Shown: positions 1 through 64,000 of the stretch, piece after piece
Layout: every line of letters starts with the position of its first letter
Position numbering within the stretch: position 1 is the stretch's first letter
NCBI GenBank assembly: GCA_030390025.1
Contig: CM059432.1
Coordinates: 7,192,001 to 7,256,000, forward strand
Direction of reading: 5' to 3'
From: Squalus acanthias
Lineage: Eukaryota
Length of the DNA stretch: 64,000 nt
Translations under genes and position numbers: made by a program
The notes under the pieces: model-generated
Told to the model about the DNA's origin: nothing
Seen by the model: the letters and a program-made list of their open reading frames with translations, nothing else
The model's database searches: none

Positions 1-773
1 TCAAACTGAAGCACAACTTCCTCGCCTTAGTTTTCCAGCCCCTTCAAGATAAAGACCGACAACCCATTAGCCTTTTTGATTACTTCTTGCACCGGTGAGC
101 TAGCTTTTAGTGATGTGTGTACATGGACACCCAAATCCCTTTTGCTCCTCCATAGTTCCGAGTCCCTCGCCATTTAGAAAATATTTACGGAGAGCGCAAG
201 CTGGGGGGCCGGCCTGGAGAGCAACATTGGAATAGTCAAGTCTCGAGGTAACGAAGATAGCGATACTGTAATTTCCTCAGCTAGTGCAAGGATCCCTCAC
301 CTTGTCGGCTCAACCAGGGGCAAATTAACCCGTCCCAAATACAATTCGCGACGCTGGGACATCTGAGCCATTCAGCCACCCAATAATCATCTGGTTTTGC
401 TAGAAACCTAAAAAGCAGCTCGAGGGCTTTTTGGCATTCAAGATTTAACAAAAAAATAGTTTGTGGCTGCTAGGCTGAACATGGTTAAAATCCAGAAAGA
501 TGGCAATCTTTATGAATAGCTGGTCTGATCCTTATTAGTAGGCTCATGAGCAATAGTTCAAAGAGCTTTGTGCACAGTGTTTGAGAAAACTGCACTTAAC
601 ATTTCCCATTCATTCTCGGGAGAATTCCCCAAAATGTTTAAGAATCACACAGTGACAAATGAATTGCGTATCCTCAGTCTTTTGAGACTCTTCAAAATGC
701 TTCTTGCCTGTTGCGTTACTGAAGCGCAGATAAATTTTAACGCCGTGTGTTTTTCTCTTTTTTTTTTGCACAG

Positions 774-1603
774 GATGCTGAAACAGGCCATTGCAATGAG
801 AGTGCTGATTACTCAAGCAAGCCTGACTGTAAACGATGATGTTACCAATCACTGCAAGTCATCCGAACTGCTGAGGCTGACGCTGGACAACGTTCTGCTC
901 AACCTGGCGCCGGTGGTGAACCACTCCAGGCCCCCATCGCGGGAATTCCGAGCTGAGCCCAGCGATGGCTTTTCGGAACTTTACCTGCTCGAGGTGTGCG
1001 TCGGGGACCTGCAGATTGACAACCAGCTTTACCACAAGGCGAGCTTCCACTTCCCTGCCCTGCTTTGCCAAGAGCTGAAACCAGAAAGCCTGCAGTGGAG
1101 AAATGGCTCCAATTCGACACTTTCGGCCAAGGACCTCGACGACTACAAACGCAAATGCTTTCTTAAAGCCCGTGTCCGCTTAAGGGAGCAGAATTTTGTA
1201 TTCACCGTGAATGAGTTCAACTTTGCGTTGAAACCGGCGAGACTCTACGTGGAAGACACGTTTGTGTATTACATAAAGACTCTGTTTAACACGTACATCC
1301 CGGACACTGGGCTGTACCGTAAGCAAGTGAGGACGTCGTCCTGTTCAGCCGCTGACCTCCCTGTGCCTCAGCAAGTGACCAATGCAACGCAAGCGCTAGT
1401 GAATCCGATCAAGCTGCAACGGCTGACCATCCAAGCCGTGAGCTTGCTCGTCAGTGTCCACGCTTCAATAAAGTTATACATTGCGTCAGATCACGCTCCT
1501 CTTTCCTTCTCCCTCTTTGAGCGAGGGCCCATCTACACTACTCCCAGGCAGCTTATCCACGCGCTTGCCATGCACTATGCTGCAGGAGCGTTATTTCGGG
1601 CAG
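774..1603 (+). CDS. VPS13B: VPS13B coding exon (first exon in window; gene is 5'-truncated by the window)
   Basis: Polypyrimidine tract plus CAG acceptor at 771-773 and donor GTTAGT at 1604. Translation (DLQIDNQLY...KPARLYVEDTFVYYIKTLF...YIASDHAPLSFS...LAMHYAAGALFRA) matches the VPS13B C-terminal region as I recall it. Confidence 0.93.
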
Positions 1604-2946
1604 GTTAGTACAGCCGTTGCAATTTTGACGCTCCTGTTCAAGGTCAGCTTGTGCTGGGGCCATGAAAACGGGCCGTATCGCATCAGCCGCCGGTTACACA
1701 CCTCATAGGAACGGGAGGAGGCCATTCAGCCCCTCGAGTCTGTGCCACCATACAATGAGATCATGGCTGGTCTGTGACCTAACTCCATATACCCGCCTTT
1801 GGCCCATATCCCTTAATACCTTTGGTTAACCTAAAGCTATCCATCTCAGATTTAAAATTAACAATTGACCGAGCATCAACTGCCGTTTGCGGAAGAGAGT
1901 TCCAAACTTCTACCGTCTTTTGCGTGTAGAAGTGTTTCCTAACGTCACTCCTGAAAGGCCTGGTCTGATCTCGCCCATTTTACCCCCTAATTTTTAGACT
2001 ACGCCCCCTAGTCCAAGACTCCCCAACCAGCGGAAATAGTTTCTCTCTGTCTACCCTTAATATCCTGAAAACTTCGATCAGATCACCCCTTAACTTTCTA
2101 AATTCTAGGGAATACAACCCTAATTTGTGTAATCTCGCCTTGTAATTTAACCCTTGGAGAAGTGTTTGCTAATTTCACTCCTGAAAGGTCTGGCTCTAAT
2201 TTTTAGACTATGTCCCCCTAGTCCTCGACTTCCTAAATGGCTCATAGTTCAGACCAGCGACTCCATATAGAGGGAGTGGGACAATACACACCACCCCGCA
2301 CTGAGGGAATCAAGAGATATGGGGATAGGGCGGGAAAGTGGAGTTGTGGTAGAAGATCAGCCATGATCTTAGTGGATGGTGGAGCAGGCTCGAGGGGCCG
2401 TATGGCCTACTCCTGCTCCTAATTCTTATGTTCTATACTGACATACTATGAGATACATGTTGATGGCCAATTCTAAAGGAACAAGCTTTTGACTTGATGT
2501 TAGTATTCCCACCTCCGAGTTAGAAGGCGCAGGGTTCGAACCCTGGCCCCAGACAGTCCCCAGCGAGTGGAGCACCAGCTCTGAATTCTGGGTTGTCATC
2601 CAGCGGCGATACTCGCGCCTGCTGGGCGTGTGTGGCCCCTCGTCATCGTATGGGTTGTGTGAGCCCATAAAACCCTCCCACCATAGAGCACGAACTATCC
2701 CATCGGCTGGTTCTAATGGTGGTTAAGCCATGGAAAGAGTGTTGACGTCGTGGCCTGTTAATCCGCCTGCAAATCCTTCCACTACTTCACACTCTTCTCC
2801 AAGGGGAATCACATAAAGATACATAAAAAGCAACCATTTCTAAAGTTTACGTAAACATCAGAGAAATTAATTTTTATTTACTCTAAACAAACGTTCTCAT
2901 TGTTTCAGTCGTTTGCCATTGATGTTTTGGTTTATGTTCCCTGTAG

Positions 2947-3123
2947 GCTGGGTTGTTGGCTCTCTGGAAATTCTTGGAAGTCCAGCTAATTTGGTGCGAA
3001 GTATAGGTAATGGGATAGCGGACTTCTTCAGACTCCCGTATGAGGGACTGACCCGCGGACCAGGCGCCTTTGTCAGTGGAGTCTCCAGGGGAACAACTTC
3101 ATTTGTAAAACATATTTCCAAAG
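2947..3123 (+). CDS. VPS13B: VPS13B coding exon (177 bp, phase 1-1)
   Basis: ctgtAG acceptor and GTAAAT donor. Encodes GWVVGSLEILGSPANLVRSIGNGIADFFRLPYEGLTRGPGAFVSGVSRGTTSFVKHISK, in frame with the previous exon. Confidence 0.96.
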
Positions 3124-3313
3124 GTAAATGTTTTTTTCTGAATATAGTTAAAGTCCATATTCTCACACAGTATATGTAACACATAATATTAGTTTGTCAT
3201 CCTGTAATCCATAAGAAAATGAGAAACTGGAAACTTCTGTTCGGCAGTTTGGACAAATAACAACAGAAACAACTTATATGAAAGAAAGAAAGATTTGCAT
3301 TTACTTAGCACCA

Positions 3314-3745
3314 GTGTCAGCTGTGGCTCAGTGGGTAGCACACTCGCCTCTGAGTCAGAAGGTTGTGGGTTCAAGACCCACTCCAGGGACTTGAGCACAT
3401 AAAGCTAGGCTGACACTCCAGTGCAGTGCTGAGGGAGTGCCGCACTGTCGGAGGTGCCGTCTTTCAGATGAGACGTTAAACCAAGGCCCCGTCTGCGCTC
3501 TCAGGTGGACGTAAAAGATCCCATGGCACTATTTCGAAGAAGAGCAGCAGGAGAGTTATCCCTGGTGTCCTGGGGCCAATATTTATCCCTCAATCAACAT
3601 AACAAAAAAAAAACAGATTATCTGGTCATTATCACATTGCTGTTTGTGGGAGCTTGCACTTCAAATAGTACTTCATTGGCTGTAAAGCGCTTTGAGTCTT
3701 CCAGTGGTCATGAAAGGCGCTATATAAATGCAAGTCTTTTTTCTT
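3314..3745 (+). mobile_element. tRNA-derived Deu-domain SINE (SacSINE1/AmnSINE-like)
   Basis: A box (tggctcagtgg) and B box (gggttcaagaccc), central aaagatcccatggcact...ggtgtcctgg domain, and tail aaggcgctatataaatgcaagtctt. Other copies: about 3746-4085(-), 15432-15875(-), 26292-26650(-), 28290-28748(+), 35838-36290(+), 48378-48790(+), 59120-59580(-). Confidence 0.8.
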
Positions 3746-4974
3746 TCATGACCTCAGGACCTCAAAACGTCACCGGATGTCTCAAAGCGCTTTACAGCCA
3801 ATGAAGTACTTTTGGAGTGTAGTCACTGTTGTAATGTGGGAAACGCGGCAGCCAATTTGCCCACAGCAAGCTCCCACAAACAGCAATGTGATAATGAGCA
3901 GATAATCTGTTTTATTGATGTTGATTGAGGGATAAATATTGGCCCAGGACACCAGGGATAACTCCCCTGCTCTTCTGCGAAATAGTGCCGCGGGGTCTTT
4001 TACGTCCACCTGAGAGAGCAGACGGGGCCTCGGTTTAACCTCTCATCGTACGTGCTGCACTGGAGAGTCAGCCTAGATTTTTGTGTATAGTGTCTTCAAC
4101 GTAGTAAAACGTCCCAAGGCGCTTCACAGGAGCGATTATCAAACAAAATTTGACACCCACCCACATAAGGAGATATTGGGGCAGGTGACCAAAAGCTTGG
4201 TTGTAGAGGTATGTTTTAAGGAGCGTCTTCAAGGAGGAGAGAGAGGCGGAGAGGCTTAGGGAGGGAATTCCAGAGCTGAGGGCCTAGGCAGCTGAAGGCA
4301 CGGCCGCCAGTGGTGGAGCGATTAAAATCAGGGATGCTCAAAAGGACAACTTTACCAAATAAGGAAAGCCGAACTGTGCTGGTTTCTATAATGGGTATTT
4401 GTAGCAATTCAGGTAAAGTGTACTTTTTAAAATAGTTTATTTTATCAATTCTGAATATGTTCTTCCTTATAGTTAATGTTATTATTCACATATGTAATGT
4501 AAGTTAGATAAAATGAGCATAATTCATTAGTATGCCCTTCATTTGTAGGAAACAAATATATTTTTGAGGCCTGGTTGCTGAGATGTAGAGTGAAATCTAT
4601 ATTATAATTTAATTGCCGTATGCATATTGGGTCTTGTTATTCAAAAATGATAAAGATAGCTCATTTGTTTTAGAGTGCGGAAAACGGTAAATGTTCTTCC
4701 CAGTGCACACAGATCGCAAAAGCCCTGTTTAAAAGTCGTTTGCTCAGTTGCATTTCATTTTATCAGATCACACATCATCAAAATCTTTAATATCTGATAA
4801 ATACCTGACCTTTTCTCACAGCATGATTATACGAAGAGGATCTGAAGTTAAAATATGAATAGAAAAACTTTACGCGCTTCCTCACGTTTAAATTGTCCAT
4901 TCTCACAACTTTATCAAACGGTAGAAAATAAGGGTGTAATGTGGAGGTTCTACACCTAAACCTTTTCTGATTGG

Positions 4975-6005
4975 CAAGCTGTAACGAGTGGTGTGCCACA
5001 GGGATCAGTGCTGGGGCCTCAACTTTTTACAATTTATATAAATGACTTGGATGAAGGGACCGAAGGTATGGTTGCTAAATTTGCTGATGACACAAAGATA
5101 GGTAGGAAAGTAAATTGTGAAGAGGACATAAGGAGGCTACAAAGGGATATAGATAGGTTAAGTGAGTGGGCAAAGATCTGGCAGATGGAGTATAATGTGG
5201 GAAAATGTGAAGTTGTCCATTTTGGCAGGAAGAATAAAAAAGAAGCATATTATCTAAATGGTGAGAGATTGCAGAGCTCTGAGATGCAGAGGGATCTGGG
5301 TGTCCTAGTGCATGAATCACAAAAGGTTACTATGCAGGTACAGCAAGTAATTAGGAAAGCTAATAGAATGTTATCGTTTATTGCAAGGGGAATTGAATAC
5401 AAAAGTAGGGAGGTTATGCTTCAGTTATACAGGGCATTGGTGAGACCACATCTGGAGTACTGTGTACAGTATTGGTCTCCTTATTTAAGGAAGGATGTAA
5501 ATGCGTTGGAAGCAGTTCAGAGAAGGTTTACTAGACTAATACCTGGAATGGGCGGGTTGTCTTATGAGGAAAGGTTGGACAGGCTAGGCTTGTATCTGCT
5601 GGAGTTTAGAAGAATAAGAGGTGACTTGATTGAAAGATATAAGATCCTGAGGGGTCTGGACAGGGTGGATGTGGAGAGGATGTTTCCTCTTGTGGGAGAA
5701 TCTAGAACTAGGGCTCACTGTTTAAAAATAAGGGGTCGCCCATTTAAGACAGAGATGAGGAGAAATTTTTTTCTCAGAGGGTCGTGAGTCTTTGGAACTC
5801 TCTTCCTCAGAGGGCGGTGGAAGCAGAGTCTTTGAATATTTTTAAGGCAGAGGTAGATAGATTCTTGATAAGCAAGGGGGTGAAAGGTTATCGGGGGTAG
5901 GCGGGAATGTGGAGTAATCAGATCAGCCATGATCTTATTGAATGGCGGAGCAGGCTCGAAGGGCCGAGTGGCCAACTCCTGCTCCGAATTCGTATGTTCG
6001 TATGA
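4975..6005 (+). mobile_element. CR1 LINE 3' fragment (ORF2 RT C-terminal half)
   Basis: ORF 4993-5787 has PQGSVLGP, KFADDTK and LVRPHLEYCVQ motifs. CR1 3' hairpin and ttcgtatg tail. Confidence 0.92.
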
Positions 6006-6236
6006 ATATTGGGTCAAGTTTTGTTCAACACCCATAAAAATAATTTTCAGCAACATATGTTATGAGGTGAAAGTGAAACAGGGCACAGAAAGAAAGCGTC
6101 TTGCTCAGTTCAAAATAGGTGGGGATTTTTTTTTATATTGGTATTTATATTTTTTTTACAGCAGAAAATGATGTAAGGAAGATTGTCTTTCCGCTAAAGT
6201 GCCTTGTGAGAGACAGCTTGGCATCTGTGTATATAC

Positions 6237-6671
6237 AAACATACGAATTAGGAGCAGGAGTAGGCCACTCGTCCCCTCGAGCCTGCTCCGCCATTCAATA
6301 AGATCATGGCTGATCTGATTACTCCACATTCCTGCCTACCCCCGATAACCTTTCACCCCCCTTGTTTATCAAGAATCTATCTACCTCTGCCTTAAAAATA
6401 TTCAAAGGCTCTGCTTCCACCGCCCTCTGAGGAAGAGAGTTCCAAAGACTCGCGACCCTTTGTGAGAAAAAATGTCTCCTCATTTCTGTCTTAAATGGGC
6501 GACCCCTTATATTTAAACAGTGACCCCTAGTTCTAGATTCTCCCACAAGAGGAAACATCCTCTCCACATCCACCCTGTCAAGGCCCCTCAGGATCTTATA
6601 TGTTTCAATCAAGTCACCTCTTACTCTTCTAAACTCCACCGGATACAAGCCTAGCCTGTCCAACCTTTCCT
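6237..6671 (-). mobile_element. CR1 LINE 3' fragment
   Basis: RRVRGDLIETYKILRG...RHFFSQRV. Near-identical inverted copy of 5568-6003. Confidence 0.9.
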
Positions 6672-7356
6672 GCGTAATTGCAATTGCGTGAGGACACCCA
6701 CACATTGTTTTTTCTTTTGAAGATGGCACGTCATAAACCGATTTTACTGGGTAGCACTTTCGTAATAGGCAGATTGTCGGTTTTCTTTTAATGGGGCCAA
6801 ATGTTCCCTAGTGGCGATCGCATTGGTGTTTTTTTATAGTACGGGCTGTTCCTGACTGCCTCGGCCATTGCCTCTCACTTGCAGGATTTGCCAACAGAAC
6901 AATGACACATCTTTAATAAAAAAAAATGACGGTTGCCAAGTAAACCCTGGACCTTTCAAAATTGAATTAGCTTTGGCAACATACAGCACAATATGATGAT
7001 AAATGTATGTCTGGGAGGGAGTGACTAATGGAGTTATGAAGGAATCGATTCTGGGTCACCTTCTGTATTCATAAGCCACAAGAAGTTTGTCCTTCTACTG
7101 ATAATATACCTTTTTTTGCCGAGGACAGCAAGTCACGTTACCACGTTCCAAGAAGAAGGGAGAATCATTCCTAGGAACAGGAGTAGGCCATTTAGCCCCT
7201 CAAACCTGATCCGCTATTCAATTAGATCACGGCTGAACTGTATCTTAACTCCATCTACCCGCCTTGGTTCCGTATCCCTTAATATCCCTTGCCTAACAAA
7301 AATCTCTCAATCCCAAAACTTTGAATTGACCCCCCAGCCTCATAATATCCTTTAGG

Positions 7357-7548
7357 AGTGATGTGGAGATGCCGGTGTTGGACGGGGGAGGACAAATGTG
7401 AGAAGTCGCACAACACCAGGTTATAGTCCAACAGTTTTATTTGATATGATCTCTGCACTTCACCTGACGAAGGAGCAGCGCTCCGAAAGCTTGTGATTTC
7501 AAATAAAACTGTTGGACTATAACCTGGTGTTGTGCGACTTCTCACATT
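7357..7548. mobile_element. Palindromic PLE-type insertion, hammerhead family A, inside a CR1 fragment
   Basis: TSD tatcctttagg at 7346-7356 and 7549-7559. Inverted arms about 7394-7443 and 7499-7549. Hammerhead motif lies in the loop. Confidence 0.8.
7460..7496 (+). ncRNA. Minimal type I hammerhead ribozyme motif (family A)
   Basis: tcac CTGACGA a ggagc agc gctcc GAAA gc TT gtga: stem I tcac/gtga, stem II ggagc/gctcc, core boxes intact. Confidence 0.75.
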
Positions 7549-10067
7549 TATCCTTTAGGGGGAGAGAGTCCCAGATTTCCACCACTCTTTGTGTGAAGAA
7601 GTGCCTCCTGACATCGCCCCTGAACAGCCTAGCTCAAATTTTAAGGTTATGCCCCCTTGTTCTGGACTCCCCCAATAATTTCTCGCTATCAACCCTATCA
7701 ACTCCTTTAAATATCTTAAACACCTCAATTAGATCAGACCTTAATCTTTTATACTCGGTCAAAGTGATGGGGACAAACTAAGCGCGTGAGCTGAGGAACG
7801 AGAGGTGGATTTTAATTTTAAATGTAAGGTAATGTGCATTGGAAATTTGCAAGAGGTTTTAAGAAACAAAGGAATAGAAATCTTGGAATAAATTATATTA
7901 AAATAAGAAAAAAAGATAATTGGGGGAGAAGAGAAGAAAAAAGGGAGGACGAGTGTAGCAGAAGTGAAGTGTTTAACATTTTTTTATTTGTATAAAAAGA
8001 ATTGATGTTTTGTTTCAGGTTAATATTACAGTAATAAATCTATTGCTGGAATCTGCGTAAGTATCACTGTAATATTCAGGTTATTTCAGTGTCAGTGTGT
8101 GCCCAGGAAGATGGAGCTTTCCAGAGTTGCTGGTGGTTCCATTGTGAAGAAGGAGTCACAGAGTCAAACTGGTTTTCCTGGGAAGAAAGACATTTGCGAC
8201 GAGGGGACATGGATGATCATGGAATGATATAGCGCAGAAGGAGGCCACTCGGCCCATCGTGCCTGTGTCGGCTCTCTGAAAGAACTATCCAGTTAATCCC
8301 AATCCCCTGCTCTTTTCCCCCATAGCCCTGCAAATTTTTCCCCTTCAACTATTTTTCCGATTCCCTTTTGAAAGTTACTATTGAATCTGCTTCCACCGCC
8401 CTTTCAGGCAGCGCGTTCCAGATCACAACAACTCGCTACGTAAATAAAGTTCTCATCATCTCTGGTTCTCTGGCCAGTTACCTTAAATCTGTGTCCCCTC
8501 TGGTTACTGATCCTCCTGCCACTGGATGGTGTTGACGTAGCCAGGTTATTTATCTTTAAACTTATAATCACGGAACTATGATAGGATTTCCAACCCTCCA
8601 CGGTTACCCTGGAGACTCCAGGACACTGCCGCGAACAACCCAGGAGAAAAATCACAGGGCAATACATTTTTTTTTTAAAAACAATCTTTGAACACTTTGG
8701 TTATTAGTTCTAAAACTATCTGAGATGGGAGAAAAGGCTGTTTGACTGACAGTCATGAATCATTCAATCGGGTAATGACGAGTCTATTCGGTTTCCAATT
8801 GGTTTGGGAAGGCAGGGTGCCGGCAGGATGGACATGTTGGGCGATCAAACACTCCCATCAAACAGCACGGTTCTGGTTCACGACCATTGACGGCTGTCCC
8901 TTCTGTTGCCTGGGCCCCAAGCTCTGGAATTCCCTCCCTAAACCTCTCTGCCTCGCTACCTCTCTCTCCTCCTTTAAGACGCTCCTTCAAACCTACCTCT
9001 TTGACCAAGCTTTTGGTCATCTGCCCTAATATCTCCTTCTGTGGCTCGTTGTCAAATTTTGTTTGATAGTCGCTCCCTGTGAAGCGCCTTGGGACGTTTT
9101 ACTACATTAAAGGTGCTATATAAATACAAGTTGTTGTTGTTAATCTGTCTGGACTATCCTAATCATAACAATAGAATGTAACTGGTAACAGCCAAATAAT
9201 AATAATGGGGTTAAATACCCTGGAATCGTCACTTGATTACCTTCACAGTTAGAAGGGGAATTTGTACTGACTTTATTTTCCTGGATGTTTTACCTCTGGT
9301 CATTCAACCTGTTCAAATAAATTGGGCAGATTGCATCCAGAATTGCACTTGGTTTGTTTGAAGGAGCAGATTTCATTTGTCTGCTCTTATTCCAAGCTTT
9401 GTTATATTTTTAATATTGTGCGTATCACCTCTTCATATATTTGAAATCACAGAATAGAATCATAGAGATTTACGGCACAGAAGGAGGCCATTTGGCCCAT
9501 CCTGTCCGTGCCGGCAGACAAAGAGCTATCCAGCCTAATCCCACTTTCCAGCTCTTGGTCCGTAGCCCTGTAGGTTACGGCACTTCAAGTGCATATCCAA
9601 GTACTTTTTAAATGTGATGAGGGTTCCTGCCTCTACCACCCTTTCAGGCAGTGAGTTCCAGACCCCCATCACCCTCTGGGTGAAAAAATTTCTCCTCAAC
9701 TCCCCTCTAATCCTTCTACCAATTACTTTAAATCTGTGCCCCCTGGTTATTGACTGCTCTGCTAAGGGAATTAGTTCCTTCCCATCCACTCTATCTAGTT
9801 TGTCCAAATGAGTTTTTATGTGTGTTTGTGCAGGGGCATGAAGTAAAAAGAGAAAGGAAAGAAAGACTTGCATTGCTATAGCGGCTTTCACGACCTCCGG
9901 ATGTCCCAAAGCTCTTTCCAACCAATGAAGTACTTTTGAAGTGTAGTCAATGTAGGAAGGAGCAGGATTGATTTCTTATCTGATTATAGGAGTGATACTG
10001 TTCTAACTATATACTTTGTAAAAATACAGCGTTGTGTTGAGTCAGTGTTTCGTGTCTTTCTGTTCAG

Positions 10068-10238
10068 GCACTCTGACATCGATCACTAATCTGGCAACAA
10101 GTTTGGCCCGCAACATGGATCGGCTATCTCTGGATGAAGAGCACTACAACCGGCAAGAGGAATGGCGGAGACAGCTCCCAGACAGCCTGGGGGAAGGTCT
10201 GCGGCAGGGCTTGTCCCGGCTGGGAATCAGTCTGCTGG
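10068..10238 (+). CDS. VPS13B: VPS13B coding exon (171 bp, phase 1-1)
   Basis: tgttcAG acceptor and GTACGG donor. Encodes GTLTSITNLATSLARNMDRLSLDEEHYNRQEEWRRQLPDSLGEGLRQGLSRLGISLL. Confidence 0.96.
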
Positions 10239-12962
10239 GTACGGCAATATTGAAGAGCCTGATAATAAATCAAAAATGTTAAAAACGTAAACCGCGAGAG
10301 CTCATCAGAGTAAATTCTGAAGATAGACCCTCCAAACCCTTTGCCTGTTGCGTTTTTTTGAATCTGTACAGTATTAGAAAACCAATAACCCCATCACTGA
10401 AAACTGCATATTATAAAAACAGACTGTGTCTCAGCGATGGCCCTTTAATGTAGGTTGCGTTATTGATGACTGTAAATGTGTCTACGATGTGTCGGCCGTT
10501 TATGTTGAAGCACTTCAGCTTTGTTTATGCGGTTTTAAGTTTTGTGTAAACGTTGAAGAAAATCAGTTCATAATGAAGGAACCCAGACCCCGCCTGCCCC
10601 GAAATGATTCTGCTCGCTCTAGGGAAATGAATCTATTAATCTCAATAAGATGTTTCAGTTCTGCGTTCTTGCCTTGTTTTCGACGCAGATTTACATGTCT
10701 GTGGTGTGCTGCGCTGTGTGACATGGTTGGTGCATGCACATGAGAATTTATCTGGGGAAAAGTATCCTATTCTGTTCATTTCGTTAGAAACATCTTTTGC
10801 GTCAGAATCCATTTTGTAAAAGTCCTCCTTTCAACAGCCTTTGATGTTCTGTGACTTTTGGGGGGGGGATGGTTTTGGACAAGGTTTTCCCATTGTCATT
10901 ATTTTTGATAAAATGTAGAGCTGATTCCCACAATGTTCTTCAGGCATGGTCATTACATAGAGAGAATGGTATTGTACCGAAAACTATTTTATTTTGATAA
11001 TGGGGCAGTTCAGGGTTGCTCCAAGAACTCACTATGATATTTAGACTGTCTAGACTAGTAGATATTAAAAAGTGAGACATTAAAATATCCCGAATAGTTG
11101 AACAGACTGGTGTGCGCCAAGCTGAAAATGAGAATGTGGACTGCAAAATTACACAACTGAACGGAATGTACACCAAATAAGATTCTACAGCAATTGGAAA
11201 TCTTGCATTTTAATGAACGTGTAAATAGGGTAGACTAATAAATTATATTAAGAAGGGCCATAGTTTGTTAGCATTGATTTTCTAATATCAGAACGTGATG
11301 GTGGGAATAAACTCGAATTTTCATCTTCTGATAACATTGATTTATCTGTTGTTTGAAATTACTATTTTCTGCTCTCTGCACTTCGACCTATTACAGATTT
11401 TTCTACGTATTAGTCGACCCCTTGTGGCGAAACAGGCAGGGAGTCGAGACCAAGTATAGTGTTCCGTTGAAGCAGGGTTAGAGGGCCAGGGGGATAATTG
11501 GCCCCGGGTGTGCTGATGTAATCTGGTTGCCATTTCATGGGAGTAATTTTAACTTAACCTGCCCAACTGGAAGCTGACAGTATCGGAACGGCCGCCCGAT
11601 TTACAATTTACACTCCGCCCGATTCACACATTGAAGTCAATGAAAAGTAAAATGAGGCGGGGTGTAAAGGCCAATCTGATGCCGTTATTGTCCGGCCGGG
11701 TTAGGTTAAAATTACCTCCTGTAGATTCTGCCCTTATTTTTTTAATTTTATATTTTTAATGTCTGTAGTATCATAGCAAAACACATGGTAATTTGGGAAG
11801 CAGAGAAGTAGATTTATTTGGAGCCGTGGACACTGCGGTACAGGCTAAGGAGGCGGGAGGTGCAAAACTGAGGCTTTGGTGGGAGGGCATAATTAGAGTG
11901 TGACAAATTTACATAGAGACTTTCCATTGTAAACATGAACATAGGAATTTATAATGAGAAAAGTTGACAGGAGGTGGGCACAAATCAAAGAATTATAATA
12001 TATATAAATTTACTAAACTTGATTTTATTATGAGGATTATTCTCCTTAGAGCAGAGAACGTTATGGAGAGAGTTAATAGAGGCATTCAAAATTATGAAGG
12101 GTCTTGCTAGAGTAAATATGGAGAAACTGTTTCCACTGGTAGGAAACCAGTAACACAGATTAAAGGCAATTGGCAAAAGAACCAGAGAGATGAGAATTTT
12201 TTTTAATTTTTTTTTTTACGTAACAAGTTGTTACGATCTGGAATGCGCTGCCTGAAAGGGCGGTGGAAGCAGATTCGATAGTAACTTTCAAAAGGGAATT
12301 GGATATGTATTTGAAAAGGAAAACTTTTGCAGGGCTATGGGGCAAGAGCAGGGGAGTGGAACTAATTGGTTAGCGCAGGCACAATGGGCCACAAGGCCTT
12401 CCTTCTGTGCGGTATGAATTTTTGATTCTGTCTGAATTTCCATGGGTCTCAGCAAGGCCATTGGATGCCCTTTGTCTGATGGAATAAAGGTAACTTAAAA
12501 GTAGGATACTGAGAAGCGTGAAGTGATGACTTATGGAAGCAAAGGATGGTGGAAGCGGTTTCAATAGTAGCTTTCAAAAGGGAAGTGGATATATACTTAA
12601 AAGGGAAATTTTGCAAGGCTTTTGGGAAGGAGCAGGGGATTGGGACTGATTGGATAGCTCTTTCAAAGAGCCAGCACAGACAGTATGGGCCGAATGACCT
12701 CCTACTGTGCAATTTGATTCTATGAATCTATTTGGTGTGTCTTCTGAGAGCTGATATAAAGTGGCATTGATACCGGAGATACAGTATTTGTGGCCCAGAC
12801 AATCTACTTCTCACAAGCAAAAGAATAATACCAAGGATGGCGGTAGAGAGAGAGAGAGACTTCAAAGTTATTTTCTTTGAGAGAGCGAGAGACAGTGAAA
12901 ACTGCTTACCTGTAGAAAAGGCGCGACTGGATCCTTTTATCAGTTCTGCTTGATATTTCCAG

Positions 12963-13133
12963 GTGCCATTGCTGGTATCGTGGACCAGCCGATGCAGAAT
13001 TTCCAGAGGACGTCGGAAGTTTCAGCTGGGCGCAAAGCCAAGGATGTCATCTCTGGCGTGGGCAAAGGCATTGTGGGGGTTTTCACCAAACCGATTGGAG
13101 GGGCCGCCGAGCTCGTCTCACAAACTGGTTATG
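12963..13133 (+). CDS. VPS13B: VPS13B coding exon (171 bp) ending at a GC donor
   Basis: tttccAG acceptor. Encodes GAIAGIVDQPMQNF...GVGKGIVGVFTKPIGGAAELVSQTGY. Donor reads ATG|GCAAGT. Confidence 0.92.
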
Positions 13134-13370
13134 GCAAGTATAGAAGATTCTGTGTTTCATCAAACACTTTCCAGAACACACCACCTCTTCACACAAAGAA
13201 ACACACCTGTAGTCAAGTACTGCTACCAAGGTTAAATTCTTCCCCCCCCCCCCCCCCCCCACCGCCCCAATGATGTAAACTTTTAAACCTGACTTAAACC
13301 GTCACTTTTTTCCACATTTACTGACTGAGCAAAGCAACAAATAAATACAAGATAGTCACTGATAAATCCG

Positions 13371-13723
13371 AGAAGTCGCACAACACCAGGTTATAGTCCA
13401 ACAGCTTTATTTGAAATCACAAGCTTTCGGAGCGCTGCTCCTTCGTCAGGTGAAGTGAAGAGATGCATATAGGCACAGCATATATAGTCAGAGAACACTG
13501 CCAGATGATTACAGTTCTAAGGGCAGTTAGAAAGATTAACTGTAATCATCTGGCAGTGTTCTCTGACTATATATGCTGTGCCGATATGCATCTCTTCACT
13601 TCACCTGACGAAGGAGCAGCCGCTCCGAAAGCTTGTGATTTCAAATAAAGCTGTTGGACTATAACCTGGTGTTGTGCGACTTCTCACATTTGTCCACCCC
13701 AGTCCAACACCGGCATCTCCGCA
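13371..13723. mobile_element. Palindromic PLE-type insertion, family A, with two opposed hammerhead motifs (13417-13453 minus, 13601-13638 plus)
   Basis: TSD tcactgataaatccg at 13356-13370 and 13724-13738. Inverted arms of about 146 bp (13371-13516 and 13538-13685). Splits a CR1 3' fragment. Confidence 0.85.
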
Positions 13724-15205
13724 TCACTGATAAATCCGGAAGGGATTTCAGGAGAAACTTCTTTCCCCAGAGAGTGGTGAGAATGTGGAACTCGCTACCG
13801 CAGGGAGTGGGTGAGGCGAGTTGCATGGATGCATTTATGGGGACGCTGGATTAAGTACATGAGGGAGAAAGGAATAGATGGATATGTTGATAGGGTGAGA
13901 TGAAATAGGGTGGGAGGAGGCTCGTGTGGAGCATAAACACCGGCATGGACCAGTTGGGCCGAACAGCCTGTTTCTGCGCTGTAAATTCTATGTAATACTC
14001 TCCCACGTTTATTCAATAAAAGCAGTATTTCTCGGTTTGCCTAGGATTCCGTCACACAAGCAATTCTCAGTTTGATCTTTTCTTTGAATCTGTAGTGCCT
14101 GAGGTTTTCAATTACTTAATCTGATTCCACTATTTGTAAGGTAGTTTGGCACTATTAGCTAAAGTTACTTATTTTACAAGGACTATACATCAAGTATCAC
14201 TTTCTATATATATTTTTAAGATTATTAAAAGCTACATGTTGATTGGCAAACAAACCAGAGACGAAACATGGAATCTTCCTTCTCCGTATGGCTCAGTAAC
14301 ACACCACCAGTAAATATTTTACATGCGTGATGGCAGCATTCCAAATCCTTGACAATTGCAATGATATTTTAGTCTTAGAAACATAGGAACAGGAGTAGGC
14401 CATTCAGCCCCTCGAGCCTGTTCCGCCATTCAATTAGATCATGGCTGATCTGTATCTTAACTCCATTCACCCACCTTGGCTCCATATCCATTAATACCCT
14501 TATCTAAAAAAAAAATCTATCTCAGTTTTGAAATTTTCAATTGACCTCCAGCCTCAACAGCTTTTTGAGGGAAAGAGTTCCAGACTTCCACGACCCTTTG
14601 TGTGAAGAAGTGCTTCCTGACTTCTTGCGATACTGTGCTTTGCAGGAAGAAATCATTTCCTGAAAAAAAGTTTTTAAACTAAGCTTAATTAGTCCATGGA
14701 ATATTACATCTCTAATAAATATAGCTTTACATAAAATGTACAGCACAGAAACAGGCCATTCGGCCCAACTGGTCCATGCCGGTGTTTATGCTCCACACGA
14801 GCCTCCTCCCACCGCTCTTCATCTGACCCCATCAGCATAACCTTCGAATTCAATAAATGGGAGGAAAAATGCATAGACGTTTATTTGTTGCTTTCCTCCC
14901 CAAAAGGCTCAGTAGTTTTATCCGGCGAGTTGCTGGTTTGTACAGACCAGGAGAATCCCACACTTGATTCCTGGTCTCTGTGAACTTCGCAGAACTTAAC
15001 TGGGGCACATCAATCAACCTCAGCGCCACCGTGTCAGGAAGAGGGAAATCAGCTTGGATTTCTACTCCTGTTAGTTCGAGGATCGTGCTTGGTAGCAAGC
15101 CTTTGTGAACTTGGGATGAGAATAGAAACATGATACTCCTTCTCTCCCCTTCCTCCTCTACCTCACGGACTCAACACTGTTAAAGCTCACACATGAATAA
15201 ACAAA

Positions 15206-15412
15206 TGTGAGAAGTCGCACAAGACCAGGTTATAGTCCAACAGTTTTATTTGAAATCACAAGCTTTCAGAGCGCTGCTCCTTCGCCAGGTGAAGTGACGA
15301 AGGAGCAGCGCTCCGAAAGCTTGTGATTTCAAATAAAACTGTTGGACTATAACCTGGTCTTATGCGACTTCTCACATTTGTCCATCCCAGTCCAACACCG
15401 GCATCTCCACAT
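15206..15412. mobile_element. Palindromic PLE-type insertion, family A
   Basis: Flanking direct repeat catgaataaacaaa at 15192-15205 and 15413-15426, partly overlapping the element ends. Inverted arms of about 90 bp. Both hammerhead cores are damaged. Confidence 0.8.
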
Positions 15413-16829
15413 CATGAATAAACAAAACAAACAAACAGCTTTCACGACCTCAGGACGTCCCAAAGCGCTTTACAATCCAATGAAGTACTTTTGAAGTGTA
15501 GCCACTGTTGTAATGTAAGAAACACAGCAGCCAATTTGCGCACAGAAAGGTCCCACAAACAGCAAATGAGACAATGACCAGATCATCTGTTTTTATTGCT
15601 GTTGGTTGAGGGATAAATATTGGCCAGGACACTGGGAAGATCTCGCCTGCTTTTCTTCAGAATAGTGCCATGGGTTGTTTTATATCCACCTGGGAAGCCA
15701 GACAGGGTCTCGGTTCAACGTCTCACCCGAAAGACGGCACCTCTGACAGTGCAGCACTCGCTCAGTACTGCACCGGGAGTGTCAGCCTAGATTTTGTGCT
15801 CAAGTCTTTGGAGTGGGACTTGAACCCACAACCTTCTGACTCTGAGGCAAGAGTGCTGCCCATTGAGCCACGGCTATGGCCAGCTGGTCAAGGTACTGGA
15901 GGGTAACTGGTGTTTGAGGAACCATACCCCAGGAGGGGAGGCAAGTAAACAATGGAACACTTACTCGTGCTGATGTTTAAAGAATATGGCATTAATCTTT
16001 CCTATAGTTATCCTGAAAACCTTTTGTTTTTGTGACTCATTTTTGCATTTCATATTTGAAATCCTGACTTACTGTGTGCTAGTTACATTTGGGCTCAGCC
16101 ATTACTTAGGATGCCCTATTGAGGCAATGATATTACACAGGGGTCACCGTAAATTGATATCTGAAACTGTAGAAAGGTGTGCTGAGTTTATTAAGCGACT
16201 GCAATTTATAAAGCATTAACAACCAGAAGACAATAATGCAGGTCTGAAGTGTCCACTCACAGGCTGATGTAACCTAGAGCCCTGAGCCTGTGTGATACTG
16301 GAGGAGGAAAAACTCACTTTATCCATTTGACTCAACCTCACATGTGTTTTGAATACTAAACTTATGTTTTTTATTTGTTTTAATGGTGCAATTCTGTTGA
16401 TTTAGTTTAAAGATTAGCCTGCGACCATAATAAGTAATGGATATATTTGGGAAGAGAAATCGTTTCTCATAACGATGCTGCTCAGAAATACTATCCAAGG
16501 GAAATTATCATACTTGAATGTTGAGCTAATGTAGTTGTCATAGTATATAGAAATTAACAATTGTTGCTGCGGTCGTGTTTGTACTGTTATTTAGAAAGGC
16601 TCCCCCCCCCCCCCCTTGCAGGAGTACAGCTGCCTTCCCTTAGCGCTTCTGAGACTTAGCTTTATATATTTTAATTTTTGTCACCGTTTGTATAGCTCTG
16701 CCTTTCACGTCATTTGCCGTTAAAGAGATGAATATCCCTATCAGTCTGTTCCAAACACATTACATCATTTCAGCACCACGTTGCTGCCTGGGTTAAGTAG
16801 AAGTAAGAATCTTGTCTTTATTGCTCTAG

Positions 16830-16932
16830 GTATTTTACATGGAGCTGGACTCTGTCAACTTCCCAGGCAAAGGTTTCACCCTACTGAGCAGCAGGCTGAC
16901 CAGGCCCCAAACAGCCACCTCAAATACGTCTG
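16830..16932 (+). CDS. VPS13B: VPS13B coding exon (103 bp), absent from the ORF track
   Basis: ttgctctAG acceptor and GTAAGA donor. Manual translation GILHGAGLCQLPRQRFHPTEQQADQAPNSHLKYVW bridges the flanking exons in frame and resembles human GILHGAGLSQLP...DQAPNSHVKYVW. Confidence 0.93.
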
Positions 16933-17127
16933 GTAAGAATATTCTGGCAGTCAGTCATTTTTACGATGGCATTATTCATTACATTGCTCTGGCTTTGTAT
17001 CAAACTAGCAGGTCATTTATCTTGGAAAGGTTTGTTTCTTACATGAAATGTTTCAGTTCTGGAATTTTAAATAAAAATTTTTTTTTTTTTATAACTGGTA
17101 TCTGTTCAACATTTTGCATTCTGACAG

Positions 17128-17377
17128 GAAAATGCTACAGTCTTTGGGCAGGCCTGAAGTTTTTATGGCCTTGGGCGTGGTCATCGTGAGCAACTCTGGC
17201 CAGGAGTACGAAGGGTGCCTGCTGCTCACCTCCGAGGTACTGTTTGTGGTCAGTGTCAGCGAGGACACGCAGCAGCAGGCGTTCCCAGTCACGGAGATTG
17301 AGTGCCGCCTGGATCCAAAGAAAGACAACTTGCTCCAAGTCGTGCTCAAGCAGCAGAGGGTATCGTATGACGCAGAG
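17128..17377 (+). CDS. VPS13B: VPS13B coding exon (250 bp)
   Basis: ctgacAG acceptor and GTAAGG donor. Encodes KMLQSLGRPEV...GCLLLTSEVLFVVSVSEDTQQQAFPVTEI...VSYDAE. Confidence 0.95.
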
Positions 17378-18503
17378 GTAAGGCGCCACCCTTTTCTACA
17401 ACTGAAGTGGGACTGTTCCAGGAAATGGGCAGTTTTGGACCCTTATTAAAGGCAGCCTATTTATCCTTCGAGAAACATTTCCAAACAGCCACGACTTTTA
17501 AATCGCAAATCTCTGTATTTCTGTCGTTGAAAATTCAGACAAGTCTTTCGCAGAATCACAGAATAGTGCAGCACATTCGGCCCATCGAGTCTGCGCCGGC
17601 TCTTTCAAAGAGCAATCCAGTTAGTCCCACTCCCCCCCGGCTCTTTCCCCATATCCCGGCAATTTTTTCTCCAAGTATTTATCCAATTCCCTTTTTTATT
17701 TTATTTAAATTCCCAATTTCATTCACATTAACGCAAGATATCCTCTTTTTGTTAAGACACATATCCCTGGTGTCAGCCAACACAAATTTAAAAAAAAAAT
17801 GTTCCATATATTGCAAACTTCAAGCAGCTCTTTACATTAACATTTTGTATGCACAAACTTGTTCAGATGCCATTCCTTTCTCCACTATTTGATCAGTTTA
17901 CAATAAAATTACAGACATGTCACATGAACCCATTAAGTGTAATTTTTAAGCTTTTGTTTCCTCCTAGATTTCTTTTGATGTAAGTGAAGAAGTTATTAGT
18001 AATGAATTAGAGGGGAAGTTGTTATAATATTGAATTTAATCTCTAAACTAACCAATGTGCTTTCAAGGTTGTAACAACCTGTCCCCCGTTATTGAAATTG
18101 AGTCATCAAAAATTGACTCTTGTATCTGCATCTTGCAGCGACTCTCCAAATTAACTGACCAACCAATATAACTTCCTGTATCTGTTGAGTCCCATATTAA
18201 ACCTACAATGGCTTTAAGTGATTATCATTAATATATTATTATTGACCAATTGTGCCACTCCCACTGCTTTCAATCTGACGATTCCACTAATTGTGCCATA
18301 AAAATAAATGCTGTCCATGCTGCTGACATCAATTTATACCATTAACCAGTGGAATGGTTACTTTAACAAGAGAAGGTAGTATTAACTTGGTCCAACTTAA
18401 GGTACAGATTTAAAGATTTCATATAAATATATATAATTGTGTAGAATGGGCCTATACTCTCTGGAGTTTAGAAGAATGAGAGGTGATCTCATTGAAACAT
18501 ACA

Positions 18504-19330
18504 GAGCTGAATTTTGCCTGCGCTCAGAGTGCGGGTTTGGAGGCGGGTCCGCTGTCAAAATCACAAAAATTGACAGCGGGTCGGTATCCCGCTGTAAACC
18601 CGCCTCCTTGTCAGTTTCCCAAGTGTCGGGTCATCCAATCTAGATAGTTAGAAGCTTATTAAAAGGTAGTTAAGAACCATTTTCCCATGTACTTAACATT
18701 TTACCAGGTTTAAAATGAGGTTCCTGGAGAGCGGCTATCACGTCAGGTAAGTATGTCGGGTTCTCAATGACTGTGGATTGCTGTGAATAGGTGAAAGCTG
18801 CAAAAGTGGTCTAAAACCTACCATTTCACAGCTGGTCACTTCCCAATCTTAGAAGCTGGAGCATTAATGATTTGGAACTCACTTTTGAGCTTTATGCACT
18901 TTTGAAGTGTTTGGAGTAATCTCTCTATCCACTGTCACCTCCTTGGAACAACCTATCTCAACATTGACAGATTACATCTGTCATCTCAACCTCACCTGCC
19001 ATCTATTCCATCAGCATCGGTGCCCTTGAAAAAATCTCACCTTGGTCCTCAGAATCCCAACACGATCAGCCCCAACACCACCATCACCGGGCACACCAGC
19101 AGCGCCAACATCCACACCAGCCTTCTCCGCAATCAACTGATGTGCACAGGACACATGACATCATCACCCATGCACATTGCTGCCCGGGACACCAGGGATG
19201 GCCTCACCATGTCCAGATTTGCTTCACTTAACACTGTACACCCTGACTGCCACATGATGCACCACCCCACACCAGCACCATAAAGCATCCCTACAATGTC
19301 CAAGCCATTGCCATTGACAGCTGCTTTGGT
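18504..19330. mobile_element. Partial second copy of the Harbinger-type element (opposite orientation)
   Basis: 19020-19310 is the reverse-complement homologue of about 40030-40340 (HLGPQNP..ISPNT.ITGHTSS in both ORF translations). Confidence 0.7.
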
Positions 19331-20306
19331 GTGCCTTCAATAGCACCTGGGACCTGACTTTCCCTAGGCTCCAAGACTAGCTGTTGGAGATGCAGAACGT
19401 GCAAGTGAGAACAGGTTGCATAGACTAGGCTTGTATTCCCTTGACTATAGAAGATTAAGGGGTGACCTAATAGAGATGCTTAAAGGAGTTGATCGATAGA
19501 GAGAGAGAAATTATTTCCTTTGGTGGGGGTGTCCAGAACAAGGGGGCATAACCTTAAAATTAGAGCTAGGCCGTTCAGGGGTGATGTCAGGAAGCACTTC
19601 TTCACACAAAGGGTAGTGGAAATATGGAAATCTCTCCCCAAAAAGGTGTTGAGTCTGGGGGTCAATTGAAAACTTCAAAACTGAGATTGATAGGTTTTTG
19701 TTAGGCAAGGGTATTAAGGGTTACGGAACCAAGGCAGGTGGATGGAGTGAAGATACAGATCGGCCATGATCTAATTGAATGGCGGAACAGGCTCGAGGGG
19801 CTGAATGGCCCTCTCCTGTTCCTATGTTGCTAACAGCCTTCCAATGGACGAGATAGGGACCATAGCGTGCGGTGAATCTTGAAAGAGGGATAGTGGCACT
19901 CGGGTATCTCGAGTCTTCACTTTACACTTGTACACCCTGCACTACAGCATTGAAATAAAAATGCTTTTAGTTAAAATGTCAAATATTGAACCTTCAAAGA
20001 GAGATTTTCTAAGCCATCGCATGTACCGAGGTACCTCCAGCAGCATCAAGCATTGTGAGGACATCATAAGAAAATCGTGGGCAATTTTCCAATGTGTTCT
20101 GGCAGCGTTGGGGTACCTTGCTGCATGTGAGAACTCAGTAAGATATACCCTTTAGTGGCATCACTAGTGTGTTGATACGAGGTATAGGTTCGAAGCGATA
20201 ACCATGTGCTTCTCTCAACAATCCTTGGACCCACTGAGATCAGTAACCCAGTGGAACAGTTTAATTAAAATACAATTTTTTTTTAAATAGTGAACATCAA
20301 TGCCAC

Positions 20307-20965
20307 AAACAACAACAACTTGCATTTATATAGCATCTTGAAGGTAGTAAAACGTCCCAAGGCGCTTCACAGGAGCGACTATCAGACAAAATTCGATAGC
20401 GAGCTACATGAGATATTAGGGCAGCTGACCAAAAGCTTGGTCAAAGAGGTAGGCTTTAAGGCGCAGCTTATAAGAGGAGAGAGAGGTTTAGGGAGGGAAT
20501 TCCAAAGCTTGGGACCCAGGCAGCTGCAGGCACGGCCACCAATGGTGGAGCGATTAAAATTGGGATGCGCAGAAGGCCAGACTTGGAGGAGCGCAGAGAT
20601 CCCGAAGGGTTGTCGGCAATGTTCCTCCTAATTTCTTTTTGGGTGCGTGGCCCATTCACAGTTTCGCACATGCTCGAAATTGAATATTGGAAAAGGCGGT
20701 CCCAGGCTGCACGGGACCAGCAGAGAGCTGCGCAGCTTAGAGGAAACGTTGGTTGTAGGGGCTGGAGGAGGTTACAGAGATAGGGAGGGGGGGGGCGAGG
20801 CCATGGAGGGATTTGAAAACAAGGATGAGAATTTTAAATTTGAGGCGTTGCCGGACCGGGAGCCAGTGTAGGTCAGCGAGCACTGGGGTGATGGGCGGAC
20901 GGGACTTGATGGGAGTTGGGATACAGGCAGCAGAGTTTTGGATGAGCTCAAATTTACGGAGGGTG
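20307..20965 (-). mobile_element. L2-type LINE 3' fragment
   Basis: Homologous to 34910-35282, whose translation includes LRSSNSGLL and GGRAFSC, and ends in a (ttg)n tail on the minus strand. Other copies: about 4095-4345(-), 8880-9140(+), 34910-35282(+), 45150-45237 plus 46506-46985(+), 60838-61300(-). Confidence 0.75.
20617..20751. mobile_element. hAT-type MITE inserted in L2
   Basis: TIRs caatgttcctcctaa / ttagaggaaacgttg and 8-bp TSD gttgtcgg / gttgtagg. A related end (ttagagggaacgttg) is at about 43121-43135. Confidence 0.75.
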
Positions 20966-21500
20966 CAAGGTGCAAACCTTCTGTTGCACGCTCACTTTTT
21001 TTGAACTTTGAGCGTGCGAAGTGTCAACTGCTGAATTGCTAATAACAGTTTCATGCATTTAGCCATGTACTATGTGAAGGGGATCCTACTGCTGCTATGC
21101 TATTCCAGTAAACCAAGGCTGCAGTTTATAATCGCATCATCTTCTGTAAATGGAAGACGTATCAATGTATTCTTCTTAGCCATGAAACAGCTTACCAAAC
21201 AAAGGAAATACAATGAAACCTGTAAATTACGGACACCTTAGGGACTGGCATCAGCTGGTCTATTTTTTTTCCAGGTGTCCTTATTTTCAAAAATGGTCAT
21301 TGTCTGCACTGTAAAAATTTTCAGTTGAATGAGGAGTTCTTTGCCCAGCATCCATAGTGGCAGAGAAACCGCTCTATCCTATGTTCTGCCTCATCACCTT
21401 TTCCTTCCCTAAAACATGCTTGCATTCCTATTTAAAAAAAAAAAAAAATCCTGATTTCCAGTATTGGCAGTTTTCCTTTTTATAATATTGAAACATAATA

Positions 21501-21663
21501 GGGGTCATTTTGACTTTGGTCGATAGTGTGAAATGGGCAATATCGATTCAACTGCCTGTTGAAACACCTCTCCTGATTTTCATTTCCGTTGGAGAGATGC
21601 ATAACGGGCGGCTGAATTGGTACCGCCCGTTTTATACTATCACCCAAAGTCTAAATTACCCCC
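21501..21663. mobile_element. Small MITE with imperfect TIRs
   Basis: ggggtcattttgactttgg...gatagtgt versus atactatc...ccaaagtctaaattacccc. A similar MITE lies at 11540-11719. Confidence 0.6.
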
Positions 21664-22333
21664 AATGCGTTCAAAAAATAGGGAATTCAGGAGAAACTTC
21701 TTTACCCAGAGAGTGGTTAGAATGTGGAACTCGCTGCCACATGGAGTAGTTGAGGCGAGTTGCATGGATGCATTAAGGGGAAGCTAGATAGTACACAAGG
21801 GAGCAAGGAATAGAAGGATATGCTGATCGGGTCAGATGGAATAGGGTGGAAGAAGGCTCACGTGAAGCATAAACACGTGAAGGATACTACACAGCTAACT
21901 GGCTTGTTTCTGTGCTGTAAATACTATGTAATTCTATGTAAAGATAAATGTAATAAAGACTGAGAGGTAGCATGAAAGCGATCCTGGCATTCCCGTTGTA
22001 TTGGACAGTCTCAGGATAAGGGGTCGACCATTTAGGACTGAGATGAGGAGAAAAATTCTTCGCTCAGAGGGTGGTGAATCTTTGGAATTCTCTACCCCAG
22101 AGGGCTGTGGATGTTCAGTCGTTGAGTATATTCAAGACAGAGATCGATAAGTTTTTGGACACTAAGGGAATCAAGGGATATTGAGGATAGGGCAGGAAAG
22201 TGGAATTGAGATAGAAGATCAGCCGTGGTCTTATTGAATGGGCGGAGCAGGCTCGAGGGGTCGAATAGCCTACTCCTGCTCCTATATTTCTGATGTTCTT
22301 AAAGCTGACATGGTTCTTTATCTCTTGTTTTAG

Positions 22334-22582
22334 GGTGATGGCATCCGAGAAAGACTTTCTGAACAGCAGTATGATCGACTGGTGGATTATGTCACAAGAA
22401 CGTCACATTACATTGTTCCCAGCAGCGCAGCCCTGGCGCTGGCTGCTCAAGTAGTTGTTGCCGATCCTCCCGCCACCCGGACCAAGACTTACCAATACTT
22501 GGTTGATCACCACTACGGAAGTGTCTTTGTGAGCAAGTTTTCTATGGTGAAAAACAAGGCACTACGAAAGGGATTTCACTAG
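22334..22582 (+). CDS. VPS13B: VPS13B terminal coding exon
   Basis: ttgttttAG acceptor. Encodes GDGIRERLSEQQYDRLVDY...FVSKFSMVKNKALRKGFH then TAG, matching the VPS13B C-terminus (human ...KNKALRKGFP). Confidence 0.96.
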   Translation, partial: GDGIRERLSEQQYDRLVDYVTRTSHYIVPSSAALALAAQVVVADPPATRTKTYQYLVDHHYGSVFVSKFSMVKNKALRKGFH

Positions 22583-22970
22583 TCATAAATGAGCGGCAAT
22601 GACGAAGATAATTTTTTTTTTAGTGATGACCTTTTTCTGATGAAATAGCTTTGACATTCAGCTCTTGGGTAGCGTCGGTTGAGTGCAGCGCAACCCTTTC
22701 ATAAGAACCTTTAATGAAAGCAAATGTGATCCGGGTCAGTTCGTTTACGTAATTTAATTAATTCGCCTTTCTCAATAATGACTGTAGTTAAATCAACTAT
22801 GTAAATACTGTGTTTAAAGAAAGGGGTGTGGCCACTAATGCTGATAGACTTTTAGGTGCCCTGGAGCTGTGAGGCAACTTTGTTAAGTGCTGTCACTAAC
22901 GAGATTTTATTATTCTCTAATGCTTACTTCAGCAAAAGAATTGTTAATATAACTGAAAATATTTAAGGAG

Positions 22971-22976
22971 AATAAA
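22971..22976 (+). terminator. Candidate polyadenylation signal of VPS13B
   Basis: First AATAAA I found after the stop codon, about 390 bp into an AT-rich 3' UTR and just before repeat sequence resumes at 23082. Confidence 0.5.
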
Positions 22977-23984
22977 TTTTAAAGTCGGGATTGCATGGTG
23001 CCATTTTATTTTGCTTCCTAGTTTGACATGTAAACAACCAGTTATTAAAAATGAATCTTGCAGGTTAATATTTTAGATAAAGGGCTGGATTTTCTCAATG
23101 GAGACGTACTGGAGGCGGGACTTCTGGTTTCCGGATTTCAGTCCCGCCCCCAGTGACGTCTGACCAACCCATGCTATTTTCCCTTGATTGGCCTTGTTAA
23201 GCCCGCCTACCGGCCAATTAAGGGAAAGCTGGTGACAGATGACGCCAGCGTATTACGCTTCATCTGTCGAAACATTTTTGACAGATGAATTGTCACTGAC
23301 AATCTCTGTTCTAAGGTGAGCCCTTGCACACAGGCTCACTAAGACCTCTCTCCTCAGCAGAAAGCAGATGGCTGCAGCATCTGAGAATGCAGCAGCCATT
23401 CTGTCATCTCTGCCGTTGAGATGAGGCACCTCCGGATCCTCAAAGGTTGAAGCCTGCAGAAAGAAGCAAAGGTAAGGAAACTTTTTCCAACACTTTACGC
23501 TCACCTCTCATACTTACCTGTCCACACTTGCACCCATCACTCACCTGTACAGCTGACATTTCGACCCCTCTCACCCCCGCAGACCCACTGCTCGCCCCGC
23601 TGACCCTGGCGGGGTTTCCCGCCGTCGGGAAGCCCGCATCAGCAGGCTGAAAATAGGGAAAAGCCTCTAAACTGCCTGTTAGCTACCTGTTAACAGGCAG
23701 TTAATTGGCTCTAATCCCCTTCCCGCCACTAGGAGACGGGTCCCTGCGCAGGTTCCTCTTTACTTATGAAACCCTTCATCAATTTGAACGCCTCTGTTAA
23801 ATCTCCCCTTAACCTTCTCTGCTCTAAGGAGGACAATCCCAGCTTCTCTAGTCCCTCATCCCTGGTACCATTCTGGTAAATCTCCTCTGCACCCTCCACA
23901 AGACTTTGACGTCCTCCCTGAAGTGTGATGCCCAGAATTGGGCTCAATACTCTAGCTTGGGCCTAATCAATGATTTAAGAAATA

Positions 23985-24630
23985 AGAGCAGGAGTAGGCC
24001 ATACGGCCCCTTGAGCCTGCTCCGCCATTCAATAAGGTCATGGCTGATCATCCACCTCAACTCCACTTTCCTGCCCAATCCCCATATCCCTTGATTCCCC
24101 TAGAGTCCAATAATCTATCTATCTCAGCCTTGAATATACTCAATGACTCAGCATCCACAGCCCTCTGGGGCAGAGAATTCCAAAGATTCACAACCCTCTG
24201 AGTGAAGAAATTCTTCCTCATCTCAGTCTTAAATGGCCTACCCCTTATCCTGAGACTATGGCCCCTAGTTCTAGACACTCCAGCCAGGGGAAACAACCTC
24301 TCAGCATCTACCCTGTCAATCCCCCTCAGAATCTTGTATGTTTCAATGAGATCACCTCTCATTCTTCTAAACTCCAGAAAGTGTAGGCTCTTTCTACACA
24401 ATCTCTCATCATAGGACAGCCCTCTCATCCCAGGAATCAATCTCGTGAACCTTCGTTGCACCGCCTCCAAGGCAAGTATATCCTTCCTTAGATAAGGAGA
24501 CTAAAACTGTGCACAGTACTCCAGGTGTGGTCTCACCAAAGCCCTGTACAATTGTAGCAAGACTTCCTTACTCTTATACTCCAACCCCCTTGCAATAAAG
24601 GCCAACATGCCATTTTGCCTTCCTTATTGC
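23985..24630 (-). mobile_element. CR1 LINE 3' fragment
   Basis: ORF 24057-24470: VQRRFTRLIPGM...RGDLIETYKI...FFTQRVVNLWNSLP. Confidence 0.9.
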
Positions 24631-26689
24631 TTCCTTATTCCTTATAAAGGTTTAGCATAACTTCCTTGCTTTTGTACTCCATAGTTAGCATTCCTGCTGG
24701 TTGTGGAAGGTGGCTTACAAGGTTGCACCACCTAATGGATAGGATGAGTATTTTCCTTTTTTTGTCAGTGTTTAATGACGCCACTGTGTCAGCCAATGAG
24801 TTGCACTGTGTCAGCCAATGAATTGGAGGCGGAGCTGGACATATGGCAGGACTCACAGCAAATAGTCTATTTTACAGCAAAGAAAGTCTATTTGTACAGC
24901 GCACTACAGCAAACTGTCTACAGAGTCTATTTAAAAAGAGTCTCTATGAACTACTGCAAACAGCACTCGTGAACCAAACTACAGCAACTCCTCCCGATAA
25001 AAGCAAGGTGATTTCTCCAGCAACATGCAGTGAGTGGAGGATAGTTGTGCAATACAAATCTTGTGCATAACATCAATCCCAGTCACTCTCAGCAGTGATT
25101 GACGGGGGGAATGACCCAATCATCTCCTTTCTGGCCGGGAATAGTGGTGTCACTATACACAGCCCTTTTTAGTATCTTGGCACATAGGTTCACAGATTTA
25201 AGATTTCCCCCCCCACTGACATGTAAATGGTGGATGGCATGAGTAATTGAGATAACGACTCCAAGCTGGCTATTAAAGCAACAAGACATCGTTCGCGATT
25301 GGAAAGACTTTAAGTGTAAATATCATTGCAACGTGTCCAAAGAGAATCGGCGTACAAGTCGCAGAAAGCCTTCGGAAAGAATGGGCAGAAAAATGAGCCA
25401 AATCATAAAAGTTAACAGATGCAGGACAGTACTGGACCTTGCAAAAAAAGGGCAGATGAAACAACGCAGATGTTCACAACAGGATATATAAATCTAGATT
25501 CAGTATGCGTTGTGTACACACACACACACAAAAAAGAAGAAATCATCCTCCCCCCTCCCTTCAAAGGCAAAGACCAAGATTCCTTGCACTAACTCAGCTT
25601 TGTTACGGTCAGGTGAAAACCAAGAAGAATCTACTCTGCAGATCTAATGAGCGTATTTGGCGGTGGAGGCGTTTAGTCTTTATTCTATTTGCCATATCAT
25701 TGATGGCAGTCTGACATGACTCTGACCGATTTATGGCAGCGTTCCAATGGCGTTTGAGTTCTGCTACACTTTGAAACTGTCAGCTGTCTTGAACGCACCT
25801 CCTTAAAGCATGTGTTTTCAACATCTGGTTTCGATTTTTTTTTAAATAATCTGTGTCTAAATAACAATATTTGCACAACATCTACCAAGGTTCATTTCAT
25901 ATTGTTTCCTAACATGCTGCTTGTGAAGACAGCTGGTCTGTTACAACCACTGAAGAAGTGTCAGAAGTTTGGCAATAGAGCTTCACATGGAATCTTCCTA
26001 TATAATTGTCCTGTATAAGTACAGATGTCCTTGGTATTTTCTGGTCTGTTGACGATTTTCTGTTACTGCTTCTAAGGTTGAAGATTGTCTCTAACAATAG
26101 AACATTTTACATTTGTTTTTGATGATACTTAGCACTACGAGATAAGGACGCTGTCTTGTGACCAATTTCCTGTTAGCGCAGATTTCTATGATGACCTTTC
26201 TCCAAATTATAAAAACCATGCAGGTAGAAATATCTGATGCTGCTGCGGACATACTTGCATAAAGCTAGAGAAGAATCATTGGTTTTAAAGAGAAAGAGCG
26301 ACTTAAGTTTATACAGCATCTTTCACGACCTCAGGACATCCCAAAGCGCTTTACAGCCAATGAAGTACTTTTTCCAACCGTAGTCACTGTTGTAATGTAG
26401 GAAACGCAGTGGCCAATCTGCAGCACAAGGTCCCACAAACAGCAATGTGATAATGACCAGATAATCTGTTTTAGTGATGTCGGATCGAGGGATAAATATT
26501 GGCCCCAGGACACCAGGGATAACTCTCCTGCTCTTCTTTGAAATAGTGGCCGGGGGATCTTTTGCGTCCACCTGAAAGAGCAGACGGGGCCTCAGTTTAA
26601 CGTCTCATCTGAAAGACGGCACCTCCGACAGTGCAGCGCTCCCTCGCCAGAGGAAAGGAATATTTAGCTTCCAGGGGGCTACGTAAAGC

Positions 26690-27775
26690 TCTGGATGGAC
26701 CCCATTTAGAGTAACTCTGTTCAGTTCTGGGCACCGCACATCAGGAAGGATATATTGGCCTTGGAGGGGGAGCAGCGCAGGTTCACTGGAATGATACTGG
26801 GGCTAAAAGGGTTAAATTATGAGGAAAGGTTGCATAGACATGGCTTGTATTCCCTGAAGTATAAAAGATTAAGGGGTGATCTAATTGAGGTGTTTAAGAT
26901 GTTCAAAGGATTTGATAAGGTTAGATAGAGAGAAACTATTTCCTCTGGTGAGGGAGTCCAGATCAAGGGGGCGTAACCTTAAAATTAGAGTTAGGCCGTT
27001 CAGGGGTGATGTCAGGAAGCACTTCTTCACACAAAGGGTAGTGGGAATCTGGAACTCTCACCCACCCCCCAAAAAAAAGCTGGTGAGGCTGGGGGGGGGT
27101 CAGTCAAAAATTTCAAAACTGAGAGGTAGATTTCTGTTAGGCCAAGGGTATTGAGGGTTATGGAACAAAGGCGGGTAGATGGAGTTCTGTTATAGATGAT
27201 CTAATTGAATAGTGGAACAAGCTTGAGGGGCTGAATGGCCTACTCATGTTCCTATTTTCCCAAAGTATCCAGGTTTGCAAGCTTGACGTGAACCCACATC
27301 CTCCCGTTCCACTCCATGTTATGTTGGGGGTCCAGCCTTTTCATAGAATCATAGAAATTTACGGCACAGAAGGAGGCCATTCGGCCCATCTGGTCCTTGC
27401 CGGCCGACAAAGAGCTGTCCAGCCAAATCCCACTTACCAGCTCTTGGTCCGTAGCCCTGTAGGTTACGGCACTTCAAGTGCATATCCAAGTACTTTTTAA
27501 ATGTGATGAGGGTTTCTGCCTCTACCACCCTTTCAGGCAGTGAGTTCCAGACCCCCACCACCCTCTGGGTGAAAAAAGTTCTCCTCAACTCCTCTCTATT
27601 CCTGCTACCAATTACTTTAAATCTCTGCCCCCTGGTTATCGACCCCTCTGCTAAGGATAATCGGTCCTTCCTATCCACTCTATCTAGGCCCCTCATAATT
27701 TTATATACCTCAATTAAGTCTCCCCTCAGCCTCCTCTGCTTCAAAGAAAACAACCCCAGCCTATCCAATCTTTTC
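26690..27775. mobile_element. Two CR1 3' fragments, tail to tail (+ about 26690-27255; - about 27340-27775)
   Basis: CR1 ORF2 C-terminal peptides in ORFs 26885-27154 (+) and 27349-27777 (-). Confidence 0.85.
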
Positions 27776-28289
27776 ATTCTTTTAGTTACAATTTGAAGTA
27801 TTTTCCAGTAAACATTTTAATGCCATAAAGGTTTATTTTTTTAATGCTAATTCTAGCAAAAAAGGTCATCTTGAGTATAAACTGGGGTTCCTCACATTGA
27901 TTTTTCACTATAATTAGAGGAAAATCTAGCTCATTACCATCAACTGTAAGTTTACATACATGATTGATAGTGTAGAAATAACGTAAAATTGATGTCTTTT
28001 TATAAACAATGGTGCTTTAACAAGATTCAAGGGTTATCTCTCTCTGACTAGGTGACAGTATCACAAAATATTGAAACTGCCAGAGCTAAGTACAGATTAG
28101 ATGAGACATGAGACCATTATAAATTAAAAAAAAACAATTTTCTTCAATGTTACAACAAAGTTTTGCAGAAAATACACTTGCTAAGATAATTAGTACCAAG
28201 TGGCTCACCATAAGATTGTGACTTTGTTTCCCCCTGTCCAAATAGTGGCATTGCAAATTAATTGTGGAGCGATACTTGTAATTGCCTAT

Positions 28290-28748
28290 AGTGTCAGCTG
28301 TGGCTCAGTGGGCAGCACTCTCGCCTCTGAGTCAGAAGGTTGTGGGTTCATAGTCCCACTCCAGAGACTTGAGCACAAAAAATCTAGGCTGATACCAGTG
28401 CAGTACTGAGGGAGTGGCGGAGGTGCCGTCTTTCGGATGTGACGTTAAACCGAGGCCCCGTCTGCTCTCTCAGGTGGAGGTAAAAGACCCCATGGCACTA
28501 TTTGGAAGAAGAGCAGGGGAGTTCTCCCCGGTGTCCTGGGGCCAATATTTATCCCTCAACCAACATAACAAAAACAGATTATCTGGTCATTATCGCATTG
28601 CTGTTTGTGGGAGCTTGCTGTGCACAAATTGGCTGCCGCGTTTCCCACATTACAAAAGTGAATACACTCTATGAGTACTTCATTGGCTGTAAAGCGCTTT
28701 GGGACATCCAGTGATTGTGATAGGCGCTGTAGAAATGCAAGTCTTTCT
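28290..28748 (+). mobile_element. Near full-length Deu-domain tRNA SINE
   Basis: Same head, core and tail as 3314-3745. Confidence 0.8.
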
Positions 28749-30419
28749 TCCACCAGTCCAAACAGTGGCACTACAAATTAATTGTGGAGTGATACTTGTA
28801 ATTGCCTACAAATAATTTGCTCTGTTGTGGTGTCACATGAAAGCATTTGAACAAAATGTACTGAAAAGGTGTTGACTCATTAACGATCCAGGGTGGGTTG
28901 CTGTGTTACAAATATACCATGAGAATGTTGCCTTTCAGTCATTCAATTACAGGTGTAAGCTGTGCACGGATTCTCGTACTCGGGTATGAGTCAGTGGTTT
29001 GAGGAGAGAATGTTACGGGGGGAAAAACTCAGCATTGATAGCACAGTGCAAGTGCACTCACCATGAAATTATGTCGATTAATGTTCAGTAGCTACTACAT
29101 TTTAGTTCAGTTATCCTGGAACTCGGAAGGGCCGTTAGAGATTGTATCTGCCATTGCTAGCGTACTTCTCCTTTCTTGAATCCCCCCCCCCGAGACGAGC
29201 CTACAGAATTGTTTGAGTTACGTTTATATTTTTTATAAAAATTATACTCATATAACGTCCTAAATTTGCCCACCAAATGAAATCGATTTCTTTTGTGACG
29301 GGTTCGCGGGCAGGCTTCAAAGGGGAGATGTTGTTTCAGTTAGTTGCACATGAGTTAGCAGCCAGCGAAAGATGTAAACATAATGGTCCCACAGATGTCT
29401 TATATTAAGAGTATAGTATTTAGCAAATTGTAGCCTGTAGCATGATCTCCTGTTTTGTATGGCAAAAAAAAAAATCTTGCACTTCTTCCAGGATGAGATG
29501 GGCCCACAGGGGATAAACTACAGTGGAAAAGTCCATTGGAGAAGAACCATGGAGAACTCCCATATTGGGAGAAGGATTAGCAGTACTCCAGATTGACCAG
29601 TGATTGGAGCCAGAAAGCAGTCAAAGCACAGGAACATAGCAACAGGAGGAGGCCATCCAGCCCCTCCAGCCTGTGGCACCATCCAATTAGCTGATCTGTA
29701 TCTTAACTCCAGCTACCCGCCTTGATTTCGTAATCCTTAATACCCTCGCCTAACTAAAATCTGTCAATCTCGGTTTTGACATTTTCAATTGACCCCCCAG
29801 CCTCAACAGATTTTTTGGGGAAAGAGTTTCAGATTTCCACTACTCCTTGTGTGAATAAGTGCTTCCTGCCATCACCCCTGAATGGCCTAGCTCTAACTTT
29901 AAGGTTATGCCCCCTTGTGCTGGACTCCCCCCACCAGAGGAAATAGTTTCTCTCTATCAACTCCTTTGATCATCTTAAACACCTCAATTAGATCTCCCCT
30001 TAATCTTCTATCTACAAGCCTAATCTATGCAACCTGTCCTCATAATTTAACCCTTTTAGCCCCGATATCATTCTGGTGAAAGCAGTAATAATTACGCACA
30101 TAGTATATATAGCACAGAAACAGGCCATCCGGCCCAACTGGTCTATGTCTGTGTTTATGCTCCATATGAGCCTCCTCCACCTCTCTTCATCTAACCTATC
30201 AGCATCACCTTGTATCTTTCTTCCTCCTGTGGTTATCCAGCTTCCTCTTAAATGAATCTATACTATTCACCTCAACTACTTGTGGTAGCGAGTTCCACAT
30301 TCTAATCACTCTCTGGGTAAAGAAGTTTCTCCTGAATTCCCTATTGGATTTATTACTGACTATCTTATATTTATTGCCCCTAGTTTTGGTCTCCCCCACA
30401 AGTGGAAACATCTTCTCTA

Positions 30420-31757
30420 GAAACAAGAAAAATAGGAGCAGGAGTAGGCCATTCGGCTCTTCGAGCCTGCTCCGCCATTCAATATGATCATAGCTGATCC
30501 TCTATCTCAATACCATATCCCCGCTCTCTCCCCATACTCCTTGATGCCTTTTGTGTCTAGAAATCTATCTATCTCCTTCTTAAATATATTCAGTGACTTG
30601 GCCTCCACAGCCTTCTGTGGTAGAGAATTCCACAGGTTCACCACCCTCTGAGTGAAGACATTTCTCCTCATCTCAGTTCTAAATGTCCTACCCCGTATCC
30701 TGAGGCTATGACCCCTCGTTCTAGACCCCACAGCCAGGGGAAACATCCTCCCTGCATCCAGTCTGTCTAGCCCTGTCAGAATTTTATACGTTTCAATGAG
30801 ATCCCCCCTCATTCTTCTAAACTCTAGTGAATACAGGCCTAGTCGACCCAATCTCTCCTCATACGACAGTTCTGCCATCCCAGGAATCAGTCTGGTGAAC
30901 CTTCGCTGCACTCCCTCTGTGGCAAGTATATCCTTTCTTAGGTAAGGAGACCAAAACTGCACACAGTACTCCTTACTTACTGTAGTAAGACATCCTTGCT
31001 CCTGTACTCAAATCCTCTTGCAATGAAGGCCAACATACCATTTGCCTTCCTAACTGCTTGCTGCACCTGCATGTTTGCTTTCAGTGACTGGTGTACAAGG
31101 ACACCCAGGTCCCTTTGTACATCAACATTTCCCAATCTATCACCATTTAAATAATACTCTGCCTTTCTGTTTTTCCTACTGAAGTGGATAACTTCACATT
31201 TATCCACGTTATACTGCATCTGCCATGTATTTGCCCACTTACTCAACTTGTCTAAATCGCCTTGAAGCCTCTTTGCATCCTCCTTACAACTCACAATCCC
31301 ACCTAGCTTTGTGTCGTCAGCAAACTTGGAAATATTACATTTGGTTCCCTCATCCAAATCATTGATATATATTGTGAATAGCTGGGGCCCAAGCACTGAT
31401 CCCTGCAGTACCCCACTAGTCACTGCCTGCCACCCTGAAAAAGACCCATTTATTCCTACTCTCTGTTTTCCTGTCTGTTGACCAATTTTCAATCTATGCC
31501 AGTATATTACCCCCAATCCCATGTGCTTTAATTTTGCACACTAACCTCTTTTGTGGGACTTTATCAAAGGCCTTCTGAAAATCCAAATACACCACATCCA
31601 CTGGTTCTCCCTTGTCTATTCTACCAGTTACATCCTCAAAAAACTCCAGTAGGTTTGTCAAACACGATTTCCCTTTCATAAATCCATGTTGACTTTGTCT
31701 AATCCCGTTGATATTTTCTAAGTGTCCTGTTATCACATCCTTTATAATAGACTCTAG
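30420..31757 (-). mobile_element. CR1 LINE ORF2 RT fragment (frameshifted)
   Basis: ORFs 31494-31781, 30977-31522 and 30507-30962: QHGFMKGKSCLTNL, YLDFQKAFDKVP, QGSVLGP, FADDTK. Confidence 0.92.
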
Positions 31758-32109
31758 GTCTACCCTATCAAACCTTTTCATAATCTTAAAGACCGCTATC
31801 AGGTCACCCCTCTTTTTTGCACCTTCTCACATTTGTCCACCCCAGTCCAACATCTCCACATCATAGAGTTATACAGCACAGAAAGAGGCCCTTCAGCCCA
31901 TCGTGTCCGCAACGGCCATCAAGCCCTGTCTATTCTAATCCCATTTTCCAGCACTTGGTCCGTAGCCTTGTATGCTATGGCATTTCAAGTGCTCATCTAA
32001 ATGCTTCTTGAATGTTTTATAATATGGAGACCAGAGCTGTTCACAGTACTCCAAGTGTGGTCAAAGCAAGGTTCTATACAAGTTTATCATAACATACAAG
32101 TTTAACAAA

Positions 32110-32640
32110 TTGGAATACTGTGTGCAGTTCTGGTCGCCACACTATAGGAAGGATGTGATTGCATTGGAGAGGGTGCAGAGGAGATTCACCTGGGCTGGAG
32201 CGCTTCAGCTATGAAGAGAGGCTGGACAGGCTGGGGTTGTTTTCCTTAGAGCAGTGAAGGCTGAGGGGGGACCTGATTGAGGTGTACAAAATTATGAGGG
32301 GCATAGATAGAGTAGATAGAAAGGAACTTTTCCCCTTAGTAGAGGGGTCAATAACTAGGGGGCATAGTTTCAAGGTAAGGGGCAGAAGGTTTAGAGGGGA
32401 TTCGAGGAAAAACTTTTTCACCCAGAGGGTGGTTGGAATCTGGAACTCACTGCCTGAAAGGGTGGTAGAGGCAGGAACCCTCACAACATTCAAGAAGCAT
32501 TTAGATGAGCACTTGAAACGCCATAGCATACAAGGCTACGGACCAAGTGCTGGAAAATGGGATTAGAATAGACAGGGCTTGATGGCCGGTGCGGACACGA
32601 TGGGCCGAAGGGCCTCTTTCTGTGCTGTATAACTCTATGA
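32110..32640 (+). mobile_element. CR1 LINE 3' fragment
   Basis: ORF 32282-32566: YKIMRGIDRVD...FFTQRVVGIWNSLP. Confidence 0.88.
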
Positions 32641-32731
32641 TGTGGAGATGCCGGTGTTGGACTGGGGTGGACAAATGTGAGAAGTCGCACAACACCAGGT
32701 TATAGTCCAACAGCTGTTGGACTATAACCTG
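32641..32731 (-). mobile_element. Short family A PLE-type tail with a perfect 40-bp palindrome
   Basis: TSD gtataactctatga at 32627-32640 and 32732-32745. Palindrome accaggttatagtccaacag|ctgttggactataacctggt at 32694-32733. Confidence 0.8.
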
Positions 32732-33738
32732 GTATAACTCTATGACTAACATAACCATGTATACCATTCATACATTTATTCTTCAGTCCTCATCGGCAAG
32801 AAGGCCAATTTTATGCCATGGAGACACACTATTGGAAGTTAGATTGAGACCAAGTAGGCTCTTTTTACATTGAATTCTCACCGTTAGTACAGAGTGTGAG
32901 GAGAATATCATCCCATCACTTTGGGATTGATGAGCCCCGATCCTAGAATCATAGAATGATACAGCACAGAAAGAGGCCATTCGGCCCATCGTGTCTGTGC
33001 CAGCTCTTTGAAAGAGCTATCCAATTAGTCCCACTCCCCTGTTCTTTCCCCATGGCCCTGCAAATGTTTTCTTTTTAAGTATTGATCCAATTCCCTTTTG
33101 AAAGTTACTACTGAATCTGCTTCCACCACCCTTTCAGGCAGTGCATTACAGATTATAACAACTCGCTGCGTAAAACATGTTTCCTGATCTCGCCTTTGGT
33201 TCTTTTGCCAATTACCTTAAATCTGTGTCCTCTGGTTACCGTCCCTTCTGCCAATGGAAACAGTTTCTCCTTATTTACTCTGTCAAAACCCTTCAAGAAT
33301 TCGATCATCTCTATCAAATCTCCCCTTAAACTTCTCTACTCTAAGGAGAACAACCCCAGTTTCTCTAGTCTCTCCACGTAACTAAAGTATCGTGAAAGAA
33401 ATGAAAGTATTGTGTACCAACCCACCCGGCCACCTAGTTCCCCGAAGAATTTGTCTTTTACAATATATTCTTTCAGAACTTTGTAAGAAATTGGTATTTC
33501 AATACAGTTGAGGATTTTGCAAGAGAATTAAGTAATGGTAGTTGTATTTTTGTCTTCCTACATTTCATGTCAACAACACTCCTTCCATTGCTAATTCTAT
33601 TCAGTTTCCTCTTCTTGGCCAAACACTTTAACCCCCTGCCCCCTCCCACCCAATAGTTCTAAATTATCTCCAAACCCCAATACTTGAATACTATTACCAT
33701 AGCTGTTACACCACTGGACAGGATATAAGAGAAAGCTG

Positions 33739-34218
33739 AAATAAAAACAGAAAATGCTGGAAATACTCAGCAGGTCAGGCAGCATCTGTGGGGAGAGAAA
33801 CAGGGTTAACGTTTCAGGTCGATGACCCTTCGTCAGAACTGGAAAAGGCTGGAGATGGAACAGGTTTTTAAGCAAGTGCAGGGACAGGGAAAGGGGGGAG
33901 GGGAGGAAAGAACAAAAGGAAAGGTCTGTGATAGGGTGGAAGGCAGGAGAGATTAAGAGACAAAAGGGATGATGTAAGGCAAAAGAAGATGGTAATAGGA
34001 CAAGTTAAGAAACAAAAGATGGCTCTAGATGAAGTGTAAATGGCACTGGCAGAGTGAAAGACAGCTGCCATGTGTGAGAGAGAGAAAAAAAATGGAAAAA
34101 AAAGATAGGGGCAGAGGTTATGGTCTGAAATTGTTGAACTCGATGTTGAGTCCAGAAGGCTGTAAAGTGCCTAATCGAAAGATGAGGTGCTGTTCCTCGA
34201 GCTTCCGTTGAGCTTTTG
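33739..34218 (-). mobile_element. 5'-truncated Penelope-like element, family B (end of GIY-YIG ORF plus 3' terminal region with hammerhead at about 33804-33840)
   Basis: TSD tataagagaaagctg at 33724-33738 and 34219-34233. The reverse strand is homologous to the endonuclease end at 53740-53840 and to the tail at 55945-56286. Confidence 0.85.
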
Positions 34219-34595
34219 TATAAGAGAAAGCTGTTCATCTGACAAACAATCTTCGACTCATCTCTGACCCCTCTCGGTTGCAAATTTTTTTAGTTTTCAC
34301 TTTATTGTTACTGTTTTGGCTAATCGCCCCCCTGAACTTTCCTCCCTTTGCTCGTCAGCTCTATAAATACTGCGCTTCATTCTCGGCGTTTTGAAATTAA
34401 GACTCGTCAAAATGCCTGATACTGTAACTCATTCTTTACCAAGATCCAAAACTGTGGGACTCTTCACCTCCCTTGGTGACTTTCAATCTACAGGCATTTA
34501 AAATCCACGCTTGTTCACTATTAAGTATTGATTTTTCTTATCACTCCCCAATTTGGGGGTGCACTGGTCGAAGAACCTTTTTTGCATTCACCTAG

Positions 34596-34824
34596 TGACG
34601 TAAGAAAACTACTAGGCACTTGGTCTAAGCGTTAAACAAAGCTTTAATCAACTGTTTTTCAACATGGAGGTCTAGTTGTGTCCTTCACTAGTTCCTGTTA
34701 AAGAATGTCCTGAGCAAGCTGGGCCCATGCCCGAGTATTTATACTGTCCCTGGACAGCGCCACCAGGAGGCCGCCCAGTATTATTTCATAAGTCATTTCC
34801 ACATGAATGACAAGATTCATGTCA
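34596..34824 (-). mobile_element. Short solo LTR (Gypsy-like)
   Basis: TGAC...GTCA termini and 5-bp TSD cctag (34591-34595 and 34825-34829). Minus-strand TATAAA (34738-34743) lies upstream of ATTAAA (34643-34648). Confidence 0.65.
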
Positions 34825-37217
34825 CCTAGGTTTCTCAATAATAGATAAATACAAATTCGTACTGCAAATGGATTCCATCGTCATAAGGTCCTGTGAATCA
34901 CACGACCATTGGTTTCAAATCCCTCCATGGCCCTCGCTCCCCTCCCTATCTCTGTAATCTCCTCCAGCCCCACAACCCTCCGAGATCTCTGCGCTCCTCC
35001 AATTCTGGCCTCTTGAGCATCCCCGATTTCAATCGCGCCACCATTGGCGGCCGTGCCTTTAGCTGCCAAATCTGTGGAATTCCCTCCCTAAACCTCTCCA
35101 CCTCTCTCCCTCTCTTTCCTCCTTTAAGACGCTCCTTAAAACCAAGCTCTTTGACCAAGATCTGCCCTAATATCTCCTTACGTGACTCGGTGTCAAATTT
35201 TGTTTGATAATCGCTCCTGTGAAGCGCCTTGGGACGTTTTACTACGTTAAAGGCGCTATATAAATAAAAGTTGTTGTTGCTATTGATATGCAATAGTTGC
35301 AATAGTCAATTCGGTACTAATTTTAATCAGTCTTATTACAGTTTTCAGGTTATTGGGACCATAACATTTATATTCTTTAAAACAAATCTAGAAGGTAGCA
35401 TGAGTAAAATGTGAATTAATTCTGAGAACCATAGACACCTCCACAAACCACTGGAGTTTTCCTTCAGACTTAAATAAATATCAGTGTTGCCAGTTAGACA
35501 TGATTTTATACCTTATACATGTAGCAAACTGAAGAATAATACAAAAATAGAGCCACTCCCTTTGAACATTCCTCCACTGTTTATATTAAGTAATCTGAAG
35601 ACAATGGATATATAGATGATTTTGACTGTAGGCTATGACAGTTCAGTCTGGGCTTAACTCACATCTGCTCAAGTTCTCTGTTTGGCCTGATAAGATTTGA
35701 TCTCAGATATGAGGCCACAGGTTTTTTGGAGTGGATTATACTGGCGTTATTAATCACATTTTTAATCGCAGAAATTGTTTCACAGATTGGTGCAGAAATT
35801 TCAACTAAAACTCAGTGTAAATTCGCATTCAAGTATTCCGGCTTGGCTCAGTTGGGTATCACCTCTCCGTTCTGAGTCAGAAGGTTGTGAGTTCACATCC
35901 CACTCCAGAGACTTGGGTGCATAATCTAGGCTGACACTCCCTGGTGCAGTACTGAGGCAGCGCCGCACTGTCGGAGGGTGCCGTCTTTCGGATGAGATGT
36001 TAAACCGAGGCCCCGTCTGCCGCCTCAGATGAATGTAAAAGATCCCATTCGAACAGTCAAAATAGAACAGGGGAATTCTCCTGGTACCCTGGCCAATAGT
36101 TATCCCTCGACTAACCCCACCAAATCTCGTCATTGATCTCATTGTTTTTTGAGGGAGCTTGCTGTGTACAAATAGTTGCCGTGTTTCCTGCACCGCAACA
36201 ATGACTACACTTCAAAAAGTACTTCAGTGACTGTGAAGTGACATTCTGAGGTGAGAAAGGAGTAATCTAAATGCAAGTTCCTTCTCTTTATTTAACTGTG
36301 CGGGTTACCTTTAAGGATGGGTAAAGGTTACCTTTAAGGATGATACCAAAAAATGCAAGGGTCTATCTATCAGGAAAGGATAAACAGGCTGGGTCTTTTT
36401 TCTCTTGAAAAGAGAAGGCTGAGGGGTGACCTAATAGAGGTCGTTAAAATTATGAAAGGTTTTGATAGAGTGGATACAGAGAGAATGTTTCCACTTGTGG
36501 GGAAGAGCATAACTAGAGGCCATCAATATAAGATAGTCACCAAGAAATCCAAGAAAGAATTCAGAAAAAACTTCTTTACCCAGAGAGAATGTGGAACTCG
36601 CTACCACAGGGAGTGGTTGAAGCGAATAGTATAGATGCATTTAAGGGGAGGCTAGACAAGCATCTGAGGGAGAAGGGAATCGAGGGTTATGCTGATAGAG
36701 TTAGATGAGGAAAGACGGAGGAGGCTCAAGTGGAGCATAAACGCTGGCATGGACTGGTTGGGCCGAATGGCCTGATTCTGTGCCGTATATCCTGTGTAAT
36801 ACCTACCTGGTGGAATCTTTGTCATCCTTCAAATTAAAAGCACCCTCTACATATCTCTAGAATAAACCAGCAAAGGCACTTGTAAACCATGCGCGGAATA
36901 ACGTTCCATTAAGATGTTTCAGTGCCCCTGTGACCCACCTATTCTGAGCAGTACAAAAGGCTCGGCATATCCTTAAAGTGTTTGGTTTTCCCACCAGATG
37001 AAATGGTTACTACTTCTACTGTCCTGTTGGGCCGAATGGCCTGTTACTGTGTTGTAAAGGTCGATGTAACTTGTGTTGGTCATTACCCCAGTTGTTGCCG
37101 CTTGTGAGTTCACGTTATCTAGTTTGTCGATTTGTTGGCCGATACCGACTGCTTAATTCTTCGTCAGGTTCCCAAGAGCCATCTTTAAGCAAGGTAAGAG
37201 GTGGGCATAGAATCATA

Positions 37218-38845
37218 GTACCTGCAGATTGGAGGGTGGCAAATGTAACCCCACTATTTAAAAAAGGAGGGAGAGAGAAAACAGGGAACTACAGACCGGT
37301 TAGCTTAACATCAGTAGTAGGGTAAATGCTAGAGTCTATTATAAAGGATGTGATAACGGGATTAGACAAAGTCAACATGGATTTATGAAAGGGAAATCGT
37401 GTTTGACAAACCTACTGGAGTTTTTTGAGGATGTAACTGGTAGAATAGACAAGGGAGTACCAGTGGATGTGGTGTATTTGGATTTTCAGAAGGCCTTTGA
37501 TAAAGTCCCACATAAGAGGTTAGTGAATGGCGGAGCAGGCTCGAATGGGCCGACTCCTGCTCCTATTTTTCTAAGTTTCTATAGAATCTTACAGCACAGA
37601 AGGAGGCCATTCGGCCCATCGTGCCTGTGCCGGCTCTTTGAAAGAGCTCTCCACTTAGTCCCACTCCCCCCTGCTCTTTATACATAGCCCTCCAAATTTT
37701 TTCCCTTTCAAGTATTTATCCAATTCCCTTTTGAAAGTTACAATTGAATTTGCTTCCACCTCTCTTTCAGGCAGCGCATTCCAGATCACAACAACTCGCT
37801 GCGTTAAAAAAACAAAATTCTCCTCATCTCCCCCTCTGGTTCTTTTGTCAATCACCTTAACTCTGTATCCTCTGGTTACCAACCCTCCTACCAATGGAAA
37901 CATTTTCTCCTTTATTTACTCTGCCAAAACCCTTCATGATTTTGAACACCTCTATCAAATCTCCCCTTAACCTGCTCTGCTCTAAGGAGGACAATCCCAG
38001 CTTCTCCAGTCTCTCCACATAACCGATGTTCCTTTACTGGAGTTGATAGCCAGAATAAATGCCTCAGCTGCCTTTTGTCAAGGCACAATTTAAACAGCTG
38101 CTAAAATACATAGTAACATATCCAGCCAACTATGAGGAAATAATAATGAAGCAGCGATTACTGTTAACCTGCAGGTACAGCAAGCAATTAGGAAAGCAAA
38201 ATGGTATGTTGGCCTTTATTACAAGAAGATTTGAGTATAAGAGTAAAGACGTGTTACTGCAATTATATAGGGCCCTGGTGAGACCACACCTGGAGTATTG
38301 TCTACAGTTTTGGTCTCCTTACTTGAGGAAAGACATACTTGCCATAGAGGGAGTGCAACGAAGGTTCACCAGACTGATTCCTGGGATGGGGCGGATTGTC
38401 CTTTGAGGAGAGATTGAGTAGACTAGGCCTATATTCTCTGGAGTTTAGAAGAATGAGAGGTGATCTCATTGAAACGTACAAAATTCTTGCAGGGCTTGAC
38501 AGGGTAGATGCAGTGAGGATGTTTCCCCTGGCCGGGGAGTCTAGAACCAGGGGTCACAGTCTCAGAATAAGGGGTCGGCCATTTAGGACTGAGATGAGGA
38601 GAAATTTCTTCACTCAGAGGGTGGTGAATCTTTGGAATTCTCTACCCCAGAGGGCCGTGGAGGCTCGTTGGGTATATTCAAGACGGAGATCGATAGATTT
38701 TTGGATATCAACGGAATCGAGGGATATGGCGATAGAGCAGGAAAGTGGAGTTGAGGTGGAAGATCAGCCATGATCTCATTGAATGGCGGAGCAGGCTCAT
38801 GGGGCCGAATGGCCGACTCCTGCTCCTATTTCTTATGTTCTTACG
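37218..38845. mobile_element. Cluster of CR1 fragments (+ 37218-37585, - 37585-38030, + 38170-38845)
   Basis: WRVANVTPLFKKG...NYRPVSLTSV, YLDFQKAFDKVPH and LVRPHLEYC motifs. Confidence 0.87.
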
Positions 38846-39149
38846 TTATTGGAGGAGAATACCTATCCAATTTTAGGAACCTAGGAACAGGAGTAGGCCA
38901 TTCAGCCCCTCGATAATGTTCCGCCATTGGATTAGATCATGGCTGATCTGGAAGTAAAGTTCAACGGTGCTGATTCTGTGGTAATGGTTTAACTGTGGGA
39001 TAAGGTTGTAATGGTCTAGTATTTGAATGTATATCCTGAAAAAATAGAAAAAAATTGCTTCTAAGGATCCTCTGCTGATATGAAAAAGTTTAATATATAT
39101 AATTTTATTCTGCATTATTCCCGGAAAGCTGGTATACAGCAGACATTTA

Positions 39150-40870
39150 GGGCTGGATTTTACCAACCTCGGCAGGTCCATGGCGGGCGACATCAGTGGC
39201 GGGTCCAAGCCTCGCTGCTGGCTCCAGCCCGCTGTCCAAAATGATTTTGCCCTGATTGGGCTTGTTAAACCCGCCCAGCACGTTTCCCGGCCAATTAGAG
39301 GAAGCGGGTTTGGTGATGTCATTTAAAGGGACCGTGCGCTAATTGATTTTGACATTTGTGCTGTCAGTGTTCTACAGCATTGAGGTGCTGCAAACACTGC
39401 ACAGAGGTGCACAGCTGCACCCAGGCTCTCCCATGACTGCCTCCTTATGCTTATGGAGGGAGTCACAGCACGCAGGGAGATTCTCTTCCCTTCCCATGGG
39501 TAGAAGAGACCTCCCCAGGAGATCAACGCAGCCTGGTTGCACATTGCACAGGAGGACACAAGCAGGGATGTCATCAGCAGGACCAGGCTGCAGTGGCGCA
39601 AACCTTTCAATGATCTTAATAGATCACGAAACGTTACTGCAAAGCCACACTCAACCTCATGCTGCTGTGCCACTGATCACATCCCCATCATTCTACCTTC
39701 CCTACCCTACTCCTGCACATCCTTACTCACACCAACTTGCCTTGCACCTCCACCCATCCCTCTCTATCTACATGATCACTTCTCCATCACACTAGCCACC
39801 CCTCACACTCACCCTCATCTTAGTCCAATCATACCAACTAACAACACACTTGTGTGTTTTAGCCAATGATCATGTCAAGTTTCTGTTAATGTGCTGTCAA
39901 ACATTGAAACATTTATTTTGAACACTTTGCGTTCTTGGACAGAATTGTGTGCACCTTTGGAAGTGGCTTAGTGAATTGCAGTGAATGGTGAAACATAAGG
40001 GTACCCCCCGCAATGCTGATGAGTGTGAAAGGAATGGCTTGGGCATTGTAGGGATGCTTTATGGTGTTGGTGTGGGGTGGCGCCAACCTGGCACATCTTG
40101 TGGCAGCCAGGGTTTGCAGCATCAAGTGAAGTAAATCTGGCCATGGTGAGGCCATCCCTGGCATCCTGGGCAGCAATGTGGTCGGGTGCTGATGCCCTGT
40201 GGCCTGTGCAGCACCAGTTGATTGCGGAGAAGGCTGGTGTTGTTGTTGGTGCTGCTGGTGTGCCCGGTAATGTTGGTGTTGGGGCTGATCCTGGTGGGAT
40301 TCTGAGGACCAAGGTGAGATGGTTTCAAGGGTACCGATACTGATGTAATAGTTGGCAAGTGAACTTGAGATGACAGAAGCGATCTGTCAATGGTGAGAGA
40401 GGTTGTTCCAATGAGGTGACACTGGATAGAGAGTTTGCTCCAAACACTTGCAACCTGCATAAAGCTCAATCTGTCTTCCAAATGCAGTAAGCAACAGCTT
40501 CTGAGCTTGGAAAGTGAACAGCTGTGAGATGGGAGCTTTTATAGCACATTTGCAGCTGTCAACTAATGAGATGATTCCATGGTCATCGAACTCCCAACCT
40601 GCTGACCTGACGTGATCCCCGAGCAGCATAGACCCCGTTGCAACCTGGTAAACTCTGAAGGTGAGCTCAAAATACTTCTTAATGGTCTGTTAACAAGGTC
40701 ATAATGACCTTAATTGCCTCCCCCGCCACTGTGTGGTGGGTCTGCTCAGCGTTGACAAGCCCGATATTTGGGAAAGGCGGGTTGACATCGAGGTCCCGAC
40801 CTGCTGTCAAAAAATCCATTTTCCCACCCGACCCACCATCGATCACTGACCCCCCCCGAAAAATTCCCCC
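39150..40870. mobile_element. Internally deleted PIF/Harbinger transposon with a Myb/SANT-like gene remnant
   Basis: TTA flanks both ends (39147-39149 and 40871-40873). Termini gggctggatttt / aaaattccccc. About 39415-39620 translates to APRLSHDCLLMLMEGVTARREILFP...AWLHIAQEDTS...RTRLQWRKPFNDL, with an in-frame stop. Confidence 0.75.
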
Positions 40871-42677
40871 TTAGTTACAGTCCCAGTGAGTGGCAGAACA
40901 AATACTGACTACCTCAGACACATGAGCAACAGAATCCAGAGAGCTCACGTAAAATAGATAAAATAACCATACAACAATTTTGAATCTTAAACTGAAGTCT
41001 CCACAGCCTAGGAATGAGTCAATATAGTTTATAGACACGAGAGTAATAGAGTTATACTGGTGCTGAGTTGCAGGAAGCATTAAATATTTGCTTGTGTTTT
41101 TCAAGTTAGCCTTGACCTATTCTTACTCACAGTTTCTCTTTACAGCTAAAATACCATCATTGAACAATGGTAGAGAGAAACCATGAAGAGCAGCAGAGAA
41201 AACCGTAAGACTTGCAGAGAATTACATGGAATGTACACACAGAAAGAGGCCGTTCGGCCCAACTGGTCTGTGCTGGTGTTCATGCTCCACACGAGCCTCC
41301 TCCCACCCCTACTTCATCTCACCCCATCAACATAACATTCTATTCCTTATTTTTTAATTCATTCCTGGGATCTGGGCGTCGCTGGCAAGGCCGGCATTTA
41401 TTGCCCATCCCTAGTTGCCCTCGAGAAGGTGGTGGTGAGCCGCCTTCTTGAACCGCTGCAGTCCCTGTGGTGAAGGTGCTCCCACAGTGCTGTTAGGGAG
41501 GGAGTTCCAGGATTTTGACCCAGCGACGATGAAGGAACGGCCGATATATTTCCAAGTCAGGATGGTGTGTGACTTGGAGGTGGTGCTGTTCCCATGCGCC
41601 CGCTGCCCTTGTCATTCTAGGTGGAAGAGGTCGCGGGTTTAGAACATAAGAAATAGGAGCAGGAGTCGGCCATTCGGCCCTTCGAGCCTGCTCCGCCATT
41701 CAATGAGATCATGGCTGATCTTCTGCCTCAACTCCATTCACCGGCCCTATCGCCATATCCCTTGATGCCTTTCCTAGTCAGAAATCTATCGACTTCTGTT
41801 TTGAATATACCCAATGACTGAGCCTCCACAGCCCTCTGGGGTAGAGAATTCCAAAGATTCACCACCCTCCGTGTGAAGAAATTTCTTCTCATCTCAGTCT
41901 TGAATGGCCTACCCTTTATCCTGAGGCTGTGGCCCCTGGTTCTAGACTCCCCAGGGTTTGGGAGGTGCTGTCGAAGAAGCCTTGGTGAATTGCTGCAGTG
42001 CATCTTCCTTGAATGCATCTATGCTATTCGCCTTAACTACTCCTTGTGGCAGCGAGTTCCACATTCTAAACACTCTCTGAGTAAAGATGTTTCTCCTGAA
42101 TTCCAGATTGAATTTATTAGTGACTCTCTTATGACCCCTAGTTCTGGTCTCCCCTACAAGTGGAAACATTTTCTCTACGTCTACCCTATCGAACCCCTTC
42201 ATAATTTTAAAAACCTCTCTCAGATCACCTTTCAGTGTTCTCTTTTCTAGAGAAAAGAGCCCCAGCCTGTTCAGTCCTTCTTGATAGTTGTAACCTCTGG
42301 TATCACATACACGGACTATCCAATTAGTCCCACTCCCCCCTGCTCTTTCCCCGTAGCCCTGCTTATTTTTCCTTTTCAAGTATTTATTCAATTCCCTTTT
42401 GAAAGTTACTATTGAATCTGCTTCCAGGCAGTGAATTCCGGAAGAATATTTTCTCCGAGCCGATCATTTGTTTAGAATTTACGTGCCTGGATTTACATTT
42501 CCGAGGAATTGGATCCCGCTGCTGATGAATGGTAAAAGCCTGGCGGAGTTGTCGCACCGCAGCTGCTGCTGAGCTCATTGAGACGACATCAGACGGCGAG
42601 TTATGCCCACCAGAGGGCTCGGACAGTAACTCTGGTCGAAAGCATCATTGACTGATGCAATAGCAATCCTGAGAAAA

Positions 42678-43612
42678 GGGGCGAGCCGGATTTTGCTGTC
42701 GAAATAACGGTGAGGCTATCGGCGCTCACCGCCGTCGAAGTGTAAATCGGACAGCAACGTTCAGCCTCCGCCCGTGCGCGGTTAAAGCTCGGAAATCAGG
42801 AAGTTGCTGTCCGCGTTGCCCTGCTCCTCCAGGAGCTGCGCCGGTATCTCGCCGAGAGACTCGGCATTGAAACACATTAAGTTGCTGTACTTACGTGATA
42901 GATACCCACTGGACACGCCAGAAAAATGTTCCGGCTTGTCCATTCCAGTGTAAGTAAATTTCTAACAGAGCGAATAAGGAATGCTTGCCTTTAAGCCGCG
43001 CAACGGTCTCGAGGTCCCGGGCAGCCGGTGAGCCGGCGTCACAATGCGGAAAACTGCACCTGCGCGGAAGATTGAATGGGCCGTGCAGCCCGTTAAAGGG
43101 GCCGCGCGTCTGAAAAAAAATTAGAGGGAACGTTGGTGATAAGTCTTAATTACTGCCAAGTAACCTCTCTGGCACTGAAAATTAACTTTTACAAATGTGG
43201 AGTCTCATTCCTTCAGATTTTAATTATTGTTGGCGATTTAAAAAAAAATGTAAATAACTTTTTTTTTAACTTTTTCTTTCCGTCTCTTTTTATCTCTTTC
43301 TCTCTCTTAATCCCATCTTTCTTTCCCTCTCTTTATTTTGCTTTCTGTACCTGATTTGACATTGAATTAAATATTCCAGCTGACACTTCCTGGTTTAGAT
43401 TCTGCGCTGCTCATTAACGATTCTTCACTCTGATTGGTTAAGGAGATGCACAGTTGCTTGCCCTGTTCGCACAGGTCCCAGATCCCCTGCAGAGGGCGCC
43501 ATGCCGAAATGGCTCTCTAATTCCCGCAAGTTCCAGAAAGTCGACAGGCAAGTGTAACGAAGGGCTGACGGCGTTCGTTCGCCGCTGACCGCAAAATCTG
43601 GATCAAAGTTTG
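42678..43612. mobile_element. CpG-rich non-autonomous DNA transposon (homologous to about 49080-49720)
   Basis: Shared start (gattttgctgtcgaaataacggtgag vs gaatctgctgccaaaaataacggtgag) and shared internal CT-rich segment (ctttctgtacctgatttg...ggttaaggaga). Confidence 0.6.
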
Positions 43613-46023
43613 GGAGCAGCGGTGGTTTAATGTGGCCCTTCTGGTGCCACATTCAGGCAGGTTACTGGCCTTCTTTGTTGCAGGCGATCCTAGGTCTGGT
43701 TTCTCCGAGTGTAGCCTGCGATGGGCTGGCTGCCTCAGGGCAAACCAATCTTGGAGAGAGGACCTCAAGCAGGCGTTTGACCCCTTTATTTGCATATGCA
43801 AATGGCCTGACCCCTGCTTCAGACGTGTGTAAAAGATGCCTCTAGTTTGTCCTTACCCAATATGGTGGTCGGCGCACCTCCTGCCAGAAGTGTGCGCGCC
43901 GCCATTTTGGGGCCTTGGGTGTCTCGGCCGATGTCTGAAGAAATGAAAGAAAGAAGATATTGTGTAGTAAGGGCATCGGGGTACCACTTCAAAGTGATGT
44001 GCTCTGGTGAGAGAGAATCCAAGTTCAATTCTACTCACTGTGAGCTCTCAACTCAAATCACCTCCCTCAGTTGGATAAGCCGAGAGGCTTCCTCACTGGG
44101 AGGGAGAGAAGATCAGAGACCATGCCATCTAAAACTGCTATCCTACACTGCCTAGCTGCTACATAAAGGGTGGCACTGGCAGTCGTCTGGGAGATGGTCA
44201 CCGATTAATCCTCCTGGGAGGGGACATGGGTCTGGATGACTAGAAGACAGAAGGTTTGGGAAAAATTATAATCCATGCAGGTAGACAATGGAGCATATTT
44301 CCAATGCTAAAAGAACATTATCCCAAGAGATTCCTAAGTCAAGGAGAAGTCGAGGGACCCGCTAGAGTTATGCTGCAGCTTGAGAGTAGCAGCATAGCTC
44401 AGAAGTGGGGTAGGGCGAGGAGTGCAGGAGAGCACCAAGGACTGGAGATGTGGTTTTTGCCCCTCGGTTAACCAGCCAGTCCTGAATTGTGCGGCACGGC
44501 ATGGGCGGCCATCTATTGTTGTTTAAATAGAAGCCTAAGCCTCCGCAATACGACAGAACCGAACTGAAGCAGTGTTTGCTCTTCTTAAAAATCCCGCGCC
44601 ACGGAGCCAAGTTTTCTCCTCTTTCGAGACGTGTAGGTATTTGGAACAGGACCTGAAGATGTCGCAGGTCAGAAATAAATCAGGTTTCTGCTTTATTTAT
44701 TTTTTCAGTGGAATTATGCTTTGCCTTTTGGACGCAACGTTTGGGCTGAAGACCAAGAATTATGCTGCATAACTGAAGCAGCTGTACACCCAAGGTTGGT
44801 AATATTACAGTTCAAGGTCAAATTATTAGCCTAACAAAATACTTTTTTGACATTAGTCAGTATAGATCAAATGATCTGTTCAACAAGGTACCTTTAATTT
44901 TCCATTCTGCGCGCAGCACAAGCACATTAAAATGGTAAAAAAAAAAATGGTGCCATTTCGAACCTTGCTCTGTCTCTGGATGCTTTATATTCTTAACTTC
45001 ACTGAGACCTTCTGTTCATCATCTGTCACTCAGCATTTAATGAACGACTTTGCTGTTCGTCTTGTGTTTGGATAGGACGCCATGTTTTAACGTGTGGCAT
45101 AGATTCTCGAAACAAAAAACTACAGGATTTGAGATAGAGGTAGAAGAAAAAGATTCGACTATTCCAACGCACTCCTGGCCGGCCTCCCAACATCCACCTT
45201 CGGTAAACTCCAGCTCATCCAAAGACTCTGCTGCCCCTGTAAGCGGTTTTTGATCCTAGCCCAATTGCTAGATGGACGGTTCGAATCGCCCCCGCCTTAC
45301 GAAAGTTCTATACCCGGGAATTATTATTCAGAGTGTAAATAAAATAAGTCACGGACAGGAATGCTTCGGTGAAAAATCAAACTTATATTTATTTGGTCTA
45401 ACATAGACTGGCTAAAACATGTACTACTAAACGAAATCACTGTCTCTGTGGAGAATAAAATCCAGGTTACAAACAACATACATACAGTACAAAACTGGGG
45501 ACTATGACAAGCAGTAATTCCCTTGTTGCTATGGTGGACTCTAATTCCACCCCTACCAACGAATTACCCAGTCGCATAAGCCCCTTCGCCTGGCTGAACC
45601 AAACAAAGCTCCCACCCCGGAATAGCCCAAAAGCTTCACTTCTGAGCAAAACTCTGAGCCCTCTGGTTACCGGCTTGGGACACTGGAGACCATGCTTACC
45701 CCCACACGCAGTCGGTCTCGATCGCTCCGCTCAGCGGCTCCTCTGGTACTTCTTGTTAGGTCGATCTTGTTGGAGCGAGAGAGAGAGAGAGAGAATGGTG
45801 GGAAAGGGTCTATCTTTATAGGAGTCTCGCTACCCCTATCTTTCCCGCCAATCTTTAAAATCCTTTTGTTTCTAAGCACTCTGGTGCTTAATCAGTGATG
45901 GGTCATTCCCAGACCCATGAGTATTCCGTGATTGGACCAATGGCCCTAAGTCTGGGACATATTTCGGTCTTTGTGTTGGGAAAAACTGGCTCCTCTCCGG
46001 CTGGCGAGGCCAGTGGGTTCATT

Positions 46024-46249
46024 AGCAAAATACTGCGGATGCTGGAAATCCGAAATAACAACAGAAAACGCTGGAAAAACTCAGCAGGCCAGGCAGCATC
46101 CGTGGAGAGAGAAAGAGAGTTGACGTTTCAGGTCGATGACCTTTCATCAGAACTTTCATCAGGTCATCGACCTGAAACGTCAACTCTCTTTCTCTCTCCA
46201 CGGATGCTGCCTGGCCTGCTGAGTTTTTCCAGCGTTTTCTGTTGTTATT
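46024..46249. mobile_element. Palindromic family B PLE insertion
   Basis: TSD ccagtgggttcatt at 46010-46023 and 46250-46263. 89-bp inverted arms at 46054-46142 and 46161-46249. Confidence 0.85.
46118..46154 (-). ncRNA. Minimal type I hammerhead ribozyme motif (family B, canonical CUGAUGA and GUC)
   Basis: Minus strand reads agtt CTGATGA a aggtc atc gacct GAAA cg TC aact. Confidence 0.8.
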
Positions 46250-47186
46250 CCAGTGGGTTCATTGTTCTGCTTCTCTTCTGAGATGGAGGTGAGAAGTGCT
46301 TTTGCATATTCTGGATGACTGACAGTTCTTTTGTCACAGCCAACTGCCATGCGTTCTCTGGAGTTTTAACAAACCAGTTTTTCACATATCTGCACAGGGT
46401 GATCCCATCACAGGGAAAATACCCTCAGAAAAATCCCATAAATTCCACAAAATATTCTTGACTGAGTCCATTCTTCAAACAGAGAATTTGCGATCTCTTC
46501 ACCCCTCCGTGTCCTAACTCGCACCAAGTCCCGCTCACTCATCACCCCTGTGCTCGCTGATCTACATTGGCCCCCGGTCCAGTAATGCCTCGATTTTTTT
46601 TAATTCCCATCCTTGTTTTCAAATCCGTCCATGGCCACACCCCCTCCCTAGCTCTGTAACCTCCTCCAGCCCTACAACCCCTCCGAGATCTCTGCGCTCC
46701 TTCAGTTTTGGCCTCTTGAGCACCCTCGATTTCCTTCACTCTATCATTGGTGGCCGTGCCTTCAGCTGCCGAGGCCCTAAGCTCTGGAATTCCCTCCCTA
46801 AACCTCTCTGCCTCTCTCTCCTCCTTATAAATCGTTCCTTAAAACCTACCTCTTTGACCAAGCGTTTGGTCACCCGTCCTAATATCTCCTGATGTGGCTC
46901 GGTGTCAAATTTTGTTTGGTAACGCTCCTGTGAAGCACCTTGGGACGTTTTACTGCATTAAAGGCGCTATATGAATGTTGTTGATGATAGTAAGAAAACG
47001 GAAAGTACTGTTAATGCACAGCATGTATGCCAGCATCTGAAACTGAAAGATGAGGTAACATTTCGGGCAGGATTCGCACTGAAACAAGAGTCCCACATGA
47101 AACATTTTTTAAAAATGTATTTGTTCACGGGATGTGGGCGTCGCTGGCAAGGCTGGCATTTATTGCCCATCCCTATATTGCCCTTG

Positions 47187-47376
47187 TCTTGGCTGTGCTC
47201 TTAGTGTGTCTTTGATGTAGGGAAATATTTGAATAGATTTTGTCTGTGTTTAAATTGTGAATTCTGGGAGATTCTCTCACTGCTAACTTACCTGAGGAAG
47301 GAGCGACAGCTCCGAAAGCTTGTAAAATTAAATAAATCTGTTGGACTATAACCTGGTGTTGTGCGACTTCTCATTT
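47187..47376 (+). mobile_element. Divergent family A PLE-type insertion with a hammerhead motif at 47288-47325
   Basis: TSD ttgcccttg at 47178-47186 and 47377-47385. Motif ttac CTGAGGA a ggagc gaca gctcc GAAA gc TT gtaa, followed by the shared family A tail. Confidence 0.78.
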
Positions 47377-50290
47377 TTGCCCTTGAGAAGGTGGTGGTGA
47401 GCCGCCTTCTTGAACCGCTGCAGTCCGTGTGGTGAAGGTGCTCCCACAGTGCTGACTTTGTCGTAGTGGTTTGGTACAACGGCGTGTCTCACTAGGCCAT
47501 TTCAGAGGGCAGGGAAGAGTCAACCACGTTGAGTTACATATAGGCCAGACCGGGTAAGGGCAGCAGATTTCCTTCCCTAAAGGACATTAGTGAACCAGTT
47601 GTTTTTTTTTTACAACAATCTGATAGTTTCATGGTCACCGTTACTAGCTTTTTAATTACTAGATTTATTTAATTAACTGAATTTAAATTCCCCTCAACTC
47701 ACTTCTCCGGATTATTCGTCCGGGCCTCTGGATTACTGGTCCAGTAACATAACCACTATATACTCCCGTACCCGCTGTAACATAAACCTGTATCTTCTCT
47801 TTCAGAAGCTCTTGTGTGAATTTGTTTCTTTTAGATTCTGATTTCTAGCACTTGGCCGTTTTTTTTTTCCCCTTACAGATTGACAGAAGACAAATAAATA
47901 CATGGATTTTTGTTCCGAATTGAATTTAACTGATGGAAAATCCTGCTGACCTCCACACCTGCATTCCTGATGTGGGATTTAGTGGCATGCTTTGGCAGCA
48001 CGGATTTGTACAACGTACTCTGCAGCGAGGCAGTAATTAGATGTGGCACTTTCTGTAAATACAACGTGTGCGAACAGCTCGGATTTTATGCTGGTTCCCG
48101 CTGGTACTTTATTTTTTTTCCAGTCTATCGGCTATATATTTTTTTTACACGGGAACTAGTAAGGAGTTCACCCTGCTGCGTGTGCCCTCTTCATGTTTCC
48201 TACATATTTGGCATGTGGCGCATGGCGCTCCTCATGTTTCATATGTTGGACCACACAACAATGTGGAAAGACGTTTTGTGTAGAAATCTGTCTTGCTGCA
48301 TTTCAGGTCTGGTTCCAAACACCAAAAAGAGATTGATCGTAAACCGCAACCAACGTTTAAACAATTATATTACAGCATCGGCTGTGGCTCAGTGGGCAGT
48401 GCACTCTCTCGCCTCTTGAGTCAGAATGGTTCTGGGTTCAAAGTCCCACTCCGGAGACTTGAGCACAAAAAAAAATCTAGGCTGACACACTCCCAGCGCA
48501 GCACCGAGGGAGCGCTGCACTGTCAGAGGTGCCGTCTTTCGGATGAGACGTTAAAAACCGAGGCCCCGTCTGCCCCTCTCGGGTGGACGTAAAAGATCCC
48601 GTGCCCACTATTTCGAAGAAGAGCAGGGGAAGTTCTCCCCGGTGTCCTGGGGCCAATATTTATTCCTCAATCAACATCACTAAAAAAAAACAGATTATCT
48701 GGTCATTATCACATTGCTGTTTGTGGGAGCTTGCTGTGCGCAAAATTGGCTGCCGCGTTTCCCTACATTACGACAGCGACTACACTTTATCAGGGCAATA
48801 TGTTCAGTCAGTTTTTTTTAAATATTTTTCTACGAAGCTGCTGGCGACCCACTCTTGCAAAGTGCATAACAATACTTAATGAATCACGATGATTGACCGT
48901 TTGAATTACATTTTAATGGCCAAGTATTTATCACCAAGACTGGTCGACTTCCTGTGGTGTTGCTCACCGGTAGACCAGGATCTGGAGTGCAGTTTCTGAT
49001 GTTTATCGCACTTTCCCTGCAGTCTAACTACGACAGCTGTTCACCCGTCTCTTGTAGTATAACAAATTTACTGAATCATGGGGCCAGAATCTGCTGCCAA
49101 AAATAACGGTGAGTTCGACGGCGCTCGCCGCTGTTTGTGTACCAATCGTCCAGCAAACTTGCGGCGAGGAAGAGGTACCCGGTGAGTTGCGAATCCGCTG
49201 TTGGCCTCGTGGAAACGAAAGCTCACCCTGACCTCCCCGTGAGTTTCAAGAAATTGCTGCCTTTGCACAATAATTGCCCATTAAACTCGCCGCAGAAAGT
49301 TAGGGTTTGTTACTCAACGGTGTAAATACCTTTTTAATGTTATGTTCCTGCAATGCCACTCAAACTCTTTGGCCCAGAAAGGGAACAGTTGAAACTGTGG
49401 GGTCTCATTCCTGCAGGTAGTAAATCGTTCTTAGAGATATATAACATTTTTAATGTTTTAATATTTTTCTTCATTCTCATTCCTGTCTCTTCTTTTCTCT
49501 CTCTCTCTTAATCCAATCTTTCTTTCTCTCTCTTTCTGTACCTGATTTGGCTCTAATTCACCCTATTTCTTTCTCCGTTGTTCCTCTGTTTCTTTCTCAA
49601 TATTAAATCTCGTTGGTTAAGGAGATAGACTGTTGGTCCTGCCATTCACCAAGGTCCCAGATACCCCGCTGCCCTTGCCGCAAAAATTTTTTCGAGCTGA
49701 AGGGTGAGGGAAAAGTCTAACTAACGGGGCGGGCCGCGAGAATGGGTTTCCCGCAGGCCCTGCTGACTTTAACCGCGGGGCCAGGTTTGCATCTGAAGCT
49801 TCTGTTTCCCGCCCGCAGCCAGCCAGATGGAGAGGTTGGCTGGCTCCGGGCGAGTAGGCCTGTGGCACTAGGCTGCACAGAGGAGGGAGGGAGGGATCGG
49901 GTGGGGGCTGGTGCCGGCCTCCAGAGGACCAGGGGGGAGGGGGGAGGCAAGAGGTCGTGGCCGTCGAGCGACCAGGAGGGGGGGAGGCAAGAGGTCGAGG
50001 TCGGTCACCAGAGGTTCAGGCCAGCCTCAGGATCATCAGTGGGGGGTGGGGGGTCCAGGAAGGCGATTAGAAGCCTCGTGAGGGGGTCTCTGATCGCAGG
50101 GGTGGGCTAGGCAGGGACCCTGGATCCAGGAGGTAGGTGTAAAGGCACTTACCTCCTGGATGCAGCAGTCCCCGCCTTGCTGTAACTGCAGGGTTTTACG
50201 AAGTGTGTGAAACCCGACCAGATGCAGTTAAAAACAAAATGGTGGTTAAAGAAGCGGCTTCCCGCCTCATCGTAATATTTAAATTGTGTC

Positions 50291-50580
50291 CCGCCTCCTG
50301 GGAGCGGATTGACTGGCTGCCCTGTCCCGCCCCACCTCCTGGGAGCGGATTGGCTGGCCGCTCTGTCCCGCCCCCCCGCCCCACCCCATGGGAGCGGATT
50401 GGCTGGCCGCCCTGTCCCGCCCCACCCCCTGGGAGCAGATTGGCTCGCCGCCCTGTCCCACTCCCCCCACCCCACCTCCTGGGAGCGGATTGGCTGGCCG
50501 CCCTGTCCCGCCCCACCCCCTGGGAGCGGATTGGCTGGCTGCCCTGCCCTGTCCCACCCCCCCCCCCCCCCCCCCCCCAT
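50291..50580. repeat. GC-rich minisatellite, about 6 units of 40-50 bp, ending in a poly-C run
   Basis: Unit core tgggagcggattggctggccgccctgtcccgcccca recurs at about 50300, 50340, 50389, 50430, 50480 and 50521. Confidence 0.9.
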
Positions 50581-51024
50581 CACGCTGCCATTAAAATCGG
50601 AAGTAGGTGGGTTCAGGTCGGGAATCCGATTTTGAACGATTTTACTATCCCCACACTCCAAACCCACCTGTTTTATCAGATAAAAATTCCCCCCATAATA
50701 TCTAATTATCACTGACCAAACTTGCTTCAGGTCCGAGCAACTTTGTTCTTCCCTCTTTCAAATCTCTTGTTCCCAGTTATTAACATTATCAATTATTTTT
50801 CCTCTACTTTCTGCAGGGGATTGGCAATTCTTTTGCTTAAGATGCAAGTACGTAACTTGTTTATTCTCCTTCCTCCCCCCCCCCTCAAAGCTCTCTCCTT
50901 CGCCTCAGCTATTTGAATGATTATAAAAGATATTTCTTCAACCCCTCCCCACTCAGAATCCATGGTCCAAATGAAGCGGTCAGTCGTGTTGAACTGCCCA
51001 GGAAGATTCCCACCCGCCTCCACT

Positions 51025-51515
51025 GGGTTCACCAGACTGATTCCTGGGATGGCAGGACTGTTATATGAGGAGAGATTGGGTCGACTAGTCCTGTATTCAC
51101 TAGAGTTTAGAAGAATGAGAGGGGATCTCATTGAAACGTATAAAATTCTGACAGGGCTAGACAGACTGGATGCAGGGAGGATGTTTCCCCTGGCTTGGGG
51201 GGGGTCTAGAACGAGGGGTCACAGTCTCAGGATACGGGGTAGGACATTTAGGACTGAGATGAGGAGAAATTTCTTCACTCAGAGGGTGGTGAACCTCTGG
51301 AATTCTCTACCACAGAAGGCTGTGGAGGCCAAGTCGCTGAATATATTTAAGAAGGAGATAGATAGATTTCTAGACACAAAAGGCATCAAGGAGTATGGGG
51401 AGAGAGCGGGAATATGGTATTGAGATAGAGGATGAGCCATGATTATATTGAATGGCGGAGCAGGCTCAAAGTGCTGAATGGCCTACTCCTACTCCTATTT
51501 TTCTCTGTTTCTATG
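51025..51515 (+). mobile_element. CR1 LINE 3' fragment
   Basis: The C-terminal part of ORF 50917-51423 is nearly identical to 30507-30962 and 57615-58223. Confidence 0.9.
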
Positions 51516-52924
51516 TACTCTCCAACAACCAGCAATGGGGGGAGGAATTTTAACTCCACCGACCAGAGGTTAAAATTGAGTGGGAGACTTGCTCGCTGGC
51601 CTCCCGCTCTGATCCTGCCGAACGCAATTTTAACACGTAGGCGCCAAGGGCTCCTGCCCTTAGCCGGTGGGAAGTGGGTCCTGGGCCAGCAAGCTACGTT
51701 GTATGATATTTCTTTCCTCATTTCCTTGTGGTCCCAGGTGGAGCAGAAGTGCTCAATATCTAGAGATAGAATCATAGGATGATACTGCACAGAAGGAGGT
51801 CATTCTGCCCATCGTGCCTGTCCAAATAGTCCCACTCCCCCCCTGCTCTTTCTCCATAGCATTGCAGATGTTTTCCCTGCTTCCACCCCCCTCTCAGGCA
51901 GCACATTCCAGAGCGCAACAACTTGCTGTGTAAAAATTGTTTCCCCATCTCGCCTCTGGTTCTTTTGCCAATTACCTTAAATCTGTGTCCCCTGGTTACC
52001 GGTCCTTCTGCCACTGGAAACGGTTTCTCCTTATTTACTCTAACAAAACCGTTCCGAGATTTTAAACACCTCTATCATATCTCCTCTTAATACGAACATA
52101 AGAAATGGGAGCAGGAGTAGGGCAAACCGCCCCTCGAACTTGCTCTGCCATTGAGTAAGACCATGGCTGATCTTCGACCTCAACTCCACTTTTTTTTTTA
52201 ATTCATTCACGGAATTTGGACATCGCCAGCATTTATTGCCCATCCCTAATTGCCCTCGAGAAGGTGGTGGTGAGCCGCCTTCTTGAATACAACTTACTAG
52301 GCCATTTCAGAGGCAGTTAAGAGTCAACCACATTGCTGTGCGTCAGTCACATATAGGCCAGACCGGATAAGGACTGCAGATTTCCTTCCTGTCCTATCTC
52401 CATATCCCTTGATTCCCTTAGTGTTCAAAAATCTATTGATCTCATTCTTGAATATACTCAATGACTGAGCATCCACAGCCCTTTGGGGCAGAGAATTCCA
52501 AAGATTCACCACCCTCTGAGTGAAGAAATTCCTCCTCATCTCAGCCTTAAATGGCCGACCCCTTATCCTGAGACTGTGACCCCTAGTTCTAGACTCTCCA
52601 GCCAGGGAAACAACCTCTCAGCATCTACCCTGCCAAGCCCACTAAGAACTTTATATGTTTCAATGAGATCACCTCTCATTCTTCTAAATTTCAGGGAATA
52701 TAGGCCCATTCTACTCAATAGCCTTCTCTGCTCTAAGGAGAACCACTTCCGCTTCTCCAGTCTTTCCACATAACTGAAGTCCCTCATTACACATAATGGG
52801 GGAGTGGGGGCAGGGAAAGCTGCCGTTTACACTTCACCCAGTTCGCTCTTCCATTGAAGACAACGGGCAGCTGATGTCACTATTGCTCGTTTTGCGCGAC
52901 CGCCCAAGGTGAATTATGGTCCAT

Positions 52925-53885
52925 CTTCGACTCTTCCCTTCCCTTCATCGACTTCTCTATCTCCATTTGTGGGGATAGGCTAACATCCACTATAAGCTCA
53001 CTGACTCCCACAGCTATCTGGACTACACTTCCTCTCACCCCGCTTCCTGTCAGGACTCTATTCCATTCTCCTAGTTACTCCGTCACCGCCGCATCTGTTC
53101 TGATGCTGCCACCTTCCGTACCAGTGCTTCCGACATGTCTTCATTTTTCCTCAACCGAGGATTCCCCTCTACCGTGGTTGACACGGCCCTTGACTGTGTC
53201 CGTTCCTTTTCCCGTACTTCTGCTCTCACCCCTTCCCCTCCCTCCCAGAACCACGATAGGGTTTCCCCTTGTCCTCGCCTTCCAACCCACCAGCCTCCAC
53301 ATTCAACGGATCATCCTCCGCCATTTCCACCACCCCTCCCTCCCCCCCCCCCACCGTTCAGCATTCTGAAGGGGCCATTCCCTCCACAACACCCTGGTCC
53401 ACTCCTCTATCACCCCAACACCCACTCCCCTTCTCACAGCACCTTCCTGTGCAAGTGCAGGAGATGCAAGACCTACCCCTTTGCCTGCTCCATTCCCACC
53501 GTCCACGGCCGCAGGTGAAACAGCAATTTACTTATACTTCTTTCAATTTAGTATACTGTATTCCCTGCTCATGATGTGGTCTCCTCTACACTGCAGGGAC
53601 CAAATGCAGATTGGGTGACCGCTTTGCGGAACACCTCCATTCAGTCTCCAAGCATGACCCCGACCTTCACGTCCCCTGTCATTTTAATTCTCCGGACCAC
53701 TCCCACTCTGTCCTCGGCCTCTTACACTGTTCCAATGAAGCTCAACGTAAGCTCGAGGAACAGCACCTCATCTTTCGATTAGGCACCTTTACAGCCTTCT
53801 GGACTCAACATCGAGTTCAACAATTTCAGACCATAATCTCTGTCCCTATTTTTTCGGACAGCAGTTGTTGGCAATGATTCTACTA
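52925..53885 (+). mobile_element. Degenerate Penelope-like element ORF (RT C-terminal/thumb region plus GIY-YIG endonuclease), family B
   Basis: Manual translation gives LPFIDFSISI...HYKLTDSHSYLDYTSSHPASCQDSIPFS, then NLVYCIPCS*CGLLY...LGDRFAEHL...HFNSPDHS...RKLEEQHLIFRLGT, with stops and frameshifts. Confidence 0.88.
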
Positions 53886-53889
53886 TATT

Positions 53890-55397
53890 AGGGGAGGAGA
53901 TAGCAGAAGGGCTTGCCATAATTTTCCAATCTTCCCTAGATGCGGGGGAGGTGCCTAAGGATTGGACAATGGCAAATGTGACACCATTGTTCAAGAAAGG
54001 GTGTAAGGACAATCCTAGTAACTACAGGCCGGCCAGTTTAACATCAGTGGTGGGTAAAATTTTAGAAACAATAATAAAAGAAAAAATTAACGGGCACTTG
54101 GAGAGGTTTAAGCTAATTAAGGAGAGCCAACACGGATTTGTAAAAGGCAGATCATGTTTGATTAATCTAATTGAATTTTTTGATGAAGTAACAGGGAGGA
54201 TTGATGAAGGGAATGCAATGGATGTTATCTACATGGATTTTCGGAAGGCGTTTGACAAAGTACCACATAGAAGGCTGGTTAACAAAATTGAGGCTCATGG
54301 AATAGGTGCGTCAGTGGCAGCTTGGATAAGGAATTGGCTTAAGGACAGAAAACAGCGAGTTGTGGTAAATGGCTGTTTTTCAGACTGGAGGATGGTAGAC
54401 AGTGGTGTTCCCCAAGGGTCAGTGCTGGGGCCACTGCTTTTTTTGATATATATAAATTACCTGGATATTGGAATACAAAGTAGAATTTCTAAATTTGCCG
54501 ATGACACCAAACTTAGGGGCGTGGCAAACAGTGAGGACGATACCAATCGACTGCAACAGGACATAGAAAAGCTAGCAGAATGGGCAGACAAGTGACAGAT
54601 AGAATTTAATACAGAGAAGTGTAAGGTGATGCATTTTGGCAGAAGGAACAGGGAGAGGCAATATACACTTAATGGTACAGTTTTAAAGAGTGTGCAGGCC
54701 AGAGGAACCTGGGAGTTGATGTGCATAGGTCCCTGAAGGTGGCAGGACATATTGAGAGAGTGGTTAGCAAAGCATATGGGATCTTGGGCTTCATAAATAG
54801 AGGTATTGAGTACAAAAGTAGAGAAGTTATGCTGAACCTTTACAAAGCGCTGGTTAGGCCACAACTGGAGTCTTGCGTCCAGTTCTGGTCACCACACTTT
54901 AGGAAGGATGTGAAGGCCCTTGAGAGGGTGCAGAGGAGATTTACCAGAATGGTTCCGGGGATGGGGGATCTTAGCTACAAGGACAGGTTGGTGAAGCTGG
55001 ATTTGTTTTCATTGGAGCAAAGGAGGTTGAGGGGTGAATTGATAGAGGTGTACAAGATTATGATGGGTTTGGATAGGCTCGACGGGGAAAGGCTGTTCCC
55101 ACTACTTGATGGTACAAGGACTAGGGGACACAGATTTAAGGTTTTGGGCAAGAGATTCAGGGGGGGATGTGAGGAAAAACTTATTCACGCAGTGAGTGGT
55201 GAGGACCTGGAACTCGCTGCCGACGGAAGTGGTGGAAGCGGAGACACTCGATGTTTTCAAGGGGAGACTGGATAGGCAGTTGAGGGAAATAAACTTGCAG
55301 GGCTACGGGGAATGTGACTGACTGGATTGCTCTACAGAGAGCCGGCGCGGACTCGATGGGCCGAATGGCCTCCTTCTGTGCCGTTATGACTCTCTGA
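53890..55397 (+). mobile_element. CR1 LINE ORF2 RT fragment nested in the Penelope-like element
   Basis: ORFs 53951-54595 and 54721-55275: NYRPASLTSV, QHGFVKGRSC, DFRKAFDKVPH, PQGSVLGP, FADDTK. Confidence 0.93.
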
Positions 55398-55944
55398 CCT
55401 CACGCCTCGGCTGTGATCTTTGGTAGCGCCCCCTGACTAACCGCCGGACGCTATGTCAGACAGGGTCAGGGGGGCCTACCTGCGGCCGGGGCGGCACAAA
55501 TTAAAGGGGCGGTGCCGGGCGGCCATTTTTGTTGCTGGCCGCCTTCCAGCACCTGCCCCCGTTGCCGTTCTCGGCCTCCTGAGCAGCCCCCTTGCGGAGT
55601 GCCGGCTGCGCTCCGTGAGCCTGGCACTTCTCTTGAGTGCTGGGCTCTTTTGCCGGCACTCCCGGTCCCTGGTGGCCCAGCTGGGCCCCGGGTCGCGCTG
55701 CGCTAGGCCCCTCCCCTTTAAGAAGGGGAGGAAGGCCTGCAGTACCGCGGCACGATATTCACTCGCAGCGCCCCAAGAGGGAGGCAGGCGCTTCCGGTAG
55801 TACCCCGCCTCCGTCTTGGGGCGCTACCGGTGAATTTTGGCCGCGGGGGCGCTAATTTTTCCGGGACACTAAAAGTAACCCCCCCCCCCCTCCAACGAAG
55901 TTAGTGCCCCAAAGGGGGCGCGACCCAATTTTCCCCCTTGACTC

Positions 55945-56286
55945 TCTTCCTATTTACACCTCCTCCAGACCCATCTTTTGTTTCTTTACTTGTCCCATTA
56001 CCATCTCATTTTGCCTTCCAACATCATCCCTTTTGTCATTTAATCTCTCCTGCCTTCCACCCCATCACAGACCTTCCCTTTTGTTCTTTACTCCCCTCCC
56101 CCCTTTCCCTGCCCCTACACTTGCTTAAAATCTGTTACATCTCCAACTTTTTCCAGTTCTGACGAAGGGTCATCGACCTGAAACGTTAACTCTGTTTCTC
56201 TCTCCACAGATGCTGTCTGACCCGCTGAGTATTTCCAGCATTTTCTGTTTTTATTTCAGATTTTCAACATCCGCAGTGTTTTTGCT
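55945..56286 (+). mobile_element. 3' terminal part of the same family B PLE (hammerhead motif 56155-56191)
   Basis: Collinear continuation of the 53885 breakpoint when compared with the uninterrupted copies at 33739-34218 and 56744-57202. Motif agtt CTGACGA a gggtc atc gacct GAAA cg TT aact. Confidence 0.82.
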
Positions 56287-56743
56287 TGTGGATTATACCC
56301 GTCCCCTGTCCAGTGAGCCTGAGAGAGAATTGGGCTGAGAGTTCGGTTTTCCAAAATGCACTCCGCATTCACTTGGGACAGTGTCCAAGGAATCACGTAT
56401 ATCAAGCTATCATTCTAGAAAAACCAATCTGGGTTGTGTGTGTCTGTGAAAGCTCAGTGACACTGGAGTGGGGAAAGTGCAAGCAATGGGAGGCACCTTC
56501 CACCTGTTGGAAAATGTTTTGCTTGGGCGAAACCAGGCAGAAAATTGAGTTTTGGGCGGAAATTAAGTGTTGGTTGAACTTCTGCCAGTTCGTGTTGAAC
56601 TGGGCAGAGAAAGAAAAAAAAGAGCTTTTTCCGCACATTCACGAAATACAGCAATTAGGCCAATTATTAAGGGGTGGGTCAGCCCATTATCCACTATGAC
56701 TTCAGCATTTCCACAAGTTTGGAAAAAAGAAAAAGAAATGGAA

Positions 56744-57202
56744 AAGCAAAATACTGAGGGATGCTGTAAATCTGAAATAAAAACAGAAAATGCTGGCAAC
56801 ATTCAGCAGGTCAGGCAGCATCTGTGGGGAGAGAGAAACAGAGTTAATGTTTCAGGTCGATGACCCTTCGTCAGAACTGGACAAAGTTGGAGATGGAACA
56901 GGTTTTTAAGCAAATGTAGGGGCAGGGAAAGGGGGAGGGGAGGAAAGAACAAAAGGGAAGGTCTGTGATAGGATGGGAGGCAGGAGAGATTAAGAGGCAA
57001 AAGGGATGATGGTGCAAGGCAAAAGGAGATGGTAATGGGACAAGTTAAGAAACAAAAGATGACTCTAGGTGAAGTGTAAATGGCACTGGCAGAATGATCG
57101 ACAGCTGCCATGTGAGCGAGAAAAGAAATAATAGGGGCAGAGGTTATGGTCTGAAATTGTTGAACTCGATGTTGAGTCCAGAAGGCTGTAAAGTGCTTAT
57201 CG
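56744..57202 (-). mobile_element. 5'-truncated family B PLE (hammerhead motif 56842-56878)
   Basis: TSD aaagaaatggaa at 56732-56743 and 57203-57214. Closely similar to 33739-34218. Confidence 0.85.
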
Positions 57203-57714
57203 AAAGAAATGGAACCTGGCTGAGAAGCCACACTGCCCGCAAAGAAGGGCAGACAAACGAAGTTTCCACCTTGTGCCTATTTCTCGCTGTCTGCTACTTT
57301 GTGTTTATTCGTTCATGGGATGTGGGCGTCGCTGGCAAGGCCAGTATTTATTGCCCATCCTGAATGCCTCTGAGAAAGGAGGAAAGGTTTTATTTTCCTA
57401 GTGAGATGGCTCACTTGAGTTCATTACACCAACTGAATCAATTTAATCATAGAATCATACAGCACAGAAGGAGGCCATTCGGCCCCTCGTGCCTGTGCCG
57501 GCTCTTTGGTAGAGCGATCCAGTTAGTCCCACATCCCCCCTGCTCTTTCCACATAGGCCAGCAATTTTTTTCCCCCTTTCAAGTCTTTATCCAATTCCCT
57601 TTTGAAAGTTACTATTGAATCTGCTTCCACCGCCCTTTTCAGGCAGCGCGTTCCAGATCATCATAACTTGCTGGGTGAAAATAAATTCTCCTCATCTGCC
57701 CTCAAGTTTCTACA

Positions 57715-58785
57715 GTTACAGCAGGGCCTTGGTGAGACCCCACCTGGAGTACTGTGTGCAGTTTTGGTCTCCTTACCTAAGGGAGGATATACTTGGCATA
57801 GAGGGAGTGCAGCGAAGGTTCACCAGACTGATTCCTGGGATGGCAGGACTGTCGTATGAGGAGAGATTGGGTCGACTAGGCCTGTATTCACTAGAGTTTA
57901 GAAGAATGAGAGGGGATCTCATTGAAACGTATAAAATTCTGACAGGGCTTGACAGACTGGATGCTGGGAGGATGTTTCCCCTGGCTGGGGGTGGGGGGGG
58001 GGGGTCTAGAATGAGGGGTCACAGTCTCAGGATACAGGGTAGGACATTTAGGACTGAGATGAGGAGAAATTTCTTCACTCAGAGGGTGGTGAACCTGTGG
58101 AATTCTCTACCACAGAAGGCTGTGGAGGCCAAGTCACTGAATATATTTACGAAGGAGATAGATAGATTTCTAGACGCAAAAGGCGTCAAGGGGTATGGGG
58201 AGAGAGTGGGAATATGGTATTGAGATAGAGGATCAGCCATGATCATGTTGAATGGTGGAGCTGGCTCGAAGGGCCGAATGGCCGACTCCTGCTCCTATTT
58301 TTCTATGTTTCATCTCCCCTCTGGTTCTTTTGCCCGTTATTTTAAATCTGTGTCCTCTGGTTACCGACCCTCCTGCCACTGAAAACAGTTTCTCCCTATT
58401 TACCCTATCAAAACCTCTCACAATTTTTAATATTAAATCATGAGGTTTCTGGACAGAGTAGATAGAGAGAAACTGTTCCCATTGGAGGCAGGGTCGAGAA
58501 CCAGAGGAACACAGATTTAAGGTGATTGGCCGAAGAACCAAAGGTGACATGAGGAAAAACTTTTTTACGCAGCGAGTGGTGAGGATCTGGAATGCACTGC
58601 CTGAAAGGGTGGTGGAGGCAGACTCAATTGTGGCTTTCAAAAGGGAGTTGGATAAGTACCTGACGGAAAAAAATTTGCAGGGCTACGGGGAAAGGGCTGG
58701 GGAGTGGGACTAGCTGAAGTGCTCTTGCAGAGAGCCGGAACGGGCTGAATAGCAGCCTTCTGTGCTGTAACCATTCTATGATTCT
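57715..58785. mobile_element. CR1 fragment cluster
   Basis: ORFs 57615-58223 (+), 58522-58713 (+) and a short minus-strand piece at about 58310-58430 all encode CR1 ORF2 C-terminal peptide. Confidence 0.87.
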
Positions 58786-59119
58786 AAGATTCCCTGCTGT
58801 AAGGAGAATGATTCCAGCGTCTCCAGTCTCTCCCCTTAATGTGGGTGGTCTGCCCACAGAATCTTTCGTGCCATCACACTTGATATGGTGCTGGAGAATG
58901 CTGTGGATTTTTTCCCTCTTCAAACCTTATCACCCACATTGGCCTCTCGTCCAGCTGATTCCCCAGATGTGTTTCAGAAACCTATTTCAAGAGGACAAGA
59001 TCAGGTTTGGGGAGATGACATCAAAAGCAGTTTAACGCACAAGAGATTAAGACAACCGAAAATGTTGTTGTCATAGCTGGAACCACTTTTTGATCCTCAT
59101 TGCATCTCATGACAAGAAA

Positions 59120-59580
59120 TAAAGCCTTGTATTTATACAGCGCCTTTCACGACCACCGGACGTCCCAAAGCGTTTTACAGTCAATGAAGTACTTTTTGAA
59201 GTGGAGTCACTGCTGTAATGTAGGAAACCCAGCAATTTGCACACAGCAAGCTCCCACAAACAGCAATGCGATAATCACCAGGTAATCTGTTTTAGTGATG
59301 TTGATCGAGGGATAAATATTGGCCCCAGGACACTGGGGAGAACTCCCGCTGCTCCTCTTCGAAATAGTGGCCGTGGGATCTTTTATTGTCCACCTGAGAG
59401 AGCAGATGGGGCCTTCGGTTTAAGGTCTCTTCTGAAAGAAGGCACCTCCGACAGTGCAGCGGGCTCCCTCAGTACTGCACTGGGAGTGTCAGCCTAGATT
59501 GTGCTCAAGCCTCTGGAGTGGGACTTGAACCCACGACCTTCTGACTCAGAGGCGAGGCTGCTGCCAACGGTGCCACGGAT
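59120..59580 (-). mobile_element. Near full-length Deu-domain tRNA SINE
   Basis: Reverse complement of the same family. Confidence 0.8.
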
Positions 59581-59833
59581 ACATGAGATCCAGCATTGCT
59601 AGAACAATGATTGCTATGGGGAAAGGGCAGGGGAGTGGGACAAGCTGAGAGCTGGCATGGTCTCGATGGGCCAAATGGCCGCCTTCCGTGCTGTAACCAT
59701 TTTATGATTCTACGTACAAGAACAAGTCTACCTAACGGCAGACGCTGCTCGTTGCATTGCCACAGCAAAATCTGGCCCATTGAGTGAGGCACAGTTGTCC
59801 CCTCAAGGACTGCTCTTCCTCTTCCAATACCAG

Positions 59834-60326
59834 TGTGAGAAGTCGCCCAACACCAGGTTATAGTCCAACAGCTTTATTTGAAATCACAAGCTTTCGGAGC
59901 GCTGCTCCTTCGTCAGGTGAAGTGAAGAGATGCATATAGGCACAGCATGTATAGTCAGAGAACACTGCCAGATGATTACAGTTAATCTTTCCAACTGCCC
60001 TTTATCACACCTCGGCAGAGAGATAATCACGGCAATTGATGTAATGTTTTCCTGACTGACCTGTTTGGACACCATCCACGCCTTTGATTGCCGTGATTAT
60101 CTCTCTGCCGAGGTGTGATAAAGGGCAGTTAGAAAGATTAACTGTAATCATCTGGCAGTGTTCTCTGACTATATATGCTGTGCCTATATGCATCTCTTCA
60201 CTTCACCTGACGAAGGAGCAGCGCTCGAAAGCTTGTGATTTCAAATAAAGCTGTCGGACTATAACCTGGTGTTGTGTGACTTCTCACATTTGTCCACCCC
60301 AGTCCAACACCGGCATCTCCACATCA
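59834..60326. mobile_element. Largest palindromic family A insertion (hammerhead motifs 59884-59920 minus, 60203-60238 plus)
   Basis: TSD ttccaatacYag at 59822-59833 and 60327-60338. Inverted arms of about 203 bp (59834-60036 and 60087-60288) with a 50-bp spacer. Confidence 0.85.
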
Positions 60327-61554
60327 TTCCAATACTAGGAGCACCATTGGAATCCCCAAACGAATTCCCTTCCTGACCACAAAGCTCGCTACAAGGGAAA
60401 GAGCAGCAGAAAGCAAGGCTGCTGTAGGAGAATCTTGCAATGTACATTCAGGCCAAAGCTGCAAGAAAACACAAGCCACTAATGAAAAGGCAGAGAAAGC
60501 AATAAATTAAAAAAAAACAATGGCTGAATTCTCAACCAACTTAAATGTGCTACATACCTTTAAAAAGCCAACTTCAAAACTAGCCAGACCATCTCGACAG
60601 TATTGAGCTTGTTTCATACGGGCAGGCTGAACCATGAGTAAAGGGGCAGCCCAAAAGCTGTTAAATCGAGGATGGGGACTCATTTACATTGGAATCAGAG
60701 CTTTTCATGAGGCTTGCTGGGCTTGGCAGCACATCTTTCAAAAACTTAGAAATATGTTGCACTTTGAACAGTCCTAGCAATTGTAGTGCTAATTCATCCA
60801 AAGAAAACGGTGAACTGGAAAGGGCCTTGGCTGGAGAAACAACAACAACTTGCATTTATATAGCGCCTTTAATGCAGTAAAACGTCCCGAGGCGCCGCAC
60901 AGGAGCGATTATCAAACCGAATTTGGCAATGATCCACATAAGGAGATATCAGGACAGATGACCAAAAGCTTAGTCAAAGAGGTAGGTTTTAAGGAGCGTC
61001 TTAAAAAAAAGGAGAGAGAGGCGGAGAGGTTTAGGGAGGGAATTCCAGAGCTCAGGGCCCAGGTCACTGAAGGCACGGCCGCCAGTGGTGCAACGACTGA
61101 AAATTGGGGATGCTCAAGAGGTCAGAATTGGAGATGCGCAGAGGTCTCAAAGGGTTGTAGGGCTGGCGGAGGTTACAGAGATAGGGAGGGCTTTGTAAAC
61201 CAGGATGAGAATTTTAAATTGAACATGTTGCTGGACCGGGAGTCAACGTAGGTCAGCGTGCACAGGGGTGATGGGGGAACGGGACTTGATGTGAGCTAGA
61301 TCAGTGGTCAGAATAAGAGAAAGATAGCCAAGAACAAGAGGGAAATACTAAAAATGCTCCACACAAATAAGAATTTTTAGACTATGCCCCCTACTCCTAG
61401 AAACAAGACTGAGATAGATAGATTTTGGGCGCTGGGATCGGGCGGGAAAATGGAGTTGAGGTAAAAGATCAGCCATGATCTCATTAAATGGCGGCACAGG
61501 CTCGAGGGGCTGAATGGCCTCCTCCTGTTCCTATGTTCCTTGAATATACTTAAT

Positions 61555-62130
61555 GGGCTGGATTTTGATACTGGGGCGGGTTGGGGTCGTGTCATCCACC
61601 CGACTGCAATTGGATGTGGGAGATTGATGCAATTTTCACCTAATTGGGCAATTGAATTTCAGTCTGAAAGTCGCCTCTGATGATGTCATCATTGCTGCTG
61701 CATTGAAGGTCTTCAAAGACTGCCTGGTCTTTGCTGTGAGAGGACCTGCAAAATGAGCAGCAGCAGTCCTAAGTCTGCTTCCAGATATTTTTACACCACC
61801 ACTCCCAGATATGTCTCCTCTCCATCCATACATATATACATATAGCCAGCCAGGTTTCATATTCGTGGTTCAGAACAGGCGTGCTTCACGTAGAAAAAGG
61901 GTTAAAATCACAAAAGCCTTTCGAAATGGCATTATAGAGGCAATTTAGTGCTTGTTAAGGGTCTTAACAGCCTATCCCGCCTCTTAGAGGCGGGACGGAG
62001 TCGGGACCAGCAGACACGATTTAATGAAAATTGCATGGAGGCGGACTTGTGCTCGCCCGCCAGTTTTCGCAATTTTAACCCCCCCACACGCCTCCAAACC
62101 CGCCTCCACGGGTCAATGAAAATCCAGCCC
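61555..62130. mobile_element. Harbinger-type MITE inserted in a CR1 fragment
   Basis: Perfect 12-bp TIRs gggctggatttt / aaaatccagccc. The flanks rejoin the CR1 sequence ttgaatatact.aat|gactcagcatcc. A related inverted copy starts at 63720 and runs off the window. A similar terminus is at 23082. Confidence 0.75.
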
Positions 62131-62667
62131 AAAGACTCAGCATCCACAGCCCTCTTTGTTAGAGAATTCCAAAGATTCACAACCCTCTGAGTGAAGAAAT
62201 TTCTTCTCATCTCAGTCCTAAATGGCCGACCCCTTATCCTGAGACTGTGACCCCTGGTTCTAGACTCTCCAGCCAGAGGAAACAGCCCCTGGGAATGGAA
62301 TGCATTCCCGAGTGAACTATAGCTGCAGAATCAATAGAAATGTTCAGAATGGAAATAAGGTGAGGGGTTGATATGGGGAAACATGAAGGCCTGGATTTTA
62401 AGTCAGGGTGGGGGTCAGTGCGTGTGAGGGGAGGGGCCTGGACGAGAGGGTGGGGCCTGAGTAAGGGGGGGTGGCCTGAGTGAGCGAGAGGGCGGGGCCT
62501 GGGCTTGGGGACAGGTGTCCTCGCTGCCTGCAATTTAAAATTACAGTCGGTCAGATCAGGGTGGGGTAAGATCCCCCCCCACTCCATTTGGGGGAGTTAA
62601 AATCGAGACGAAGAGTTGCAAAAGCAGGCTCAATGGGCTGAATGGCCTACATCTGTTTTTTTAAAAT

Positions 62668-63235
62668 CATTCCTGGGATGTGGGCGTCGCTGACCAGGCC
62701 AGCATTTATTGCTCATCCCTAGTTGCCCTCGAGAAGGTGGTGGTGAGCCGCCTTCTTGAACCGCTGCAGTCCGTGTGGGGAAGGTACTCCCACAGTGCTG
62801 TTAGGGAGGGAGTTCCAGGATTTTGACCCAGCGACGATGAAGGAATGGTGATATACTTCCAAGTCAGGATGGTGTGTGACTGGGAGGGGAACTTGGAGGT
62901 GGTGGTGTTCCTATACGCCTGCTGCCCTTGTCCTTCTAGGTGGTGGAGGTCGCGGGTTTGGGAAGTGCTGCCGAAGAAGCCTTGGCGAGTTGCTGCAGTG
63001 CATCTTGTAGATGGTACACACTGCTGCCACGGTGCGCCGGTGGTGGAGGGAGTGAATGTTTAAGGTGGTGGATGAGGTGCCAATCAAGCAGGTTGCTTTG
63101 TCCTGGATGGTGTCGAGCCTCTCGAGTCTTGTTGGAGCTGCACTCATCCAGGCAAGTGGAGAGTATTCCGCCACACTCCTGACTCTTGCCTTATAGATGG
63201 CTTTGGGGAGTTAGCAGGTGAGTCACACACCTGTT
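62668..63235 (-). mobile_element. 3' fragment of a distinct non-LTR retrotransposon family (CR1-group, Zenon-like)
   Basis: ORF 62911-63174: EYSPLAWMSAAPT...LDTIQDKA...HSLHHRRTVAAVCTIYK. Related pieces at about 41360-41640, 41950-42010, 47120-47780, 52200-52390 and 57305-57375. Clade assignment is uncertain. Confidence 0.65.
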
Positions 63236-64000
63236 CCTACATCCGATGCTTAAATAGTAGAGTAGAAGAAAGAGATGACAATTTGAATGACTTTTTAAGC
63301 AGATACTTTTTTTCTACTTTAATTTTAAGTGAATCTGGTTAACGTCTAGAGTCTAGTTGTGGACTCATTTAGTAGCTCAAATAGATATCACTCTTCGGAA
63401 AGTTAGTAGGATGTATTGCTGTGAATAATGATAATGCAAGGAGTGACTAGCTAAACCACAAGAACAAGAATTGGAATTATTATGGGAGATGTGACATTAA
63501 AAGCTGATATGAGTACAACCATAAGCACAAAAGAAATCATAGGAGCAAGAATAGATCACTGAGGTGGAACAAATACCAGGCAACACAAATTCGAGTTTGT
63601 TAAGTTAGGAATAAGAAAGGAAATCAGACGGAACTTTTTCACCCAAAGTACAAAGCTCTTGTGGAATAAGTTATCAGGGAAGGCAATTGAAGGGAAAATA
63701 GTTTTGTTTTGGAGAGAAGGGGCTGGATTTTGAATGACCCACGGAGTCCGGTTTGGAGGCGTGTGGGGGGTTAAATTTGCGGGGTCGGGGTTTCCGACCC
63801 CATCCCGACTCCATCCCGCCTCCACGCAATTTTGACATAATCAGTCGCGGGGTTCCCAACTCCGTCCCGCCTTCAAGAGGCGGGAGAGGCCTTTAAAGCC
63901 CTTAACAAGCTCTAAATTGGCTCTGTAATGCCATTTTGAAATGCTGTAGCTATTTTAACCCTCTTCTGACGTGAAGCACGCCTGGTGTGAAACACTCCAG

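What the first reader, a model, noticed from the sequence alone, without database searches (positions are those of the whole stretch)
7357..60326. Dispersed family of palindromic, hammerhead-ribozyme-bearing mini-retroelements (family A)
Seen in sequence: six insertions (7357, 13371, 15206, 32641, 47187, 59834) share a non-coding cassette. In the longest copies it reads TATATAT-like box, about 30 nt, tcacCTGACGAaggagcagcgctccGAAAgcTTgtga, AATAAA, then a conserved tail of about 80 nt. Five of the six are fold-backs with arms from 20 to about 203 bp, and all have 9-15 bp flanking direct repeats. Established knowledge: Penelope-like elements carry minimal type I hammerheads in their pseudo-LTRs and often integrate with an inverted truncated pLTR. 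Inference: this is a recently active non-autonomous PLE- or retrozyme-like family. It looks like a MITE but moves by reverse transcription, since the TSD length is variable. No ORF for this family is visible in the window.
Basis: partly seen in the sequence, partly recalled or inferred. Interest (0 to 1): 0.85.

Follow-up and report, generated by a model that had tools for sequence, protein, structure and literature searches.

The report
Shark Penelope retroelement's short fold-back copies
These short hairpin-shaped insertions are the end pieces of a common shark jumping gene of the known Penelope class, and most of the shortest copies start at one fixed spot, which likely marks where its copying enzyme runs off the start of the element's own messenger RNA.

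Summary
All six insertions are real and carry 9-15 bp target duplications. Four hold an intact minimal hammerhead motif, one a damaged one, one none. They are not a separate non-autonomous family. The cassette is the 3' pseudo-LTR of a 3.1-kb Neptune-type Penelope-like element (reverse transcriptase, zinc-finger linker, GIY-YIG endonuclease), found joined to it elsewhere in this shark-like genome, where one 35-mer has 64,776 exact hits. Fold-backs, 'tail' and variable duplications are described for the class, and the scan noted such fold-backs before in other shark DNA.

Two regularities were not found in print. First, of 57 arms reaching the ribozyme's 5' edge, 38 start in a 10-nt window at an initiator-like A, 30 nt below the TATA box; only 1 of 54 unselected arms starts near the ribozyme cut site. 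Second, 40 of 41 fold-backs pair one tailed with one tail-less arm. Likely mechanism: both nicked DNA strands prime reverse transcription at two internal sites near the start codon of uncleaved mRNA and run off its 5' end. The start site is predicted, not measured, and one subfamily lacks the boundary. Interest 0.42.

The parts
7359..7549 (.). Fold-back insertion: tailed arm 7359-7447 on the - strand (no ribozyme), tail-less arm 7444-7549 on the + strand; 11-bp TSD; sits inside another repeat
7460..7496 (+). Minimal type I hammerhead motif; predicted cut after CUU between 7492 and 7493; initiator-like A at 7457
13370..13726 (.). Fold-back insertion: tail-less arm on - (13370 to about 13520), tailed arm on + (about 13520-13726); TSD 13-15 bp
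13568..13600 (+). Predicted core promoter: TATATAT at 13568, initiator-like TCACT with its A at 13598 (30 nt downstream)
   Evidence: promoter role inferred
13601..13638 (+). Hammerhead motif, + arm
13417..13453 (-). Hammerhead motif, inverted arm
15206..15415 (.). Short-class fold-back: both arms start near the predicted +1; no intact hammerhead; 14-bp TSD
31815..31863 (+). Seventh remnant (tail only), part of an inverted duplication of 32485-32692; no TSD
32638..32733 (.). Small fold-back: tailed arm 32638-32713 on -, 20-bp inverted arm 32714-32733; no hammerhead; 14-bp TSD
47187..47377 (+). Single tail-less arm of the younger subfamily B; hammerhead at 47288-47325 with compensated stem I (TTAC/GTAA); 9-bp TSD; empty site seen in paralogous repeats
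59834..60327 (.). Longest fold-back: tail-less arm 59834-60036 on - (intact hammerhead 59884-59920), tailed arm 60036-60327 on + (TATA 60170, initiator-like A 60200, hammerhead 60203-60238 with 1-nt deletion); 9-bp exact TSD

Best explanation
The six insertions are 3'-end pieces of an autonomous Neptune-type Penelope-like retrotransposon, and the abundant short fold-backs are likely run-off reverse transcripts of the 5' end of that element's uncleaved mRNA, likely primed from both nicked strands of the target DNA. Shown: the cassette is the repeat that flanks a reverse transcriptase / zinc-finger / GIY-YIG ORF, its tail ends at the start codon, and copies share two 3' end positions, have variable TSDs, a sharp 5' boundary and a one-tail-per-fold-back rule. 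Inferred: (1) Pol II starts at the initiator-like A 30 nt below the TATA box of the upstream pseudo-LTR, so the mRNA begins with the hammerhead. (2) The protein makes staggered nicks about 8-15 bp apart. (3) One 3'-OH primes at the distal site next to the AUG (tailed arm), the other about 35 nt upstream (tail-less arm), sometimes helped by short pairing with the RNA. (4) Each cDNA runs off after about 130 or 95 nt and the two join by microhomology, head to head. Long copies would come from tandem or circular RNA. Short copies lack the TATA box and would be dead ends. The ribozyme likely has not cut in the templates that made the short copies.
For: ORF linkage: (5 of 20 long loci have pLTR-ORF-pLTR; L068 also has an inverted tail-less piece and a TSD). 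Domains: RVT_1 above cut-off; GLKF, DKG, YIDD, CX4CXXC and VVY..C..C..YIG..H..H motifs aligned with 23 relatives; 3 of 3 relatives tested pass Pfam GIY-YIG. TSD >=8 bp at 35 of 52 complete loci versus 24 of 2652 mismatched flank pairs. 5' boundary: 21 of 54 unselected arms in a 16-nt window, mode on the A (p<=1e-4 against smooth truncation); replicated in 40 further loci, where 38 of 57 arms start at -5..+4, then 2, 3 and 2 in the next three 10-nt bins. Only 1 of 54 arms starts near the cut site. One tail per fold-back: 13 of 14, 27 of 27, 5 of 5 in the window. Tailed ends run >=5 nt into the ORF start in 16 of 47 short versus 11 of 74 longer arms (p=0.024), and >=10 nt in 5 of 121 (chance about 2e-4 each). 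Subfamily B, with a similar ribozyme but no TATATA box, lacks the boundary (0 of 14 versus 22 of 40), which argues against a stop caused by the ribozyme fold. In vitro precedent: internal initiation at two sites, extension of both strands, uncleaved RNA as main template (PMC11167929).
Against: The transcription start is predicted from motifs, not measured. The boundary is spread over about 10 nt and lies only 3 nt from the 5' strand of stem I, so a structure-linked stop is not excluded; in the second family (C) the two positions coincide. Subfamily B is the youngest and shows no boundary at its own initiator-like motif, so the model is not general. None of the 20 long loci had an intact ORF from its start codon behind a pLTR. 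The family's own endonuclease scored below the Pfam cut-off (E=0.0068 for one copy, no hit for another). The arm samples come mostly from the first 14 Mb of one chromosome, and the 40-locus set was chosen for an intact subfamily-A hammerhead. D. virilis Penelope uses an internal TATA-less promoter (PMC2377424, passages); if that held here, short copies could be self-propagating.
Confidence: 0.6

Rival explanations
1. Ordinary 5' truncation of a Penelope-like element, with the boundary caused by the reverse transcriptase stopping or switching template at the hammerhead's 5' edge, and the inverted arm made by self-priming at a palindrome.
For: The boundary lies within 3 nt of stem I in subfamily A and on it in family C. 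Self-priming was proposed for inverted pLTRs (PMC3846280, passages). A few junctions are short palindromes (L170, L227).
Against: Subfamily B has the same 4-bp stem I and no boundary. The boundary is also seen in single-arm copies (L185, L205, L216, L223). It lies on the far side of the structure from an advancing enzyme. Simple self-priming does not predict one tailed plus one tail-less arm in 40 of 41 cases.
Confidence: 0.25
2. A non-autonomous, SINE- or retrozyme-like family: short ribozyme RNAs made from solo pseudo-LTRs or from the short copies themselves, moved in trans by the Penelope protein.
For: A discrete short class exists and is common: none of 9 insertions in 399.5 kb of random genome reached the ORF. 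Non-LTR retrozymes are reported as derived from PLE pseudo-LTRs (10.64898/2026.07.22.740005).
Against: Short arms share their common variants with long arms (41 of 76 have the same masked haplotype; the one haplotype confined to short arms has its ribozyme variant in ORF-linked L079). Short copies lack the TATA box. Their tailed ends often run into the ORF start, which points to a pLTR-ORF junction as template. No tandem arrays of the unit were seen in the loci examined; retrozymes are defined by tandem units.
Confidence: 0.12
3. A MITE-like DNA transposon with terminal inverted repeats.
For: Palindromic shape, small size, high copy number.
Against: TSDs vary from 8 to 17 bp. The arms are unequal and the outer ends differ by the tail. 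Many copies have one arm only. The sequence is joined to a reverse transcriptase ORF.
Confidence: 0.01

Closest known systems
Neptune-clade Penelope-like elements (C-terminal GIY-YIG, CX2-5CxxC linker; PMC8557442, passages)
   Same: Single RT-EN ORF of about 890 codons, GxKF and DKG motifs, linker zinc finger, CCHH endonuclease, partial-tandem pseudo-LTRs, inverted truncated copy, 30-40 bp tail at one end, hammerhead in the pLTR.
   Different: No microsatellite target bias was evident in the flanks printed (not tested formally). A fixed 5' boundary for short copies was not described in the passages read. Neptune versus Nematis was not resolved by a tree.
PAc, Poseidon element of Anolis carolinensis (PMC11167929, main text read)
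   Same: Two internal reverse-transcription start sites about a tail's length apart near the pLTR-ORF junction; both target strands cut and extended; uncleaved RNA as main template.
   Different: In PAc the hammerhead overlaps the start codon and the tail lies inside the ORF; here both lie upstream and the tail ends at the ATG. PAc is Poseidon clade; activity here is not tested.
Adineta vaga Penelope insertions (PMC3846280, passages)
   Same: Direct plus inverted pLTR, 31-bp tail, 8-10 bp TSDs, TATA box about 20 bp before an initiator-like TCACT, solo pLTRs.
   Different: Low copy number there; solo pLTRs and inversions were ascribed to recombination and self-priming, not to run-off.
Animal non-LTR retrozymes (10.64898/2026.07.22.740005, parts 1-3 of 5)
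   Same: Non-coding, type I hammerhead, related to PLE pseudo-LTRs.
   Different: Retrozymes are head-to-tail tandem units with a ribozyme in each; these copies are single or head-to-head and colinear with an autonomous element.

Membership tests
Penelope-like element (EN+) | Single ORF with PLE-type reverse transcriptase | tested here: met
   RVT_1 E=8e-9, above cut-off; DKG, GLKF, YIDD motifs; 893-codon open frame in L070
Penelope-like element (EN+) | C-terminal GIY-YIG endonuclease with CCHH motif | tested here: met
   Motifs aligned; Pfam GIY-YIG E=0.0068, below cut-off, for L094 and no hit for L070; 3 of 3 relatives pass the cut-off. No fold could be predicted.
Penelope-like element (EN+) | Pseudo-LTR from partial tandem; inverted truncated copy; 30-40 bp tail | tested here: met
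   5 of 20 long loci pLTR-ORF-pLTR; L068 full anatomy; tail-less ends mostly 32-44 nt short of the tailed end
Penelope-like element (EN+) | Variable-length target-site duplication | tested here: met
   35 of 52 loci with 8-17 bp versus 0.9% in control
Neptune clade | CX2-5CxxC linker between RT and EN | tested here: met
   CHGNLCxTC; the linker is shared with Nematis (PMC8557442)
Neptune clade | RT phylogeny groups with named Neptune elements | not testable with these tools
   No named reference PLE proteins were available; nearest relatives are unnamed shark and turtle proteins
Minimal type I hammerhead ribozyme | CUGANGA / GAAA / NUH core, stems I and II, one unpaired base before stem II, palindromic helix III remnant | tested here: met
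   104 of 111 anchored arms fit the core; variation falls on N7, loop 2 and H17 (U or C); C-G to U-A change in stem I with U-G intermediates; 52 of 52 cells paired in 6 variants, 1 compensated pair, covariation modest (26 of 500 shuffles). Rfam models do not detect it.
Minimal type I hammerhead ribozyme | Self-cleavage as monomer, dimer or with protein help | not testable with these tools
   Folding only: stems form in the isolated 37-mer, probability 0.06-0.08 in the 93-nt context, 0.4-0.7 in a 200-nt context; co-folding two copies did not give the canonical dimer
Non-LTR retrozyme | Head-to-tail tandem units, each with a hammerhead | tested here: not met
   No such arrays in the loci examined; whole genome not screened
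MITE | Fixed TSD and equal terminal inverted repeats | tested here: not met

The most novel reading that the evidence does not exclude
Tens of thousands of these copies are a genomic record of the Penelope reaction in vivo: 'strong-stop-like' cDNAs that start at two internal sites beside the start codon, run off the capped 5' end of uncleaved mRNA, and are joined in pairs from the two nicked strands. This would explain inverted pseudo-LTRs, the one-sided tail, and why minimal hammerheads litter animal genomes as isolated or back-to-back motifs.
Probability: 0.5. Interest if true: 0.65.

Novelty: new member of a known kind. Interest (0 to 1): 0.42.

Why it matters
As an element it is ordinary: one more Penelope-like family with the described anatomy, and Penelope-like elements are already reported as expanded in a shark (10.1101/443036, passages). 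The value is mechanistic. How these elements form inverted repeats and tails, and what their hammerheads do, are stated as open in PMC8557442 and PMC11167929. A young family with tens of thousands of copies gives sharp, testable predictions: where transcription starts, where the two priming sites are, that both strands prime, and that the short templates are uncut. It also warns annotators that such copies look like MITEs or miRNA hairpins and can be mistaken for independent non-autonomous families.

Tried and rejected
Rfam scan: no hammerhead family among 20 matches at E<=5. PDB sequence search: only weak reverse transcriptase hits, E>=0.41. A DNA search with the 81-base core found nothing because very common words are skipped; an exact pattern was used instead. 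No structure prediction could be run, so the endonuclease rests on motifs and relatives. Co-folding two 37-mers gave an intermolecular stem II swap, not the canonical dimer: no support either way. Subfamily B as a second test of the start-site boundary was negative: 27 of 32 listed ribozyme hits also carry the upstream 35-mer (my cross-count). Comparing genome-wide counts (17,700 for the A hammerhead; 3,748 for the A TATA region) agrees with a step but is confounded by subfamily mix, so I do not rely on it. A cap-derived G at the boundary was considered; the junctions are equally explained by microhomology. Public runs: only assembled contigs, with RNA status guessed. They hold the family in four coded organisms, and one shows many loose ends 4-6 nt from the boundary, a weak hint only; they cannot show expression, strand or cleavage. 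Lunse et al. (dimeric PLE hammerheads) could not be read; I know it only through a review's passages. Supplement file 1 of PMC4209133 and the supplements of the bioRxiv preprint could not be seen and may list shark elements; Repbase and Dfam could not be searched, so this family may already be named.
Full report
1. The observation. Five are head-to-head fold-backs with shorter arms of 20-203 bp, and all six have exact flanking repeats of 9-14 bp by script. For two of them, paralogous repeats in the window show the empty site. The ribozyme motif is intact in four insertions (7357, 13371 on both arms, 47187, 59834 on one arm), damaged in 15206 and absent in 32641. A seventh remnant lies at 31815-31863. 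Rfam does not see the motif, but a minimal-hammerhead descriptor gave 11 hits in 399.5 kb of random genome against 0 in ten shuffles.

2. What it is. The window lies in a 3.7-Gb genome. The family's protein has its closest relatives in sharks: 91% Heptranchias perlo, 85% Scyliorhinus torazame, 80% Mustelus asterias, among 1060 hits. Loci fetched with the cassette share a 3' end and extend upstream by different lengths; L023 and L018 carry reverse transcriptase sequence. A search with the RT region gave 1176 candidates. Of 20 long loci, five read pLTR-ORF-pLTR, with the tail ending directly at the ATG. L068 has the full described anatomy: inverted tail-less piece, partial tandem, ORF with one frameshift, 3' pLTR, tail, TSD. 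None of the 20 had an intact ORF from the ATG behind a pLTR; L070 has an open frame of 893 codons but has lost its start. The protein has RVT_1 above cut-off, GLKF, DKG and YIDD motifs, a CX4CXXC linker and a GIY-YIG/CCHH endonuclease pattern. Pfam GIY-YIG is weak for the family itself and passes in 3 of 3 relatives. By the definitions in PMC8557442 (passages) this is Neptune-type; no tree was possible. The window copies are 94-97% identical to the 3' end of L068, except 47187 at 86%, which belongs to a younger subfamily B. One 35-mer has 64,776 exact matches, control 0. Nine insertions in 399.5 kb extrapolate, by my arithmetic, to roughly 40,000-160,000.

3. Integration marks. TSDs of 8-17 bp were found at 35 of 52 complete loci (4 of 56 dropped as cut by the locus edge), against 24 of 2652 mismatched pairs. 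There are two 3' end positions about 35 nt apart. Fold-backs pair one of each: 13 of 14, 27 of 27, 5 of 5 in the window.

4. The ribozyme. 104 of 111 anchored arms fit the core. Variation falls on N7, loop 2 (3-9 nt) and H17, with a C-G to U-A change in stem I and U-G intermediates. In six variants all 52 cells pair, with modest covariation. The AGCU palindrome at helix III suggests dimer use, as for other PLE hammerheads (PMC4209133, parts 1-2 of 4). Folding predicts the active stems in isolation but mostly not in the 93-nt context. Activity is untested.

5. The 5' boundary. Among 54 arms picked only by a motif downstream of the cut site, 21 start in one 16-nt window, with the mode on the A of TCACT, 30 nt below TATATAT; 16 run past 390 nt; 1 starts near the cut site. 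TATA-to-initiator spacing is 30-33 nt in most TATATA-bearing subfamilies and 25-27 nt in two loci; the -30 rule and the YYANWYY initiator consensus are recalled, and PMC3846280 notes the same TATA/TCACT pair in rotifer pLTRs (passages). In 40 further loci chosen for an intact subfamily-A hammerhead, 38 of the 57 arms that reach +4 start at -5..+4, then 2, 3 and 2 in the next 10-nt bins. Tailed ends run into the ORF start more often in short than in longer arms (16 of 47 versus 11 of 74 at >=5 nt, p=0.024), and five of 121 match for >=10 nt, partly inside the TSD. This points to a template on which the tail is followed by the ORF. Against generality: subfamily B shows no boundary (0 of 14 versus 22 of 40). 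Family C shows a boundary that coincides with both an initiator-like A and stem I.

6. Mechanism. Shown: identity, ends, TSDs, boundary, tail rule. Inferred: transcription from +1; staggered nicks; priming at two internal sites, one per strand; run-off; joining by microhomology. This matches the in vitro behaviour of the anole element PAc, which starts reverse transcription at two internal sites, extends both strands, and uses mainly uncleaved RNA (PMC11167929, parts 1-2 of 4). Rivals: a structure-linked stop with self-priming (0.25); a non-autonomous family moved in trans (0.12; short and long arms share variants); a MITE (0.01).

7. Known versus new. Inverted pLTRs, one-sided tails, 8-10 bp TSDs and back-to-back minimal hammerheads are all described (PMC3846280, PMC8557442, PMC4209133, PMC8969392 passages). 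Two earlier notes of this scan read similar fold-backs in other shark-like genomes the same way. Seven searches of the held library turned up no description of a start-site-anchored short class, of a near-strict tail rule, or of this shark family. I read only parts of the papers named; subscription papers, Repbase, Dfam and some supplements were out of reach.

8. Verdict. A real feature and a new member of a known kind. Interest 0.42, carried by the mechanistic regularities; 0.65 if the run-off model is confirmed (probability about 0.5).

Noticed in passing
window 33731-34145 (-), 46024-46253 (fold-back), 55952-56294 (+), 56744-57081 (-): A second, unrelated hammerhead-bearing Penelope-like family (C): stem I AGTT/AACT, palindrome AACGTT. 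It is joined to a PLE ORF end in L106, L109 and L115; 20 pieces in 399.5 kb of random genome. Its arms also stop at the ribozyme's 5' edge: none start between -46 and -4 relative to the core, six at -4..-1. By eye a TTAAAA box lies 30 nt before that A.
   Followed up: partly
window 52985-53224: Decayed ORF fragment of a Penelope-like element (26% identity to this family's protein, E=3e-4), resembling family C.
   Followed up: partly
window 31815-32016 and 32485-32692: Inverted duplication (94%) that includes the tail of the 32641 insertion and the adjacent repeat end; origin unexplained.
   Followed up: partly
window 47187-47377; L084-L103: Subfamily B is very young: 40 scored places are 100% identical over 191 bases, with a closely similar ORF but a different 3' UTR.
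   Followed up: yes
window 3467-4047, 38761-38949, 58310-58552: Other fold-back arrangements of unrelated repeats seen in the self-comparison.
   Followed up: no
L015, L029, L099, L139, L211, L220 flanks: Several independent copies are followed by nearly the same flank beginning TTTATAAATAGAGG or TTCATAAATAGAGG, apparently one site in a LINE-like repeat; a possible AT-rich target preference.
   Followed up: no

Follow-up and report, generated by a model that had tools for sequence, protein, structure and literature searches.

The family-B hammerhead motifs in the window (the whole 64,000-nt stretch of DNA analysed here) are best read as minimal type-I hammerheads in the terminal repeat (pLTR) of a single endonuclease-bearing family among the Penelope-like elements (PLEs), most likely of the Neptune clade, in a cartilaginous-fish genome; we put the probability of this reading at roughly 0.88. 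The motifs sit in four separate, 5'-truncated and dead insertions of this one PLE family, of which the window has no full-length copy.

Insertion 1 (33739-34218, minus strand) retains the last ~32 endonuclease codons (tblastn E 4e-11), a stop codon at 34118-34120, a 281-nt 3' UTR, the hammerhead and a short 3' end with no tail, and is flanked by a perfect 15-bp target-site duplication (33724-33738 and 34219-34233). Insertion 2 (46024-46249) has no coding sequence and is a head-to-head fold-back of two 3' ends, a minus arm (46024-46154) with a tail of ~30 nt and a plus arm (about 46161-46249) with none, within a perfect 14-bp duplication (46010-46023 and 46250-46263). Insertion 3 lies on the plus strand in two parts, a PLE ORF remnant that begins after the RT catalytic motif (52918-53836) and a 3' part (55952-56287) with the remaining 3' UTR, the hammerhead and a long, tailed 3' end; its candidate 9-bp duplication (52909-52917 and 56288-56296, one mismatch) fits both ends and is at chance level. 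Insertion 4 (56744-57202, minus strand) includes the last ~16 endonuclease codons, a stop at 57144-57146, a 269-nt 3' UTR, the hammerhead and a long tailed end, and has a perfect 12-bp duplication (56732-56743 and 57203-57214). The best chance score in 300 trials was 10, as compared with perfect duplications of 12, 14 and 15 bp. None of the four sites has a microsatellite target, and neither the insert nested in insertion 3 nor the family-A copy at 47.3 kb showed a target duplication. The predicted hammerhead cut site is not the end of any of the four copies, which are passive relics.

The initial annotation had placed family-B motifs at 33804(-), 46118(-), 56155(+) and 56842(-), and a 37-nt motif is present at each. 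Parsing confirmed the architecture claimed for them, a 4-bp stem I, CUGAnGA, an extra A, a 5-bp stem II with a 3-nt loop, and GAAA, which is followed by a 2-nt spacer and then UH. All four copies keep the core nucleotides (CUGAnGA, GAAA and NUH, in type-I order), and in all four the extra nucleotide between 9 and 10.1 is A; the 10.1-11.1 pair is G-U in three and A-U in one, the consensus G-C being absent, and H17 is U in three and C in the 46118 copy. The single-base deviations reported for two copies are a broken terminal stem I pair in 33804-33840 (minus strand, GUU triplet, predicted cut 33808/33807) and CA in place of CG in 56842-56878 (minus strand, AUU, predicted cut 56846/56845). The motif is intact in 46118-46154 (minus strand, GUC, A-U at 10.1-11.1, predicted cut 46122/46121), and all pairs and the palindrome are intact in 56155-56191 (plus strand, GUU, predicted cut 56187/56188). 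A fifth, half motif lacking CUGAnGA runs on the plus strand from 46161, on the inverted arm of insertion 2. The annotation had stem III mostly as a self-complementary hexamer: CG is present at 15.2-16.2 in three of the four copies, but the GUC of the 46118 copy makes its hexamer AACGUC, self-complementary only in the inner ACGU, and CA for CG in the 56842 copy abolishes the palindrome. This CG to CA substitution is the change that CpG decay would give.

A strict minimal-hammerhead descriptor finds nine sites in the window (four B and five A); 200 dinucleotide shuffles gave 0.015 on average and never more than 1. Rfam gave 14 matches on the window at E<=1, none to a hammerhead family; the miRNA matches among them are below the gathering score and were rejected as fold-back artefacts. 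The stems of families A and B had been called unrelated, and this did not hold: the two share the same base at 7 of 13 stem II positions, and in 6 of 9 pairs both sides have changed, a level reached in none of 500 shuffles (slid controls gave 0), in a comparison of one A type with four related B copies. Judged from these substitutions, the A and B stems covary.

The link between the hammerhead and a PLE RT/GIY-YIG ORF is upheld, in that two copies run unbroken from the coding end to the hammerhead and the remnant matches PLE relatives. Within insertion 3 the remnant comprises the RT end and thumb (52918-53300), a decayed Cys linker of the form C-x4-C-x2-Y, with Tyr for the last linker Cys (53450-53476), and a dead C-terminal GIY-YIG domain (53512-53836), all on the plus strand. 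It is interrupted by stops at 53072-53074 and 53572-53574 and by several frameshifts. The GIY-YIG domain retains the CxxC and HxxxxxH features of the CCHH type, with the YIG half, the second catalytic half-motif, degenerate. The RT catalytic core is absent, and the PLE-type RT match is to the thumb region only. The thumb piece has 10 relatives (best E 8e-26, whale shark; Pfam PF26215/PF00078 on record) and aligns, at E 1e-15 to 1e-20, to relatives of full length that carry GLKF, DKG and Y/FIDD. For the endonuclease piece there are 1,079 relatives, with a best E of 5e-26; those named, four in all, come from skate, sevengill shark and stingray. This piece also aligns to relatives that match PF01541 at E 1e-5 to 8e-3. 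Four relatives of 813-891 aa, with RT plus a GIY-YIG at the C-terminus, match both pieces (E 7e-11 to 2e-20).

Failure to match RT or GIY-YIG profiles had been proposed as a refuting test, and the outcome is divided: the remnant's own pieces have no Pfam match, either as raw frames or as read-through pieces, although they are matched through their close relatives. A homologue search with the frame that runs into proline-rich sequence gave 0 of 5,382 candidates, and querying the PDB with the sequence of a full-length relative brought up no PLE structure. The fold model has low confidence (pLDDT 56), with non-significant matches to I-TevI at ranks 2-4 (E 0.5-0.6) and no match at E<=0.001. B-specific DNA patterns gave no hits in viral contigs and prokaryote genomes.

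The motif had been described as directly downstream of the GIY-YIG coding end. It is downstream, but at 281 nt (34k copy), 269 nt (57k copy) and 2,322 nt (56155 copy) after the stop. The last gap arises because a nested insert of 2,070 nt that is not PLE sequence (53882-55951, plus strand) lies within it, consisting of a 5'-truncated LINE-type RT fragment (about 53887-55400; PF00078, E 2.7e-28) and a GC-rich repeat (about 55400-55950); once this is removed the distance is 252 nt. In two run X4 contigs, 53881 is followed at once by 55952 and the nested insert is missing, and other copies are also collinear across the joint. Raw-read runs X22 and X23, at 82 and 1 reads, were nearly uninformative.

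We propose that the parent element would have been transcribed from a partial tandem, and that its protein would nick target DNA and start reverse transcription ~100 or ~130 nt past the hammerhead. Two such start sites would give the short and the tailed 3' ends, and early stopping of reverse transcription would keep the hammerhead in every copy while the ORF is lost from most. The monomer would be unable to cut, because all that helix III offers is a palindrome and because the core would pair wrongly with the cleavage strand; as in other PLE hammerheads, cleavage would require two copies or the element's protein. Taking the palindromic helix III as a sign of dimers agrees with the hypothesis published for this motif class (PMC4209133). 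Dimers formed in place were rejected, as the close pairs (the 46k arms, and 56155 with 56842) each span both strands, and 10.7 and 12.3 kb separate the copies that share a strand. The suggestion that 46118-46154 is the best candidate for cleavage stands for the isolated 37-mer, which has the best triplet, but in context the motif is paired into a fold-back of ~90 bp, and in the folding model it is sequestered by the inverted arm. A viroid origin was also rejected; the extra A shared with CChMVd(+) is general to PLE hammerheads (PMC4209133).

An unlikely but serious alternative is that the element and its origin are as described above and the B motif is non-cleaving, either a vestige or a pLTR signal for protein binding or folding. 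Consistent with this, the U at H17 in three of four B copies compares with GUC in 27 of 29 related motifs, the fastest triplets are GUC and GUA (PMC3138052), and the best two-strand fold is favoured over the active double hammerhead by 14-17 kcal/mol. Moreover, insertion of PAc in vitro is unaffected by hammerhead mutants (PMC11167929), and 8 of 9 Xenopus dimers were uncleaved (bioRxiv 10.64898/2026.07.22.740005). However, the core nucleotides are kept in all four copies and the pairing across families A and B, GUU is common in published PLE hammerheads (PMC4209133), the PAc hammerhead does cleave once protein is added (PMC11167929), and nearest-neighbour energies leave out non-canonical core contacts.

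Rather doubtful, and drawn from the predicted folds, is the idea that the B hammerhead is a built-in off switch in which core bases U4-G8 would pair with positions 15.2 to 1.1 of the cleavage strand to form an inactive rod, to be opened by the element's protein or by a second copy. Three of the four B copies have the rod as their minimum-energy fold, and it persists in the 46k copy although positions 7 and 17 have both changed there; it recurs in both metagenome relatives folded and in neither of two family-A motifs. The rod match may simply follow from the core sequence. If it is under selection, such an off switch would account for the protein requirement of PLE hammerheads, and the very abundant shark family would allow a test by covariation.

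It is improbable that part of family B spreads as a non-autonomous unit, a pLTR fragment of retrozyme- or SINE-like kind moved in trans, and not through truncation of autonomous transcripts. The 46k insertion, which lacks an ORF and shows variants of its own (GUC and A10.1) in both arms, would fit such a unit, and pLTR-derived retrozymes have been reported in vertebrates, including one chondrichthyan (bioRxiv 10.64898/2026.07.22.740005). Summed contig depth in run X4 is ~5x higher in the hammerhead bin than in the ORF bins, but truncation alone predicts a 3' depth bias. Three of the four insertions have coding sequence, with differing 5' ends (34218, 52918 and 57202) as random truncation gives, and a B tandem array is absent from the window.

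The linker, the domain order and relatives with a published Neptune hammerhead make Neptune the most likely clade. The linker, CX2-5CxxC, is complete in P0011, P0012 and P0019, the three closest of the relatives whose upstream sequence is native, and a Cys linker is seen in 47 of the 90 relatives with enough upstream sequence. A related endonuclease followed by at least 300 nt is present in 52 metagenome loci; in this downstream sequence a hammerhead core occurs in sense orientation in 29 and in antisense in 4, and the commonest motif is the published Acropora digitifera hammerhead labelled Neptune. Naiad/Chlamys elements, with an N-terminal EN and no canonical hammerhead, are excluded by the C-terminal EN and the hammerhead found here, and the Cys linker makes Poseidon membership unlikely. 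Placement in another EN+ clade, Nematis or Penelope/Poseidon, is quite improbable. Nematis also has a Cys linker, the linker of the window copy is incomplete, only about half of those 90 relatives show one, and the RT core is missing; against this, the three closest relatives do have the linker and Poseidon does not, only Neptune and Poseidon were found in vertebrates (bioRxiv 10.64898/2026.07.22.740005), and related loci bear the Neptune-labelled hammerhead. We dismiss chance adjacency of separate repeats, to which the 2.3 kb between the long remnant and its hammerhead and the chance-level 9-bp duplication might point, as already refuted by the two unbroken copies within perfect duplications and by contigs in which other genomic copies join across the nested insert.

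Hammerheads in the tail ends of PLEs are already known from many other animals. No description of the family was found in the literature covered on Penelope, Neptune and Poseidon elements and on shark hammerheads, a coverage with few subscription papers and no Repbase. With this family, probably of the Neptune clade, cartilaginous fish join a motif class described in 2014, which is mainly of annotation value, and its abundance and its GUU and GUC variants would make it usable material on the in vivo role of PLE hammerheads.

The min-HHR of metazoan PLEs (PMC4209133) is, as in family B, of type I with a short helix I, an extra nucleotide at 9/10.1, a palindromic 15.2-16.2 and no helix III, and likewise occurs as dispersed single copies from truncated PLEs; the extra A, the palindromic helix III and the dimer idea are published features. 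Members of this class cleave weakly as dimers or with protein and not at all as monomers. The min-HHR lies in the terminal repeat after the ORF, as do the B motifs (269, 281 and a net 252 nt past the stop), and the 5-bp stem II of family B is at the short end of its range. G10.1-C11.1 is highly conserved in this class, not invariant, and the available Fig. S3 alignment includes GUU, a 3-nt loop II and G-U or A-U at 10.1-11.1, so the missing G-C does not exclude family B from the class; the Fig. S3 rows and Table S1, in the portions available, contain no cartilaginous fish and no exact B sequence. Neptune elements (Craig et al. 2021, PMC8557442; Arkhipova et al. 2013, PMC3846280) share with those described here the RT, the Cys linker and, at the C-terminus, a GIY-YIG with CCHH, as well as 5' truncation, an inverted arm, an optional one-end tail of ~30 nt and short target duplications, which are 12-15 bp here and 8-10 bp in the rotifer examples. 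The microsatellite target bias hypothesised for Neptune is a tendency, and is not seen at the four B sites. The non-LTR retrozymes (bioRxiv 10.64898/2026.07.22.740005) also have a type-I hammerhead in pLTR-related sequence, in one case in a chondrichthyan genome, but are tandem and non-coding, whereas family B is dispersed and three of its four copies have coding sequence. PAc, an Anolis element of the Poseidon clade (Frangieh et al. 2024, PMC11167929), differs from family B in lacking the Cys linker, and its ORF starts inside the hammerhead; it resembles our proposal in having a pLTR hammerhead, a tail derived from two reverse-transcription start sites, and a ribozyme that is inactive without protein, as we suggest the B hammerhead would be.

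All four family-B motifs, minimal type-I hammerheads at 33804-33840 (-), 46118-46154 (-), 56155-56191 (+) and 56842-56878 (-), parse with the architecture described in the initial annotation. A strict hammerhead descriptor finds nine sites in the whole window, these four and five of the other family (A), whereas shuffled sequence averages 0.015 sites and never exceeds one across 200 shuffles; a loose pattern gives 17 matches where 6.3 are expected. An Rfam search of the window returned 14 matches, no hammerhead family among them. The setting is animal DNA dense in repeats with numerous LINE-type fragments. Probable host exons at 550-17450 (+) resemble a VPS13-like lipid-transfer gene, presumably VPS13B, in its C-terminal part; Pfam gave no match to these exons, and an Atlas search gave weak Hobbit/ATG2/VPS13 leads.

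The motifs lie in four truncated Penelope-like element (PLE) insertions, whose three long 3' UTRs share 91-93% identity. Insertions 1 (33739-34218, -), 2 (46024-46249) and 4 (56744-57202, -) have perfect duplications of 15, 14 and 12 bp respectively, and the best score in 300 random control trials was 10; the 9-bp duplication of insertion 3 (52918-56287, +), with one mismatch, fits both ends but alone is at chance level. Hammerhead and GIY-YIG coding end occur in the same elements, although not directly adjacent as had been proposed: 281 nt (insertion 1) or 269 nt (insertion 4) of UTR separates the last endonuclease codons from the core, and in insertion 3 the distance is 2,322 nt. The last distance arises because 53882-55951 is foreign DNA encoding a LINE-type RT piece; its removal leaves 252 nt, and two contigs of sequencing run X4 join 53881 directly to 55952. 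A GC-rich repeat at 55400-55950 within this insert has high coverage in run X4, and a stretch near 49700-50600 resembles it. Family B is very abundant, with four insertions per 64 kb and a summed run-X4 contig depth, which is not a copy number, of 6.2 million on the hammerhead bin versus 6-12 on the adjacent single-copy stretch. Insertions 3 and 4 (55952-56287 and 56744-57081) are convergent, 456 nt apart and 91% identical, so that a read-through transcript would give about 310 bp of double-stranded RNA.

The ORF remnant of insertion 3 (52918-53836, +) begins past the RT catalytic motif. Its own translated pieces matched no Pfam family, and the expected match to PLE RT and GIY-YIG profiles is obtained only through relatives: the thumb piece, read through with its stop rendered as X, has 10 relatives of 54 candidates (best E 8e-26; PF26215 recorded for nine), the endonuclease piece has 1,079 (best E 5e-26), and both match four full-length relatives (813-891 aa) with RT followed by GIY-YIG. 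The nearest named relatives, which belong to whale shark, skate, sevengill shark and stingray, suggest a cartilaginous-fish genome. This copy is dead, being interrupted by stops (53072, 53572) and by several frameshifts and having a degenerate YIG half-motif; its structure model is poor, with non-significant I-TevI matches. Four annotated shark and ray proteins (P0011, P0012, P0013 and P0019) are chimeric models ending in this endonuclease frame, likely annotation artefacts, with exonisation as a less probable alternative. Beyond the hammerhead (56210-56287 (+) and equivalents), an ATG lies 19 nt downstream, after a pyrimidine tract and CAG, with 26 codons open through the tail end; in two copies the region gives a multi-hairpin fold closed by the tail. 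It could be an ORF start, as in rotifer Pen2a (PMC3846280), or a splice acceptor.

We place the family-B element in the Neptune clade with a probability of about 0.85, on the basis of sequence features. The window copy has the linker C-x4-C-x2-Y, complete in P0011, P0012 and P0019, and a Cys linker is described for Neptune and Nematis, not Poseidon (PMC8557442, PMC3846280). It is present in 47/90 relatives with enough upstream sequence and in 29 of the 56 loci tested among 80 metagenome loci; many misses are probably due to decay and chimeric gene models. The metagenome loci, retrieved by endonuclease alignment, share only 37-53% identity with the query, and most belong to one family. In the 52 with at least 300 nt downstream (28 too short being left out), a relaxed hammerhead core is found in sense in 29 and in antisense in 4, 27 sense cores being GUC; the strict descriptor gives 8/49 versus 0/49. 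The commonest motif is identical to the Acropora digitifera hammerhead, assigned to Neptune in PMC4209133, and the loci share both 3' end types with family B. No microsatellite targets were found at the B insertions, which counts against Neptune. The CCHH motif argues against the Hydra clade, and the C-terminal endonuclease excludes Naiad. One locus, L070, is a near full-length PLE that has a hammerhead at each end, the two oppositely oriented (1087, -; 3582, +).

The stems of families A and B, previously considered unrelated, are instead compensated variants, since stem II shares 7/13 positions; both sides are changed in 6/9 pairs (0/500 shuffles as high, slid controls 0), although, as the 7 rows (5 distinct) set a single A type against four B copies that are themselves related, this is one comparison. 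The family-A fold-backs (7346-7561, 13356-13738, 15192-15426, 32627-32745 and 59822-60338) have 12-15 bp duplications and a tail confined to one arm, an insertion signature common to both families. A comparison with 160 PLE-related proteins gave no match in their vicinity, and family A is therefore without an ORF link in this window. A diverged family-A-like hammerhead at 47288-47325 (+), in which loop II has 4 nt, the outer stem I pair is compensated and the upstream sequence differs, is possibly a third subfamily.

Insertion 2 consists of two 3' ends head-to-head, folding back at the hammerhead, with CUGAnGA missing from the + arm. One fold-back per family has a hammerhead-internal junction (46141-46162 in B, 15271-15311 in A), the former marked by a 10-nt direct repeat (46141-46150 and 46153-46162); stem II may be a point of reverse transcriptase stalling or template switching. 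Insertion 1 and the + arm of insertion 2 have a short 3' end, and insertions 3, 4 and the - arm of insertion 2 one about 30 nt longer. The two end types are about 70 and 100 nt beyond the predicted cut site, with which no end coincides; this fits the model for PAc, the Anolis Poseidon element, in which reverse transcription begins at two internal sites to give short and tailed ends and insertion in vitro does not need hammerhead cleavage (PMC11167929). By analogy, family-B reverse transcription would start at two internal sites, and cleavage would be dispensable for insertion.

Folding predictions, from an energy model that omits core contacts, favor an inactive rod in 3/4 monomers, with the core paired to the cleavage strand; double hammerheads give -7.3, -9.9, -8.5 and +0.6 kcal/mol, compared with -22.9, -23.7, -22.9 and -16.5 kcal/mol for the best two-strand folds. 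The putative family-B ribozyme would thus likely need help to fold actively, and within the window no pair of copies can form a dimer locally. The copy at 46118-46154, suggested as the best cleavage candidate, does have the faster GUC triplet (PMC3138052). Once 30 nt of flank are included, however, its predicted hammerhead pair probability is near zero because the arms build a hairpin of about 90 bp. Cleavage is reported as weak for dimeric PLE hammerheads (PMC4209133), as occurring only with protein for PAc (PMC11167929), and as absent in 8/9 Xenopus dimers (bioRxiv 10.64898/2026.07.22.740005).

In the literature searched, we found no account of this shark PLE family, and no cartilaginous fish among the alignment rows examined in Cervera and De la Peña 2014 (PMC4209133). 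The extra A, palindromic helix III and dimer proposal hold as class features but are already published there, as an extra nucleotide, a palindromic helix III, a dimer model and dispersed truncated copies. The inverted truncated arm and one-sided tail described as a PLE signature (PMC8557442, PMC3846280) are also seen in the family-B insertions, and the alignment in PMC4209133 likewise includes hammerheads with a GUU triplet, with a loop of 3 nt and with a pair other than G-C at 10.1-11.1.

What the first reader, a model, noticed from the sequence alone, without database searches (positions are those of the whole stretch)
47288..47325. Compensatory covariation supports a real hammerhead fold
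Compared with the other family A copies, this divergent copy changes stem I from tcac/gtga to ttac/gtaa, a double compensatory change. It also changes the free N7 base (CUGACGA to CUGAGGA) and loop II (AGC to GACA), while keeping every catalytic core base and the ggagc/gctcc stem. The upstream sequence differs from the other copies. Changes confined to permissive positions are what selection on ribozyme structure in the source elements would predict.
Basis: partly seen in the sequence, partly recalled or inferred. Interest (0 to 1): 0.75.

Follow-up and report, generated by a model that had tools for sequence, protein, structure and literature searches.

The report
Penelope hammerhead ribozyme, fold-preserving variants
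This is one of tens of thousands of copies of a small hammerhead motif at the end of a Penelope-type jumping gene, a known arrangement, and the variants that spread nearly all keep its fold, so the predicted self-cutting RNA is likely needed by the copying elements, although this short stub is likely inert.

Summary
The bases are as described, but only ONE stem I pair changes (C-G to U-A), and the copy is not an individually divergent one: it is a ~190-bp 5'-truncated stub (9-bp target duplication) of a subfamily with 11,971 genomic copies. The motif is the minimal type-I hammerhead in the pLTR of a Penelope-like retroelement (intact 891-aa RT + GIY-YIG ORF found), described by Cervera and De la Pena 2014. 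One pair proves little; the genome-wide test supports selection on the fold in source elements. That pair reads C-G 37,435, U-A 11,971, U.G 1,730 (a real subfamily), C.A 306. Eight of ten inherited stem changes keep pairing. CpG changes at G8, G12 and C11.1 stay at 396-514 copies while the free N7 change reaches 1,538. A second, distant Penelope family has fully re-written, paired stems. Against: the outer stem I pair is broken in two lineages, a U4C core lineage spread, the active dimer is not the lowest-energy fold, and cleavage is untested. The scan noted this hammerhead family and U4C before on other DNA of this genome. Known kind; low interest.

The parts
47178..47186 (+). Left copy of 9-bp target-site duplication (ttgcccttg), inside an older interspersed repeat
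   Evidence: Sequence; 31 of 49 left-flank hits elsewhere abut a right-flank hit, 8 of the 10 printed with a 9-base overlap
47187..47376 (+). 5'-truncated Penelope-like pLTR stub, about 190 bp, no ORF; both ends share a few bases with the target, so boundaries are uncertain by 3-6 bases
   Evidence: 180 of 199 bases identical to the pLTR of the full-length element L091 over 47184-47382
47187..47287 (+). Subfamily-specific pLTR sequence upstream of the ribozyme (explains why the upstream sequence differs from the other copies)
   Evidence: Matches L091; the last 100 nt differ 2-33% between subfamily copies compared
47288..47291 (+). Stem I 5' strand (ttac); 47289 is the covarying position
47292..47299 (+). 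Core CUGAGGA (C3-A9, N7 = G at 47296) plus the extra unpaired A before stem II
   Evidence: extra nucleotide is a listed min-HHR trait in PMC4209133
47300..47313 (+). Stem II GGAGC/GCUCC with loop GACA (47305-47308)
   Evidence: Forms in the monomer MFE; 100% of cells paired over 27 haplotypes
47314..47321 (+). G12-A13-A14-A15.1, palindromic AGCU (47317-47320) that can form helix III only between two copies, and H17 = U (47321); predicted cut after 47321
   Evidence: Sequence; H17 is U at 94 and C at 14 of 107 sites, never G; family B has ACGU
47322..47325 (+). Stem I 3' strand (gtaa); 47324 is the covarying position
47326..47376 (+). Conserved downstream pLTR (AATAAA at 47331-47336, 24-mer at 47340-47363) ending at the common 3' end of tail-less copies; the 30-40 nt tail is missing here
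   Evidence: 24-mer has 98,558 exact genomic matches; 121 of 281 sampled copies carry the tail
47377..47385 (+). Right copy of the target-site duplication

Best explanation
The motif is a minimal type-I hammerhead in the terminal repeat (pLTR) of a very abundant Penelope-like retroelement, and its fold and core are likely under purifying selection in the replicating source elements, while this 190-bp stub is likely a passive copy. Shown: element identity, subfamily structure, the pair-state counts and the CpG asymmetry. Inferred mechanism: in transcripts of full-length tandem elements the AGCU palindromes of two ribozymes pair to supply helix III, stem I closes across the two copies, and the RNA is cut after U17, 91 nt upstream of the ATG, probably slowly and with help from the element's protein as in Anolis Poseidon. 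Variants that keep pairing can found new subfamilies (C-G, U.G and U-A states of one pair all did); variants that break inner pairs or most core bases appear only at the level of decay after insertion.
For: Full-length elements with the same ttac/gtaa ribozyme in both pLTRs, 3,046 bp apart, around an 891-aa ORF with RVT_1 (E 2.3e-8), YIDD, CX4CXXC linker and VVYLI...YIG. Pair I3 genome-wide: C-G 37,435, U-A 11,971, U.G 1,730, C.A 306; the listed U.G copies are mostly one haplotype (AGC loop, H17 = C) and sit near the split between the C-G and U-A groups in an ORF-based tree. In 162 copies at 107 sites chosen by the downstream 24-mer, 8 of 10 inherited stem changes keep pairing (binomial p 0.003 if 1 in 3 keep it by chance, 0.055 if 1 in 2); 1 of 11 core positions has a recurrent allele against 12 of 12 upstream and 4 of 14 spacer positions; N7 shows all four bases. 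Same haplotype, CpG transitions: C7U 1,538 versus G8A 396, C11.1U 488, G12A 514. Family B, downstream of a ~30% identical PLE ORF in 3 of 3 such loci, has the same core with all four stem I pairs and the palindrome centre exchanged.
Against: Outer stem I pair broken in two lineages (C.A 9, G.A 5 of 107 sites); U4C lineage at 10 of 107 sites. Independent events are few: within family A only 2 of 9 pairs change on both sides, each probably once; the tree's key split is weak (71/89). Sequence downstream of the ribozyme is as conserved as the ribozyme (0-12.5% difference over 48 nt), so conservation alone is not specific. The double-hammerhead dimer scores -18.7 against -28.2 kcal/mol for an alternative duplex; monomer z = -1.72, 10 of 200 shuffles as stable. 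In the window context stem I forms with probability 0.01-0.26. In Anolis the ribozyme is not needed for insertion in vitro and no RNA ends were found at the cut site (PMC11167929).
Confidence: 0.8

Rival explanations
1. The fold is kept for a non-catalytic job (protein binding, transcript 5' end or template-switch signal); cleavage is weak or dispensable.
For: U4C and 3-bp stem I lineages spread; min-HHRs cleave poorly in vitro (PMC4209133); core mutants insert normally in vitro (PMC11167929); active dimer is not the lowest-energy fold; a TATA-like word lies 33-35 nt upstream of stem I in 82 of 114 gtga-type copies (patterns picked after looking), so the 5' strand may also serve transcription start.
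Against: The tolerated changes follow the rules of hammerhead catalysis, not just pairing: N7 free, H17 U or C but never G, G8 and G12 held at the decay floor; U4C is a natural variant that lowers activity in vitro yet supports viroid infectivity (PMC3088659, passage).
Confidence: 0.3
2. The covariation is plain linkage between subfamily markers with no selection on RNA structure; the stems merely drift.
For: All subfamily markers are linked; the flagged change is two transitions in one lineage; p is only 0.055 under a transitions-only null; the 3' strand always reads T-R-A (TGA 114, TAA 48 of 162), a stop in the ORF frame and a splice-donor-like word, which could constrain it for another reason.
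Against: Linkage does not explain why U.G but not C.A founded a subfamily, why five other inherited changes in stems I-II also end as G.U or Watson-Crick pairs, why only C7U exceeds the CpG floor, or why family B has other sequences with the same pairing; loop II length takes all three frames, which speaks against a coding constraint; sliding the pairing register drops pairing from 97.9% to 15-46%.
Confidence: 0.08
3. This particular genomic copy acts as a ribozyme for the host.
For: Its core and both stems are intact.
Against: It is a solo stub with no partner for helix III nearby (nearest family A cores are over 12 kb away), lacks the tail, is predicted to misfold in context, and matches its subfamily, so intactness reflects youth; inserted copies lose G8 and G12 at CpG-decay rates.
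Confidence: 0.03

Closest known systems
Minimal hammerheads (min-HHR) in pLTRs of metazoan Penelope-like elements (Cervera and De la Pena 2014, PMC4209133)
   Same: Type I topology, short helix I (4 bp), extra nucleotide between A9 and 10.1, G10.1-C11.1 pair, palindromic 15.2-16.2, no monomeric helix III, location in both pLTRs, thousands of solo and opposite-strand copies, families with covariation. Its supplement lists a lamprey PLE ribozyme with the same UCAC/GUGA stem I.
   Different: Stem II is 5 bp here (7-8 bp in Schistosoma); palindrome is AGCU; copy number is ten times higher (over 51,000 exact matches against about 4,000-9,000 in coelacanth and frog). No shark entry in the two supplement files searched.
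Anolis carolinensis Poseidon (PAc) ribozyme and tail (Frangieh et al. 2024, PMC11167929)
   Same: pLTR ribozyme followed by an AC-rich region with two copy end points that define an optional tail; tandem ORF-pLTR structure.
   Different: In PAc the ORF starts at stem II; here the first ATG is 125 nt from stem I and loop II length varies freely. This ORF has a CX2-5CXXC linker that Poseidon lacks.
Neptune-clade Penelope-like elements (as defined in Craig et al. 2021, PMC8557442)
   Same: C-terminal GIY-YIG, CX2-5CXXC linker (CHGNLCKTC at 753), DKG motif, partial tandems and inverted 5'-truncated copies.
   Different: Clade not tested by a tree with reference RTs; Nematis also has a linker motif.

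Membership tests
min-HHR of metazoan PLEs | Core C3UGANGA9 ... G12AAA15.1 ... U16.1 H17 | tested here: met
   Window sequence; 10 of 11 core positions without a recurrent allele at 107 sites
min-HHR of metazoan PLEs | Helix I of 4-5 bp and helix II, supported by covariation | tested here: met
   the outer helix I pair is not kept in two sister lineages
min-HHR of metazoan PLEs | [quoted passage not shown] | tested here: met
   A at 107 of 107 sites, G-C at 107 of 107; rows lacking the extra base were filtered out before this count (3 seen)
min-HHR of metazoan PLEs | Palindromic 15.2-16.2, helix III only in a dimer | tested here: met
   AGCU here, ACGU in family B; the dimer can be drawn but is not the lowest-energy duplex
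min-HHR of metazoan PLEs | Located in both pLTRs of an RT + GIY-YIG element | tested here: met
   L091 and L092
min-HHR of metazoan PLEs | Self-cleavage after H17 | not testable with these tools
   No assay; read lays gave no test
Canonical type-I hammerhead (Rfam models; retrozyme type) | 6-bp helix I with tertiary loop contacts, score above Rfam gathering threshold | tested here: not met
   0 Rfam matches in the window; helix I is 4 bp
Neptune clade of PLEs | CX2-5CXXC linker before a C-terminal GIY-YIG | tested here: met
   CHGNLCKTC at 753, VVYLI at 790, YIG at 805
Neptune clade of PLEs | RT groups with Neptune references | not tested
   No reference PLE proteins were fetched

The most novel reading that the evidence does not exclude
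The copy counts are population-level proof that catalysis itself is required for Penelope retrotransposition in vivo: only ribozyme-competent variants found subfamilies (N7 and H17 free, G8 and G12 never inherited, a wobble intermediate frozen as its own subfamily), which would settle the open question whether these ribozymes serve the element or merely ride on it, and would make the subfamily series a natural mutational scan.
Probability: 0.45. Interest if true: 0.5.

Novelty: new member of a known kind. Interest (0 to 1): 0.25.

Why it matters
The element type, the ribozyme and its covariation are in print since 2014, so the finding itself is ordinary. What this genome adds is depth: over 50,000 countable copies separate inherited variants from decay after insertion. 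Craig et al. 2021 call the role of the ribozyme unclear and raise parasitism, and Frangieh et al. 2024 found it dispensable in vitro; the counts here favour selection on the catalytic pattern in replicating elements and name natural variants (U.G intermediate, U4C, 3-bp stem I) for a direct test.

Tried and rejected
Rfam at gathering score: 0 matches; the evalue mode was not run. Bare CTGANGA count in the window is at chance (43 against 40.4), so the core word alone is no evidence. RNA: no RNA holder listed on record; the one raw-read poly(A) run laid 0 reads on the element and 2 on 13 kb of the window, so it is no test; contigs of runs guessed to be RNA cover 29 of 30 bins of the element but cannot show ends, strand or level, and may be DNA. 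No GT..AG joint was among those listed for the element, which leaves an intron open. Host-gene context of the stub could not be established. A longer stem I conserved across subfamilies was looked for by eye and not seen. A coding constraint across the ribozyme was rejected (loop II length mod 3: 51, 76, 35 copies). The tool's shuffle control (0 of 500) ignores relatedness and is not taken as a probability; the 2x2 Fisher test on copy counts counts copies, not events, and is not used. R-scape was not available. Literature searches: hammerhead + Penelope, 45 papers; hammerhead ribozyme + shark + Penelope, 1 paper whose only 'shark' is the name's origin; Penelope-like + hammerhead + covariation, 8 papers; U4C, 1 paper.

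Full report
What is there. Window 47288-47325 (+) reads ttac CTGAGGA A GGAGC GACA GCTCC GAAA GCT T gtaa: the layout of a type-I hammerhead with stem I open, a 5-bp stem II, no monomeric helix III and a palindromic AGCU before H17. The five other family A copies in the window with a whole core have tcac/gtga, CTGACGA and loop AGC (4) or AGCC (1). The stem I change is one pair, C-G to U-A, by two transitions.

What it belongs to. The window is G000:C8:7192001-7256000 of a 3.71-Gb genome; that it is a shark rests on recalled repeats and on earlier scan notes, not on a test. A family pattern has 34,593 exact matches, the downstream 24-mer 98,558, the GACA/GTAA form 3,340. [quoted passage not shown] This is an endonuclease-bearing Penelope-like element, Neptune-like by the linker. 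The ribozyme sits in both pLTRs, 125 nt (stem I) and 91 nt (predicted cut) upstream of the ATG. The window copy matches this pLTR at 180 of 199 bases over 47184-47382, lies between two copies of ttgcccttg, and interrupts an older repeat whose empty site was found at 31 of 49 left-flank hits. So it is a 5'-truncated, tail-less stub, and its different upstream sequence is that of its subfamily.

Test 1, the flagged pair genome-wide. With other positions held to a common pattern, the pair reads C-G 37,435, U-A 11,971, U.G 1,730, C.A 306. The first 100 U.G matches listed are mostly one haplotype (AGC loop, H17 = C), i.e. a subfamily; the C.A matches are spread over many backgrounds at 0.6% of the total, though about half of those listed also carry H17 = C and may be decay products of the H17 = C lineages. 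In a tree of 38 copies built from the last 600 nt of the ORF, the 16 gtaa copies form one group (support 71/89, weak) and the two U.G copies lie in the unresolved part next to the split. This fits C-G, U.G, U-A as one path, direction unknown. It is one event, not thousands.

Test 2, all positions. Copies were collected by the downstream 24-mer, not by the ribozyme: 281 copies in 157 loci plus the window; 242 parsed, 39 not; 176 had element-derived upstream sequence; 13 inversion junctions and 1 indel row were dropped, leaving 162 copies at 107 insertion sites. The filter favours young copies and removed two G8A copies seen. Inherited stem changes: eight keep pairing (I2 G.U at 2 sites, I3 U.G 3 and U-A 35, II2 G.U 4, II3 G.U 24, II4 G.U 7, II5 U.G 3 and U-A 10) and two break it, both at the outer pair I4 (C.A 9, G.A 5). 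Scattered breaks not counted as inherited: II2 A.C 2, II5 C.A 2, and four single sites in I1-I2. Binomial p is 0.003 if one change in three keeps a pair by chance and 0.055 if one in two. One of 11 core positions has a recurrent allele (U4C, 10 sites) against 12 of 12 upstream, 4 of 14 spacer and 5 of 10 positions after the 24-mer; N7 has all four bases; H17 is U (94) or C (14), never G; loop II has over 20 forms of 3-9 nt. Rare changes hit the core (0.0034 per position and site) about as often as the spacer (0.0040).

Test 3, CpG symmetry. In the commonest haplotype two CpGs overlap the core. Decay after insertion should hit both strands alike. C11.1U and G12A are symmetric (488, 514) and G8A is at the same floor (396), but C7U, the free position, reaches 1,538. 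The simplest reading is that N7 = U elements replicate and the other three do not; the excess could stem from few founders. The same numbers show that inserted copies are not protected.

Test 4, a second family. The descriptor scan gave 187 hits in 1,152,656 bases against 0 reversed and 0 in five shuffles; the 18 hits outside family A all belong to family B: agtt CTGAYGA A RGGTC nnn GACCT GAAA CGT T aact. Family B follows a 28-42% identical PLE ORF on the same strand in L134 and L187, and in decayed form in L115: 3 of 3 loci with such an ORF. On 27 haplotypes (25 family A, 2 family B) 97.9% of cells pair and 7 of 9 pairs change on both sides; shifted registers give 15-46%. Within family A alone 2 of 9 pairs do. 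The tool's shuffles ignore kinship.

Against. Besides I4 and U4C: the 48 nt downstream differ only 0-12.5% between subfamilies, so conservation is not special to the ribozyme; the monomer fold is unremarkable (z -1.72); the double hammerhead is 9.5 kcal/mol above an alternative duplex; in the window context stem II forms with probability 0.11-0.49 and stem I 0.01-0.26, against 1.0 and 0.88 for the element's upstream pLTR with tail and 20 nt upstream, though longer upstream context lowers stem I there too. RNA data gave no test.

Mechanism. Shown: element, subfamilies, counts. Inferred from the family's literature: two ribozymes pair through AGCU and cut after U17 to process tandem transcripts, slowly and probably with protein help. 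I put selection on the fold in source elements at 0.8, need for cleavage itself at about 0.45, and function of this stub at 0.03.

Known work. PMC4209133 (parts 1-2 of 4 read: abstract, results, discussion, bioinformatic methods; two supplement files searched by term, file 1 not searchable) describes these minimal hammerheads, their covariation, dimer model and low activity. PMC11167929 (parts 1-2 of 4, main text) shows protein-assisted cleavage, dispensability in vitro and the tail. PMC8557442 (passages) defines the clades and calls the role unclear. PMC3088659 (passages) gives U4C. PMC6155905 (passages). bioRxiv 10.64898/2026.07.22.740005 (passages) reports hammerhead repeats in one cartilaginous fish; its supplements were not seen and may hold this family. 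Hammerhead numbering and the roles of N7 and H17 are partly recalled. My searches found no paper on this family in sharks, which does not show that none exists; repeat libraries were not searchable.

Verdict. Observation confirmed, interpretation right in its conclusion but under-argued; a new member of a known kind. Interest 0.25.

Noticed in passing
window 56159+, 56874-, 33836-, decayed at 46162-; L134, L187, L115: Second Penelope hammerhead family (B) with palindrome ACGU and an A-U or G.U pair at 10.1-11.1; 39 fuzzy copies in 29 loci; tied to a distant PLE ORF.
   Followed up: partly
L096:3700-3737 (-), L166:3692-3729 (+): Subfamily with U4C core together with a compensated stem II pair (C-G to U-A); 10 of 107 sites.
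   Followed up: partly
L101, L120, L134, L160, L161, L197: Subfamilies whose last 400 ORF bases differ by 0.2-2.2% differ by 2-18% in the 100 nt before the ribozyme and carry different loops: module exchange between ORF and pLTR or fast change near the ribozyme. Unexplained.
   Followed up: partly
L091:4990-5135 (-): The tail can pair with the 24-mer (gttggact/agtccaac); in predictions this frees the ribozyme stems, whereas tail-less copies tend to mispair stem II with the downstream sequence. Depends on the upstream length chosen.
   Followed up: partly
window 47323-47325: The stem I 3' strand always ends T-R-A (TGA 114, TAA 48 of 162), an in-frame stop relative to the ORF, with 27 open codons directly before the ATG in L091; the A stays fixed even where its partner has changed.
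   Followed up: partly
window 13370-13726, 15200-15417, 59836-60327, 7359-7553: Family A stubs come as head-to-head inverted pairs, the usual Penelope insertion pattern.
   Followed up: no
window 47255-47260 and equivalents: TATA-like word 33-35 nt upstream of stem I in 82 of 114 gtga-type copies; AT-rich words 34-40 nt upstream in gtaa-type copies.
   Followed up: partly
window 50290-50568: GC-rich tandem array of 41-50 nt units.
   Followed up: no
window 52985-53224: Weak match to the PLE ORF (29% over 80 aa, E 6e-5).
   Followed up: no
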